This document shows, piece after piece, positions 1 through 64,000 of a DNA stretch of 64,000 bases. This DNA comes from Ascidiella aspersa (taxonomy: Eukaryota), in NCBI GenBank assembly GCA_963924565.1, contig OZ004607.1, forward strand, positions 10,912,001 to 10,976,000, in the 5' to 3' direction. The notes beneath the pieces were generated by a model that was not told where the DNA came from, searched no databases, and saw nothing but the letters and a program-made list of their open reading frames with translations. Made by a program: the position numbers and the translations under genes. How positions within the stretch are numbered: the stretch's first letter is position 1; each line of letters begins with the position of its first letter.

Positions 1-3000
1 ACTTGGAAACGTTACGGAAGTTTTGCGCGCGCGAGACGAAGCCGACAAATCTCGAACCGACCGAATTGCGCAAGTGTAGAGGCAGCACATTATGAGGAGA
101 CCGAGCCTCTGAGTGGAATAGCAGTAGCGACCAACAACAACACCAACATAGGCCTGATCAACGACAACAGCGACATGCAGCTCGTCCACGAGGCAGAGAG
201 AAATTCAAGGTAAGATTTTGGATATAGATTGCATTTTTGTCAAACGTTTCTTTGCAATGTTCTCAGCAACACTACAATTATACCGCTTGAACGAACATTC
301 GATGCGTATATATTTTAGGTAGCAAAGTTTTTTTTTAAATGTATTAACAACTAATATACTTCCACCTAGCCCATAAATCAATAAACAATTGAGACATTTT
401 CTCGGTAAAACACCTGGATATCTAAATTTGCGTTAGTTCGTTTGAATGTCTAAGCGGAATTTTGACCTGGTCGCATTGGCATAAAAACCCGTATCACGAG
501 TCCTAAACCCTAATTTTAGGAAACGTTACACCTGGGGTTCTTAAAACTTTTTTACCGCGGACCGCTAAAGGCAAGACATTTTTAAAGATAATGTCATAAA
601 TTGACGTCAAAATACAAATAAACTTCAGAAATCTTTTCAAGAAAATCCAAGAAATGTGTATGCGAAATGGAGTCGCAATGCATTTAGTGATGAAAGTTAT
701 TTTTAATTAAACGTTTTTTTTTAAATTGATTTCGTAAATATACACTAACATTAAAATTATGCCTTCATTCACCCCCTAAAACTAGTTCACGAACCCCAAG
801 GGGTCCATCGACCCCAGTTTTAAGAACCCCTGCGCCTAAACCGACATATAGTATCTTAAATGCATTAGCATTCACAAATTTAAGTCTCCTACCATGGCTA
901 CATCTAGATCGAAGTTTGCCACTGCGTCTTTGCCGGCCTTACCATACATCAAACACTAAACAACCTTAACCGAAATCGCAGATCGGATTGCGAGGACGTT
1001 CACGACGGTCTGATGGCCAGCGAAGGTTCGAGTCCGTCCAGCGACGTTCCACGGGAAGATGAGACCCCGATCGCCGTCAAACCGTCGCCCGTTTACGCCA
1101 AGCTGCGTTTGAAGGCGCCTTGCGAGCGTCCGAAGACGCTCAAGTTCTTGGCCGCCTCTGTAGCCTTCCAGGGCTCGACGGTGCCCGCTTTGAAGCGACT
1201 GCCCTACACGCCAGATCCAGGTAAGGCGGGGTTTATTACAGCCTTACTCGTAGAGGCAAGCTTTTCTTTGTCTCAGGATAACATTTTAAAAGTATTGGTC
1301 GTCCTTGGTTTGTAATGAGGTACAAAAATCTGGTTAAAAGTGCATACGAAAAAAGTAAAATTTTAATGCGAAGTAAAGCCGAGGTATGGAGAAAAGTAAT
1401 ACAATTGCGGAACCATCCTTATGAGGTTATCAAAAATTACCGCCTCGTCCAGAAATAACCCCAGGTTTGACCAGCGCCGTGCATCGGCGGCATCACTTCC
1501 CTTGGATGCGCGCTTCGTTCACGAAAAAAGTCAAACGATGCGAAACCGTCGTCTCGCCGGGGTCGAACAAAGGTCACCAAAGATCGCGCAGTTCACCGAA
1601 GTCGAAGGCAAGCCAGTTCTTTGCCCACGTTCGGCATACGACCTGCGCGCGCCCGAAATAAACGTGATGACGCACTTTCGCTTGCGCCACATCCGCCTAC
1701 AGCACCTGCCGCTTGCGGCGCCGCGGAGTGCATTTTTGCGCGTCTCTTCTCTAAACGCTGATGTCCGCCTTTGATAGAGCGACCCTCTAGCCGTCTAGCG
1801 GGTTGTATGATTTGCCTTGTCCGCCAACCGGGCGCTATTGATCGAAGCTGATGCGCAATTGCAAGCACGCAAGGCGACGCCTTTATAAATCGATGCAAGC
1901 CCAAGAATAGACTATATAATGGAAGTAGTAGATTGCCTGCGTAATAGCGCGCCGCAGTGTACCGTACACCTGAGCGGAATTGTTGGTCTCCGCGCATTTG
2001 AACTCTCTAACATCGCGGATGATGATGTAGTGCTTCTGCTGCCGCTGCTATCATTTCATGCACATATTGTGAGCGATGTGCGTGGAAGCTTATCGGCTGG
2101 GTTCTGCACCCGGGAATCGATGTTAATTCAATAATTTTTACTGTGGCAGTAAACGCGCTTTCATTCCTGGCTTAGAAGCTTCTTGAAATCGCCAGCGCGC
2201 CCAATAAATCCCAAGTTTAAGCGGCTACGTAAGGTTTGCATTTTCGCAGCACAGATGCAATAAGAAATACGCAATGAAACAAAGTATAGATACTCAAGAA
2301 ATAGTTTAGCTGTAAGCCCTAATGTTTTCGCTTGTAATTTACTTTACATCAGAATACGCTGCCCCTAAGTATTTTTGAGTGATTTTAGGTTTTGTCCAAG
2401 GTATTGCTTCGAACGGAATGCCATCGGATGAAAAGGTGCGGATTACGTAGGTTGGCGCAATTTATCTCGCCCCCGCGCCCCAACCCACGCAAAATAACTG
2501 GGAACTTTAGGGAGTATAAGTTTCGCGCTGTTGACCCAAGCGATAAAACTTAACTGGACGGAAGGCGGATTAACGTGGTTAAGGAATCAATTTATGACAT
2601 CACTGAGTGGTTCGCAAAAATTTCGTTTTAAAAAAGGAAATCCCTTCGAATAGTAGTATATAAAGATGAATAACTCCTGTTGTGGCCTCGGTTAGTGACT
2701 GTTCACACACTTTCTTTGCGTTATGCGGGCGACTAGGATTTTTTCACCGAAATGAAAAAGGGTAGTTTTATCAAAAATGGTCTTAAGCCAGAAAAGAACG
2801 TCTCTCCCTGGGCAAATTAGGCAACTCGCCTTTAACTGCGAAAGGGCAAGTTAGCTCACCTAGGGTTGAAACGAAACCTTGCAATGAAACGCAAGTTACC
2901 CTAATACGCTTTAAAAGAGCCACGTTGGGTGTTTTTTCATTTGGGTGGGCAAAGGGTGTCCACTAAATTATTTTAAGTCGCCGAGCAACGAAACAAACTA

Positions 3001-6000
3001 CGATCCACATAAGCCAAACCGTTGGCTTCCGGGAAGTCGGGTAATCGAGAGAGGACCGCAATTTAAACCACGCGCATTGTGACGAAATAAAAAGGATGCA
3101 AACAATGGCCGAATTGAGGTCAGGCGGCGACAAAGACGGCGACGGTTAGCGGGTTCTGCTCGTAAAGGATACGCGCCGCACTGCAAAGCCTTTATGAAAC
3201 AAGCCTATTAGTGTTGGACCGGGAATGTTCGGGGTCTTTCCTATGCAGGGCGCAGACGTGTCGGAATCGATTTAACGCCATTGCCCGCCGCAGCGCTTTC
3301 AAAGAAGAACTAATAGTGTTGGGGCGGCGCTGTAAAACAAAAAGCGCTTTTTGTTTGTTCCATGCAATTGGTTCAATTTCCGCGGGCAGGACTCTATTGT
3401 TGTCAGATTCAGTAAGTGTTAGTCAGGGTAGGATGGATCTACGCAAAAAATAGAGTTGTAGACTTTTAGTATGAAATGTCCTGTTTTTAAACGAGCTATG
3501 TCAGCTCCGTTGCTTAAGGTCAGCTCAGGCAAAACTATTTTGGTTGAATTACTGCTTTTAAAACCATGATTTAGTTATAGAAAATAGCAATGACTAAATA
3601 CACTTCTAATGTTGTCAGCAGGCAGTCTGTTGGTACAAGGGTGTATTGGTAGGGTTTACCGAGGTTTCTTGGCAATATATAGGATGTTTGAGGCGTGAAA
3701 GATTATCGGTCAAGCAATCTATCACGGACGTGAGTTCCACAATAAACGAGCTGTTCAGCCAGTTACCGAACTGTGTATACAAGTAGAAAACCTGGTTTTA
3801 GGCCGAAGGCTCTAGTCCAGTGATTCTCAACCTTTTTTAGAGCCAGAGCCGCATTTCAAACCTTAAGTTTGCGAGGAGCCGCATAAAAAACAACAGTAGG
3901 CATGTAATTAAAAAACATTAAGAAAGCAACAAGAAAACAACAAATATACATTACGCTAGCCTAGGCTAACTAATTAGCACTGTTGAAACAGCTATTTCTT
4001 ATTGCCATAGCTTGTCGATCAAGACTAAATATATTATGACGTCACAAACCACAAAATTATTTTAAAGAGCCGGACGGAAGTAGCCCGGGAACATTAGTAC
4101 TTCGTACTTGTGATCCTTGCTGATCAAATTCATTCACTTTTAATTTCTTTTACTTCCTTTGTTGCAATTCTGCTACTACTAACTAATTTTTCACTCCGTT
4201 AGTGAGAGCCGCAAAATGTACAGTTGAGAGCCGCATGCGGCTCTGAGAGCCGCGGTTGAGAATCACTGCTCTAGTCCATTTGGTATTTGTAAGCGAAATG
4301 TAGTTGCGATTCATGTTAACTTTAAACAAGCTATTCACATCAAAAGAACAATGTTAGCCGCTTTGAAGAAGATAAAATAGCAGTTTTCAGAGAGGTTAGG
4401 TTCACCCGGTATCAATGCTGAACTATAATTACGTTTCGTTGGTGGTGTTTTCTTTCTTAATACAACTACTGAGTCTTGGATCGATCAGAAGGTCCAACTG
4501 ACTTGAAATAATTCGGTAGTTGCGTTAGGAGAAGCAGCCTTATCAACAGCAATAGGTCGAGTTTTTGGGTCGATATCGACCAAGCCATGTCACACACACT
4601 TTATATAAATGGAAGCCGCGTTTTTTCACCCACAAAGAGTTCGAAAAGTCACAAATCACTTATAACAACAGACGGTGGTTAGAGCTCTCATTTTGTTCAC
4701 CGAAAACACAGTTTTAAGTCTAACCAGTATAAATTCCCGTGCGGGCGATAAGTTTAAGTTAAAAATTTGCTGTGTTAACTTTGGAGAATTTGCTTTGTTA
4801 ACTTTGGAGAATTTGCTTTGTTAACTTTGGAGAATTTGCTGTGTTAACAAACTTATTTTAACGGCCATTTGCTGTGTCAACTTTTGGCCAGGGTAACGAC
4901 TTTTTCGGTCGCAATCGCACAATTGTTAGGAGGAGAATCGCATAAGCAAATGCGTTGGTAAACCCATAAAAAATGAAAACCAAGTTGCTGGATCAAGATA
5001 AACGGGAAATTTCGAAAATGCTGTTAAATTGAATAAAGCAAATTTCCCCTACGGAATTTCTAAAACTGAAATACGCGTGGTCAGCACTTTGTCTTCTTTG
5101 TGTGTTATTATATGCCAAGTGACGCCTTCGCATTCACAAACAATAGAAAACACTTTTCGACCCATTTGCCCATTGACAACCAATATGTAAAGGGCTGACC
5201 TTAGCCCCTTATTTAAAAGTGTATTGTTGCTTTCCGTGGCCATATTTTCTGACCCTTTTTGTTTTCAGCCCGTTTACTGAGCCAATACTTTGCGAAAAAG
5301 GGGTTTAATAAAGGGGCCATCTGCTTCAAAAGTGGCCGCGCAAGTCGGCTTTCGTGACGTGCAACGCACGAGTATGGCCAAACTGGCCAAGAATGGGACG
5401 AAAATAGAATGAGCTTTTATGACATCATCATCATCGCGGTGTCGGGAACTCAACTTCAGGCGTAGACTTGGGGCTTTTGGCCAACTAGGCGTCCTTAAAA
5501 CGGCCGGTTCCCACTGAACCAAACATCTATGTTTTAATTAAAATGCCGTAACTAAATGAAAGGCTGAACAGGGCCAGACACCCTCGTCCTATCTAGCCAC
5601 GTAAATGTCACACAGGTTTAGAATTGTCGGGGCAAAAACGGGCCAGGCCGCTTTTCGAAACGGACGCTAAAATCTACTGTATTTCCCTTTCATAACTCTC
5701 GGCTCTCGCTAGCTCTGGGGCTTGACTCAGCGGCAGCGCTGGCAACGCAATTACGTCACTTCTTCCTGTATGTGCGGCTGTGTGCTCACAATAGCCGCTC
5801 GCCTCCTGCTCGTCTCTTTGCCTTCTCACTCCCTCTCCCGCCACGGGCGCGTCCCAAATTTCGTCGGATTAAAATTGCGATAATCGTTCGAGGTCCGGTC
5901 ACCCCTCTACCCCCGCTTACTTTCCTTCCATTCGCGAGGGCAATCGGATTACGGCTCTCTTTCCGAGGGCCGAGCGTCCAGTGCTTGACGTTTCGCTGCG

Positions 6001-9000
6001 ACGCGAAGCAAGACGCATGCGACAGCAGCATTAACAGCAGCGGCTGGACGTCGCCAAGCTTACCGGCGACGCGCCGTGAATTATTCAGCAGTGACAGCAG
6101 GTGTTTAGCGCGCATTTCCACCGACCCGCTGATGCACGCCCGCGCTGCCGCGGATAGGAGGTTGGTTAGTTAGTGAGTTGTAGATGGGCCAGCTAGGGTG
6201 GTCGGTTGCAGCAAGCGTCCAGTCGGCCTGTTATCACCCGGGCGTCGTTTTCAATTTCGAGGTTGGTTTTCAGAAGGTTGTTGGTGTGTTTTGAAGCTTT
6301 TGGTGTTGACGGGAAGCAGGCATTGCACAGTGACAGGCCATTATTCATTAAACTATGGATTTTTGGTACATCTAAATGTTTGGTGGGTGTTTAAATGAGT
6401 TTTTAATCTTTTGAAATTAGCATGGGGATGTTGACAAGCTGGTAAGCATTGGAATTAACAAAATTACAATCCGGCATACTACTAAGGTAGCTATTGAGGT
6501 CATAGTCGAAGGCTCTGGTATTGCTTATAGCAGGCATAACAAACCCACCGTAGCGCTGTTAACTCGTTCTTCCCAGTTGTAGTCGAAACGTTTTAGCAAC
6601 TTTACTTGCGTCTGTGTGGGTTCGTTTCCGCATTAAATGATGGGATGTATTAGGCCAGGCGTATCACTGGCAGCATTTGTAGCGCTTGCCGTTGGACAAA
6701 AAACGTATCTGAGGAAAACACTGCGTAGCTAAGAAACAAGAGACGGTCGTACCCCTAAAACTGCAGCGTACGATTGAAATAGAACGTATACGTGCCACCA
6801 GGTTGCACAACAACTACAGTGTGGTGAAATGGACAAGTAGTATTTTGGTGAATAGACAGTTAGTTCAGTGACATAAGCCTATAAGCCAGTCACGATAGCG
6901 GCCAAAAAGCGTGGCAGAGGTGGTTTTGCGATAGTAAAAGCTCGGACGCCAATCATTGAGGATCATTCAGAATGATTGACAGCTCACAATCGACAATAAA
7001 TGTTAGCCTCGAAAGGGCAGCCCAGACTAAACAAACATAAATGGTCATATAGTGATATACGGCAGCGTTGCGCAACGTGGCATGCAGTTTGCAGAACTAT
7101 GTGACAACATTTGGTGCAAGCTGGCCATTGCGTGTATAGCCATGACGTAATTACAAGAATATTTATATATATCTGTATATGTGTGGACAGTGTTTCACTT
7201 TTCCGCGTCGGGTTACGCGTAGCTGTAATTTGAAACGTCAGTTATGAGGTGTCGTCTGACTATACCAGGATTGGCACCGTTTGGCGAGCCAAGCAAGCAT
7301 GCCCTTGCAAGGTTCTAAACTTTGACGCCCAATCTCCCATGCAGAAACTAGCAGCTGATATATTGTTTGAGGCCTTAGTGTCACTTATCAGTGCTCTTTT
7401 GCGGTTTACCTTACACTTTCGATAAGGGTCATTTTTTCGCAAGCTGGTTTAGATCGCGCCGAATATGGCACGCCAACACGACAGTTGCCTGATGAAATGA
7501 AACGCTCTAAAATCGTGCCTTTTGTTCGCAGATTATGACCAGTATAGCACTGTGTGCAACACGGCCGCTGAGGTCGACGACAAAATAGCGCCGCTAGGAA
7601 AAGGCAGAATGAAGCTACGCTCCAAGCCCAGGGGACTGCTGGAAAGGTAAGGTTTTGTCGAAAATCTTGTGTGGTTTAAGCGAACGTCGCTTGCTGTGCT
7701 GGGAATTGGATGAAGTCTAGCCATCGTCACGAACATAGTTTTTGCATGACCCCAAATGTCGCACGTGGGGTAAAAAAGTAGTACAAAAATGGCCGACTTA
7801 AATTAAAACGTGACGTACACTGGCTGTCGCGAAAAGTGTAAATTTTATAATAAAAAAAACATGCACGTCGTTCTCTCGAAGTATTTTGATGTAAAACGTG
7901 CCTTTACGGCCCCAACGTACTACATGTTCTTTACACGAATATTTCAACACGTATAGTGCGTTAGATTGCGCCAGTTTCATTTTTGATGAATAGACGCGCG
8001 TATTTACAAATTCGTCATTTACTCCGCCGCTATTGTTAGCCTTATTTTTAAAAAGTAACACCCTTTTGTTTGTTTGGCGTTGGCCTGACGTAATGCCGTC
8101 TTTGTGGCGACACACAGCCTCATTGTTATATGAAAACGCCCTAAATATATTTAAAAAGCAACAATTCCATCTCTCTATAGATATAATGAACTGCTTCGAA
8201 ATGCGTCTTTTCGAAACAATGGCTTGTGTTTCCGTGACGTAAATAACGCGCGTCAAAGCGCGAGTTCCTCATTCTATTGTGACGTCACCTATTAAGCATT
8301 TGTTCGGCGATTTAATCCAACCTAATTAGTAACTGCCCAGGCCTGAATTCAATGGTGGTCACCATTTGCTGTGCTGTGCTGTGTGCGTATATTTGGAATG
8401 CGAAATTACGACGGAGGCTTTACTTGCAAAACGATTTATGACCATACAATACCCGGTTAATTAACGTTTTTCTTTCAGTTTCTACGCATCCAAAATTAGA
8501 AAGCGCCGACCCTTTCTATTTACTGTTGTTAGACCAGCGGTGTGCAAACTGCGGTTCAACTACATGTTATTTGTCGCCATCCTAACTTAATGGTTCTTGT
8601 AATGTCCACATGCTACTTGTATTAACCCTAATTTTCGCGGCTCATTGTGGTGTGCAGTTTCTTTCAAGGAAACCTTTTATTGAACAAATTGTCCACCCCG
8701 GGTTTCGACTTTCAGCATGATAAAACTGTATTGATATTGGTCGTAACGTATTGCTTTTCAACCGACGAGCATTTTGCTATTTTAGTTTTGGTTTAAAATG
8801 AAATGTTTTGCTCCTCTCGCAGGCGCGGGTCCAACGTGGCTCTCACCATCTCGCTGAAGGCAGGAGAAAAAGCAAACGCGTCCAATCCAGTTGCCTCAAA
8901 ATCACCGTAAGTCGCTTTTGTATGTTTCGACTGTGTCCCTATTACTAGACCACCTATTAGAATGCACAATTCTGCCACTTTGACACGGCCTTTGTAAAAC

Positions 9001-12000
9001 GATCGAATCGTTCGGCCTCGTTTGTATTTTTTAACCCTTTTGAATAGGAGTCGATTTGGGTGGCCAACGAATTTTGATAATTGTTTAGCAGTCTCCCCAA
9101 TACCGACAACCCCCTTTGCATGCGAAAAGAACCTTTCGCGCATTCTCACATTCGGGGCCGGTACCGTATCAAAACTGCTCTCTCTAAATTTATCACCAAC
9201 CGATTTGTGGATTGAGCCAATGTAAGCAGGAGCAGCTATTCCAAAAAAATCGTATAAGGCGTTAAGTCCCCGAAATTGAGCTTGCCGTCGGCCAATCGAC
9301 GTACGATGAATGTGTGCAATACTCGACAACAGCAGGCGACAATTCCCAGGAAATGCGCGCCGGCAATTCGACAATCAGCCAGTAGTCGTCGCGGTTCGCC
9401 TGCCAAGAATGTGTCAAATAATTAGATTACGCCACGCCTCCAGCCTTAAAACGCCGTATTCCCTCAGCATAAAGAAAGCCGCTAAATTTAGAACAAACAA
9501 ACCTGCCTTAAGCACAGTGCTTGGAAAAATTGCGGCATACTTTTTGCTATTGAAGCGTTATAATAACCCTTTCTACGCTGCAAGACCGTATCATTGTGGT
9601 ATTTAATAGATCATGTTTATTTAGGTTTGACATGCTTAAATGCCTGTTTTGTATCCTAAAATAATATTATTTTCCCAAATACAAAAAGTTACGCGGCACA
9701 CTTGAGGAACTTTAAACGCACATTTGTGCGCGCGACACAGTGTTCGAGAAGTATTGTTTTGGCGTACGTCGTGCCAATTCTCTGAATCCTCAAGTGTAAA
9801 TGCTTACGTAAAAAGGCGACTTGAGAAAATGCTGGAAAGGGGTTACGCTCGTTTTTTTTTTTTGACACAATATTTGAGAAAGATTGTTTTGACATACCTC
9901 GCGCCATTTCTCTTAATCCACAAGTGTAAATACTGACGTAAAAATGCAGCTGGCAAAAGTGCGGGAAAGGGGTTTCGCTCGGTTTTTATTATGCGATATT
10001 AATCGGAAGCGTTCGAATGACTCACGAGGCAGCTATTGGGATCCCGAGACCACTCGAGTCGCACACAGGGGAAAAAGAAATGATCGACAATTCGCGCGCA
10101 AATTAAATTGTTGTTGTGTGTCACGTCATGCGCAATATGCTCCAAAACTACGCGAATTGCGACAGAGCCCTAGTTAATGCTTCTCCCGGCGCTCTAGACT
10201 ATCTTTACTGTTAAATTGAATTAAAACATGTCCGTGACGGCCATCATCAGCAACACACATCGTACGGTGTTATTTTCATCCGGACAGTGTCTGGGTCTAT
10301 TTAATTTCAAAACACGGTTGTAAGGTGTTTTACCGCGTATGTTCGTCCATTGAAAAATCAATATGCCGTGTTTATTCCCGCTCACTGATCACGTTGCTAA
10401 CTAAGTTCATTATTTTCATATTATCCATAACTAAGTCGGAGCCGATACCTGATATTGGTATCAAGTTAATAGTGTTCACAACGTCCAATGGTGTGGTGGT
10501 TTCGGCGCCGATCTGATGTGAAGTTAATTAGTGCAATTAATCCTTTGTTTGGGATCCAACGTCGAGTTTTCTGTCTTGGAAGAAAAATATCCCAAAACTA
10601 TTGTTTTTTTTAAATCGTGGCCTATCGCAAAGGCAAATTTCGGCCTTGATAACTTGGTTATCATTACCGTTGCGTTTTTCAATTTGATCAATTTTGCTCA
10701 TTTTTCTATAGTATTTGTGTCATTCGATACCAAGTTCTGAATATCCAACTATTTAAGGAAAACTTGTCTTTTTCTGATGTTTAGTTGGCTGAATTCGGCA
10801 AATTTTATGCAAACTCGAGCAAAAATATAAAAATGTCGCTTTTGTCGGTTATTCAAGTTTTAAGCCAGAACCTTTTAAACAAATCCCCCTAATAACCCAT
10901 ACCCCCTTTTGGCCCCTTTCAGGAAGCCCCTGGCCTACCTGCAGCAGGCCTCGTCTCCCTTGGACCCCGATGAGGTGCACACCAAGGCCTGCGACCCCCT
11001 TCGCCTCCAGCAGGAGTTTTGGGAAATCCCCATGAACCACCCACCGGAGAAGAACTTCAACGTGGCAGGGCACGGCACCAAGAATCGATACCGCTCCATA
11101 CTACCGAGTAGGTGTTTTTGGTCGTTTGACTTCTTTAGCTTTTTGGGAGCGTGGGTTCTTTGTGGTTAAGGCGTTTGGCGTTTTTGAACCCGGTTTTGGA
11201 CAATGGTCGCGTACAAATGCACTTGATGTAGGTGTCATTAAATTTGAAACGTTTAAAATTTCACATGTAGCCCGACGAAGGCGACTTGCATAGGTTTCCG
11301 AAACGTTGATAAAGAATTACAATTACCAGAGGAGCTGTTTTTTTATTTATGTTACTATTTCTGGTAGCAGCAGTTTATATATTGATTTGTTTTTGTGGGA
11401 TTTGTAATCTCTGCAAGATTTTTTGAAAAAAATCTTTAGTTGTTTTATTATAGTTTGATATGGGAAGCAAGTACAACTATCACTTTTAGTAGAGAGCAAT
11501 TTCAAGCACTAACTGCTTTTAATTGAACTATATCTGCATTATTTTATTGTAAATGTTATTTTCAAACACATTTACTGCGCTGGTTTATCCTGCGAAGAAT
11601 AACCCGTTTGAAGCTAAAAACAACAATTTTTATTGAAGACAGTAACTATAGTTTGATACCTGTTCAAAATCCAATCGCAGTCTCAAAAAAATTGTATAAT
11701 ATTTTCGGCGAATTTATTTTGAACGACGAGGTGCATTCTTTAAAATCTCTTCTTCTTCACAGACGAACACAGTCGTGTGACCCTTGACCCCTGCACGGAC
11801 GACGATGCCTTGTCGACTTACATCAACGCCAACTACATCCGGGACTGCGCCAAGCCCGCTCAAGGTCGAACTAAGGTCGAAGACATCAGCTCGCCGGTGA
11901 CGCGGCGTGACGCAGCGTTTATCGCCACTCAGGTGAGAACTCGTTTCGCTTGTTAATTATAATGGGGTTAAAACATTAAAAACATGAAGTTAGATTTGTT

Positions 12001-15000
12001 TTCTTCCGATTTTTAACTTGCAAACCTAAAGTTAACAGTTCAAAAAACAAAATATCTCGATATGTATGAAAAGTTGCCGAGTGGAAATGTTCCAAGTAAA
12101 TTGAGCCAGGAGAAAAAGGGGGAACAAAACAGGTTTGATGAAGGATATGCTGTTTTATTAAAGAGCCAACCTAAATTAACTTACGGATGGAAAAACTCGG
12201 CAAACAAGATTTCAAACGCCAGCATTAATTGATCAAGAGCTTTAAATTACTTTAAATCAAAAGCCAAGCGACAAAACGTAAACCGGTCCGGGTGTGGAAA
12301 GGGAAACGGCTCGTTTTGAAGTTTTCCTTTCTCTTGGTAAATGCCCTTTTAACATGTGCCCTTTAGCCTCGCTTTAAAGTTTCGGCGGAACATAACAACA
12401 CAAACCCCGAAACCTCGGAGCCCAAATTGCCGCGGCGTAATTGCGACCAGGTGCGCAGCGTCGAACGCGAGAGCGCAGTTTGTGTAACGGACCAGATTAA
12501 AGCGGCACCGGGTCGAGTAATTGCTGGCCTCAGCGCGACAATAACCGTGGGATAAAATAATTGACGCCGCGCTCCGGGACTTGTTTACTTCCGCTACTAC
12601 GGCTAAAAGCCGCGCCCGGTCGGCCTGCCTGTCAATCAAATCGCGCCCCGGCAATTTCTGAACGGATAAATATTGACCTTGACGCTAATTGAAATTAAAA
12701 TATACTCGGGTGTATTTGTAGCTTGGATCAGCCAAGTACTGAGGCAACACGTTTTTAAAAAAACATTGTTTTAAAGTTTTTTTGGGTGTTAGCCCAATAA
12801 GCAACTTTATTCTGGCTAGGACGATTTATAAATATTGTAAACGCATTTTCAACGCATGGATTAGAAAAGAAGCTTTTACACTGGAGTAAATATTCGATAA
12901 GGTGCTGTATATTCATATCATAGTGTGCAACAAGTCGGCATCTTGTTTCCTACACACCATTTATTCTATACTGTTATATGAACCAGCCTCGGCAGGACAT
13001 CCACAGTTATAACCAACGTCCAAATACCTTTCAGGGCCCGATGGCAAACACGATCGGCGACTTCTGGCGTATGACGTGGCAGGAAAACGTCAGATGCATC
13101 GTCATGATCACCAAGCTTAAGGAAAGAAAGGAGGTAGGTGCTCAAAGTAGCTGAAATAATTGAAATAGAAACAAGTGGATTTGGTGGACGAAAAACAGTA
13201 GCATGGATATCCGAGCCATGTGAATAGGAAAACCACAGAAAACAATAAAGTTCAACGACAAATCATTTCTAAAAAACAATTTAAAATATGCCTTGTATTT
13301 CGCCATTAGTACAGTGATTGAGTTTGGCGTCGTATGTACACTTGCGATCTTTCGGAAGTGCAAATTATATATTTTCTTTGCTTTACGCAGAAATGCAGCC
13401 CCTATCTGCCCATGAACCTGGACGAAAGCGCGACATACGATGACGTCACCGTTTCGGTGGATTCCCTTCGCCAGTTCGAGCACTTCACCTTGCGGACGGT
13501 AAGTCGAATATGAAACTTCTCCCGTCATAACGTTTTGCACTGCCGTGTCGTAAAATCCCTCCTACTACACTACTAGAGTACATTTTTTGTGTTTGATTTT
13601 CAAAGGTGGAATGGGTATTTATTTCACAAGTATTTGTTTCAAGCTGGGTATAAATAGAACTTTCTGCACAGTTTTACATACAAACCATCAAATATTTGCC
13701 TGCAGTTGGTTTTAACATATATGACCAACGAATTTGATATTCCTTTCACAAGTATTTGCTTCATGCTAAGCTATAAAAAAAAACTTGCACACCAGCCACT
13801 AAACATTTACAACATACATAGAACATGGTTTTGCATACCAGCCAACACATTTTTGCTTTCAGTGGATTTTAACACACGACCTTCAAATTTACGAATTTAG
13901 CTCAGTTTAACAAACAATCCTGTAATTTTGTTGCTTTAAGCACGCTTTAACAAAATCCCTTTTTTAACAAATTTTAACAAACGAACTTTTGCGGTTTCCG
14001 CTCACTTGCGCAAACTCACTCGACTTTTCTCCCTTCAGCTATCTCTGCGGCATTCGAACGGCGAGAGACGCGCGGTCCAGCATTACTGGTACACAACCTG
14101 GATGGATCACGAGACGCCAGAGAAGACGCGCGGCCTTTTGGAACTCGTGCAGGAGGTTACGCGCTGGAACAGCGAGCAACATGGGCCCACTGTCGTCCAT
14201 TGCAGGTTGGTTCTTCAACATGATTTTACTGTCTTTGTCTAACGCATTTACCCGGCTAACCAAGTAATTTAAATGGATTATGGGATAAATCATGGAAATA
14301 GTTCAAAACGTGGCAAGTTAAGGTTAATATTCCCTGACACCACCTGAACCCAAACCCTAAATCCAACCCTATCTTTAAAACTAAACAATTGAAGAGGAAT
14401 TTATTAATTCCACCGGCATTTAATTGATATCAGTATTTTATCCTAAACTTTCATATTAATTGTGCTTACCGCTTTTATGAACCCAAATTACACTCGCCAG
14501 CGCACAAGTGCAGCCAGGGTTGCCCAACGACTGGTCACGACATGACTTTTTTGTTGAAAAAAAGCGCAACATGGCCTAAACTTTTCGCCGCTATAAATAA
14601 AAGTATAATTTTAAGCATAAAGGATTACTAACGAGAATTGAAAATAGTAGACGCAGTGGGTTAAAATAACTTTGGGTCAATTCAGTTTGCGAGAGTGTTA
14701 TTTGGATACACTACAATGAAAGCCATTGCATACGTAAGCCGTAATTGTTGGTCAAAAAGCAGCTTTAGAAGGGCTAGATCGCAGTTTTTAACATACATTC
14801 AGATGTGTTTGCATGTGTTCATTAAATATATTACCTCTGAATTAAGCTTCTTTTTTAATCGAATACTTTGCGCTTTTTTGCTCACTTACGGTACTTTTGC
14901 AAAACAATGCAAAAAACATGTTATGTTGCGTTTTTTAGTTGTATTCCTCACAAACAACAGCTGCAATCTTTAACTAAGTTGATGTTTTATGAAAGCCTAA

Positions 15001-16407
15001 TGTTTGGATTTGTGTTTCAGCGCTGGCATCGGAAGAACCGGCTGCTTTATCGCCGTCAGGGCTGGCTGCCAACAACTCCTCGAAATCGGAAAAGTGGACA
15101 TTCTCCGCATCGTGTCCCAGATGAGACTCGACAGGTAGGTTTACTTAAAACTCTAGCGATTTGAAAACTATGTAACTTCATAAAACTGTCGTTTGTGTAG
15201 CTACAAGTGTACAATTTTTCTCATACCAATGTGCTACTTTTCACAAAAAAAACGCCGATCTCAGGTGGAGACACTTGAAAAGCGTTAACTTTTCCATCAT
15301 TGAACCAGAATAAAAGTAGTTTTCTGTTTTGTTAGCTTATCTTGCCATTTTTCTTTTCTGGCGCATATTTACTACTAAAAATAAGTTTTACTGGTATATA
15401 TTTGTTCAGCTAATTATTCACTATTCAGCCGAAACGTTGGACAAACAAATATATACCAGAAGAACTCATTTTTAGTATACTATGCGTGGTAGCAACAGCA
15501 TATTGATTGTCGCATATTTGTTGTAACAATTTTTTTTTGGCATGTTTTAATTTTTCGTTATGTGTTTTGCAGAGGCGGCATGATCCAGACCTGGGAGCAA
15601 TACCAGTTCGTGCACCAGGCCCTCAGTCGATACGCGCGCATTCTGGCCGGGGAGAACGTCACAACCCCCTCGACCACCGGTTCCATCCGCAGCCCCCTTG
15701 GGCCTATCGGGGGCGGTGGCACCCCCAAGCAACAGCAGCAGCCGGCCCCCGTCGAGCCCCAGCGCCCCAGTACACCCAAACACCGCCGTTCCCTCTCGGA
15801 CAACAACAGCCTCCCCGCTTCCAAAGGCATCAAGGTGTGTCAGAAGAGCGAGGGTGGTTCCCCAGCGCCCCAGGAAAAGAGGGTCCCTAAGCGGAAGCCC
15901 AAGCTGCGCCTGGGTAAGCTGCGTGACATCAGTACCGCCCCCTCCTCCCCACTGCCCCAGGAAGAAGCCCCCTCTCCTCGTCTCGTTGTAGTGAAAAGCG
16001 TGTCTTCTCCCACCATTCGCTCTCCCTTTGCGCGACTCTGCCTCCAAGCAAAGGATCTAAACCGCAGCGCCTCACCCGCCTCTTCCGTCAAGTTCGAGTG
16101 GCCGGATCCCACGAAGTCCTCCTCGCAGGAGGAGCGCCTCCCCTCCTCTCGCGGAGGACGGAAGAGCAATGAAAACGATCTCACAATCGAGGTACCCCCT
16201 TCGCCGGCCTGCAACCCCTCACCTACCCAGCTGGGGCGCTTCTCGTTCGACCTGGTAGCAGCACGCAGTGGCCTGTGCAACGGCAGCAACCCACCGTCGC
16301 CCTTCTGCGAAAAAACGCCGCCGGGAAGCGCCAAGAGCACGACACCGCGCGCCGGAGTGCCAACCACCTGCTCACGCTTCGTTTTCCCCGGCGCCGAAGC
16401 GAGATAG
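1..16407 (+). CDS. PTPRR: KIM-family (PTPRR/PTPN5-STEP/PTPN7-like) protein tyrosine phosphatase, 5'-partial, 11 exons in window
   Basis: Phase-consistent GT-AG exons: <1-209, 982-1220, 7532-7646, 8823-8906, 10923-11107, 11763-11932, 13035-13133, 13391-13498, 14039-14205, 15021-15134, 15573-16407 (TAG). The spliced protein has the KIM GLLE|[52 protein letters not shown], the P-loop [11 protein letters not shown] and the Q-loop [11 protein letters not shown]. The basic stretch [15 protein letters not shown] at the window start looks juxtamembrane. The gene is probably co-orthologous to all three vertebrate paralogues. Confidence 0.93.
532..832. mobile_element. hAT-like MITE (degenerate)
   Basis: Inverted termini ctggggttcttaaaact ... 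agttttaagaacccctg with ACCCC subterminal motifs; no clean TSD. Confidence 0.6.
3818..4268. mobile_element. hAT-superfamily MITE with intact TIRs and 8-bp TSD
   Basis: TIR cagtgattctcaacc ... ggttgagaatcactg; identical 8-bp flanks ctctagtc (3810-3817 and 4269-4276); subterminal GAGCCGC repeats; non-coding. Confidence 0.9.
4764..4850. repeat. 23-bp tandem repeat, ~3.7 copies
   Basis: Unit aatttgct(g/t)tgttaactttggag repeated directly. Confidence 0.85.
9770..9990. repeat. Diverged ~130-bp tandem duplication in a PTP intron
   Basis: caagtgtaaatgcttacgtaaaaaggc...ggaaaggggttacgctcg versus caagtgtaaatactgacgtaaaaatgc...ggaaaggggtttcgctcg. Confidence 0.7.
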
Positions 16408-17836
16408 CGGCCTACTACTTTAGTTTGACCCCGATTTCGTGGCCCCAGTTACAGCACGACGTACGCCAAAAATTGCGCCGGAGAGGTGGAACATCCTCAG
16501 ACCAGCTCGATTGCCTTTTTAATCCCATAAATGCGTTCCGAGGGCGTTTAAAACAGTCTTTCAACCTGACAAAACAAGCGAAGCCGCTCTTTACTGACAA
16601 GTCTGGGCGTTTGTATTCGGAGGAACGTTCCCACTGCATCACTGTGCCATCCTGGAAGAACAAACCGCCTCGTGAACTTTAAAAAGATTCCGTTCCCTTC
16701 TACTTCCCGTCCGAGCGGCGTGGTTCTAATTTAAGCTTCTTTTCCACTATAGTATTACTACTCCCTGTGCCATATTACTTTTTCGTCGCGTCGATTTTTC
16801 TTTCGCCTTTAGCCTCTTTTTTACTTCAATTAGAAATCTCGAACCTGACGTTTTCGCGGCGGCTTTCTTATAATTCGGCGCCACTTTTTTGGCTTGTTTT
16901 TATTGTGTTTCTTGCACCACGAGATTAGCGTACAATCATTCGACGTGTTGTGCTGCCCCGCCTTTCCAGAGAGAGCATGCGCAACTTAAAAGTTTTTCCC
17001 TTGCAGTATAAAAACACTTTCTTTACTTTTATTGTGCGACGATCTTTTATCTTCTTCACCACACCAGCTCCGTGTGACCTCCAGCGCGTACGTAATAACG
17101 TACACGCGCTTGATTGCTCAAACTGTGACCACCGCCAAGATTTTTTGCTTCCTCGTTTAAACAATTTCTCCCCGTGCCGACCATTCCCGATTGATTTCCT
17201 TTGCCCTGTGCGAAATTCAATCACATTCCACATCGAACCACAAGATTGACTTCAAATTAACACTCCTGACCTGATCGCGTTACTTGTACATTGGTTTCCG
17301 TTTCAAAACTTGCTTTTTTGCAGCAACGTTTTTTTTGTTCTATTTTCTTTCTTTTGTGCGGCCGCCTTTCTCCGCCTTTCCAACGACGAAAGGCAGCCGT
17401 TCGGGTTTATTAAATTTTTTATCATTTGAAAGTCTCCTGGTCTTCCCTCAATTTGTTAAGCTAGAACAGCAATAAGAGCAGACATATTTTTATTTTTGAT
17501 TGTTTGAGCATATCTTTAAGAGGAGCATCGCTTCGCATTTGCAAAGCAATATGCTTTGATGAATCAGAAAATTGCAAAACTAAAAAATTGAGATACATAA
17601 AAGAAGCCAAGATCCATTAGTTGCGATTAGATTTAAAAAATGTAAATGTTTCGCTTACTTTCATTTGTGTAGTAGTCAAGTAATCTGTAGCCTGGTGGCT
17701 CGTAAAATAATGCATTAAAGTCTTATTTGCGTGAAAACAGGTTTAGTTTGGAGGCATAGCCTAGCATAGAAAATGTGTAAGAGAAACGATTTAGTTCATA
17801 TTTTATTTGACGACGTTTTTAATGGTTTGTTTAGAA

Positions 17837-18149
17837 CGGTGGTTCGCAACCTTTTTTCGTTCGTGGCCCATTAACGTTGCAAAAAAATTATGTGGCCCAA
17901 GAAAAACAGTACAATAGGTTTAGAACAAAACCATGCAGAACGTATTTCAAAACAGAATATTTATTCAACCGTGCATTAAAGAGTTACGTGCAACTGAACA
18001 ATAAGGTTACATTCCTTTTTATTATCTCCCCAAGCCATTATTGCTGTAAAATTAAATATAGTGACACAAATGAAACTAAATCTAGCGTTTTTAAATTGGT
18101 CTGTGGCCCACCTCAAATGTTCTTATGGCCCACTGGTAGAGAACCGCTG
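17837..18149. mobile_element. hAT-superfamily MITE with 8-bp TSD
   Basis: Termini cggtggttcgcaacc ... ggtagagaaccgctg; flanks gtttagaa at 17829-17836 and 18150-18157; TGGCCCA subterminal motifs. Confidence 0.8.
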
Positions 18150-20194
18150 GTTTAGAAACAATTGCTATTCTGTATTAGGAAAAACTTGGACCATCCGAAC
18201 ATAATGTATGTTGTAGTACACCTTCGGCGTTTTTATTTGTGCGCGTTTTTTCAACAAGATAGTAAGCAGAGGTAACTTTTTACACTACTGTTGTGTGATA
18301 TTAAGTGATGAAACGTATAAACTGAGTAAAGTAAGCCGAAAACGACACAATCAGGGTTCCGGAAAAATAATTATTGCCGTAGGCCGTAGACTGCTATGTT
18401 GTTACACCTCCTTCTATTTATTTTGTTGTCAATTGCGTTTTCTTGGAATGTATTCAATCAAAGATTTCGGTTGCAGGTTTGCGCCCAAGAGAGAACGATA
18501 ACTTTAGGTTTTTTAACGCAGCTTTGTGACGTAAATTTTAATTCTTACCGGTAAGAAAAATTGGTCTCAAGCAACAAGACAAAAATTAAAATAACACCAT
18601 CGTCGGAAAAAAATGCAGTTCGGATTAAGGCCAAAATAGGACTAACCTAATACCTTAGTTGAAATCAGGGCTAAATCAGACTAGAACCTAAACCCGTCGG
18701 AAATGTATTACTACCTCAAATAATGATTTCAGTATTACCCCAAATTCGAACCCACCCCTAATCATAAACAAAGATTAACAGTCCTGTGTTAAAACAGCGG
18801 CGACGTTTAACTAGGGCCCAATCGTCCCATACCCTTTTCTTGCTACTTTGTTCTTTATTCATAAAATCATGTTACTCAATGAAGTTTTGTCCGTCTGGTC
18901 TTGTCACTGAGTCTTTTGCGCCCCGTAGGGGTCTTTGTCACGGAGAAGAATACTCGTTTTTTTATTATTATAGGCATGGTTATGATTATTCTCAACAGCA
19001 CCTTATAATCAATGTTTCGAGATAAAAAATATTACCGACCATTAACCTACCCTATTTCCTAAACAGAAAACTTCCTACGTGCTTTTCATATCTTAGAGTC
19101 GCCATATTTGATGAGGCACAATTCTGACAAACAGGATTATTGTTTGTGGGGCCATAAAAAGCGGAGATCGCGAAGGGCTGCCACACAACTTTATAAAACA
19201 AATTCAAAGATGATTTTTATAACATAACTCGACAACAAACCAGTTTTAATGCCATGGTCAACAAACTCAACATCAGATAAAGGTTATACACTTGGTGGCT
19301 TAGCACAAAATCAGGTTTCATTCTTTGCTAGTGCATCGGTTTTGGGTAGACCACGCAAGAAAATATACTCACTCACTTCGGAACCGCTAAAGCACTGTAA
19401 ACCGTAAAGGTGGAACAGCAAAGGAACCTATATTTCCTACCCAAATGTGGTGACTAGATCAGTCATGTAACAACCATAAAAATGGATTGCTGTATACCCA
19501 CCCTATTTTCATTGCCGGATGGGTGGCATACAGTGCTGTAATTTAAAGCCGGCCTCAGTATTCGACCAAGTTGGTATGTTTTATGGGAATTGCACTCGGG
19601 ACTGGGCTTTAATGTCTACTCCGCTGTCGGATCCAGGATTCCAACTCACTTTGTTTTTAACTGAATTCACAGCCCTGGTTTAAACTTAAAAGTCGAATGT
19701 TTTTTATGGAGCATAAGCCGGGACGTTGAGCGATTTTTTGGTGGGAATGTGGATTTACATCAGCAGCACCATTTACCCGCCCTCTGTACACTTCGGATTC
19801 TTCCGCTACGCACAGAGCAATGTGTCGTTCCCAATTCAACGGCAACCATGACGTCTTCTACGCTGATAACAGGTTGACGTTCGAATTGTTTGTTTAGTCA
19901 CAGTGTAATTCGCATCTAACTGACCTGCTGGTGTTAAAATTATAGAACCACATTTGTCAATCGTTTGTTATTTAAACAACTGTTAACACCCTAGGATGTT
20001 CGTTGTTTTGGTTTACTCCAACGCATTTATTAATGTACGATAGTTCATTATTTACAAAAATTATTATAGGCTTTCTACATGAAAAAATACCATGTATTGT
20101 TGCTTTGCATTACGTAAATATCTAAATGCCTAACAGTCAAATCTTGTTGTTTTGCAGACTTTTTACAAAGCACAACCACTTCAAACCCTTATAG

Positions 20195-20737
20195 ACCTCC
20201 AATTAGTGAATTCTATTCTGTTTCTTATGTCATGTATGCCTTTGTATGGCATCATTGGCTTCTGTATTACTCTTGTTGTTGGACATATTGTCTCGTTTTT
20301 AACGGGTAATTATTTGTTATTACAATTATACATTCTCCGCAAAACTCTCAATTTTTCTGAAATGATTGACATTGTTAGATTCATGTTTATCATCTTGGTG
20401 TATAGTTTGCATGTTTAATCCTAAATTCAATCGCTTTAGAGTTCATTCTACTTGATATTTATAACTCTCTAACAATAAACGTTTTTTTTGCCTTCACAAT
20501 ATTTTTTACTATTATTTCACGACAGGTTTCCAGCACCCCAGCAAACTTCCACGTGGTGTCACCATTCCCTTCTTCGACCATGTGATTTTCAAATGGATTC
20601 CCGCCAAAACCCGGCGCTTTCTTTGGTGCGAAGTTCCGTACGACAAATAAGAGAGCGAGCCCCAATTTGCAGATGAAGAAAAGAAGGGTGAGATTGACAT
20701 AGGAAAGTCCCCCAAGATTGAAAACAACTTGGCGTAA
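20195..20737 (+). pseudogene. SLC5A8/SLC5A12/SLC5A6-like sodium:solute symporter, last two exons, disrupted
   Basis: Exon 20195-20305 reads PPISEFYSVSY, then shifts frame to LYGIIGFCITLVVGHIVSFLTG (last TM helix of SMCT-type SLC5). Exon 20526-20737 reads FQHPSKLPRGVTIPFFDHVIFKWIPAKTRRFLWCEVPYDK*ESEP...NLA*. No intact upstream exons were recognised. Confidence 0.72.
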
Positions 20738-22100
20738 GCTAATTACGATGATGATGCTTCGTCTAATGGTGAACCATCGTTCACAACAGCTTTGTCAATT
20801 CCACCTTTGTTTTCCACGTTTATTTTTTGTTCCGTTTATCTCCGCATATTCAAAATAATTTTATTTTCGTATAATACGATCCATAATTTAAAAAAAAAAA
20901 GATTTAAAAATCTAAATGAAATTTATTCATAAAATTTGTATTGTACTTTTTATGTTTTAATTTTAACACTTTTTACTAAAACTCTTTAGTCTGCTTTATG
21001 CGAAACTGCAATTATGTTTTTACAAACTTGTTTAGGATTTTTAAAACAGTTTTGTTTTTGTCATGTGCTTATAACGTCGAAATGATTGTTTTACTAATTA
21101 TTCAACTTTCCACATTGCGACAAGTTCGGATGTAATCCATTTACATTTGACGGAACACGCGGAAACAAACGATACTATTTGCCAGAAGAGCTCTACAAAC
21201 CTGATATTATGCCTGGTAGCAATAGCTTATATAAACGATACTAGTTTGTAGCTTATCCTGAAAGGATATATAACTGATAGTCATTTTAAAGTTTGTCGAC
21301 TGCCTCAACGAGCAACAGGTTGGTCTATTTTTAAGGTAAAGCATCTGATAAAAACATATTAATTTCTCACTGTTGTCTACTAGCTGACTTTTTAAAAAAT
21401 TCACTGCCAAAAACAACTGTTCGAACATTAATTGTCAAAAACATTTACTAATTTCATTACAGTTAATTTTTTATGTTAATTAATTCGCATTCTCGTAATA
21501 GTGATTGGTATTTAATAGTTGTCCTCGCGACCCCCAAAGAAAAGGTAAAAGATGCACCGGGAATCACGACCCCCAGGTTGAAAACCATTGATCTTGATGT
21601 TTTGACAAACAAGTTAAAAATCTAAAAGTAATATATTTGCATCTATAAATAGTTAGGCTAGGGTTGGCTACAAATATAGTCTTAGGGTTTTACAACGTGG
21701 TGCCAATAAAGTGGAAATATTAAACTTTACAAATTCGTCTTGCATATTTAAAAAAATAAATGCTTTTTATATTAAGTACACTTACAGGTTGAACATTTTG
21801 GGCGAATCCATTTTTTGAAGTTAAATAGTAATATTTAGATTTTGATCACTTCCTCTCGAAGCAGGTGTTTTCACAGTAAGCGCAATCCCAATTGGTGTTA
21901 TAATGGTTACAATTCTTGACATTCAGTAGCAAAAAACATTCAATCTTGTTTATAACTGATTTCAAGACATAAAATCCAACGAATAGAAAAGTAATAAATA
22001 TGGTTGTGCGTGACTGACGTTCAGTAGTAGCCTACAGTGAAGAGGAATTGAACCAACGAGATACAAATGTATAAGCCCTAATGTTGTGTAACTTTATGTC

Positions 22101-22280
22101 AGGGATTTTGAGTCGTACTCGAGTAAGACTATGTAAAACTATTCAAGCTATAGTCCGACGTGCGCAGTACAAAGTTTTGGGTAAACTACAGACTAACACT
22201 AGAGAGTCGGACCTGGACTCGACGAAATCGCAAATTTGGAAGTCGAACTCGGGTATTCTCAAACACCTCCGCAGCCTTAC
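22101..22280. mobile_element. MITE-like element with GAGTC/GACTC repeats (same family as 58058-58360)
   Basis: cagggattttgagtcg ... ctccgcagcctt with internal gagtcggacctggactcg and cgaactcggg; shares blocks with the copy at 58058. Confidence 0.55.
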
Positions 22281-23504
22281 ATTTCGTAAATACAAAATTT
22301 CGAACAAACTTTCCATTTGACAATTATCTAAAACGATATTCGTGAAAATATTTTCGAAATATTTAAAAACCCAAACTTTTAAGCACTTTTAAAGGTTTTT
22401 CCAAACTCAGATCCTGGCAAAAAAGGACATTTTTTTGCCTGCAAGTCAAATGAAAGTGGAATTGTTATGCTTGAGAAAAACGTACCATATCCACAAGTAA
22501 TGCATTCAGCTTCGAAATTAATACGTCCTTCTCTGAAACAAGGATACTTCTGGCGTAGCTCACCAGAAGCGCGAAAAAATGAGTTTAAAATTAAACATTG
22601 CGTTATCGTTTTTCAAAAGGTGTGGCGACAAACAATACAAAGGTAATATTACAAAAACATTATAGAATCGCGCAAAAAAAAAGTTCGAGTCGCCCTGTTT
22701 TTAGCCTGTTATCATGTATGGATAAAAAAAGTTCAAACAGTGGATGACTTTTTTTCGTTTATCTTTATAAAAGTTAGTAAAATTGTAAATATATAGGGTC
22801 GTTATACCTTCGATGATATGTAAACATACAATGAAACTCAAAGAGACTTTGTGCTAAAAAAGTAGAAAACACAAAAATTGCGCGCTCCGCGCAAATTTTT
22901 GGCATTTTCAATGTTAAAGTTGGCAAAAGCACAGTTTGTACAGCGCTATAGAAAAGTCAAGGTGTTTTATGGATTATAAAAAGTGCGTCGTGTTTTTTGG
23001 CGATAGATTTAGCTTGCTGAGGGATTTTTGGATTACAGAATGTCAGTAGGTTATTCCTAAAATGCAAACTGTTGATCTTCGAAAAGACCACGTTTATGAA
23101 AATGAAGTGTTATTGAAATATGTAACAATAAATAAAAAAAATGGACAATTTGCGATAAAAGTTACTGCTGATTAAGTGGGCATTGTGACACATTTTCTGC
23201 TTTTATGCGTTAATATGGTTTAATTGTTTCGCAGTTCCTGATTTACAATGCTTCCACGACGATTTTTTACTAAAATTACTCTCAAGAAACACAAAAACTT
23301 TGTCAAAAGCCATAATTTGACAAATTTTGACTTTATTAAAAAATTTTAACTTTATTGTAAATTGAGACTTTATTTTGACCTATAAACTTCTTAGAAACAG
23401 CCCCCTAGGTGCTGAAAACAATTTTATTCTTTGATTCGTGCACAGACGAGGACCTTAATTTTTTTTTAACTTTATTGACTTTTACGGGCCCTACTTATGA
23501 TACA

Positions 23505-23581
23505 ATATTTCAGTCATGACTAAAATGCAAATACTTTCAGTCATGACTAAAATGCAATATTTCAGTCATGACTAAAATGCA
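23505..23581. repeat. ~26-bp tandem repeat x3
   Basis: tttcagtcatgactaaaatgca occurs three times, each containing the palindrome agtcatgact. Confidence 0.8.
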
Positions 23582-23628
23582 CAAAATGAAAAATAAAACG
23601 AAAAAAGTTAGTTTGCGCAGGATTGAAT

Positions 23629-24181
23629 CAGGGTTCTTAACCTTTTTTCCCTTATTACCCATTTCTGTCCAGATCAAAGTCCCATTACCCAAAGTCTGAT
23701 TTATTTATTTTGCTATTTTCCATACTAAAAATATAAAACAGCGTTATTCAACAAAATATAGCTCGCCCGTCTCAACACTAACTCTAAATGTACACTTAGC
23801 AATACTACTCTAAACAATTTCACTAAGAATACCTTCAAAAATAAACGCTAACAGGACGCAGCCAACAAGCTTGGTTATAAAACAGCTGTAACTAAACTGA
23901 TAAGGAAACGATAGCTAGGCTAGCGGACAGACGAAAAATCTTACTATTCTGTCACACAAAATACGTAAAACCGGCGACAAAAATGATCACTATGGCGAAA
24001 CAATTCAAAACATTATAAAATATTACTGTCCTTGTGAGGAAATAAAGCAACCCTACCACTTACAGCTGTGACCATTGTTTGTTACATCTGCAATTCTAAA
24101 TATTCTGGTTCAGCTGATTACCCATCTGTTATCCTGAAATTACCCACATGTGGGTAATAACCTATAGGTTAAGAATCGCTG
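23629..24181. mobile_element. hAT-like MITE
   Basis: Termini cagggttcttaacc ... ggttaagaatcgctg with ATTACCC subterminal repeats at both ends. Confidence 0.6.
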
Positions 24182-24592
24182 CCTTAGAGCGACCCATTTT
24201 TTGACCCTACGCTACCCATGTTTGGGTCGCGACCCATACTTACCCACTGATTTATGCCTTGCAAAAACGCTAGCAAATCAGACAAAAACGGTCAGCAGAA
24301 AAATCAGCATTTTTGATAGTTTATGTTTATTTTTGCATCGTGGTGCGAGATTTTAAACAGACGTGATCGTTATTAAAACTGGACGGAGTTCTCTTTGAAT
24401 GTCAAAAAGTTTCATGATTGTCAGTAGAGGCAGTGCACCGCAGTGTGTAGCAACAGTATAATGCTTTTTTTTACTTTCATAAAATGTAGCACCGTAAGCG
24501 AAGAACGAGGACTACTCTTCGACCGTTCGCATCAATTCATCAGTTTTACTGAACAGACAACCTTCAAAAATGCTAGAATTCTTTTGATGGCT

Positions 24593-27500
24593 TCACGAGC
24601 TTTGTGCTGGCCATCGTGGAACGAAGCTGAGACCACGAAGAGAAATCTGTGTTTAAGCAATGTGTCAAGATTTAAAAAATATTATTCAGCCACTTGTACT
24701 TGCACCAAAGTTATGTCGTCTAGTGCCTTAAAAAAACAGTGTTGTGATAAAAAGTATATATATTTCCTTTGTTTCTTGTGGTGACTAAATAAATATCCAC
24801 CGAACTCGTTTAAAAAGTAATCAAAAAATTAGGTAATTCGTCCCAGTTTGGGCAGTTTCAACTTCTTTACCTTTGCGGCGACTCGACTTCGAACAAGAGC
24901 TAGCGGCACCGGACCGTAGTGGCGCGAGTCATGTGACGCGGCCTCGTTGTCGCCGACCAACCAGATGTGGCCACGTGGCACGAAGCGCCGTGATTGGACG
25001 GGATACAGGCGATCCTCGTCGATGGTGTGGCCGCTGCTGCAGAAGAAAACAGAGCATCGGGGTCAGTCAAAAAACAACGCGTGAAAACCTAAAGCTACGG
25101 GGTTGTGCACAGTTTATCAGGACTCCGGTTCCGGTTTATGGTATTAGAATTGGGAAAAACAACGAAAAACTTGAATGGTGTTTATCGCTTTCTTCTGCCT
25201 TCGAAACTGAATTCAAACAATTCTTCCATTGTTTTTTTTTTTTTCTAATCGTTTGGCTGCTATATATATTTTTTGCCCAGTTGCGATTCATTGCCCTGAT
25301 AAATATTTCCTGTATAGGCTTTCGAAACGTCGGTACATTTATTAATAAAAATATTTGCGGGAAGAATAATTTTATAATTGAATTAATAGGCCACTTGAAA
25401 CTCAATGAAAAAGCGCAATATGTTAAAAGCTTTTCAAGAAACTTTATCTTGGGATGAATAAATTGGTTTACATCAGGGTTGCCAACAGACTATAAAAAAT
25501 ACAGTTTTATACTTGAACGCTCGTCCTTGTGCCGACGTGTGGGGTTAAGGCCCAGGGATAAGAAGTGTGTAATTCCACGAAAAGTCGAAATGACCTAATT
25601 ACGGCCGCATATAAGATCTTTGATCTCCCATACGAAATCGGTTTGCCTAATAAGAAATTCGACAAACCCTTACCATTTTAACTAAACAAGTGGTTCTTGC
25701 GTGATCTGTCAATATGTTCTCGGTCTAACATTCACATACTGGCAAAATAAGCTTAGTAACCAAACAATTATAATGTCTGTAATGTTTGTGTTATTTTAGT
25801 CTGAACATAAGGTTTGCGTGCTTCCTGACATTGGTGAGAAAACGGAGAAGAAACGGAAGCAGCTCGTACAAAATGCAAAGAAACTGGGTTGGCGGCCGAA
25901 CAAAACTTGCGATGTAAGTTATCTCTGCTGTTACTCACAGAAACACTTTTAACCAATTGTACAAATTCGTTGTCAGTTAGTTAAAGGTAGAATATATAAA
26001 CCTAAATTGAAATTTATCAAAAAGCAAGCTAGAAAAATAATAATAAGTAATAAAATATTGTTATGGGCCTATGGGTGATTAGAATATGTTAAGCAATCAA
26101 ATTGTTTATAATTTGAAAGTGTGTGTGATACACCTCAATTGTTATTTAGTTTGTTGCAATTTTTCTGGTGTATGTTTTTTTCATCTGTGTTAATCTATTC
26201 CGATTTGGGAGGTTTGAAGAGCATCGATTATATGACGGGCGCTGTACGTGTTATATTAAATTCACGAAAAATCGTAAATTGTCAAGGACATTAAATTTAA
26301 ACACCCCTGAAATAAATCTCAGATATGTGAGAAGGAATCAAACAAATGCTCAGTAATCAAGGCGTTTGAATAAAACGTATCTCGTTAAGTTAACGATTTT
26401 GACATCCGCTATTTTTTTAAACGTCCTGTATCAGAGAGAGTAAATACGTTTTTAAATATTTATGGAGCACATAGCGCAATTTGAAGATTACTCGACAGGT
26501 ACGGTGAAGACTTCCATCTTACTGTGTAAATCCAAGTCGACCGATCAGTGTAGAAAACAAATCATTTTAAAATGTCTCAAGTCCAAGTCAAGTCTTTTTG
26601 AATAAAGAACAAGTTGAGTCAAAGTCCAAGCCATAATGAGAGCAGTCAAACTCAAGTCACGTTCTTGTGATAAAAATGAAATGTTAAACTACTAGAATTT
26701 TTAAACTTGTAGGATTTAAAAAAATAACAACTAAAAAAAAAACAAAAAAACCCCGCAACATATAGCAAGCAAATTGTTTTATGTGGAAAAATTTTGATAA
26801 ATAGCTCAATATTATAAAAAATGCCTCAAGAAACATTTTATTTTAACCCAATTTATTTGTCCAAAAGGCAAGTCAAGTCATTTTGCCCAAATGACTTGAG
26901 TCAAGTCATTTGAAAACAGTGACTTTAATCCACTTAAGTGATTACAACACTGCATCGATCACCTTCGATTCAGTTTCATAATAATTTGTGTCTGGGTACG
27001 ACAGTGGTTCTCAAGTATGGGTCGATCTAACCCTAAGGTGAATCAATCCTGTGTAAACTAACTTTTTTCGTTTCAGTTTTCAATTCAATCATGACTGAAA
27101 TATTGCAGCATAAGCATTTCATGTGGCAACCTGGATTATTGCATCATAAGTGGTTTTTTGAACGTTTTGATGGCAGCCAGCTACAGTAGCTGCTATTAGC
27201 CGGCTAAGACTGGTGTAAGCGGTAGCCACACAGTTACTTTATTACTTTTTTAGAAGATTATTCGGCACTGGTCTAGAATCCTACCACAGCGTTCATACAA
27301 TTACTAAATTGCCGCACAATGTTTGAGTGAGGGTTAGCGTTTGGGTGTGGGTGGGTTGGTCAAGCATTATTATATTTATTAACCCAAATGCTAAGCCGCA
27401 CAATAAACGAAATAAAAATGCGCGTTGTGGTAGGATTGTAGACCAGCGGTAGGTTCGTTTTTTTCAATGCGAGCTATAGGTTCGTTTTCTTCAATGCGAG

Positions 27501-30500
27501 CTATAGGTTCGTTTCTTTCAATGCGAGCTATAGGTTCGTTTCTTTGATGCGAGCTATAAGTTTCGTTTCTTTTGATGCAAGCTATAATTTTGTTTCTTTT
27601 GATGCAAGCTATAATTTTGTTTCTTTTGATGCGAGCTATAGTTTTGTTTCTTTTGATGCAAGCTATACTTTTGTTTCTTTCGATGCGAGCTATAGTTTCG
27701 TTTCTTTCAAAGCGAGCTATAGGTTCGTTTCTTTTGATGGGAGCTATAGGTTCGTTTCTTTTATAGCATGCTATAGGTTCGTTTCTTTTGATTCGAGCTA
27801 TAGTTTTGTTTCTTTTGATGCAAGCTATACTTTTGTTTCTTTTGATGCGAGCTATAGTTTCGTTTCTTTCAAAGCGAGCTATAGGTTCGTTTCTTTTGAT
27901 GGGAGCTATAGGTTCGTTTCTTTTATAGCATGCTATAGGTTCGTTTCTTTTGATTCGAGCTATAGTTTTGTTTCTTTTGATGCAAGCTATACTTTTGTTT
28001 CTTTTGATGCGAGCTATAGTTTCGTTTCTTTCAAAGCGAGCTATAGGTTCGTTTCTTTTGATGGGAGCTATAGGTTCGTTTCTTTTAAAGCATGCTATAG
28101 GTTCGTTTCTTTTGATTCGAGCTATAGTTTTGTTTCTTTTGATGCAAGCTATACTTTTGTTTCTTTTGATGCGAGCTATAGTTTCGTTTCTTTCAAAGCG
28201 AGCTATAGGTTCGTTTTTTTTTATGGGAGCTATAGGTTCGTTTCTTTTAAAGCATGCTATAGGTTCGTTTCTTTTGATTCGAGCTATAGTTTCGTTTCTT
28301 TTGATGCGAGCTATATGTTCGTTTCTTTCAAAGCGAGCTATAGGTTCGTTTTTTTTTTGATGCGAGCTATAGGTTCGTTTCTTTCAACTAGGTCATTATA
28401 AGTTGCAAGTAGTATTGTTAAAAGGTAAAATTAATCCTTTGTTTGTAATAAATCATTGTTTCATAAAACTGTTTAGACTACTACATCTGGTTGTCTGTGT
28501 TTTTTTTTACTTGATGCATGTCAGAAAAATAAATTTTTTGATGTTTGAGGCTTGGGTCGTGAGATGTTCATAAAACTCCGATTTGGGTCGCGCTCAAAAA
28601 AGTTTGAAAACCACTGGGATAACTGTTTTATCAGCAAACGACCAAATTACAAAACGTTTTTATTATAAACATATATTATGACAATCCTGAATAACAACTA
28701 TTATATAGGTCAAGGTTTGTACCACTTTATCAAATGCTGCGTTAATATACAAGTTTCAGTTAATAGAAATGAAAAAAAAAACTCAATAGGGCCTATAAAG
28801 CAACAATATCAAAAGCGGAATTATCTATAGTACCTTAGCATTAGGAGCACGTTAATAAAACTAAATACGAAATATTACCTACGACAGAACAAGGTCGAAT
28901 ATCGCTAATAAGATCTAAATGCCTAAATAACAACGAAAAATGTAGCGTCGGCCGTGTTCGACGTTTGAGAGCCCTAGTTTATACGGCACTGATGTTTTGG
29001 TACCGACAGTTTATCTTTATTTGGTATTGGGATTGGGGCCGGCGATGGAAGGGTAAGGGGTGGGGTTGGGTTGAGATTATTAGGGAAGTAAGTAGTGAAG
29101 TTGTGTGGTTTGTAAAAGGTCCTTAGACCCTATTAAGGGCTGGGTTTGCAAACACAATAAAAGTGACCGATACACGAAAAAAATGCTGACGCGCATTTTC
29201 GAACATGATGATGTCCAATAAAGTTCTGAAAGCAAACTAGATTTAGAACAAGGACAGGTGGAAAGTTCTTGATTTTTCACCTCGTAAACAGGGCATCAGT
29301 TAACGCATTTCACGATGCAATTAAATATAGAAACAGACGCACTTAATTATTTTCGGGAACTGGGAGGTATCTTATACGCGTTGATGTCTAATTGATTGAT
29401 TTAAGTATCGAGCTGCTTTAAAACCCACCAATTTGCAATCAAAATTTTGCTATGTTATATAGTAGTAACATTTAAGCTAAAAATCATCTTTGATTATTTG
29501 GAATAACGGCTGATAAAAAGTATAGTTCAACATTTCCTGAGGTCGCAAAAGCCAAAATCAAGTGTGGTCAACGCTATAGTAGGAACCTGGTCAACAGGCA
29601 GTTTATGGCAACCTAATTATGGCGTGATCTGCTGTCATTCGATCTGGAGCTTTTGCGTTTCTATTTTTGTCGCTTTTAAAGCCTCAAAATCGGCCTTTGG
29701 ACATGCTTTGTGGGAGGCGTTTAAAACAAGCGTAATCAAGAAAGCGATCTGGAACTTTTTTATGAAGGTCGTGTCGCGCAGCCTATTAACAAGCAGCAAA
29801 CTCGTCCACATCGCAAGCTGTGTAGTCGGTGTCACGACTGGATTCAACGGATGAATAGTAACTGCTATTTGTTCGGGCAGATTCACAAGCGCGTGTTGCG
29901 GGTGCGTGTTGTGAGGTCTATAGGCTCGTGTTTTTTTCGCTTCCTTTTCTTGGGCGATTTACGTTGAATTTTTGTGTATTTTTTATTGATTAAGCTACCT
30001 GTCAGTGTCGGCTTGGTTCACATCGTAGACCACTTTGTCTCCCTCCAGCGCCTGAATGCGCTTGCACACACAAATCGATGGGTCATTGGGGGCCGTTGCC
30101 ATGACGATATCGCCCCTAAAAAGAAAAAAAGCTGCGAGTCAGCTCTACTATAGAGTCATTTTAAAGACATACTTAGTAATTCAGTGGTGCACGTTTCTGG
30201 ACAACAATTTTTGCTAAATCATGTTTTTAAATAAAACTATAGAGTAATGAATTGGAAAAATAGGGCAGAGACATTTCTCTAGAATAAAACATAACCTACG
30301 GACGAAAACGAGTGAAGATTTGATAATTCGTGTAATATACCCTACAAAAAACCGCAGAATAAATATTCATCAACATCGATCTTTCGAAACTTGAACGCCT
30401 GTAAGTTTACGAAGCACAACACAACCTTCTGCGGGGCAGGGATGCGGTTTGGCGTGGTTGATAAAACAGTTACTTTGTAACCAAGGTTTAAGTGGCCTCA

Positions 30501-33500
30501 TATTTTATTCAAGAACAGCGGAAATGGCTGCGGTGTGCCAACGGTCACGTTCTCCACGTGCAACAGTTTTGTGGCGCGTACCACCTAGTACCGCAGACTC
30601 TCAGAGATTAATATCGTGACAGGCATGTCGCCTCGCTGGCCATCAATCAATGACTTCACTAAAATTCGCGAGCAAAAAATTGCAGGATTTTCAAGGCTTT
30701 GGTGACAGGTTTCTTAGGACATTGAAAGAAGCTAGTACCGAAAAACAAAAAGGAAATCATATAATACAACAAGTCCAATATTATATAACGTACTTAAGAA
30801 AACTACGGGTCGGAAGCAAACTACACCGAAAGGTTGACCGTGTTTCTCATCATTTGAAATAATATATTTTATTAGAGTCGCTGGAGCTTTGTGGTTAATC
30901 TTGATGCTACACATAAGCTTACGAAGAGCTTATCTGGAAAAGAGTTCGACTCAAAATCGATATTCCATCGCTAAAATGAAAACACAAGTGCAGTACTCCA
31001 TACGTCTACACCTTAAACCAAGCATAACCAACGTGTTATTGACCAAAAACATGTCAAGCAAGGATTTACCAGTGGTCTACGATTAAAATAACTCACATAG
31101 GTTAGTTTAAGCCTATTATTTTCGTTTTTTCCAATATACTACAGATGGTAATCTGTATGTCAAACGAAAAATTGCGCCGTCCTTCCAAGACCGCGTTGTT
31201 TTTGAAGTTTTGTATTGCAAATACGATAAACCGCTACTAATTGTTTTGTATAATTATTATCATAATAATTATACATAATGATGCGTTATCGTAAATAAAT
31301 AATTGAATGTAGAATGAAATTAAACTCTTAATGCGATTTGATTGGTTTGGCACAATTACCCATAACGTCCACAGGTCAATACTAACTTGTTTTTACAGTG
31401 GCTTGCGCCGTTTTAGTTTTAAAGCCGCCGCAGCAACATGGCGTTAATGTGCATAAAGCCAAGTCGCATTTTCGGTCAACACATTAGAGATCGTGACAAT
31501 TTACATCGACCCGAAATCGCTAAAGCTAATCAGGTTTCGTTTGGCCGTACAAGCGGGTTGGCGATTTGATTTGCGGCAGAGAGTCCATTAGCACGAAATC
31601 ATGACAAGACCTTCGCAGCACGACCAGTTGACCGAGCGTAGGGACAAAGCACGGGATGAATTTGCGTTTGGCGTTTTCAAAACGGATGTTCGTTGACAGT
31701 CTCTGTGACGGCGATGATATCGAGGGAAGTTTCATCTGCATTGCGGCTCTTGTTTAGACGTTTTTGCATACAATTCGCAACAATTGACTTTTGTTCACAC
31801 CACAACGAGCGCTTTTCAAGGAAGTGGGGCTGTCATACAACAATAAACACAATTGACTTTTGCTCATATTATCACCAACTAATTTTTTGTTGCTGGTTGG
31901 TTACTGTCTAATGCCAAATTAATTATTGTTGGTAATTTGTTGGTAAAGGTTTTTTTCGTTTTTCTTAAATCTGTCATCATGTTTTTCAAGTTTTTACACC
32001 ACAGGATTTAGGTATTTATTCCATTCCAACTTTGGTAACAACACCAGGCCTGAAATCACAATACGGACTTTCTCAATATGTTTTCGACGCAAGTTCTGTG
32101 GTCTTTAAAGGCGCTTATGAAAAGCGATTGTCAGTGAACAATAATCGACAGGGGTTTGGCGACAAGTTAAAACGGGCAAAATAAAGTCACCTTTTCGCTT
32201 TGTCACGTCGCACCTGTGTTTGTTCGCTGGGCAACAGATTGAAAAGATTGGTCGTCAAACGGAAAGAACCGCAAAATTGCTTTTGCTAGTTTACACTGTC
32301 GAAGCGAAAAGGGTTACTGGACCACGAAAGTTGCTTGGGTTTATGATTGCCTCGGCGGCTCAATTTCGTGTATATGTGTAGCGCATATACTCGGATTTAA
32401 GAAAAGTTGCCTTTCGACAAAAATGCTGTGCTTTTAATTTAATTTGAACGCGAATATAAAAAGTTTGTTAACTGATATTTGCATACGATAAACGTTTCTA
32501 TTGCCAATGTATCTTTTTAGAATTCCGACTTTGTCACAAATTTTAAAAGGGTCTTACATCGTATTAATGCGAATAATTGGTGCGCCACAATACTGAAGTG
32601 TGTACTGTTCAAAAAACGCCTAAGTTCTAAACTTGATATTGCAGAACAATTTGATTTACGAGGTTGTTACGGAGTACCGGCTTAAACATCAACATGTTAT
32701 TACATCAACTTTAACCTTTACTTAATGGGCAGCAATGTCGTTTGGCAGCTGTGTACAAAACTAAAAAAGCGATTCCACTTTGTTCAGCAAAACACGAAGT
32801 TTGATGCATGATCGACGACATCGTTTGTAATGAATTATACATGGAAGGCGCGATGAGATCGTGGAAGGCGCGATGAGATCGGTCCACGACAAGTGTTGAG
32901 ACGAGATTTACCACTGAGAAATATCAGCTCGAAACATAGCGGCATTTGTAATAGCGAGACGCCTAAGGTCACATTACATTTTAAAGGCACTACATGGAAT
33001 CGATGCATTCCCTGCGGATTTGAAATCTAAATGCAACTGCCCCCGAAAAATTTCACATCGCAAGAATAATTCGACAAAGCGGAAACAAACACGAGTCGAA
33101 ATTAATTATTCATCCAATGGCAGTCCTATTGCTGGAGCCTGGCAGAGCCCGAGATAGCGCAGTATTTAACGCACGAAATTATTCATATCTGCGAATTCGC
33201 ATTGAATTCAATGAAAGTTATATACGCGCTGACTTAATTCTATCACGGCAACGAACGAATACTAAACGTAGTTAAATTGTTATTCGCGGCTGGCTGTTCA
33301 ATAAAGACTACAATCAGTCTGCTGGTATGATTGCGAAATCTTAAATTACCCAAACCATTAGCAAGACTCGCGTGGTGCGGTCATATGACTCTTTTCGACG
33401 AAAAGATGATCACAAGTCGTTTCGCGAATGCGCGGTATTGAGAAAGGGCGTCTTGATTCTCAATTCTCAATTCTCATTTCATTAAAACAGCGGGTTTCCC

Positions 33501-34363
33501 AAACGCTGCTTTAGGTTAATAGTAAATAACGCAATTTTTGTTCTATAAAAACAACGATTAGGTAAGGCCTTAAGCCGAATGCGGCACACGACATGTAATG
33601 CTTCAAAAAATACCGGAATCGGCAAACATGTATACAAGGTTTCATCACGGCGATTGCGAGTGTCAAACATAGCGGCTTCATGACGCCAGATTCGAGTGAT
33701 TTTACTAAAGGTAGTCTTTGCAATATACAAAGGTTTAATAGAAAACAGATTTTACACCCCTATGTTGCGCGCAAGTAAGTTATTAAGGCATCTTTCCAAA
33801 CCGACCTAATGGTCGTACATCTAGAAAAACCGGAACTGAAAAAATAAATAAAACGGCATTAAGCTTTATGGCAGGAAACTTCACATAACAGTAATCGACA
33901 CCGAAAAATAAAGTTGGCTTTATTCAGGCGGCTTTATTTGTCGACATGACTGAACACTTGTCAAATTCGACACCTAGATATTTACTTTATTTATTGATGG
34001 GCGACAAGCCATTTGCTGTATGACAGGTTGACCGATCACGCTTGAAATGTTTCGTTCGAATAACTTGTACCCTGCGTTGCAGGCAATCGTCACTCAGGAA
34101 CACACATTCCAGTCGCGCATTAAAAAACACGCACTGCCACCTGCCTTTCCGGTGGGGAATTACCTTCGAAGCTGCCCGTAGGCGGACACTTTCTCGCCAA
34201 CGCCAAACTCGCGATCCAAGATGGCCGGCTCCATCGAAACTCCCGAAAAGGACACAAAGTCGAGAAAACTGTCGATCACAGTGAAGGCCACGAAGCCGAT
34301 CGCCGCCCCTTTGCATACGTCACGAAGGCTGGAAGCGGCGCGACTGGTCAGTAGGTAGTTCAT
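24593..34363 (-). CDS. IMMP1L: Mitochondrial inner membrane peptidase subunit 1 (S26 family), 4 coding exons
   Basis: Exons 34363-34164 (MNYLL...[10 protein letters not shown], catalytic Ser box), 30115-29999 ([27 protein letters not shown], catalytic Lys), 25036-24871 ([26 protein letters not shown]) and 24646-24593 ([17 protein letters not shown]). All junctions are GT-AG and in phase; the last exon is less certain. Confidence 0.9.
26548..26952. mobile_element. MITE-like element with CAAGTC subterminal repeats
   Basis: cagtgtag ... tacaacactg termini and many caagtc/agtcaagtca motifs; a related fragment lies at ~57750-57830. Confidence 0.55.
27264..27448. mobile_element. Fold-back MITE (same family as 39030-39232)
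   Basis: ggcactggtctagaatcctaccacagcg ... cgttgtggtaggattgtagaccagcg, with internal ggttagcgtttgggt and aacccaaatgctaa arms. Confidence 0.8.
27450..28388. repeat. 27-bp minisatellite (~35 units) with a 162-bp higher-order period
   Basis: Unit gtttcttttgatgcgagctataggttc. In translation the six-unit block [42 protein letters not shown](I/K)[11 protein letters not shown] recurs ~4 times. Confidence 0.95.
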
Positions 34364-37300
34364 CTCGCTGGACCAATGCTGTATATTAAGAGGAATATTT
34401 CAGCTGATTGGTTTGATCTGCAGGATAGAATCATAATTGCCGATTATTGAATTTGTATGTTTGCTCTTATGTTTATAAGTCCGTTTGGGTATGTGTCACG
34501 CATCTCTTGTTTTGTTATCTTTTTTTAGTTTATGGTGAAGCTTTTACTTGGGTGCGCAAAGTATTTGTGGAATTCACGCACTGGTGCAAATGCGGCCAGG
34601 GGTAACAGACACTAAAAGGACTATAAATAACGGAAGTTCTACAGCAACAGGCAGATGTGCTTAAGCGTGATCCTAGGGCCATATGACGCGCCTTAACATG
34701 GCCTGCATGATATAATGTATTTGGGAGGGCGGTGAATCACGTGTGGCACACAACAACATTGCAAATTGAAACGCTTGTGGCGGCCAGTTCAAATAGCCAG
34801 GATATTTTTTTGATTAAATTTTGTGGCTTTACCCTTGGCTAAAATATATAAAGAATTTAAACGTAGTTTTTTATTACAGTCGCAATACTGGTGCACTAAA
34901 ATAGAGGGAATGGATCGTTTATAGGCCAACCTTACTAGAAATCGTTTGAAAATAAAGACTATTACGAATGTAAATTTTGTCCGATATAATTTAGCATCTA
35001 TCAGAACTAAAAAAAACTGGTTTCACAATTCGCTGCTATATACCTTCTGACAAAAGATATTTAAAAAAAAGGGTCCCTAATATTAAGCATAATGCGAAAC
35101 AAAATTTGATGTACAATAACGGCAGCTTTTTATTAATATACAACGAATGGTGCTTCTAATCTTAATGTGTGAAGTAAACTTGGACTTAATTAATAGCCAA
35201 GTTAAAAAGTCAATGCTGCAATTCGCAATAGAACTAAAAAGCAAACATTTAACTCATTACGCATATTTTAAAAGAAAATGTCTCTTAAGCTTACAGGAAA
35301 GCGACATAGGGTAAACGCAGTTAGGTCTTAATGATATTTTTCAAACGTGCTTTCATTGAACCGCAACTGAAAAAGTCCAGGTAAAGGTCAGCTACAGGTC
35401 ATTACGTAATCTTCAAAATGCCCTCGCACAATCCCATAATATACAAGATGCTCTTAAAATATCCGTTGCGCATATCGCACCGACGAAGCAGGTGATTTCT
35501 CAATGGGTTAAAAACAAACCACGTTAAAATGCTTTTTTTAGCGTTCTTATTAAATCTTTACAAAGGGTGTGTTTTTAGTGTTTCAACGATGGATTAAAAA
35601 ACATAAAAAATAAAAGATTTACAAGAAATTACGTATAGTATTCGCAAAAATATCAGTATACATATTCAAGTTATCAAAAAATGCTGACGAACGATAAATT
35701 GTTTTAATGCGTATTTAAACACAAAGGACAAAAAATCAGGTTTCCTATCTAAAAAAAACGTGCACATTAAGCCCTTAGCAGCTGGAATTGACCAGCGGTG
35801 TTTTTCGTTGGAAAACCTGTTGTGTGTGTGTGTAGCATCCAGATGAACATGTCTGGCATTGAGTTTACAGTTTATCGGACATGGATTACGCTTGCAAGGA
35901 AGGTAGAGAGGGGTTCATGACGATTAAATCTTGATTGCGTGATAAAAGTTAAGGATGTGGAATGGCGAGAATATACACACACTGAATTATGCATGCAAAC
36001 CTCAAACGAACAGTTACTAGGTCAGAATGATGTTATGGCTGCAGGCCTGCCGATGATTCGCGAAAAGAAAATAAAGTTTTCAACCTAATTAAAAAACTCA
36101 CAGTTAACAGTAGTTCCCAATTGTCTTCGTGCGCGATTCCGACCAATGAACGTCACCAACAAATCAAACAGGCACGTGGGACCCACAGCCCTAAGTCGTC
36201 GTCGTCGTACCCCGCAATCTACAAACACAAGAGAAAAATTGCGGCGTATGCGGACTCACAATTAAAGCGTGCGCTGTGTAAACAAAAGTCGAAGGAACAT
36301 TTGCCGACGCTGGGTTTGGAAAAGAAGTCAAATCACGAGCAATACAAGACGGTTTGATGCACATAAAAGAGTGGAACGGAATGTATCCGGTTGACGCGTG
36401 CCTCCTTAAAGTCACGAGTTCATAAAACCGAAAACGTTAGTTTCAGCGAGCGCCGTGTATGCTTTGAACTATGAAAAACGTACACGGAATTCTCGTATTC
36501 AAGGTAGTTGCGCATCACAGAAGATACATGTCAACTATAACACTTGAATGAAAACTCTTAACCTTTAAATGACTTGAAAGTTTTTTTATGTTGGATTTTG
36601 TTTTACTGCCTACACTCTTTTAACATTTTAAACTTTAAACAACAAGAAATCGACATAAAATGTTGGTCTACTTGTATCAAAACAGGTTAAAGTAGCGTTA
36701 ATAGAGCGCATACCAGATAAACTTAGACATGCTTTCATTAGAAGGTAGAATAACTTGGAAAAAACTACAACTTATTTTAAATGAAGAGAGGTTTCAGACG
36801 ACTAACATCCAGCAAACTAAAATTAAAGTAATCAATTAGATTATTTTAACGTTTCTGGAGCAATGCTGATAAAAAAACTCAATAAATCTGAATAAGCTGT
36901 ACAGTACATTTAAATACAAATGTTTCAGTTTTTATCAAAAATATGACATACATTACACAATATAAAACATCTGGTGCAAGGCTGTAAGTGCTACTATAAA
37001 GCGGCTTCTTGTTATGATAGCATCATAAAACAACTCTGTTGCATAATATGGTACAAAGAGAGAGAGAGATAAGCAAAAATATGACAAACAATGCTTTCAA
37101 TTTAAAATAACGAATTGTGCCAGCCACTAAGTCCTTGTTGAACCCTGTAGTAGATTCAAAAAAAAGAAAGTGCAAACTAACTTTTATAATACTAATAGCA
37201 CATAGACTTGGCTCAAGATTTTAACAATGATTTGTGTCGAAGTATGCATTTGTTTGCATGATATGGAGTACATTTTATAAGATAGGTCCAAGTTTTGGAA

Positions 37301-37816
37301 AAGTAGCATATTTATAATAAACACACGGCAATCAAATAAAAAAACGCAATGGAAACTATTAACAGTGAACTTATTGAAGCATAATATTGATAAAGAAACA
37401 CTCTTTAGTGTTGATCTACTGCTCATCAGTCTCAATATTTTATGCATAATGCCCATTCACAGTACAACCTTCAGACTTAAAATGTACCCTTGTATATGGA
37501 TAATTATATGTATGTCATGTTGAATCTAACAGTTAGTTGTAGTGGTTCAACAACAAGGATGTCATAGTACATATGTGTTGAATATTTTGTGCTTCATAGA
37601 AGCAACATATTTATATTCTTGAAAACCAAGAGCCTGATTCATTTTGGTTGGTTGAAAAAAAATTAAATACCAAAATACATTAGAACGGTATAACTTCCAA
37701 CAACTACGTAAGAGTATATATAGGCACAAGGTTGGCCTAAATGTTGATCAAACGAGTGTGTCACTATAAAAAGCACCAATTCAAATAAAACAAATGTAGA
37801 GTTAATAGATAGGGCA

Positions 37817-38902
37817 TCAACTGTTATTGCTCAAAACAGGAGAAATGGCTTGTTTTGATTGTGACAGAAAACCAAGTGCTTGCACCATTTTGTACTGATC
37901 GGGTACCTCCATGAGTATTTGCAGTGCCAAGGCTGCTTCTATATTCTTCCCATTGCAGTCTTTTATAATGCTGGCATACTCCACAAACTGGAAGTTGTCA
38001 AACTGACGTTGCGGCAGCCAATCATCAAACTGATGCAAGATTGACCAAGGTCCATCGCCAACACCAACCACCACAATACTAAGGGGGTAAAAAGAAGCGG
38101 CGACAATTGCTTTGGCCGTGGGTTTTTCATCAACAAACTGGCCATCAGCTATGATAACGAGCAAGTGAAACTGTTTTGTTTTCTCCACAATGTCAATGGC
38201 GCGATATATGGCAGGTGCATAGCTAGTAGGACCTCCTAACACCACACGAGTGGCTGCGTCTCGATATGACATTAGGACATCATGGAAGTCACTGCAAGGA
38301 AATCCATCTTTGCGTAAAGAAAATACATGCTTGTCCTTTGTAATGGAATCACCAAAGCCAAAGGCATTTATTCCAAAACTCTGCTTCGAAATAGGGTTCA
38401 TAATTAAGTCGCCCTTATTAAAATTAACAAATGACCTCATGGTATAGCCTAAAACAGTGATTATATGCTGATAGGGATTATTTAGAGCTTTTGTTGTTAA
38501 ACTGTGCAATGAAAGTCCTTTATTAGACGACTTGCCCTGCCACTCATTGCTGGCTGTAAAATCTATGCCCAGAATAAGTTGACATTTTTCCAGGCCAGCA
38601 TTTTTCATCGCATTTGAAATATCATCGAACGACTGAAATCGGTCGACAAAGGCACGAAAAACAAAGGGATCAGGATTGGCTGAATCCCATTTTAAGTAAT
38701 TGTTATTTTCAGGGTCTGTTATAGTATTAACAAAAGTTTTAAATATTGTGCTCAATCTTGATCTTTCTTTGTTAAGAATTCCAACGGATGACGAAGAGGA
38801 TTTAAGGTTTGAATGTTGTTCTTTTTTGTTTCCTTTAAAGTCATAGGTTACATAAAGATAATACAAGAAAATGGCGCCAATTATAAAAAGCCACAATGAC
38901 AT
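37817..38902 (-). CDS. Atypical copine-family vWA protein (RGLG/CPNA-type) with N-terminal membrane anchor, no C2 or RING; single coding exon
   Basis: 361-aa ORF with a hydrophobic N-terminus (LWLFIIGAIFLYYLYV). Copine motifs: AGLE..QLILGIDFTASNEWQG, SLH...NPYQ, AFGFGDS, GPTSYAPAI, FHLLVIIADGQ, AS.YPLSIVVVGVGDGPW, FDD.LPQRQFDNFQFV, ALQILMEVPDQY. Confidence 0.92.
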   Translation of the reverse strand: MSLWLFIIGAIFLYYLYVTYDFKGNKKEQHSNLKSSSSSVGILNKERSRLSTIFKTFVNTITDPENNNYLKWDSANPDPFVFRAFVDRFQSFDDISNAMKNAGLEKCQLILGIDFTASNEWQGKSSNKGLSLHSLTTKALNNPYQHIITVLGYTMRSFVNFNKGDLIMNPISKQSFGINAFGFGDSITKDKHVFSLRKDGFPCSDFHDVLMSYRDAATRVVLGGPTSYAPAIYRAIDIVEKTKQFHLLVIIADGQFVDEKPTAKAIVAASFYPLSIVVVGVGDGPWSILHQFDDWLPQRQFDNFQFVEYASIIKDCNGKNIEAALALQILMEVPDQYKMVQALGFLSQSKQAISPVLSNNS

Positions 38903-39029
38903 TCCCTATAAAAGGTCTCAATTCACTAGAATGCTTAAATCCACCTAAAATCAGAGCCAAAATAACACTTCTTAAATATAGACAACTTTAAATCCAGTAA
39001 TTTAAGTGTTTTAGATAAAATATTTCGTT

Positions 39030-39232
39030 GGCGCTCGTCTAGAATCCTACCACAACGAACGTTATTTGGGTTAGGGTGCCGGTTAGCGTTTGGGTTTGGG
39101 TGAGTCCAGTAATAGTGTTAAACAATATTACTTGACCTTCCCACACCCAAACACTAACCGACACCCTAACCCACATATTATGCATTGCTTAATAATTATT
39201 TCAACGTTGTGGTAGGATTCTAGACCAGCGCC
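39030..39232. mobile_element. Fold-back MITE with GG...CC ends and 8-bp TSD (Merlin-like)
   Basis: ~28-bp TIR ggcgctcgtctagaatcctaccacaacg / cgttgtggtaggattctagaccagcgcc; identical flanks atttcgtt (39022-39029 and 39233-39240). Confidence 0.88.
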
Positions 39233-40379
39233 ATTTCGTTTAAATCAGGATACCTGTCACAAAACAAAAGTAAAAAATACACTTCTGTTCATACTAATTA
39301 CTAATTTCTAAGAAACTAAAAGTCAATGTTGTGAGTGTATATCAACACATTTTTTTGAAATAATGTTATCATATAAATTTCCCAACGCTGAATGTTTCAG
39401 TCAGCCTGATTTAGGGTTATAACATTCAATAACTTGTGTAGAATCCACTCTTATATTACCATGCATTGCAAATAGACCACACTTCAACTACAGTTAACAC
39501 TGGACAGACAGTAGAATAACGCAGACCAGAACAGTCGGACGACAACAAACCGAACACACACGAAATAGGCCACAACATCATAGACAACACGAACCTGCAT
39601 TGAAGAGAAATCATGTGCATATCTGGTAGCAACGCGCATATTTTCACTGATAACTCAGCAGTGCCTATCTGCGGTTTAGTGTGAATAGCGCAAAACTTGT
39701 TTGTTTACACACGATTTCATATTTGTCACGTGACTATTGTCAATTTGCTGCAAACCTTATTACATAGAATAGTTATGAATAGAATGTCTCAAAAATTTGC
39801 TATTACAATTAGGAGCGCATACAAGGGGATAGAGGCAATACCCCCCAAAAAAAACTATATTTTTGTTTTTTTAACAGCGTCAATACAAAACTTTTCACGC
39901 CTTGTGCATATCGTATCTAGCTATTGTAGAGTCCTACACTATACTTTTGAAGAATCTTTTCAGCCTGAAGGCCCCTTTCGTGTCACGACACTCCCTAACT
40001 TTTCGAGCTTAACAAACGAATTTTGGCGCTTTGCGCGAATGTTTTACGTATTTTAAATATAAACAAAAAATTGAGAGTTTAAAGGCGTTATTCATTTTCG
40101 ATTTTGATTTTAGGTTTTAGTAGATACGAACGAAAACGGCAATCGTGTTTCGGAATGATTTTTACTACACGTTTTCTATGTTATCAAAGTTACCGGGCAA
40201 TGCGCGCAGACACAAACTCCTCAAAACTAAAGTTCCTTTTTCACCAGGACTTCCCGCCACCTTCTTGAATGTTTTAACTAAAATAGTCTCATATTTTTGC
40301 ACTAGATCGAACGATAATCTCATATTTTTCCAAGTTTACTTGTTTTGGACGTCTCGTTATGACGTTACTTTGCGATATT

Positions 40380-40620
40380 TGTGACACACAAAATCCAAGA
40401 TCCGCCCCTGATTACCATATCAAGGTTTTACCCATACGAATATTAGTTAATGACATAACCGCCCTTATCTTGCATTAAAAGCTATAATTGTATGCAATTT
40501 AAGAATAAACGTGCAGAAAATTGGAAGATGGTAAATAATGGCGATTGCTTTGCATTCGATAAGATACGAGCAGTGACGTCACTAAAACAGGTCAAGCAAA
40601 ACGATTGTGCTATAAACAAG
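40380..40620. promoter_or_regulatory. Candidate bidirectional promoter between the copine-like gene and Unkempt
   Basis: Lies between head-to-head genes; contains CCGCCC boxes, a full CRE gtgacgtcac (~40573-40582) and aagatgg/atggcg YY1-like motifs. Position is inferred. Confidence 0.4.
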
Positions 40621-42051
40621 TTGTGGAAACTTTTGTAGTTATCTGATTTGCCGCTTTTACCTATTAATTATGTTTCTTGTTAATAATATGATTGTTGCAA
40701 TCATAATCACGTTTTTACCTAACCTAGAAACCTATGAATGAACATAATAAATGTGTCTGTAACCTTTGTCTACGCTGCTAAATAAATTTACTTGATTCAG
40801 AAAACAAATGTTTTTTTGCTGTTTTAGCATATAAATAAACTTTCGACATTGATTTGCTCTACTTAATGGAAATGTTCTTAATAAACTAGTATGTTTAAAA
40901 AATATATATTTGTGTAATTATTATATGATTACAATTACAATGCATCATGCAAAGTTAGACTGTCTTTAAATCAGGCTGTTCAATGTTCATCTGTTAATCT
41001 ATCTCACTCCACACCAGGGGTGTATGCATTAATACTAACCAAAGTCTGCTGCACAAATTAAATAAAATTATTATGTGCACAACAAAATAATATAAATTTT
41101 ACCCAAGAAGCATGGTAACAGCTCAAAGTTGATCCCAATCTATACCTGTTGTAAGCGGCTCTAATAACAGTATTTGAAAAAATGGTTTAATATAATACTA
41201 TACCAAAAACAGAGTTTTGTACGTTTAAGAAACTTTTGACAGCTGAACGCACTTTCCCTAAAATGCATGGTCATCACCGCAGCTGAGAACTCTAAGATAT
41301 TTGCACGCAACTAAATATTTCCCCATGCCACCTAACTTTCCAACTTGGATCTGCACACCCTAATCTTTGATGCTGCAAATTAATATCTAGAGCAAACACT
41401 GCTGTGAAATTCAGACTTTGGTTTGCCTACATGTGTATAAACACCCCATAGAATAAAACAAATATGGTTTTAATGCATTTTATTTTAGCAAATTATGATT
41501 GAACAAGATTAACCAAGTATAATTTTTTTAAATGCACTTTGTTGTTCCTAACCAATTGCAACATTTTCTACAAATTTAGGGCAATTTTGTTTCAGACTGT
41601 ACTTTCTACAGTGGTGTACCAAAAAGGAAATTATTGCACCTATGTTGCTAATGAAGTATTGTCACATAACTTTTAGTCTAAAAACTAACTTGTCTGTAAA
41701 AAAATTGCAAAATTATAATAAACAATAAATACAATATTACACATTTCATCTTTTTTTCCAATAATGCAAGATTTGAAGGTATGTTAACAATTTGATGTGA
41801 TGTTTTAAACATAATTAAGGTCATAAAAATATTAATGCCATATAATTTATTTGAAATTGCAACTGTGATTACTGAAAAACAAGATTGGAAAGGTGTCTAA
41901 ATTAATTGTTTGCTGTTTCTGTTAGTTGTGTAATATATTGATTAAAGTTTGTTTTATTAAATTTTTTTTGTAGAAGTTTAATTAAACATGTTTAAAGATA
42001 ACTTTTAAATTTGAACCCCAACCGACAACTGCGCAACGGAGCAAGCACGCA

Positions 42052-45000
42052 ATGGCTTCTACTCCGCCCCAAACTGAGAAACCATTTCATTACACATACT
42101 TAAAAGAGTTTCGTGTTAATCAGTGCCCACTGTTTCTGCAACACAAATGCACTCAGCATCGTCCGTTTACCTGCTTCCACTGGCACTTTTCAAATCAACG
42201 GCGGCGCCGCCCTGTTCGCAAACGTGATGGGACTTTCAACTACAGCGCGGACGTTTACTGCAGCAAGTACGACGAAACGACAGGAGTGTGTCCTGATGGA
42301 GATGAATGTCAATACATACACAGGTTGCTTTAACTTTTTTACAAAAAATTGACTTTTGTTTTGTTTGGTTTTTAAGCCAGAATTGACTCTTGCAAAGTGT
42401 TTAGTTCTCCTGTATGTGTCCTCCAAAAGTTATTACAATTCTTATTTTCAACTTATATAAAATATATAATATATATATGTGTCTTTAAGTTTTCCTTAGG
42501 GGTAATTAAACAATGGAATAATGGTGGGAAACTACAGGTTTAAAAACTCTATTGTGACTAGTTTAGTTATGTTTCAATATGTTTTTGATTAAAACTTAGT
42601 AAAAAAGATTGTTTCAATTTTTTTTTCTTTTCTCATAGCGTTATGATCCAAACTATTTATCTAGTTGTATCCCTGCTTGCTTTTAGCCACAGGGGTATCA
42701 GTAACACTACAATGGTTTTAATGGCTAAATGCGGAGCAATGTAATTTTAATAACTTTTATGTTTATTTGTAAACATCTAAATGTTAATATATAGAACTTA
42801 TTATAATTGTATGCAGAAACACCGGCGATACAGAAAGAAGATATCACTTGCGCTATTATAAAACTGGAACTTGCATTCACGAGACAGACTCAAGAGGAAA
42901 TTGTGTAAAAAATGGCCCTCATTGTGCATTCGCCCATGGAGCCAATGACCTACGACCCCCTGTTTATGACATAAGGGAACAACAAACCAATGAACAAGCA
43001 CAGCAGGATCAAGCCAGCATTAGTCTGGATTCTGTGCCTCAAGAAAATATAAATTTGTGCGAAAAAATAGTCAACGAGGATCCGAAATGGCAGGATGCCA
43101 ATTATGTGTTAGCCAACTACAAGACTGAGGTTTGTAAACGGCCCCCAAGGCTTTGTCGTCAGGGCTATGCTTGCCCGCAATATCACAATGCAAAGGATCG
43201 GCGCCGTAATCCAAAGAAATACAAGTACAGGTGTGTGTTTGTGTGGGTTACACTTTTTAGCAAGTTAAAGTGTAGTAGCTTAGGTGTCCAAAAACAAAGC
43301 AAAATGCATAGTTGAAACAACAACTTAATCACATTAAACTTACACCTATAAAAACATTAATTATTTTTTGGTGAAAGGGCAACGACGAATATTGTCTTCC
43401 TCCCAAAATCTCTGAAATTTTAAGACATTTCCTGGTTAACTGGAATACATACTAAGCTTAACTTGTTTTTATTAATCAAGCTTTTACAGCTTTGGAGAAA
43501 TTTAATACAATCTTTATTGCAATTTCATTCAATGTTTAATGACAACAGGGTGATTACCTCATTTGTCTTTGCTGACTAAATTGATGCTGTTTTGTGTTGA
43601 CCTATACTTAAACTGTTAACATACAAGCCCAAATAATTAACTTGATTTTTTTCTCGAAAAGCAATGTTTTTTAATCCAAAATCAGGTTGCTGACTCGTAG
43701 TTTTATTGAAATTGCTTCCTGGCAAGATTTCTATAACATTTTGGAGAATAAATGTACAAATAAATGGGTCAATTAAAAAAACTTATTAAAACGAGTTTAT
43801 TTCTGTTTGCTTAACCAAAAAATTAAGTAAAAAGAATCAGGTAGCCTGAGCCCTGAGCTTTGCTACCAGGCATAATAATATTAATTACAAAACAGCTCTT
43901 TGGTAATTGTAATTGTTAACCAATGTTTAGGTAACTTATTCAAATTCGTCAGGGGTGAATGGTGTCAACGCTCGTAGTATAATATATGGAAAAAAACAAA
44001 GAAAAAATGCATGAACAAGTTCGAGCAGCAACACTTTGCTTTGCTGTAATATCTATGCTTAGTATTTGAGCTAAGCAAAACATTGTTGTAAAGTAAGAAA
44101 TGTGGTTCCTTGGTTTTGGATAAGTTTATATATACATAGCATTTAACTAAAAGGGAATTTATAAACCTATTAGCAGGGCTTATATTAAGTAATTATATAA
44201 ACTAATTGTTAAGGGAGACCTAGGATAAAATTTTTAATCTGTAACTAAATGCTGAAAGCTAAATTAAATTTATTCTTGTCGAATAAAAAGTAGTTGCTTG
44301 GCTGAACATTCATGTGGTACATGCTTTTGCAACATGCTTCCTGTGTAGTCTGATAAATTCCTCTCATAATAATATTTTGTGTATGTTTATTTATCTAATT
44401 GCCCCCTTATTGCTTTGAATTTGTCCTTTTTGAAGCCCGCTGCAGCATAGCATTTATCTCAACTGACAGCAAAGTCTACATATTTGCTCTTGCCCTAAAT
44501 ATTGTTTTAAGCCATTGGCTTATCAAACATATGACGATACTTTTACTAGCACTATTGTGGTGTAGATAAGTTAATATGATAACTATTTGTTAAAGCTGTA
44601 AGGATAAGTAACACTGGCTAATGTCAAAAAGTTTAATTTTTTACACCCACACCTAACTTTTCTGTCTTTGTGAAGCAAAATTATGAAGTATGTCCATTGG
44701 TCGCCTAACATCATGTTACACCTATTAACCAATCATGACAGTTTTTTATCTAAAACAGCGTGGTCCAACTGCAGGCCCGTAGGCCAAAGTTGGCCCGCGA
44801 GTTCAGTTTTTTGGCCTGCGAACTGATAGTCAGCTTTGGTTCAATCTGGCAATATCACTTTAATTTTTGTTTTTTTAATTTTTTGGTGTTGAAATTATTT
44901 CATAACTACCGTAACTGCACAGAGGTATACATTCCATAAAGTTAGTATATATGCCATAGACTATGTATAATTTGCCAGCAATAAGCCTAAGAATCGCAAT

Positions 45001-47127
45001 TTGAAAACATTGGCCCGCAAGACCAAAAAACCTTGTTTTTGGCCCGCGATGAAAAGAAGTTGGACCACCCTGATCTCAAACAATAGGGCAGTGACCATGT
45101 ACAACTCAAGCAAACCACATTTTTCACTTTTGTCATCTTTCCGGCTGCCTGATTTCATTCCAGTCCCTTCTCTGAAAATATTTGGTATGAAATCATGCCC
45201 AATTCATGTGGTGTCTTAGTACGGATTCTTCTTGACTTGCTCCCCTCATTTTTTTACTTAAGCCTGCAAAGCTCAACAGTTAGGCATTAGGCAACGGCCA
45301 CGGATGATAAAGGTTGTAAGTTAGTATCTTACCGCAGGCTTGCTTTTCTAGCTGTCAAACTATCCCTAACTTGACAATTTGCATTCAGGCGTTCTTACTT
45401 AAAACACTGTTTTTTTGTTTTGTTTACATTTCTTTTTTGCGTGATAACAAAACGCAATACACCACTGTTGAGCGACGGCCAAGGATGTTGGTAATGCAGG
45501 TTGCTTTTATAGTTGGCGATTTCAAAAAAAAGTATTGTAGGCATAACTGATTTAGGTACTAACTTGTATATAACGCTAACTTGTCAGGCATGCAGGCATG
45601 CAGGTGTTTTCAATTTAGGCACTGCTTTTTCGACTCATGTTGTGCTCCTCAGTCGGAGCACTTTCGTACGTATTCGTTTTTTGCCGCGATAACAACACGC
45701 ATTACACCTTACACAGGTCAAGCCCCTGTCCCAACGTAAAGCAGGGCGACGACTGGAAGGACCCGTCAGCTTGCGAGAAGGGCGACAGCTGCCAGTTCTG
45801 CCACACGCGCACCGAGCAGCAGTTCCACCCGGAGATCTACAAGAGCACCAAGTGCCACGACATGACGCAGACGGGCTACTGTCCACGCGGGCCCTTCTGT
45901 GCCTTTGCGCACGTCGAGCAGGAGATACGCATCGTAGAGGACGGCCCGTTGGCGGACGGCAATTTTGAGCAGGCGAGCGAAGGCCCTGGAAATTACTCGT
46001 GGAGCGAGTTTGCGCGCAACTTCAACCTGGACCCGACCGACTACAGTCGCAGCATGCCCAGTCAGTCGTTGCTCAACGAGTACAATCTGAGCAGGAGCTT
46101 TCCGACCTGCCCGTCGCCCATCTCCAAACCGCGAACCACTTCGCTGAGCAACGGCAAAGGCCCCGGCGTCGGCGGCGACAACTACTCGAAAGCGCCCGGC
46201 TCAGAACGCAATCTGACCGAGTCAGGTGGCCTTTACAACAACAACAGCAGCAGCGGCAGCATACCTTGGGCGCTGCAGGGAAGACGCAACAAGCGCAACT
46301 CGCTCAACAGCGACGCAGTGCCGTTCTACCCGCCCGACGAGACCGTCGACTCGGTTGTGGGAAATGCGCTCGACGACCTGGACTTGGACGAAGGCGGAGG
46401 CAGCGGTGACAAGGCCGATGTAAGAAGCGTCGCCCAGCAGGGCAATTTCTGGCAGCGCGACGCGACGCTTTACCAAATGTCGGCGCCGGTCAATATCCCA
46501 GGAAACGTGATGGAGCTATCCCGGAACCCGATGCTCTCAATATCACCAACGACCTTGTCAAACGCGCTTGGCGGCGGCGACATTCACGGCGTCAACGCGG
46601 CTCAAACCGGCGCATTTCCGCAGCATCACAGCCAAGGCGGCCACTTCCAGCAGTCCATGCCGACAGTGGGCAGCCTTGGCACACCAGGCAGCTTCCCAGG
46701 CTCGATCATGAGCGCGTCGCTGGGCAGCGGCATCACGACCAGCCTGGACCTGGAGCGCATGCAGCAGAAGTGCAAGCAGTGGGAGGAGTCGTGGAACCAG
46801 GCCAAGATCGCGTGCGACGCGTGGAAGCGTGAAGCGACCGAGGCAAACGAGCGCGCGCGCGTCTCAGAAGACCGATGCGGAATGGCGATCGAGCGCTGTC
46901 GCCTTCTCGAAAGCCAACTCCAGTCGGCGCTGGATCGGGAGACTAAGCCGGATCCGGTTTCTTCCTCTTCTTCGCCTTGCACCCAGATCTACCAGGCGCT
47001 GAACCGGGATGCTCTCGGCGAGCTGGCGCTTCCTGCCTTGAAGGATCTGGCCGCCCGCTACAAGGAGGATCTGGCGCACGTCGAGAAACTCGTTTGGGAA
47101 TTTGTTTGGCCCGGCAAGCAACAATAA
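42052..47127 (+). CDS. UNK: Unkempt CCCH zinc-finger RNA-binding protein, 3 coding exons
   Basis: Exons 42052-42323, 42817-43230 and 45717-47127 (TAA), in phase. Signature sequences: HYTYLKEFRVNQCPLFLQHKCTQHRPFTCFHWHF, YHLRYYKTGTC, YKTEVCKRPPRLCRQGYACPQYHN, CHTRTEQQFHPEIYKSTKC, CPRGPFCAFAH, and the coiled coil WEESWNQAKIACDAWKREA. Confidence 0.96.
44756..45072. mobile_element. hAT-superfamily MITE in Unkempt intron
   Basis: Termini cagcgtggtccaact ... agttggaccaccctg; flanks atctaaaa/atctcaaa (7/8 TSD); GGCCCGC subterminal repeats. Confidence 0.82.
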
Positions 47128-50100
47128 GAGTTTATAATTAAGAAACAAAGCAAAAACCTTTAAGTAATCAAACCTTCTCGATGAACTGACGCAAGAGAGA
47201 AAAGAAAACATATATTAGCGTTTTAATTCCTTTTGTTGCGCGTAAGCAAAAAAACAATTCCGTGTAGCAACGGGCGCCTTCGCATTTTTGTATATAACAT
47301 GCGAGCTGTAATACGCCTCAAGTCGCCAGGCGCAAGGTGTTATAGAAATTTCGTCCCTTATCACTACCGCGTGTTTCGAACCCAAATTCGCGCCTTTTTC
47401 TTGTCGTTACAAGCAGTTTCCTGGGGACCAATTTGTAGAGTTAGGAGATGATACGTTCCTACCTAAAAATTAAAAAAAAAAATCGAATTTATTATGTGCC
47501 TCTTACTATGTCGTCGATTCTCTATCACTGGGATATTGCCAAAACGAGCTTTTTCATTGTGTGTAAATAGTACGAGGCCGTCACCGCGCCCTTTGTAACA
47601 CACCAACTAACACCAAGGATTTAATACCATAGTTTTGTTAATTTTTTGCGTCTGATTTCTATTACTCAAGTTTCATACTTTTATTGTTTTACAATTGTTT
47701 TAAAGCTCGATTTTACCCAACGTTTTACGGTCTTTGTGCCACAAATATTTTTCTCCGAAAATTCTAGAGTGCAACCACAGTTTGTTCGCCTTGTTTAGTT
47801 ACCGCTGGCGGTCGCCTTCGAGCCAAAATTTTCCAGACAAAATTGCAAACACAACATACTGCAAGGCACCTTTAAGATAAGTGTAATAGTAACATTATTT
47901 AGAAAACTTTTAACTATTTAAAAATTGTCATTCAAACCGTTCGGCGACGATTCAGAATAATCGAATGACATGATTAAATCGGTTGTGCCACTTTTTAGTC
48001 GACGCTGAAGAGAATTTGTTATCATCAGATGTGACGCTGTAACTTTTAAGCATATAAGTGTTGGCGTGCAATGTTTTGTAATTCTGTTATTACCTTTGCG
48101 GCGGCGACTTACATGGGTGCTCATTGCGTCGACTGTATCTCAGGAAATTCCCGCGATTTACCAGCATTTCCTCCCCGACCGGACCATACTGTAAGCATAA
48201 AAACTTGAAATTGCGGTTGTTGCTTTCCCGACTACATCACTATGACTGTAAAGTGCCTGAGCGACGGACGTGAAATATATAACCAATTGTAGCTGGTGTT
48301 GATATTTCAGTTAGCTTTTTAGCTTTATCCTCATCCCAGAGGCATTCTCCACAGGTAGGAACAATGTAGTTAAATATTTTTTTATATTAGAACGGCACAC
48401 TATGTAATTTGGTTCAAGGTTAATTGTAAGGAGTGTTTTTTTGTTTTTTTCTAAAATGCGAGTGGCCTAATATAGCATTGCACTACTTTCGTACAGTCGA
48501 TATTTTATCTGTCCTCAAAGTTATAGGACTTGACGGTAAGCTGCAAAAAGACGAGGTTGCGCGGGGTTCAATTCTTTCATTAGACCGCGCAATTTTTTAG
48601 TGGAAAAATAATTAAATTATAGCCGGCGCCTAATGTTTAACGATTATGTGAAGACAGCGCGATAAACGACGAATCCTGTTCTGCGCTTGGCTCAATAATT
48701 TATGAGAGAGCGTGGGTATAGGTAACATGAGGCGTGGGTAAAGCAGAACAGACAGCGGCGTGTCTCAATTGCCGCTTATATCGTTTCTTAGCTGTGGAAT
48801 TTCGGCCTCTCTTTACCTTGCAGGCTATTCTGGTCGGTGGAAACTTATAATATCGATATTTGGAACCATACCCAATCAGGAACTCGTCCGCAGCAACGAG
48901 GTTGTGCTTTTAAAGACCGATGCAAAAAATACCCTTGTCGTTGTCGTTTTTTGTTCTCCTCTTCAATTATAGCTCTTGGGCCCGCCGGGATTTTTCCAAG
49001 GGTGTGAAATCCGTGAAGAAATCCTTCAAGTAAGCATCAAGCAATGTTTTAATAAATAAAATGAACAGTGGTAACCTTCCAATTCCTTTAGAATATAATA
49101 TAGGGTAGTCCGTTATGATTAGCCGATACCCAGTAATACTGCTCCTTGGTATTTGTCCGATACTCAGGTGGTTATATTAAACGATTTGAGTATTTCAGCC
49201 TTGTTTAACGATCTAACCTAAATATAGAGGTTTATCCTTGAAAGGTAAAAATTACATTTAATATTATAGGTCAAAAATACAGATACATTTTCAAACGCAA
49301 AGCAATCGGCCTAACCCTGGAAAACATTCACATTGAACTTTTAAACTTTTATTGTGGATTTTTGACCATAGTGATGACTTTATTGGTATCACATCGGATA
49401 GCCGCAAAAATTAAATAAGCACGACACGACTTGCCTCTTAGAATCCCCTTTTACGCGAACAGAAGATTTATTCTGTTAGACAGCATGGTTCTTATGTACT
49501 AAAAATGATAAATTTAATAGGAATTTATATGTTTTCACGTTCAAAGTTGAGCAAGCTGCGGGTATACAAAAATGTTTTCAATTAAGAAAATAATTCTACG
49601 AATTGATGTCAATTTTTTAGAATAGTTAATCAATGTCTACGACTCTACGCCACAAAGTGATGTAAAATAGTGTTCTGTAATTGTTTTCAAGACATAATGT
49701 CAACGGAGAGCTGTCCTTGAAAATTTGGTGCTGCACAAACAAGTCAAGAAGTTGAAAACAAATTTTCGTTTAAGCTGAATTTTTAGTTAACGCCACCACT
49801 TCAGGATGGACGCGCCCCCTTGACTGCATCTCATTTACAGCCAGAACCCTAATTTTGGGAGCCTGGGAGTAGAAATGGACTCGAAGGTAAAATTGTTTTA
49901 AGAAAGTAGTTTTTGGGATGCAAAAATAACGACAAAACACTCATATAAGACCCTAAAGATCCCAAATATATAACGCGTAAAAATAATTATATCAATTTCG
50001 TATGTTTGAAAAGAGTATTGTATCAAGCTTAATCTGCTAATACGATAAAAAATTGTGTTTGGTCTAAACAAAATTTCAAATTTTCGTCCGAAAATCTCTT

Positions 50101-53100
50101 TTTCTCTTCGATGTGGGCCTTTCGAAGTATAGTTAAATTTTATTTTCACGACCAATTTTTGTTAGTAGGCTACTTTTGATTTTATTTCTATTTTTTAGTT
50201 TGTTTCGGAAGAATCTTGTTTTGTCTTAAAGCCGATCTGTGATTTCCTTTTTTTGTAAATTTTATTTTGAGTCTAGATTAGACAATCTTGGAAAAACTAA
50301 CCAACCAAACCCTTCTGTCAATGTGGACCCACAAGCATGCAAAGACGGAAAAAAAATCGTTGAATTTCTTTGTTTCGCTACGGAAATGGTGCGATGTCGA
50401 CAGAAACAGCTCGCCACGTCATCATTGTTATTTTTGTTTTGTCTTGTTTACAGGGGCCCGGAATTGTGTTCTGGCGTGTTTTAATGACCTCACCGCGAAG
50501 GCTCGGCATCGATCGAGCCCATTGTTTGACAGTCCCAGAAAACACGCTTTCGGACAGGTTGATTTCTCATCAGCAGTGGGGCTGTTGTTTCCGTGCAACC
50601 TGTGTTCCGCTTTTGTCCGACAGAAACAACACGCCTTTTTGTTTGGAGGGAGCATCAAAACAATGCCGTCGGTCCCTCGTCGGCCAGAGCCGCGCAGCAA
50701 GCCGCGTTTTCCGCCAAATGACCTGTTTATTCGCGGGCTCGAATTCTTCGCAGGCAAGTCGCGTGTCAGCGCGATCGTTAATGGCACCCCGTCACCCTGG
50801 CGATGTGAACCCCTCTTTTTTCCACAAGAATTCTCACGTTGGCACGAAATTCCCGAGCAGGAAGATGAGCATAGGCCCTACGACGCACTTCGTAAATTTT
50901 GCGATTTGTGGCACTAAAGATCTTGTTGACTGTATAAATTCCACGCGAACGCTTGCACATATTTTCAAAGCCGATGGTTTCATTTTTAATGCTATGGTAG
51001 TCGATTGAAATTATTGCTACTTGTTTCATGTTTAACATGGAGCTTAAATCTTACATATGGTTGCTCGACAAAATATTTCAGCTGGGAAGAACGTTAAATT
51101 ACACGTTAATCGAAGATCTTCCGACAGAACACGGCCATTTTGCGATTTCCGCATCCCTTTGCGGCTTTCGGTCGTAATCAATCACTTTGACGGACGTGGC
51201 GGGTAGCGGTACGCCACTCCGCGAGCGAAGGCCGCATATCGTCGCAACAAACTTTTGAATGCCTAATGAGGGAGGCCGCGGTGTTGCCGTTGCGTAACCA
51301 ATCGCACGCTTGCCGAAAGCCATTAGCGCGATTTTGCGACCTTTGCGTTAATAAAGAGTCGCGGGCGCTGCGTCGAAGCAGGCACTTGAGGCCTTCGACC
51401 GCAAGCTTGGCCGTCGCTGAACTCAGCACAAAGCGATCGGCGCATTTGCGTATTGCTCGACTGCGACGCCCGCTTAAAGTTGGCGAAAGGCCGGCGATCG
51501 GACCGCGGTTCGTCGCTGCTCTGAGGCGCATTCCCGGCTGTTTACAAACTTATGAAAATGCGGCCCGGCGCGGGAAAGCGCTGGCCTTTCCGCCGATTCA
51601 GGCGCGCCCGGCCGTGCACAGAGCCCCCCTCAGCCTTTTGGCTTTGGGGGAAAGGGCACGCATTGCAGAGTTAAAACGATTTGTGCATACCTTTCCTATG
51701 AGCTGTTGCACCATTTATTGTCGCATGCTTGGGACAAGTCTTTGTGCCCGCATACGTTTTCTTTCCAATCAAAATAAGCAATGCAGTGGAAAAGCAAAAT
51801 TTAAGGAAAGTTAGCAAAAATCAGACATTTTAAATGGTTTAATCCACAAAAAAAAAATTATTGGTAAAACAAACATCTTCATAAAACCAAAATACGTCGC
51901 TTTCAGTAAGAGCAATACAATGGAAGGTATGAATTGCGGTTCTCAAAAAAAAAAACAATAACGGTTTACTATGGTAATTCTTTGGGGAACGTTGAATAAT
52001 TTTGAGGAGGTACAAAAATGTTATTCGTCTTTAAAAGGCCTGTAAGTCTTTAGAACACTGCTAGGACTTATATTGTGCCATAAGCAGGAAGAGGTATGTC
52101 GTGGAGATGGTGAGAATATAAAATTTGTGCTCGCTGCCCGCACCGCACTTTAATAAATGGTTCGCAAGCTGAGCTGCACCGCAAATTATTTTCGAAATGC
52201 TAAGCTGCGCTGCCCGCAAAATTTGAGCACTATAAGGAATATATTTCATCACTTATAAAAAAACACACCTAGAAAGCTAGTTCACATAAAAGTACGGTCA
52301 ACAGCTTACTTTACTTTTAGTGATGAAACATCCATGTGTAAACTGCTTGCTATTTTACTTCAATTAACTAAAATGAGGCCGCGAACCATGCGCGGCTGAC
52401 ATCTCTACTCTGTAGGCTTTTAACTATTTTTGTTATATCTTCACTCCGTTTGACCCTCTATTATTTTTGGCACAAAGTGTATGAGGTAACCTAAAGAACA
52501 TACCTCAATCCGTGACCTTTCATGGGGCCATTTTTTTGCAATTTGGAGGTATTTTAAAACGTTACAAAAATTCGTGCGTTAATTAGTGCGCAAAATAGAA
52601 TATACATGTTGTAAAACACCTTGGCCAGAGACAGTTAGACAAAAAGTTTCAACACTTGTTTAAAAAAAGGATTGTAACCTGAAACAAATTTTTTTCTCAA
52701 TATATGTATGTTAGTAGGTTGATGTTGTACAATGTATTTTTGTCACATTTTATCAAAAACAATTTTAGACCCATTGGACTTAAACAACGAGCGAAATGGA
52801 CGCGTTATGTTCGTCCTTGATAGTGACTCATGCACCCTTAAGATATTTCACCATCTTTTTAAACCTCATTCAAAACTCAAGTGGTTGCTACAATTATTAC
52901 CGCACGTTGGAAACATAGCAAATATTTTTTTCTCCCTGTAGCAACACCTTTAAAAACGGAAGTCTTCAATTGCTCTCAGGCAAGAAAAGTAGGTGCTACA
53001 ATTACGCTCCCGCAACATTTACGTTAAGTTTTTGTGACTGCATTGTTTTTTGTCAATTCAATTAGATGCGCGTATGACGTCAAAACAGCACTCACAAATA

Positions 53101-54283
53101 CCTCAGGGCTCCTTCACGGAAGGTCGCCAATAGATCATTTGTTTTGGTTTACTGTTAGGCGTCGGATATTTCGTATTATTAAGAGGGGAATGGCTGAAAG
53201 AAAATATTAAGCACATTTGAAATACGGGCCTTTATCATTGACCTCTTAATTCTATTTAAGGCCAGTGCGAGTTCTGGAAACAAACTGCAATATTCAAATT
53301 TTGACTAGAAAGAAGAATTCAAAATCGGAGTTCAAATCGCCTTATCCTTAACGGCATATTACATCATGATAAAAAAAATTCGCGCTTTAAAATTACAATT
53401 ATTCTGATCTGCAAAACACAATAATCTGTTGCGGTTGCGGATTAAATTCCCAAATAAAACATATTATCAATGGCGGGTTTTATTTTCCATTGAAATTTGT
53501 GTTAGTTAACTGTTTGCATTAAAATGTATTTTAACTTTATTTTTAAAGTTGACAAAAAATGACCTGACTGGCAGCGGACTTAGGAGATCTCAGCATGGCT
53601 ACAAATCAAATCGGGAATACAAATGTGACACATGGATAAATGATGTCCATCAGTCGCTTTTGTATCAAAACGTTTTAACAAAAGCGTTTTACTATACTTA
53701 AATCGGCATTAAACTTTTATCGCTATCCGGCGGTTTTTAAACAGTCATACAAAGTTTCATGAAAAACTCGTCATTGTAGTTTTTTCAAAGTTAGCTGGGC
53801 GGCAAGCTCTGTATTGTCATTTAACGATATCTCACCGACGCCAAAAAACACAAATACCGATCGTTCTCGTTTTTGCTACAGCGAGACGTGGTCAGGCCCG
53901 GTCCGCCTGAAAAGAGATGACACCCGTTTTTCCGGCGAAATTCTCCTAGCCATGAATTGAGGGTCTAATTACGCGAAAATAATCAACGGGTCGGCGTTTT
54001 TTCAATGCAAAAGCAACCCACCAGGTACCCTAATGAGCAGTGGCTTGCAAACAACTGTAAGCGGTCGCATCTGCCCAAGTGCGTCAAACACAAACGACCA
54101 ACATCGATCCAAGAGCTTTGAATTGCCAAAAGAAACCTTGAAACCGCACAAAAGCGCCAAGGTGTTGCGCAATCGTTCACGACAGCAAAGGGCCGGCTGC
54201 TGCTTTTCTTTCCAGAGTTGCCCGCACCCACCCCCAGCGTGCCGCGAAAGACACCTGTCAGTCAGCGGGCCGCCGCGGGGGTT

Positions 54284-54415
54284 TATATAGCCGACCCCGG
54301 ACACGGAGTTAAGTCAAACGAACACGAAAGCGCACGGAAAACAACGCTCGTCACAACGGAAGCATTCGCGTCTTAAGAAATTCGAAGTTATCTCTCTACT
54401 CCGAAACAAACCAAG
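54284..54415 (+). promoter_or_regulatory. TATA box and non-coding first exon of the PTH-like gene
   Basis: TATATAG at 54284-54290 follows a GC-rich stretch. An ATG-free, A-rich leader ends in a consensus donor AAG|gtaag at 54415/54416; the next acceptor is tttcttttcag at 54678. Confidence 0.7.
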
Positions 54416-54690
54416 GTAAGATTGCGTTTGAATGAATTTGATGTATGGCCTACGCTGGTAAAATAGCCAAGCTGGTTTATGTTATGTTGGCAGAAAAAAT
54501 GTTTTTGTCATCCTGTTATTCTTTTAGTTCTCTCCGCATGCTTTAAACAAATTCATTCTTGATAATTTTAAACCGCTATATAATGCCCCAAAAAATTATA
54601 TGATGACAGAAAAAAAAGAAAGCTTCTTTCCATATTTCATAAAATACTTTTTACATATTCTTCGTTTTTTCTTTTCAGTTAGTCGAAAAC

Positions 54691-57600
54691 ATGAATCAGA
54701 CATTACCTGTCGCCTTAGTGGTCGTCCTATTCGCGATCCAAGTCTCCCAAGCATACACGTTAAGCAGGTTAGTGAAGTAAATTGTGTGTTTTTATATCTG
54801 CCAATTATATATTTGTTTTTTGCTTAAAATCGGACATATATAGAATTTTAGGAACTTTAGGGTAAATATCTTATTAAGTGTCAATACACGTAGTCATCAT
54901 CTAAGCAGGATAAAAACGTATCCCAATAAACTTAAGACTGATTAGTATATGCAACAAATCGTGCAAAGGTCCACGTCAGTGTCGTTTATTTGTAAGTAAA
55001 GCATTATTTATTTAATTTTTTCTTACAACTTCTAGGCGAATCGCATCTAAAAAATTTTCAAGTTGGAAGTAAAAAGTTGCTATATTGACAGCACTTCTTT
55101 CGAGTGAGTTGCAACGAAAGCGTTAATAATCTAATTTTAAACACCTGATCCACTGACATTATAGAGCAGCCTATACAAAAAAATGTTGCCGCATTTTTTC
55201 TTACAACTTGTATAGGCGAAATCGCACTTAACATTTTGTTAAGTGAAATATGAAGGGTTGCAAATTTGACAGCCTTTTTTAGAGTAAGTTAAAACGCTTG
55301 CGTTAATAATCTAATTAAAAAAAACGATCCACGGACATTGGAGTACGAAAGGGGATTGATCGGATACTAAAGATCCGTCCGACGGTTTTCGCGCGGAGTC
55401 GGCCGTTCGCCGCGCAAACCGCTTCTCGGCCCTTAATTCTGCGACTTAACGCGTGTCGGCTTGTGAGCAGGCAGCGACGCTCCAGCATCAACGCCGACAT
55501 CTCGCTGCACGAAAAGAACGCCAAGAAGGTGCAGAGCCTTTACCGCCAGTACTACCTGCGCAAGATCCTCGACGACTTTAACAAGCGCGACGGTTCGAGC
55601 GCTCCAGCAAATCCCGTGGGACCGGCACAGGAAGACGACGCCGACAACGGTACGTGCTCGTGTTGTTGGTTGATCTGTGGTTGCTTTGTCGGGTTCTCTA
55701 TATAAAGAGGCCATTTTCTTTACCCGTCGGGTCGCCTGGGAATCCGCGGTGGCAATTTTCGGCTTGTGGCTGCTGTTTCGTTGTACCCAAGCGAATGCGA
55801 TTGAACGGAAATCTGTATTATAGAATTGCGTTATTTTTTCCTTTCGTATTTGTTGCTTAAATTTTTGCCAATTTTTTTTTTCCGACTTCGCGTTAATTCT
55901 AATCGTCGCTAAAGCGTATGTCGGCTTTATTTGATAACCCCATCTTTGTGCTAACTTTGATAAATTGCAGTTAAAATTAAGTTTTTCAAAAACAAAGGCG
56001 CTGAAACGCTACAGCACAAAAGCGGGCGGATAAATTTGTATGGCTATGACAGTTTAATAACTTTATTAGATCCTTTTTGTAAGTTTGATTAGGAACGGGT
56101 CTAACACATTTCCATAGTCTCACGTTTTATTTTCAAATCTTGATAAGCTTTCGCGTTCGTATCAGTTGTAAATTAAGATAAAAGCAACGTAATATAATCG
56201 GACGGGCACATAGTTAATTTAAGTGAGAAGTAAGTTAGAAAAGGTTAGTTCTACCAATTAAAGTGTCTAATTGCATGAGCGTCCTTAAAAAGAACGGTTG
56301 TGCGTACGCTTGTAGATTTAAAATTCAGCATTACCTGTTTGCATTAGTGCCACGTCAGCAGAAACTCAATTCGGAGTGCTCCTGTGTGCTTAATTAAACA
56401 GGTTAAAAATACTTTTGGCACGTTTTAATTAAGTTTCTTTGCGAAAGGCCGCAACGGGTGTTACCACAAAGCTTTAAATATTTAACATTGGGTTTTGGGG
56501 GGAAAGCCACGGAGAAACGACACGTTAAGGGAATAACATCACCTGTGGGAATTAGCCGGCGTTTGAACGCGAATTTGTAAGATTATTTTAAATCGCAGGA
56601 ACATCTATTCACTTAAATATAGCAGCTTCACATGGCGCAATTAAAACAGTTCGTTATATTAGCAGGAAGGCCACGTTTTAAGCATCTCTGGGCTTACCAT
56701 TTACTTCTTCCTGAAAGAAATGAAAGAAACTTTGTGACAAACACAGAGCCTTTCAAAGATCAGTACGCTGAACTGTACGCCCGTAATAGCTTGTCACCGA
56801 GGTTACGTTTGGTTTTGTGATCAGGCTTATACTGAAAAAGAAAAATTTAACAATAGCGACTTTTGCGAAATAAACGAAACCGCTTTGACTTCAGTAATAG
56901 CTTTTCCCACAAAGTGTGCTCTTCGGGTTAAAATCAGGTCACGTCAATTTGCTAAAAGCTCGTTTACGACCCCCAAGTGAAACGATCGGTAATGACATGC
57001 TTCAGGTTAACACCATTTTTTCGGTAAAATATTCGTAACGGTGTTGGCGCAAGGTGACAGCGTATAGCACCAACTTGATTAAAAGCGACTGTTGTTTACT
57101 GACAAGGCTGCCCCTATAATGCATCAAACCACTTCAAAGGCCTTATTAATACCGAGGAATATTTTCCTGCGCAGATTCTTCAAACGAAGACCACGATTAT
57201 TATCTGATCGATGAGAAAAGGGACCTCGTGTCACGAGTGCACGGTTAGTGCTTAAACAAATCAACGTATAATTTCGCTCTAATTCTATCGAATATAAAAC
57301 AAAGGCAAAAACACGACGGCTATTTTCCCAGCTCTTTGTGGTTTAAGCATGATTTATTTTTGATAAAGGAATTATAGGACTGCGCTTTGTTTCCCCTTTG
57401 TAGAATAAAAACAGCAAAGAAAATAGAATTGGGTGTAGCATTATAACAAAAATGTTGCACGCTAAAGTTTTCGTTTGGTATTTGATTTAAAGGACATTTA
57501 CCCAGAGCGCCGTTACGAGATTTAAGTTCACTATAGGCCAATATAATTTTGTGGTCTTAGGCTACAAACACCATGGAACGTCGGAAAGTTTGTAACGTAA

Positions 57601-59167
57601 AATTTATAGTTTATTTTCGCGAGACGTCCGACATTGGAAAACGGCACAGATTTACTCTTAGCCAGCATTAAGTTAACCAGTCTTAGTAAACTAAACGCCT
57701 GCAGCCTGCAGAGTGTAAACATGTCATTCTGAAAACACTTAAGTTCCATTCAAGTCATTTGTAAAATACATTAGGTCAAATCAAGTCATTTTACACTAAA
57801 GACTAAAGTCAAGATAAGTGATTTAAAAACAGGGCTTGTTGTAGAAACGACAAGAAACAAAGCGAAACGCAATTTTGTTTTTAAAAATCTTTTCTAGACT
57901 TTGGCTTTGTTTGAAAGCAATTTACGAATGTCTACATATAGTGCAGGAGTCGGCAACCTTTTGTATTTGCAGTGTGCCAGTTTATAAATAATTTCAAAAT
58001 ATCAACAACTATAGCGTGCCAAAGAAAAACTTCTATATTTGGTTTTGCACTGGCAACCAGGGCTGCGGAGTCGGTTAAAAACAACCCGAATCCAACTTCG
58101 GCTAAATGTGCAATTTCATCGAGTCCCGAGTCCAGCTCAGACAACCTGTATTTTAATGACTTTCGTAACTAAAATAAGATGGATATTCAGCAATCCAATC
58201 ATATGGGTCATGAAAAATGTGCCACCATATGCTATTCCACCTATCAATTAGCAGTTCGCTGCCTTATCAGTTTGGAAATCTGGTACTGATTATGCGCACA
58301 CGTCGAACTCGGGTAGTTCTACCTAGTCTTACTCGAGTCCCGAGTCCGACTCCGCACTGCCGTGATCTGACATTCCAATTACGAATAATCTGTGTTTTTT
58401 TTTCTAATTTACGTATCATGGGATACGCAAATAAACCTAATTTCATAAGTTAAATTCTGTTAAGTTACCTTAAAATTTAAATCTGTTAGAAAAAAAAACG
58501 AACTGTCCCGAACACAATACTGTGCCCGCTAGTTTGGAACATACTTTGACGCTTTTCAGCCGAAACTTAAAAGTGTTAATAATATTAGTTTGGGTTTTAG
58601 CTTGGCTTCTCAGTCGACCAAAAAAACACGCATACTTCAAATGTAGAATGCCCGCTTCGGCGGCCTTAACGCAGTAAACATCAAGCCAAGTTAGGTAATA
58701 GTGACGTAATACGAACGGTTAGTCGTAAACAACAAGTTTAACTCCCACCAAAAATAGTGTTATATACAACAGTTAAGACACTAGTTTGTGACACGAACTG
58801 GAAATGTGTACAACCGTTTAGTTAGCGATAGTGTTAGTGTAGTAATAATATAATGTTAATGATGTAATGGTTGCACTTTCTTTAGTGATACAATATGGGC
58901 GTTAAATCATTTGGCGTGCCAGCCAAAATCATCTCGCGTGCCAAAAGTGGCCACCAGTTTATGAACTTGGTCTAATTCTACTCGCTATTTACAGGATTAA
59001 GAAGTGCGCTTTCCTATTGGTTACGTCGCCAAGTGAAACCAGCTGTTATCAGGGAACTGCGCAAAAACCTGCCGCTGGGAGCGGGAGAGAGCGACGAAAA
59101 GGCTGAAAGTTATTTGAACTCGATCGTCGAGTACTACCCTTTGGAAAAGTACAAAATGGATTCCTAG
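54691..59167 (+). CDS. Parathyroid-hormone-family (PTH/PTHrP/TIP39-like) prepropeptide, 142 aa, 3 coding exons
   Basis: Exons 54691-54767 (MNQTLPVALVVVLFAIQVSQAYTLS, signal peptide), 55471-55649 (RQRR|SSINADISLHEKNAKKVQSLYRQYYLRKILDDFN|KR DGSSAP...) and 58995-59167 (GLRSALSYWLRR...KYKMDS*). Phases 2/1 are consistent; AATAAA at 59324. Confidence 0.82.
55015..55340. repeat. Diverged ~180-bp tandem duplication in the PTH-like intron
   Basis: ttcttacaactt...taggcgaa...gcgttaataatctaatt...gatccac.gacatt occurs twice in tandem. Confidence 0.8.
58058..58360. mobile_element. MITE-like element with GAGTC repeats in the last PTH-like intron
   Basis: cagggctgcggagtcgg ... ccgactccgcactg inverted ends with internal gagtcccgagtcc repeats. 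Confidence 0.65.
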
Positions 59168-60074
59168 ACCTGAACTGCATACGCTAACACTTACTGGACG
59201 TTCGACCTTTTGTATACAGGCGCACTGCCTATTTATTTATTGTGTTTATTTTTCTTTTTTCAGTTTAATTCAGGAGATCTAAATACTCTTTTCAAGATCA
59301 CAACCGGGTTTAACTTTGGATTTAATAAAGCTTTTTGTACCATTTTTGTTTGTCATCGGTGTACATAGATAACGTTTTCTTTATTATTTATTGTAAAGCA
59401 TTTTGTTTTTAATTAGTGAGTTTTATTGGCAAAAATAAATTTCATCCTATGGGGAATAAATGTTGTTTTGCCCTAATCACCAGCTTTTAGCCAAACTTAC
59501 TAGCAGTAAGCCTACAGACGAACGTCAAGTGATAAGCTTGTTTTTTTGCATCGTGCAGTTGCACTTACTAGTTTGTTCACTAAACTCGAACATTATAATT
59601 TTTTTCTGTTGTCCATCGGCCAACGGATTTTTCAGTGGATTCTGACAAGCCGTAGTTCAATTTATAATTTTATAGTTATTTAAGGGGATCGTTGCAGTAC
59701 GAGCACGATGAAATACGAACAACGAATATTTTAAGGACACTTTAAGAAAGGAAAACAAAAAAGTTTGCATAAAACGACAGTGATTAACACAGTAGGCGAA
59801 ACAAAACAAAAATAATTATCGAATTAGGCATCGGGATGGCTGGCAGTGAACATTGTGACGTCACTAATCGAAACACTGACGTCAATCGTTTCATTTGGTA
59901 AAGTGGCGTAATTCGCGTCGGCCGAAAACCTATATCGTCAAAATACTCGAAACTGTAAGTCCATACGCAGATGATGACGTCAGGGTAACGTCAACGATCG
60001 AAAGGTGACGTCGTTTTATTTGTTGAAGTGACGTAATTTGCCTGGGCAACATACTCGAAAAACGCATGATGACG

Positions 60075-62950
60075 TCAGACGTGTGACGTCACGTCGGGCA
60101 GGGTAAGGTGCAAGAAGTCGGCCGAGGAGGAGGACATGTTCTCGGAGGAGGAGCGGAAGTCATAGCAGGCGTCGCCCGGAAGACTTTCGGCTGTGCGGTG
60201 AACTTGAATAGAAGGCTTTCGTGACGTCATAGTTGCAGGAGGGGTCAGTTGGTTGGGTTCGAGTCGCAGCTCCTGCGCGAACGAACAGATCGGGTTTACT
60301 TAAGGTAAAAGTGTTTTCTTCGAGCGTAGCGTAGGGTTACGAGACTTTTCAAATCAATCTCTATAAAAGCCTAGCATGACATTTTCTACCTCAATTTAAC
60401 CTATTAATATATTTTTAGTTTTTGCAAATTAAAAAACATTGACAGTTAGCGACCTCTAGCGCCTCTTCAAGTTGGTATCGTTCGGCCGCTAGGCGCGTTA
60501 GCAAGCTCTGTTGGTCTGAACGGAGCGGCGAGTCGGTCAGTTTAGGAGATGGTTGGTCGTCGACACCGTTCAGCTTGCGTTCGAAGCTGGAAAGCCTGGA
60601 AAAAAAAAAAACAGAAGCTGGTTAAAAAAGCGTTGGCGGCAATATATGTGGGACTATTTGTTGCATAAATAGGAGAAAATTTTATTAATTTAACCGTTTT
60701 ATTGATATAGAGTTAGCTCCACCCGGCAACATAGCAATAGATAAAAATTTCCTTTCTGATGAAAAAAGTATAAACCAACGTTTCGGCAGCAGATTAATAA
60801 TTTAAACAAGAATGCATTAGCAAGTTTATATAATCAAAAAATAAAAAGACATTAGATAAAAATAAATCGTCATTTTCATTTTATTTATAGTTCACTATAA
60901 TAGTGGTATTACGCTGATACATGCTCGAAAATTAAATGTAAAAAATTAAATAACGCAATAACGCCCCTTTAAAAATGTAATCAACCAAATTAATCGTATT
61001 TTCAGCCACAGCCTCGTCCCCCCAAAAGGGAGATTTTGGGGGATTTGTATTTTCTTGAATTCGTTTTTAGTTTCACAGACCCCCGTTGCCCTCCTAGAAT
61101 TAAACTCACATCCGTAAGAGGTTCCTTTCGCGCTCCGCTTTGTTGCAGAGGCTCTCCTGGAACTGGATCGACTCGAGCCTCTCGTAGATCTTGTCCATCT
61201 TGAGGAGGTGGATCATCCTGGCCTCCCGCTGCTGGGCGCGAAGAGCAAGAGCCTCCTCCACGTCGTTACGGGCCTAAGGCGGAACAAAGGGAGTAATGAC
61301 GACCGTTGCTGCGGATATTTAACATTGAAATACACTTGCTGAGGTTTTTAATAGCCGAAAAATGGCGTGGTTGTAGTAGTGGCTGCTTTTGTTAAACACC
61401 TTGAAACTATAACGTTAACTTACTCTTCCATAAAGGTCGGGTAGCCGGTCAAAAATCAGTCGGTGCAAGCAGGATTTTCTTGCAAGCATTTCGATACAAG
61501 CTTGTATCGCTCGTATCGAAACGTCTTAATGAAGATGATGTCGATCTACTCGACCTTTTTGGCCTTGCAAGCAACATTACAAATCCGTGCATGGTGTACC
61601 CAACTTACTCTTTGCTATATAAATACGGCTTTATAAGTGACATATGTGGTAGTAAAGGGGATAAGGGGGGAATAAACCCACAAATAAGCTTGGATTTCGT
61701 TACAGCTACCTAAGCAACATTGAAGTAGACCCATTGAATCTAATTGATAGTGTCTAATGCTGTTTTAATAATTTATCTACGAGGCGCTGCCAACGAGATT
61801 ACGCTCTAACGAATCATTAAAAACTTATTTGAACGCGCTCTTACCTTCTTAGCTTCCTGCAGCCTCTCGAAGGTCTCCAGGACTTCCCTCTTCTTCCGGA
61901 AGACCTCGCGTTCGCTCTCACGCCGCTGAAACCGCTCCAGGCGCCGCTCCGAGATCTCGCTGGTCTTTGCTGACATTCCTGTAATAAATGGGCGGTATAA
62001 TGGCCATGAAATACACATAATGCCTCCAGGAAAGGCTTACCAACATCAGTCGATCTAAGCAGGATTTTTGTGCAAGCAAAGCATGCATGTAAAACAACTA
62101 TCCCGTGGTGAGGTGCGAACTCAGGACCTCCGGCCAAACCGGGACCGTCGCTCTACAGACTGAGCTACGCAGGCTCAGTGGGGACTGGCCGAGAAATGTA
62201 GCAGGGTTGCACGCTGCATTCTGATCACAGATTTATATACAATGTGTAGATGAATGTTTCAATGATTATTATGATTGGCGAGGCTTTGTGTAAAATTGAG
62301 AATCATAGGTCACAAATAGTCCCAAAACAGGGTAATGTTTTTTGTTTTTAAATCGAGTTTTGTTCTTTTAGGTATTTTGTAAACAATGGTTCTAAAAGTC
62401 GTCAGCCGTTAATAGAGAAAGAGTTAATTACTTGCAGCTTTGTAATTACTGGAGCAGCAATTTGTGTCGGTAGAAAGGGGGAACAATGAGCCAACAAAAT
62501 AATTATATGCTCGTAAAAGGTACCACAAAACTTTACGTACCCGGTTAGACATATTTAGAGGAGTATACTCTTATGATTTTATAATAGGGAAACAAAAGGT
62601 GTTAGTATATACGTTTCGGGCCTTGCTAAGGCTTTTGAAAAAAAAACACTTTTTTTTTGGAAAAAAACAACACTAATTTTGCTAACAAACATTTAAGGTA
62701 ATATACGATCACTGAGGTACAGCTCATTTTTTAAAGCCGCCCAACAAGACAAAACAATATAGGTAAACCGATTAGAAACACGCGGCTCACCTGTTTCGGT
62801 GACCTTGATCGCGACATTGACGAGCGTGAGCCAGGACAAGGACGACTTCTGATTTGTGGAGGCGAACTCCCGCTCTGAGGTTATGCTGTAGTCACCCTCT
62901 TTCTCCACCACGCGGAATCTGTGCTTGAGCGAGTTGGTGCCGGGGAGAGC
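60075..62950 (-). CDS. SWAP70: SWAP70/DEF6-like PH + coiled-coil protein, 3' part (5 exons in window)
   Basis: Phase-consistent exons ~62950-62791, 61978-61845, 61273-61110, 60595-60454 (weak donor gtcgct) and 60272-60075. They give ALPGTNSLKHRFRV...EFASTNQKSSLSWLTLVNVAIKVTETG (end of a PH domain) followed by a coiled coil LQEAKKARNDVEEALALR...MDKIYERLE. This aligns by eye with the DEF6/SWAP70 PH-end and coil as recalled. The protein ends ...DVTSHV*. Confidence 0.72.
62035..62174 (-). mobile_element. tRNA-derived SINE (degenerate tRNA head plus body)
   Basis: The minus strand reads gcctgcgtagctcagtctgtagagcg...ggaggtcctgagttcgcacctcaccacggga (A and B boxes, mismatched acceptor stem). The body cagtcg...aagcaggattt.t.tgcaagca is repeated at ~61457-61490. 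Confidence 0.65.
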
Positions 62951-63832
62951 CTAAAGAAAAAAAAATCACGATGCACATTTGATTTTAATCATCAGTATTT
63001 TTCTTATTAGTTAACCTGGGGGCAAAAGTTTTGGAGACTTCTAAAATCTGAGTGCCCTTCACTTGCTTTTACGTACAACTCGCAAAATAAAGGCTATCTT
63101 TGCGTCTTTAATAGTCCAATATATGATGTTGTTGGTGGTGGATGTACGCGTACGTGTTATGGTATATCTTAAACTCGAATCCAAAAACCAGGGCAGATTT
63201 ACAAGGTAGAAAAATCGTACAGGTAATACGCATTTGTAATTTGTTTTACTTCGGCAACTTCAAAAAACTTTTTACGAAGCCTAAGCTCTGGCACAATTCT
63301 GTTGTGTTAGATATTATTTATATAGTAAACTGTAAGTCGGTGCCTACATGTTGGAATCATGAATCGTATATTGAATCAAATGAATTTGTATTTAACTGTG
63401 CCCTTAATAAGATGCAAAGTAGTATTAGGCCTTGCTCGTGACAGTGAACAAAGTTCGTCAAAGTTGTCCAAAAGATCACGAGTCCGATAGATATCATAAT
63501 CCAATCTATACTGAATTTGAAGCATATGGGTCTATACTAGATTAAAGCCTATGGGAGGGGATAAACATACGCGACCTAGGCTTAATAAAAAAGATTCTAA
63601 GCCTTTTGATACTCTGTACGTGACTGGGTCGTTTAAAATCAATTACCTAATCCACGCACGTCTAGTTATTAGCGGCACAATGAAGTAATTTCGGGCCAGT
63701 CAACGGCAACAGCAGAGTAACCCCGCGTCCGCTGGTTTACCTCGCAAGGGAGTCGGTCGTCGTTTCAAGCGAACCACCTTTTCGATGGAAGTGGGTCGTT
63801 TGCTGCAGCGAAATGCGCCAGGACGACACACA

Positions 63833-63836
<4 letters not shown>

Positions 63837-63866
<30 letters not shown>
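63837..63866. repeat. (TG)n microsatellite
   Basis: About 15 TG units. Confidence 0.95.
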
Positions 63867-63868
<2 letters not shown>

Positions 63869-64000
63869 GGACGCGCGATTAAGACAAGACTGTTCTAACA
63901 GGATCTGTAACTAGGGCGTAAATTGACGGTACTTGCTTGACGTCACCAAAAAGGTCGTTTTCTTGCGACTGCAATTCTGTGGTGCAGTTTGAGAATGCGG

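What the first reader, a model, noticed from the sequence alone, without database searches (positions are those of the whole stretch)
1..62950. Neighbourhood maps to the human 11p13-15 paralogon, giving synteny support for PTH orthology
Seen: PTPRR/PTPN5-like, SLC5A8/12-like, IMMP1L, the PTH-like gene and SWAP70-like all lie within 63 kb, with the PTH-like and SWAP70-like genes tail-to-tail. Established: human PTH, SWAP70 and PTPN5 are on 11p15, SLC5A12 on 11p14 and IMMP1L on 11p13; paralogues PTHLH, PTPRR and SLC5A8 are on chromosome 12. Inference: these genes derive from one ancestral chordate linkage group, which is homology-independent evidence for the peptide's identity. Unkempt (human UNK 17q, UNKL 16p) is the exception.
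Basis: partly seen in the sequence, partly recalled or inferred. Interest (0 to 1): 0.7.

Follow-up and report, generated by a model that had tools for sequence, protein, structure and literature searches.

The report
Sea-squirt parathyroid-like gene, partial synteny support
A sea squirt has a gene predicted to release a short hormone that likely belongs to the parathyroid hormone family, and three of its seven nearest mappable neighbours come from the same ancestral chromosome as the human hormone, which is modest support for its identity, not proof.

Summary
The genes are there, but the synteny is weaker than claimed. The window is ascidian. It holds a KIM-type phosphatase, IMMP1L, unkempt, a single-copy secreted-peptide gene and a SWAP70-like gene tail-to-tail with it. 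The 'SLC5A8/12' is a recent, broken 1.7-kb copy of a gene on chromosome C8 and must be dropped. Just past the window edge lie CCDC28, USP48 and UNC119, which map elsewhere. The count becomes 3 of 7 neighbours within 40 kb, against 1 of 23 genes sampled along C1 (Fisher p 0.03; 0.06-0.12 with wider flanks or a looser baseline). Paralogon markers concentrate on C8 (5 of 15) rather than C1 (4 of 15, not significant); TEAD, TUB, BTBD10 and FAR are on other chromosomes. The peptide still looks PTH-like: 34 residues between dibasic sites, 4 of 6 published family residues, an intron just before the cleavage site, and a PTH-receptor-like gene in the genome. Pfam, PDB and two large searches do not recognise it. 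Tunicate PTH-like peptides are already in print. My look-ups of earlier scan notes showed nothing on this gene.

The parts
1..16407 (+). KIM-type protein tyrosine phosphatase (co-orthologue of PTPN5/PTPRR/PTPN7), 3' 11 exons; 5' end lies upstream of the window
   Evidence: 775 aa stop-free model with GT/AG introns and KIM motif; Pfam Y_phosphatase; PDB hits PTPN5 3.8e-11, PTPRR, PTPN7 (82); family in paralogon 6
19382..21092 (+). Broken DNA-level copy of the 3' end of an SLC5A5/8/12-type transporter gene from C8; not an ancestral neighbour
   Evidence: 86-90% identity with introns to C8:23.85 Mb, 4-bp deletion, 10-bp insertion, stops; no SSF-domain match in the window among 73 genome matches
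24832..34363 (-). IMMP1L-type inner membrane peptidase (exons 34363-34164, 30115-29999, 25036-24871; 3' end not fixed)
   Evidence: in-frame model; Pfam Peptidase_S26; paralogue on C5; IMP1 versus IMP2 call rests on recalled motifs
37817..38902 (-).
   Evidence: Pfam Copine 2.4e-47 (56)
42052..47127 (+). Unkempt (UNK/UNKL co-orthologue), 3 exons; non-paralogon neighbour 7 kb from the peptide gene
54284..54415 (+). TATA-like box (54284-54289) and predicted non-coding first exon ending at a GT donor
   Evidence: sequence; not confirmed by RNA
54691..54767 (+). PTH-like coding exon 1: predicted signal peptide and short propeptide; phase-2 intron follows
   Evidence: hydropathy peak 3.5 (116)
55471..55649 (+). 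PTH-like coding exon 2: RQRR site, 34-residue predicted mature peptide (55481-55582), KR site, acidic spacer
   Evidence: single copy in genome; pattern of published family residues found once in 2.39 million translated residues and in 6 of 200,000 shuffles
58995..59167 (+). Predicted PTH-like coding exon 3: 56-residue C-terminal extension; polyA signals at 59324-59455
   Evidence: no Pfam match; splice not confirmed by RNA
60075..64000 (-). SWAP70/DEF6-like gene, 3' half; continues 6.7 kb beyond the window (to 70699 in window numbering); tail-to-tail with the peptide gene
   Evidence: Pfam PH; weak PDB hit to KIAA0640 PH, E 0.021 (83); low minus-strand RNA coverage at 59619-60821 (92)

Best explanation
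The window holds a single-copy ascidian gene predicted to make a secreted prohormone that is likely the co-orthologue of the vertebrate PTH family, and it sits among three genes (SWAP70-like, IMMP1L, a KIM phosphatase) that are likely leftovers of the same ancestral chromosome, mixed with at least four genes from other ancestral chromosomes and a recent broken SLC5 copy. Shown: gene models, single copy, neighbour order, origin of the SLC5 relic, marker positions, a PTH-receptor-like gene on C2. Inferred: the signal peptide is removed, a convertase cuts after RQRR and at KR, and the 34-residue peptide binds the C2 receptor as class B1 ligands do (C-terminal helix on the ectodomain, N-terminus in the membrane pocket), signalling as a paracrine or neuroendocrine factor. 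Inferred for the synteny: paralogon 6 was split in this lineage, mostly to C8 and partly to C1, and mixing on C1 is incomplete. The neighbourhood therefore raises the odds that the peptide gene is a paralogon-6 gene by very roughly 4-10-fold, but does not name it.
For: Precursor layout and phase-2 intron just before the dibasic site, matching the PTH layout in PMC4354418 (non-coding exon, prepro exon, first intron before the KR site). With one gap the peptide has H9, R20, L24, L28 of the six residues listed as conserved in PMC3009671, Ile for V2, and L-H-E against L-H-D; that pattern occurs once in 2.39 million translated residues, at this peptide. PTH-receptor-like gene at C2:34.67-34.71 Mb. 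Neighbours within 40 kb: 3 of 7 paralogon-6, against 1 of 23 along C1. SBF2 (C1:12.1) and AMPD (C1:13.1) lie 1.2 and 2.1 Mb away.
Against: No sequence tool recognises the peptide as PTH: Pfam none at E<=0.05, PF01279 none in the genome, uninformative because its control rang nowhere, PDB none at E<=10, 5.8-billion search none, 1.84-billion search 3 hits, 2 IQ-repeat proteins and 1 repeat protein, ESM Atlas IQ clusters at 0.89 and nothing useful without them. Q6 is not conserved. The motif test was built after seeing the peptide. Only 1 of the 4 nearest informative genes is paralogon-6. C1 is not significantly enriched for markers (4 of 15, p 0.13) while C8 is (5 of 15, p 0.007). TEAD, TUB, BTBD10, FAR and COPB1 are off C1. 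Baseline names and human positions are partly recalled; its 95% interval is 0.1-22%.
Confidence: 0.6

Rival explanations
1. The peptide is a PTH-family member, but the neighbourhood is a chance draw from a scrambled chromosome and carries no extra information.
For: p only 0.03-0.12 and 0.10 after dropping one gene; non-matching genes are interleaved and come from several other regions; tunicate genomes show fissions, fusion with mixing and order scrambling (PMC12448946); no paralogon-6 gene among the 13 genes named in 27 stretches sampled from 8.5 to 12.9 Mb; the pattern was noticed after the fact among many windows.
Against: SWAP70-like is the immediate neighbour; 3 of 7 exceeds an expected share of 4-14%; SBF2 and AMPD lie within 2.2 Mb.
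Confidence: 0.25
2. The gene encodes a tunicate-specific secreted helical peptide, or an IQ-like peptide, that resembles PTH by convergence.
For: All database hits were IQ-motif or repeat proteins; no PTH hit anywhere; Ciona has many non-homologous neuropeptides (PMC8936170, search listing only).
Against: The IQ glycine is missing and the loose IQ pattern is common (256 matches in the same scan); a signal peptide argues against calmodulin binding; length, cleavage sites, intron position and residue pattern fit PTH together.
Confidence: 0.12
3. One reading: the whole window is a retained block of the 11p13-15 linkage group that on its own establishes PTH orthology.
For: Inside the window alone the count is 3 of 4 informative genes (Fisher p 0.005).
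Against: SLC5 is a recent transposed relic; three non-matching genes sit just outside the edge; the human counterparts span about 22 Mb with no adjacency (PTPN5, others recalled); other peptide genes share the paralogon.
Confidence: 0.03

Closest known systems
Vertebrate PTH family (PTH1, PTH2/TIP39, PTH3/PTHLH, PTH4/PTH-L)
   Same: Prepro layout with the intron just before the dibasic site; about 34-residue active region; L-H-x motif, R20, L24, L28; a C-terminal extension on a further exon as in PTHrP (PMC4354418, PMC3009671).
   Different: One extra N-terminal residue and one internal insertion; Q6 absent; below detection by Pfam PF01279 and PDB search; the vertebrate flanking genes BTBD10, TEAD and FAR are on other chromosomes here.
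Tunicate and amphioxus PTH-like peptides (Mirabeau and Joly 2013, as cited in PMC4354418 and PMC5640766; named Pth1/2/3/4)
   Same: A PTH-like precursor in an ascidian whose genome also has a PTH-receptor-like gene; Ciona receptors are described in PMC3483286.
   Different: I could not see the published sequences (paper not held), so identity with them is untested; the six searches listed in the report found no neighbourhood analysis for a tunicate PTH ligand.
Paralogon 6 of Lamb 2021 (human 11p/11q13, 12, 1q32/6p21, 19q13)
   Same: PTPRR/PTPN7/PTPN5, TEAD, CPT1, TCP11, TNNT, TNNI and SLC5A8/12 belong to it; PTH4 maps to chicken 26 / human 6 (PMC3009671, PMC5640766).
   Different: In this ascidian its markers are spread over C8 (5), C1 (4), C3 (2), C6 (2), C2 and C7 (1 each); PTH, SWAP70 and IMMP1L were not found in the held part of the table, so their membership is recalled from human position.

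Membership tests
PTH peptide family | Signal peptide, short propeptide, dibasic site before the mature peptide | tested here: met
   Model; hydropathy; no signal-peptide predictor was run
PTH peptide family | Prepro and mature regions on separate exons, intron just before the cleavage site | tested here: met
   Phase-2 intron 10 bases before the mature peptide; layout from PMC4354418; splicing predicted, not seen in RNA
PTH peptide family | Conserved 1-34 residues V2, Q6, H9, R20, L24, L28 and an M/L-H-N/D motif | tested here: inconclusive
   4 of 6 identical with one gap, V2 conservative, Q6 absent, L-H-E motif; pattern chosen after seeing the peptide
PTH peptide family | Match to the family profile or to solved PTH peptides | tested here: not met
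   Pfam, PDB; short diverged peptides often fail such searches
PTH peptide family | Cognate PTH-type class B1 receptor in the genome | tested here: met
   C2:34.67-34.71 Mb; best PDB hits PTH1R; 90-92% identical over one exon to tunicate PTH2R-like proteins
PTH peptide family | Binds and activates the PTH receptor | not testable with these tools
   Needs an assay
Paralogon 6 / 11p13-15 linkage | Neighbours enriched over the chromosome's own composition | tested here: inconclusive
   3 of 7 against 1 of 23, p 0.03; range 0.03-0.18 over the variants tried
Paralogon 6 / 11p13-15 linkage | Gene lies on the chromosome that carries the linkage group | tested here: not met
   C8 is the enriched chromosome (5 of 15, p 0.007); C1 has 4 of 15, p 0.13 (102)
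Paralogon 6 / 11p13-15 linkage | Adjacency kept in other tunicates or amphioxus | not testable with these tools
   No other animal genome was searchable
SLC5A8/12 orthologue in place | Intact gene with SSF domain at an ancestral position | tested here: not met
IQ-motif proteins | [IVLF]QxxxRGxxxR core in a cytosolic protein | tested here: not met
   Glycine absent, no Pfam IQ match, signal peptide present

The most novel reading that the evidence does not exclude
The PTH-like/SWAP70-like/IMMP1L/KIM-phosphatase cluster is a surviving piece of pre-duplication chordate gene order. It would place the tunicate peptide on the PTH ancestral chromosome by position, and give a 34-residue candidate ligand for the still unpaired ascidian PTH receptor, so that PTH signalling could be tested in an animal without bone.
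Probability: 0.3. Interest if true: 0.55.

Novelty: new member of a known kind. Interest (0 to 1): 0.32.

Why it matters
Short hormones lose detectable similarity over 500 million years, so position is one of the few independent checks on tunicate 'PTH-like' peptides. Here that check gives real but modest support. It also shows two traps: a recently moved pseudogene and a window edge turned 3 of 7 into an apparent 4 of 5. The practical gain is a defined peptide and receptor pair in an ascidian that can be assayed.

Tried and rejected
SPT2 marker: no match, left out of the tally. PF01279 genome search: uninformative. C8 sampling, 20 stretches of 10 kb: too few nameable genes to use. The three hits of the 1.84-billion search were rejected as IQ or simple-repeat matches. 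USP47 (11p15) was considered for the downstream USP because it is the second PDB family hit; rejected on the C-terminal DUSP domain and N-terminal sequence, which I recall as USP48; if wrong the count is 4 of 7, p 0.006. Tight vertebrate adjacency of PTH4 with DEF6 or PTPN7 was considered and not supported: on chromosome 26, PTPN7 is 0.17 Mb from BRPF3 in chicken but 4.1 Mb in zebra finch, and PPARD shows the reverse (column order inferred). No gene trees were built: vertebrate paralogues of the neighbours were not fetched. Linkage-group tables naming SWAP70, IMMP1L or PTH were not found in three papers' supplements. Earlier scan notes: nothing relevant.
Full report
Setting. The window is G000:C1:10,912,001-10,976,000 of a 308.6-Mb genome with nine chromosome-scale contigs of 26.6-41.0 Mb, C1 being 13.3%. 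Its proteins are closest to the ascidians Phallusia and Ciona.

What is in the window. Exon models with GT/AG introns and no internal stops were built for a KIM-type tyrosine phosphatase (775 aa from base 1), unkempt, an intronless copine-domain ORF and a 142-residue secreted precursor, and for three exons of an IMMP1L-type peptidase. One phosphatase exon matched 15 PDB sequences, all PTPN5, PTPRR or PTPN7; these three form one ohnologue family in paralogon 6 of Lamb 2021. The SWAP70-like gene is 80% and 60% identical over the queried exon to Phallusia and Ciona proteins of that name (3 hits of 61 candidates) and spans 60,075-70,699. Its stop codon is about 0.9 kb from that of the peptide gene on the opposite strand, so tail-to-tail is correct. 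The IMMP1L versus IMMP2L call uses recalled motifs; the genome's other S26 match is on C5 and has the alternative motif.

The SLC5 gene is not a neighbour in any ancestral sense. The stretch 19,382-21,092 is a copy of the last three exons and their introns of an intact gene at C8:23.85 Mb (86% and 90% identity), with a 4-bp deletion, a 10-bp insertion and stop codons. The SSF family gives 73 exon-level matches, more than 30 loci by my count, on six chromosomes, none in the window. The parent exon matches NIS/SLC5A5 slightly better than SLC5A8.

The window edge hid contrary evidence. I read 100 kb on each side, picked coding segments with a self-trained model and scanned 47 ORFs against Pfam. 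By distance from the peptide gene the informative neighbours are SWAP70-like 0.6 kb, unkempt 7.2, CCDC28 13.2, USP48 14.5, IMMP1L 19.9, UNC119 23.6, KIM-PTP 37.9, CHMP2-like 89 and KIAA0930-like 126. Human positions of CCDC28, USP48, UNC119, CHMP2B and unkempt are recalled and lie outside paralogon 6; KIAA0930 (22q13, recalled) is ambiguous. Dropped as lineage-expanded or unassignable: the SLC5 relic, copine-like, glycosyltransferase, Usp, a possible tetraspanin, trypsin, a rhodopsin GPCR, fibrinogen-C, sulfotransferase, carboxylesterase, sushi-repeat, one coiled-coil gene and a parvovirus-like stretch.

Baseline along C1. Sixty 10-kb stretches were sampled, denser near the locus (segments in 58, 68). 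Of 58 ORFs sent to Pfam, 29 matched. I could name 23 genes with a human position: 16 with Pfam support at domain level and 7 from recalled sequence alone; all human positions are recalled. One (CTR9, C1:26.0 Mb) is an 11p gene and one (LRGUK, 7q33) is ambiguous. Against 1 of 23, the local counts give one-sided Fisher p 0.005 for the window alone (3 of 4), 0.031 for 40 kb (3 of 7) and 0.057 for all nine; against 2 of 23, 0.013, 0.068 and 0.121; dropping one matching gene gives 0.10-0.18. The excess is probably real but small, rests on three genes, and was spotted after the fact.

Chromosome-scale test. Fifteen Pfam families were searched as paralogon markers; 14 matched, and troponin was counted as two, giving 15 votes. 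C8: TEAD, TUB, COPB1, catalase, CPT1. C1: ELP4 30.4 Mb, SBF 12.1, AMPD 13.1 and 30.9, a weak troponin match 27.1 that I read as troponin T without checking. C3: troponin I-like, BTBD10-like. C6: TCP11, RPS13. C2: TSG101. C7: FAR (81). C8 is enriched (5 of 15, p 0.007), C1 is not (4 of 15, p 0.13; 3 of 14, p 0.28 without the weak hit). TEAD, CPT1, TCP11 and the troponins are paralogon-6 families in Lamb's table; BTBD10 is a conserved PTH neighbour in PMC3009671; the rest are 11p genes from memory. So the linkage group is split here, the peptide gene is on the minor part, and none of the close vertebrate neighbours tested is near it. This fits the fissions, fusions with mixing and loss of order reported for tunicates (PMC12448946).

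The peptide. The predicted gene has a TATA-like box, a non-coding exon, an exon for signal peptide and propeptide ending in a phase-2 intron just before RQRR, an exon with a 34-residue peptide ended by KR, and a last exon for a 56-residue tail. It is single copy. PMC4354418 describes the same layout for PTH and extra downstream exons for PTHrP. PMC3009671 lists V2, Q6, H9, R20, L24, L28 and an M-H-N or L-H-D motif; with one gap the peptide has H9, R20, L24, L28, Ile for V2 and L-H-E, and lacks Q6. A pattern of these residues matched once in 2,389,766 translated residues, at this peptide, and in 6 of 200,000 shuffles, but it was written after seeing the peptide. Against this, no database recognises it, and what they return is IQ-motif or repeat protein. 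The genome has a PTH-receptor-like gene on C2 (best PDB hits PTH1R; top database hits tunicate PTH2R-like; 15 aligned segments) and a separate exon with weak GLP1R/GIPR hits on C8. I put PTH-family membership at about 0.8 and a retained-linkage origin of the cluster at about 0.6-0.7.

How far synteny can go. Even if real, it marks the gene as probably paralogon-6. KISS, GAL and SPX progenitors share one ancestral chromosome (PMC5207463) that I recall as this paralogon, together with CALCA and ADM. The choice of PTH among these comes from sequence, so the evidence is not fully homology-independent, and any orthology is to PTH1/2/3/4 together (PMC5640766).

What is known. [quoted passage not shown] Six library searches found no neighbourhood analysis of a tunicate PTH ligand. 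Mirabeau and Joly 2013, On et al. 2015 (Mol Biol Evol), Suarez-Bregua 2017 (FASEB J) and Bhattacharya 2011 were not held; I saw nothing of them, and they or their supplements may hold the tunicate sequences or such an analysis. Seen: PMC4354418 parts 1-2 of 5 and passages; PMC3009671 passages and section 5; PMC8040251 passages, section 6, part 23 of 127 of a supplement that was cut when stored, and three supplement searches; PMC3483286, PMC5640766, PMC7251081, PMC8557429, PMC11521371, PMC7224569, PMC12448946 and PMC5207463 passages; PMC13689697 abstract, outline and one empty search; PMC12954441 and PMC8809688 supplement searches only; PMC8936170 search listing only.

Verdict. A likely ascidian PTH-family gene with modest positional support: 3 of 7 near neighbours rather than the 4 of 5 the window suggested. 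New member of a known kind; interest 0.32.

Noticed in passing
G000:C7:2.0-7.7 Mb: 43 matches to the fatty acyl-CoA reductase C-terminal domain (PF03015), about 40 tandem copies spaced some 50-100 kb apart: a very large expansion for a chordate.
   Followed up: no
L018:1708-4463 (about 62-65 kb past the window end): Two long minus-strand ORFs, one with a parvovirus-type phospholipase A2 domain (PF08398); probably an endogenous parvovirus-like element. Observed only.
   Followed up: no
window 37817-38902: Intronless copine-domain ORF with an N-terminal hydrophobic segment and no C2-domain match; AT-rich compared with neighbouring genes.
   Followed up: partly
window 58995-59167: The precursor's last exon encodes 56 residues with basic clusters and a Trp-Leu-Arg-Arg stretch, possibly a second helical peptide; no Pfam match.
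   Followed up: partly
window 27450-28384: 27-bp unit repeated 34.6 times (higher-order 162 bp) inside an IMMP1L intron, giving stop-free 320-330 codon frames.
   Followed up: no
window 25800-25913: An AG/GT-bounded 38-codon open stretch on the plus strand inside an IMMP1L intron; no Pfam match.
   Followed up: partly
G000:C2:22.64 Mb, C6:8.72 Mb, L013:2-2941: TSG101, TCP11 and USP48 matches each lie in one long open frame (415, 515, 980 aa), suggesting intron loss or retroposition, which would help explain markers found off the main chromosome.
   Followed up: no
L088 (G000:C8:20.50 Mb): Class B1 receptor ectodomain exon with weak best hits to GLP1R and GIPR; its ligand was not sought.
   Followed up: no

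Follow-up and report, generated by a model that had tools for sequence, protein, structure and literature searches.

Hormones of the parathyroid hormone (PTH) family, namely PTH and PTHrP (ligands of PTH1R) and TIP39/PTH2 (a ligand of PTH2R), have Arg20, Leu24, Leu28 and the L-H-D or M-H-N motifs as hallmarks. Arg20 is common to all hormones of PTH1R and PTH2R and sets them apart from other class-B ligands, while Trp/Phe23, Leu24, Leu28 and Val/Ile31 touch the extracellular domain of the receptor. The coding intron of the pth genes sits immediately 5' of the basic cleavage site. As the preliminary description of our locus had stated, PTH-like peptides have already been predicted in tunicates and likewise in amphioxus (Mirabeau and Joly, 2013), and ligand-receptor pairing in amphioxus is reported by On et al. 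(2015). Two PTHR-like genes are present in Ciona.

The locus described here lies in a window of 64,000 nucleotides, the whole stretch of Ascidiella aspersa DNA that was analysed (contig OZ004607.1). We consider it reasonably probable that an unannotated gene in it encodes a prepro-hormone of the PTH family (PTH, PTHrP, TIP39), and the interpretation put forward in the preliminary description is in this respect partly supported. Because tunicate PTH-like peptides are already on record, the gene is likely to be a new member of this known family and not a new family. Sharing animal group and proposed family with those peptides, it is probably this species' orthologue of the predicted tunicate one, orthology being assumed.

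Gene model and predicted precursor

All features from which the gene had been assembled (TATA box, GT-AG introns, exons, the split R-QRR site, KR and AATAAA) are found by direct reading where they had been placed (Table 1). The donor of exon 1 is AAG/GTAAGA at 54415/54416. From its ATG at 54691, exon 2 encodes MNQTLPVALVVVLFAIQVSQA/YTLS followed by two bases of an Arg codon, and ends in the donor CAG/GTTAGT. The first 21 residues (54691-54753) form a predicted signal peptide, recognised by its h-region, LPVALVVVLFAI, and by agreement with the (-3,-1) rule; cleavage is predicted after SQA. Exon 3 (55471-55649) follows the acceptor ...GTGAGCAG/G (AG at 55469-55470), completes the codon AG/G (Arg) and ends in the donor ACG/GTACGT. 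With the stop codon TAG of putative exon 4 at 59166-59168, the joined exons give an open frame of 142 codons; as noted earlier, the list of open reading frames holds only a mis-started fragment of it, a GTG-started 80-residue frame (55463-55705). Exons 1 and 4 are the least certain parts of the model, and a family match looked for with the putative exon 4 extension was not found.

Table 1. Features of the candidate gene and synonymous SNPs, in positions of the window
Feature	Position	Strand	Basis or remark
TATA-like box TATATA, putative core promoter	54284-54289	+	direct reading; GC-rich stretch precedes
Putative non-coding exon 1, start approximate	54315-54415	+	sequence pattern alone
Exon 2: 12 nt 5'UTR, ATG, signal peptide, pro-piece	54679-54767	+	direct reading and one synonymous SNP
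Exon 3 start: completes R, encodes QRR, giving furin-type site R-Q-R-R directly 5' of the peptide	55471-55480	+	
34-residue PTH/PTHrP/TIP39-like peptide SSINADISLHEKNAKKVQSLYRQYYLRKILDDFN, predicted bioactive product	55481-55582	+	translation, similarity statistics, predicted helix
KR dibasic site (55583-55588), acidic Pro-rich spacer DGSSAPANPVGPAQEDDADN, first base of Gly codon	55583-55649	+	
Intron 3	55650-58994	+	high-copy interspersed repeat inside, ~57650-58960
Putative exon 4 coding part, 57-residue C-terminal extension, internal RR site	58995-59168	+	acceptor TATTTACAG/GA, open frame
AATAAA polyadenylation signal	59324-59329	+	direct reading; ~155 nt 3' of stop codon
Synonymous SNP A>C	54753		exon 2 (sole SNP listed in exon 2)
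Synonymous SNP	55477		QRR just 5' of the 34-mer
Synonymous SNP	55513		within the 34-mer
Synonymous SNPs	55606, 55642		KR/spacer part of exon 3

The layout had been likened without reservation to that of vertebrate pth genes. The position of the intron, immediately ahead of the basic cleavage site, does correspond, but the classic pth genes lack the putative coding exon 4 with its C-terminal extension, so that the two layouts agree in part.

The precursor of about 142 residues would enter the secretory pathway through its signal peptide and be cut by furin or a prohormone convertase after R-Q-R-R and at K-R. Trimming of the basic residues by a carboxypeptidase would then leave a 34-residue peptide, predicted not to be amidated because a C-terminal Gly is absent, and likely to adopt one long amphipathic helix. 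AlphaFold predicts a single helix across the whole 34-mer (pLDDT 90-98), followed by a disordered spacer after KR. A secreted prepro-hormone and a helical, non-amidated peptide of about 34 residues would be features in common with vertebrate PTH and PTHrP (PF01279). PTH stays 84 residues long, whereas the 34-mer is predicted to be cut out by the KR at position 35-36; in the predicted release of a short peptide, whole, from a small precursor it resembles TIP39, which differs in having 39 residues and no MHD-like motif, where the 34-mer has L-H-E-K. The length of exactly 34 residues, on which the preliminary description had placed weight, is no argument for homology; PTH(1-34) is a pharmacological fragment and not a natural cleavage product. 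The host also differs from those of PTH and PTHrP, being a sea squirt with neither bone nor parathyroid gland.

Similarity of the 34-mer to PTH, PTHrP and TIP39

The comparator sequences of PTH, PTHrP and TIP39 were verified against PDB chains 1ET1_A, 1BZG_A and 7F16_P. Local BLOSUM62 scores of the 34-mer are 39 with PTH(1-34), 43 with PTHrP(1-34) and 29 with TIP39, reached by 9, 1 and 271 (p ~0.014) of 20,000 shuffles, respectively, while the summed score of 111 is reached by none (shuffle maximum 94); these p-values may be optimistic, as shuffling destroys helical periodicity. The 34-mer resembles PTH and PTHrP more than it does TIP39, and TIP39, an accepted family member, itself scores lower against PTH and PTHrP (27 each) than the 34-mer does. 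A six-frame reading of 286 kb from this genome gives 12,883 open frames, among which exon 3 ranks first on every measure (sum 111 versus 85 for the runner-up; minimum of PTH and PTHrP 39 versus 28). The similarity is beyond chance in that no shuffle, and none of the other open frames of the 286 kb, attains it. An HMM built from the three sequences also has exon 3 as its top match (E 0.063; next E 1.4). Extrapolation of the null tail nevertheless predicts 4-40 chance open frames of equal similarity score per 308-Mb genome, and independent context is therefore needed, namely the signal peptide, the cleavage sites and selection.

Ungapped alignments all peak at a single offset, in which the numbering of the 34-mer equals that of TIP39 and that of PTH plus two, and the C-terminal two-thirds align to all three hormones in this one register. 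In a MAFFT alignment R22 and L26 are invariant, and identity to PTH(1-34) is 34%. The family-specific Arg20, aromatic 23, Leu24 and Leu28 (PTH numbering) are retained, together with L-H-(D/E)-K and equivalents of K13, L/I15, Q16, L18, R/K25-26, D/E30 and hydrophobic 31. With TIP39 the alignment is gap-free, S1, A5, D6, R22, aromatic 25 and L26 coincide, and the two-residue N-terminal excess over PTH is shared; position 30 is M in TIP39 and L in the 34-mer. The N-terminal register is ambiguous. The N-terminus is one or two residues longer than in PTH and PTHrP, and V2 and Q6, which serve in activation, have no clear counterparts.

VIP, glucagon, secretin, GHRH and CRH give no signal against the 34-mer (z from -0.5 to 1.4). 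None of these five class-B ligands is a better match, and the similarity, as judged from these alignments, is specific to PTH, PTHrP and TIP39.

The Pfam Parathyroid model (PF01279), proposed earlier as a check, matches neither exon 3 nor anything else in the genome, and phmmer against the PDB returns nothing at E<=10. No orthologue from another species was retrieved from 1.84 billion representatives or in the other protein searches, nor did the latter yield a tunicate PTH-like protein. Such negative outcomes carry little weight for this family, since a TIP39 query recovers neither PTH nor PTHrP from the PDB and a PTH query reaches PTHrP at only E ~0.1.

It is unlikely, but has to be weighed, that the gene is a real secreted-propeptide gene whose 34-mer is a lineage-specific tunicate peptide, the likeness to PTH reflecting convergence of basic amphipathic helices; such a peptide might act as a neuropeptide, as a different hormone or as a helix of host defence. 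The failure of profile and database searches to recognise a family, the modest E-value of the mini-profile, the few to tens of equal-scoring chance frames per genome, the possible optimism of the shuffle statistics and a recurring pattern, seen in the resemblance of the same stretch to an IQ motif, all speak for it. Against it stand the silence of five other amphipathic class-B ligands, the matches at positions named in the literature (R20, aromatic 23, L24, L28, hydrophobic 31 and L-H-D/E-K), the fit of three diverged family members to a single register and an intron placed as in the pth genes. For an antimicrobial helix, the net charge of about +2 is low.

Selection on the reading frame

The frame of exons 2-3 is under purifying selection. 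All five SNPs listed there, the best-supported ones from assemblies of two other individuals, are synonymous third-position changes (joint p ~2e-4 for the same change types placed at random), and 67 more beyond these may include non-synonymous ones. In the antisense open reading frame the four exon 3 SNPs would fall at the first codon position. The 50 nt of intron next to exon 2 contain three SNPs, versus one in exon 2, and within the 150 nt 5' of the exon 3 acceptor SNPs fall at every codon position, accompanied by indels of 1 nt and 3 nt and by an allele with a deletion of 34 nt. Exon 3 is free of indels among three haplotypes, whereas the flanking intron has several. The polymorphism pattern backs the earlier model of the signal-peptide and peptide exons.

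That there is no functional gene at all, the locus being a chance constellation of open frame, splice-like sites and signal-like exon or a decaying pseudogene, is improbable in view of this pattern, of a GC3 of 0.80 in exon 3 versus an intron GC of 0.36, and of in-frame junctions, a signal peptide and two basic sites that bracket exactly the hormone-like stretch. It would accord with the weak polypyrimidine tract of the exon 3 acceptor, with exons 1 and 4 having been drawn from pattern, with the lack of such a protein in large collections and with the RNA data. In the roughly 6% read of an RNA run with the same species label, no reads fall on the exons and no spliced transcript is seen at the junctions that had been proposed for checking; the only reads in this stretch fall on the intron 3 repeat, which has a contig word depth of 51,000-66,000 versus a background of 50-100.

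Candidate receptors and mode of binding

The genome encodes a candidate PTH1R-like receptor exon (HRM) at G000:C2:34677798-34677905, its top matches being solely PTH1R chains (E 1.5e-9, versus 4e-7 for the secretin receptor). Further HRM exons of class B1 type appear GLP1R/GIPR-like (L004), ambiguous between PTH2R and GHRHR (L005) and, by eye, CRHR-like (L006). If the 34-mer is a PTH-family hormone, its C-terminal half may, by analogy with PTH and PTHrP, dock into the extracellular-domain groove of a PTH-receptor-like class B1 GPCR, with R22, Y25, L26, I29/L30 and F33 in the places of R20, W23, L24, L28 and V31 of PTH. The N-terminal part with L-H-E-K would enter the transmembrane core and activate the receptor, most likely raising cAMP.

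The several HRM exons also leave room for a different class B1 receptor, of glucagon/GLP-like, CRH-like or calcitonin-like type, as the partner of the 34-mer, and pairing is not readable from sequence alone. This is very improbable: VIP, glucagon, secretin, GHRH and CRH show no similarity, the Pfam Hormone_2, CRF and calcitonin families have no matches, the H-S-x-G-x-F-T N-terminus and amidation are lacking, and the equivalent of the PTH-specific Arg20 is present.

Least probable is that exon 3 codes for part of an intracellular protein, a calmodulin-binding motif of IQ type (PF00612): the only matches among the 1.84 billion representatives are IQ-motif repeat proteins (E 1e-6 to 6e-5), the ESM Atlas neighbours are IQ clusters (scores 0.87-0.89, below 0.9) and VQSLYRQYYLRK, with its basic amphipathic pattern V-Q-x-x-x-R-x-x-x-x-R-K, fits IQxxxRGxxxR apart from the consensus Gly, but PF00612 itself gives no match, the stretch is a single copy with convertase sites on both sides, and exon 3 needs an upstream start, for which the sole in-frame partner found is the signal peptide of a secretory context. 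The IQ matches follow from the PTH-like helix itself, since the corresponding stretch of PTHrP has the same look.

Anatomy of the peptide gene and polymorphism of its exons

The stretches 54200–55800 and 58850–59500 of the window, which lies on contig C1 (10,912,001–10,976,000) of the 308.6 Mb Ascidiella aspersa assembly, were read directly and the pieces were translated exon by exon. The anatomy that the preliminary description had claimed for a hidden peptide gene is confirmed, and each element is found by reading and translation at the position assigned to it (see the table). All three introns follow the GT–AG rule, and splicing the exons in silico gives an open frame of 142 codons. The mechanical ORF list holds just one piece at this locus, an 80-residue fragment with a GTG start, and the claim that the ORF track offers nothing beyond a mis-started fragment is therefore correct. 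Short spliced prohormone genes of this kind elude both ORF-based and profile-based annotation.

Features of the peptide gene in the window
Feature	Position	Strand	Description	Basis
TATATA box	54284–89	+		direct reading
Possible non-coding exon 1	end 54415	+	donor AAG/GTAAGA	sequence pattern
Exon 2	54679–54767	+	ATG at 54691; codes MNQTLPVALVVVLFAIQVSQA then YTLS	translation
Exon 3	55471–55649	+	base 1 closes an Arg codon, then QRR, the 34-mer, KR and a spacer	translation
34-residue peptide	55481–55582	+		translation
Spacer 3' of KR in exon 3		+	proline-rich, acidic	translation
Putative exon 4	from 58995 to 59166–68	+	ends at stop TAG	open frame
AATAAA	59324–29	+		direct reading

The signal peptide and the cleavage sites were judged by rule. 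The signal-like segment is 21 residues long and ends in S-Q-A before the predicted cut, after which YTLS-RQRR leads directly into the peptide. By this rule, the predicted precursor has the make-up of a prepro-hormone, with a signal peptide and a basic site immediately before residue 1. The intron 54768–55470 divides the first Arg codon of R/QRR, such that a coding intron separates the signal/pro part from the basic site. In elephant-shark pth2 a coding intron likewise precedes KR, and in teleost pth-l one precedes SRR. The proposed vertebrate PTH layout fits the intron just 5' of the basic cleavage site and differs further downstream: classic pth is devoid of a coding exon 4, whereas the Ascidiella gene model contains a putative one. 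The product of this putative exon has no matches in Pfam or, at 0.8, in the ESM Atlas. A protein search finds the peptide gene in a single copy in the genome.

No reads on the exons were found among about 7.8 million RNA records. This is not decisive, because these records are only about 6% of one data set carrying the same species label and the tissue is not given; at such a sampling depth, absent RNA reads are no evidence of silence. Polymorphism supports exons 2 and 3 of the model, exons 1 and 4 being putative. Two DNA runs from the same species cover the stretch fully at 95–99% identity. The five listed differences in exons 2 and 3 (54753, 55477, 55513, 55606 and 55642) are all synonymous third-position changes; the listing is restricted to the best-supported differences and leaves out 67 others. 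The joint probability of such an all-synonymous pattern is 2e-4 when the same types of change are placed randomly in exons 2 and 3. Read as an antisense ORF, the four SNPs of exon 3 become first-position changes. In the 150 nt 5' of the exon-3 acceptor, each of the three codon positions of this frame is hit by differences, and indels of 1 and 3 nt and a 34-nt deletion allele occur as well; constraint therefore starts at the modelled acceptor. GC3 in exon 3 is 0.80, compared with an intron GC of 0.30–0.38.

The segment 55249–55390 of intron 2, just 5' of exon 3, is polymorphic and rich in indels, with indels of 1, 2 and 3 nt in the contigs of other individuals, where the 34-nt deletion allele spans 55349–55384. 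The segment is located within a GC- and CpG-rich island that runs through exon 3 to about 55800.

Relationship of the 34-mer to PTH, PTHrP and TIP39

The search with the parathyroid family profile that the preliminary description had suggested came out negative. Pfam PF01279 (Parathyroid) gives no match at E ≤ 10 on exon 3 and none in a scan of the whole genome, and control genomes are equally silent. Scanning the three coding exons against Pfam returns just sub-threshold noise (DUF7228 and NCF1), and phmmer finds nothing for exon 3 in the PDB at E ≤ 10. Among 1.84 billion representatives HMMER retrieves only three IQ-repeat proteins, and a word-seeded search of 5.8 billion proteins with the 128-residue open frame (scored region 50–111) gives no candidates. 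In the ESM Atlas, exon 3 picks up only IQ clusters below 0.9, and a metagenome scan yields no relative. The power of these searches can be judged from controls. With TIP39 (chain 7F16_P) as the phmmer query, neither PTH nor PTHrP comes up at E ≤ 10, while PTH (1ET1_A) and PTHrP (1BZG_A) retrieve each other only at E of about 0.1 and neither retrieves TIP39. Since accepted members barely or never retrieve one another, the searches are underpowered for the PTH family, and a direct alignment test was used for this reason.

In this test, the peptide was aligned locally (BLOSUM62) with PTH(1–34), PTHrP(1–34) and TIP39, whose sequences were checked against the same PDB chains, and the peptide was shuffled 20 000 times. 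The score is 39 with PTH (reached by nine of the 20 000 shuffles), 43 with PTHrP (one shuffle) and 29 with TIP39 (271 shuffles). The summed score of 111 is reached by no shuffle, the maximum being 94. On the same scale TIP39 scores 27 with either PTH or PTHrP, and PTH scores 58 with PTHrP; the peptide thus outscores TIP39 against both. Ungapped full-length comparison gives one sharp optimum per partner, and the optima agree on a register in which the peptide and TIP39 share a numbering equal to that of PTH plus two. MAFFT places TIP39 and PTH in the same register, and in its alignment of all four peptides R22 and L26 are invariant.

The empirical null consisted of the open frames of 15 residues or more in 286 kb of the same genome (the window and other stretches), 12 883 in all. 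The exon-3 frame ranks first by every measure: its sum is 111 where the runner-up has 85, and the lower of its PTH and PTHrP scores is 39 compared with 28. A three-sequence HMM also ranks exon 3 first, at a marginal E of 0.063. Extrapolation of the tail of the null predicts 0.0007–0.009 equal-scoring frames per 64 kb window and 4–40 per genome, and the score alone is therefore no genome-wide proof. What makes the similarity convincing is its setting: RQRR and KR enclose precisely the segment that matches, an in-frame signal peptide lies 5' of it, and its frame is under purifying selection. Alignment, shuffles and genomic null together support similarity of the 34-mer to accepted members of the PTH family in one register.

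A cryo-EM study lists Val21, Trp23, Leu24, Leu28, Val31 and Phe34 of PTH and Phe23, Leu24, Leu27, Ile28 and Ile31 of PTHrP as contacts to the receptor ectodomain, and finds Arg20 conserved across all PTH1R/PTH2R hormones and not in other class B ligands. With the offset of two, the sequence of the peptide provides this motif in R22, Y25, L26, I29/L30 and F33. R22, Y25, L26, L30 and F33 take the places of Arg20, the aromatic residue 23, Leu24, Leu/Ile28 and the hydrophobic residue 31, respectively. The peptide further carries K15, V17, Q18, L20, R27-K28 and D32.

Matching is less straightforward in the N-terminal third. The conserved elements of the family, according to a comparative study, are V2, Q6, H9, R20, L24, L28 and the motifs M-H-N / L-H-D. 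Only if this third is displaced by one residue against the C-terminal register does L9-H10-E11-K12 of the peptide correspond to L8-H9-D10-K11 of PTHrP, and I3 to V2; Q6 of PTH has no equivalent. The one-residue insertion proposed earlier agrees with both Smith–Waterman and HMMER, which place the shift in this third, but the ungapped register pairs the N-terminal residues differently, with D6, I7 and L9 facing E4, I5 and L7. The N-terminus of PTH is one or two residues shorter than that of the peptide; TIP39, which shares the numbering of the peptide, likewise has a longer N-terminus than PTH. AlphaFold, run on the single sequence, predicts one helix across the whole peptide (pLDDT 90–98) and disorder C-terminal to KR. 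The peptide is intermediate in sequence between PTH/PTHrP and TIP39, and together with its TIP39 numbering this means that it could help to align the branches of the family and to improve profiles for invertebrate members.

Family placement and candidate receptors

In an alternative reading, exon 3 would encode an IQ calmodulin-binding motif (PF00612) of an intracellular protein. The IQ-repeat proteins found in the databases match through VQSLYRQYYLRK, which fits IQxxxRGxxxR except for the Gly. However, PF00612 gives no match on exon 3, the likeness is confined to repeats in long proteins, exon 3 is partnered by a signal-peptide exon, convertase sites flank the peptide on both sides, and a stretch of PTHrP has the same IQ-like look. 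For the Pfam result, the signal-peptide exon, the flanking sites and the parallel in PTHrP we attribute the IQ look to the PTH-type helix itself, and we judge the IQ-repeat proteins to be motif look-alikes and not kin of exon 3. Membership of the glucagon/secretin/VIP (PF00123) or CRF (PF00473) families finds no support, as neither profile matches the coding exons, VIP, glucagon, secretin, GHRH and CRH give local scores of only 13–23 (z of −0.5 to 1.4), the N-terminus is S-S-I-N and not of the H-S-x-G-x-F-T type, and no Gly precedes KR, in contrast to the usual C-terminal amidation of these ligands. Without this Gly the peptide is predicted to be non-amidated. PTH-family peptides are non-amidated, unlike most other class B ligands.

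Seven HRM-domain exons are present in the genome, on contigs C2, C3, C7 and C8 (loci L002–L008). For the exon at C2:34677798-34677905 (L002) the best PDB matches are all PTH1R (E = 1.5e-9), with the secretin receptor at 4e-7. The same genome therefore contains a PTH1R-like HRM exon of a candidate cognate receptor, whose ectodomain is divided among exons. The exon L005 on C3 (22.81 Mb) has PTH2R as its top match, which is weak and tied with GHRHR; L004 on C8 resembles GLP1R/GIPR, L006 is CRHR-like by eye and L007 is class-B1-like, while L003 and L008 are probably of adhesion-GPCR types. Ciona has been reported to have two PTHR-like genes.

The interpretation offered in the preliminary description is thus supported in part. 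The likeliest reading, which we hold with moderate confidence, is that of a PTH-family prohormone gene, the 34-residue product of which would act on a PTHR-like class B1 receptor. Two reviews state that PTH-like peptides of tunicates and amphioxus, which resemble the vertebrate family only weakly, were identified bioinformatically (Mirabeau and Joly 2013), in line with the earlier remark that the family is not new in these animals; an amphioxus pairing study (On et al. 2015) is also cited in the literature. The peptide is probably a new member of the PTH-like peptides already predicted in tunicates, and we assume orthology with the published Ciona peptide. It is also conceivable, albeit rather doubtful, that the gene is a single pre-duplication co-orthologue of vertebrate PTH, PTHrP, PTH-L and TIP39, combining a PTH/PTHrP-type core with a longer TIP39-type N-terminus and serving one or more PTHR-like receptors of a chordate without bone or parathyroid. 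If so, ancestral non-skeletal PTH signalling could be tested directly through peptide, receptor and site of expression in one animal.

In vertebrates, calcium and skeletal biology depend centrally on PTH signalling. Tunicate PTH-like peptides have so far consisted of the bioinformatic prediction of 2013, and our literature search found no functional work on any of them. The locus, a defined 34-mer and a candidate receptor exon are now in hand in one genome, which makes ligand–receptor pairing and expression mapping feasible in a sea squirt. A transcriptional similarity to the parathyroid has been reported for the endostyle of Styela, which is suggestive context only.

Rejected leads and surroundings of the gene

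A weak candidate for a second PTH-like locus was picked up by a four-peptide profile on another contig of the genome (G000:C3:8479191-8479262; L030:1501-1572, +) at chance level (E = 1.9, 17.5 bits). Its frame ends in SYVNSLQRRGWLNHL and a stop codon, which recalls LERRHWLN of TIP39. It has no basic cleavage site, its open frame is just 48 residues long and its surroundings are AT-rich; the match is probably due to chance. A synteny lead, a PAS-domain gene next to PTH as in the vertebrate ARNTL–PTH pair, was also dropped. The 'PAS_3' ORF at 27544–28401 is a tandem repeat without a PDB relative, and its Pfam matches (PAS_3 and BBP7) are weak and spurious. On the plus strand it consists of 8-residue units of the FVSFDASY(S/T/R) type over 285 codons in one frame, with a Leu-rich repeat in another.

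Intron 3 harbours a very high-copy interspersed repeat at 57650–58960, with a contig word depth of 51 000–66 000 against a background of 50–100. Many contigs break within it at 58055–58089 and 58326–58356, and the RNA reads of the stretch fall solely on this repeat. A tRNA scan calls none there, and a bacterial promoter/terminator scan of the stretch was uninformative.

The plus strand carries an apparently intronless gene some 7 kb 5' of the peptide gene: an uninterrupted ORF of 496 codons (45637–47127), in which matches to PF23261 (1.6e-17) and zf-CCCH mark CCCH zinc fingers of unkempt-like type. On the minus strand, an apparently single-exon ORF of 361 codons (37817–38902) contains a copine/vWA domain (PF07002 at 2.4e-47). 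By eye, plus-strand frames at about 14000–16400 resemble a protein tyrosine phosphatase catalytic domain (WMDHETPE, VVHC), behind which comes a long Ser/Pro-rich tail.
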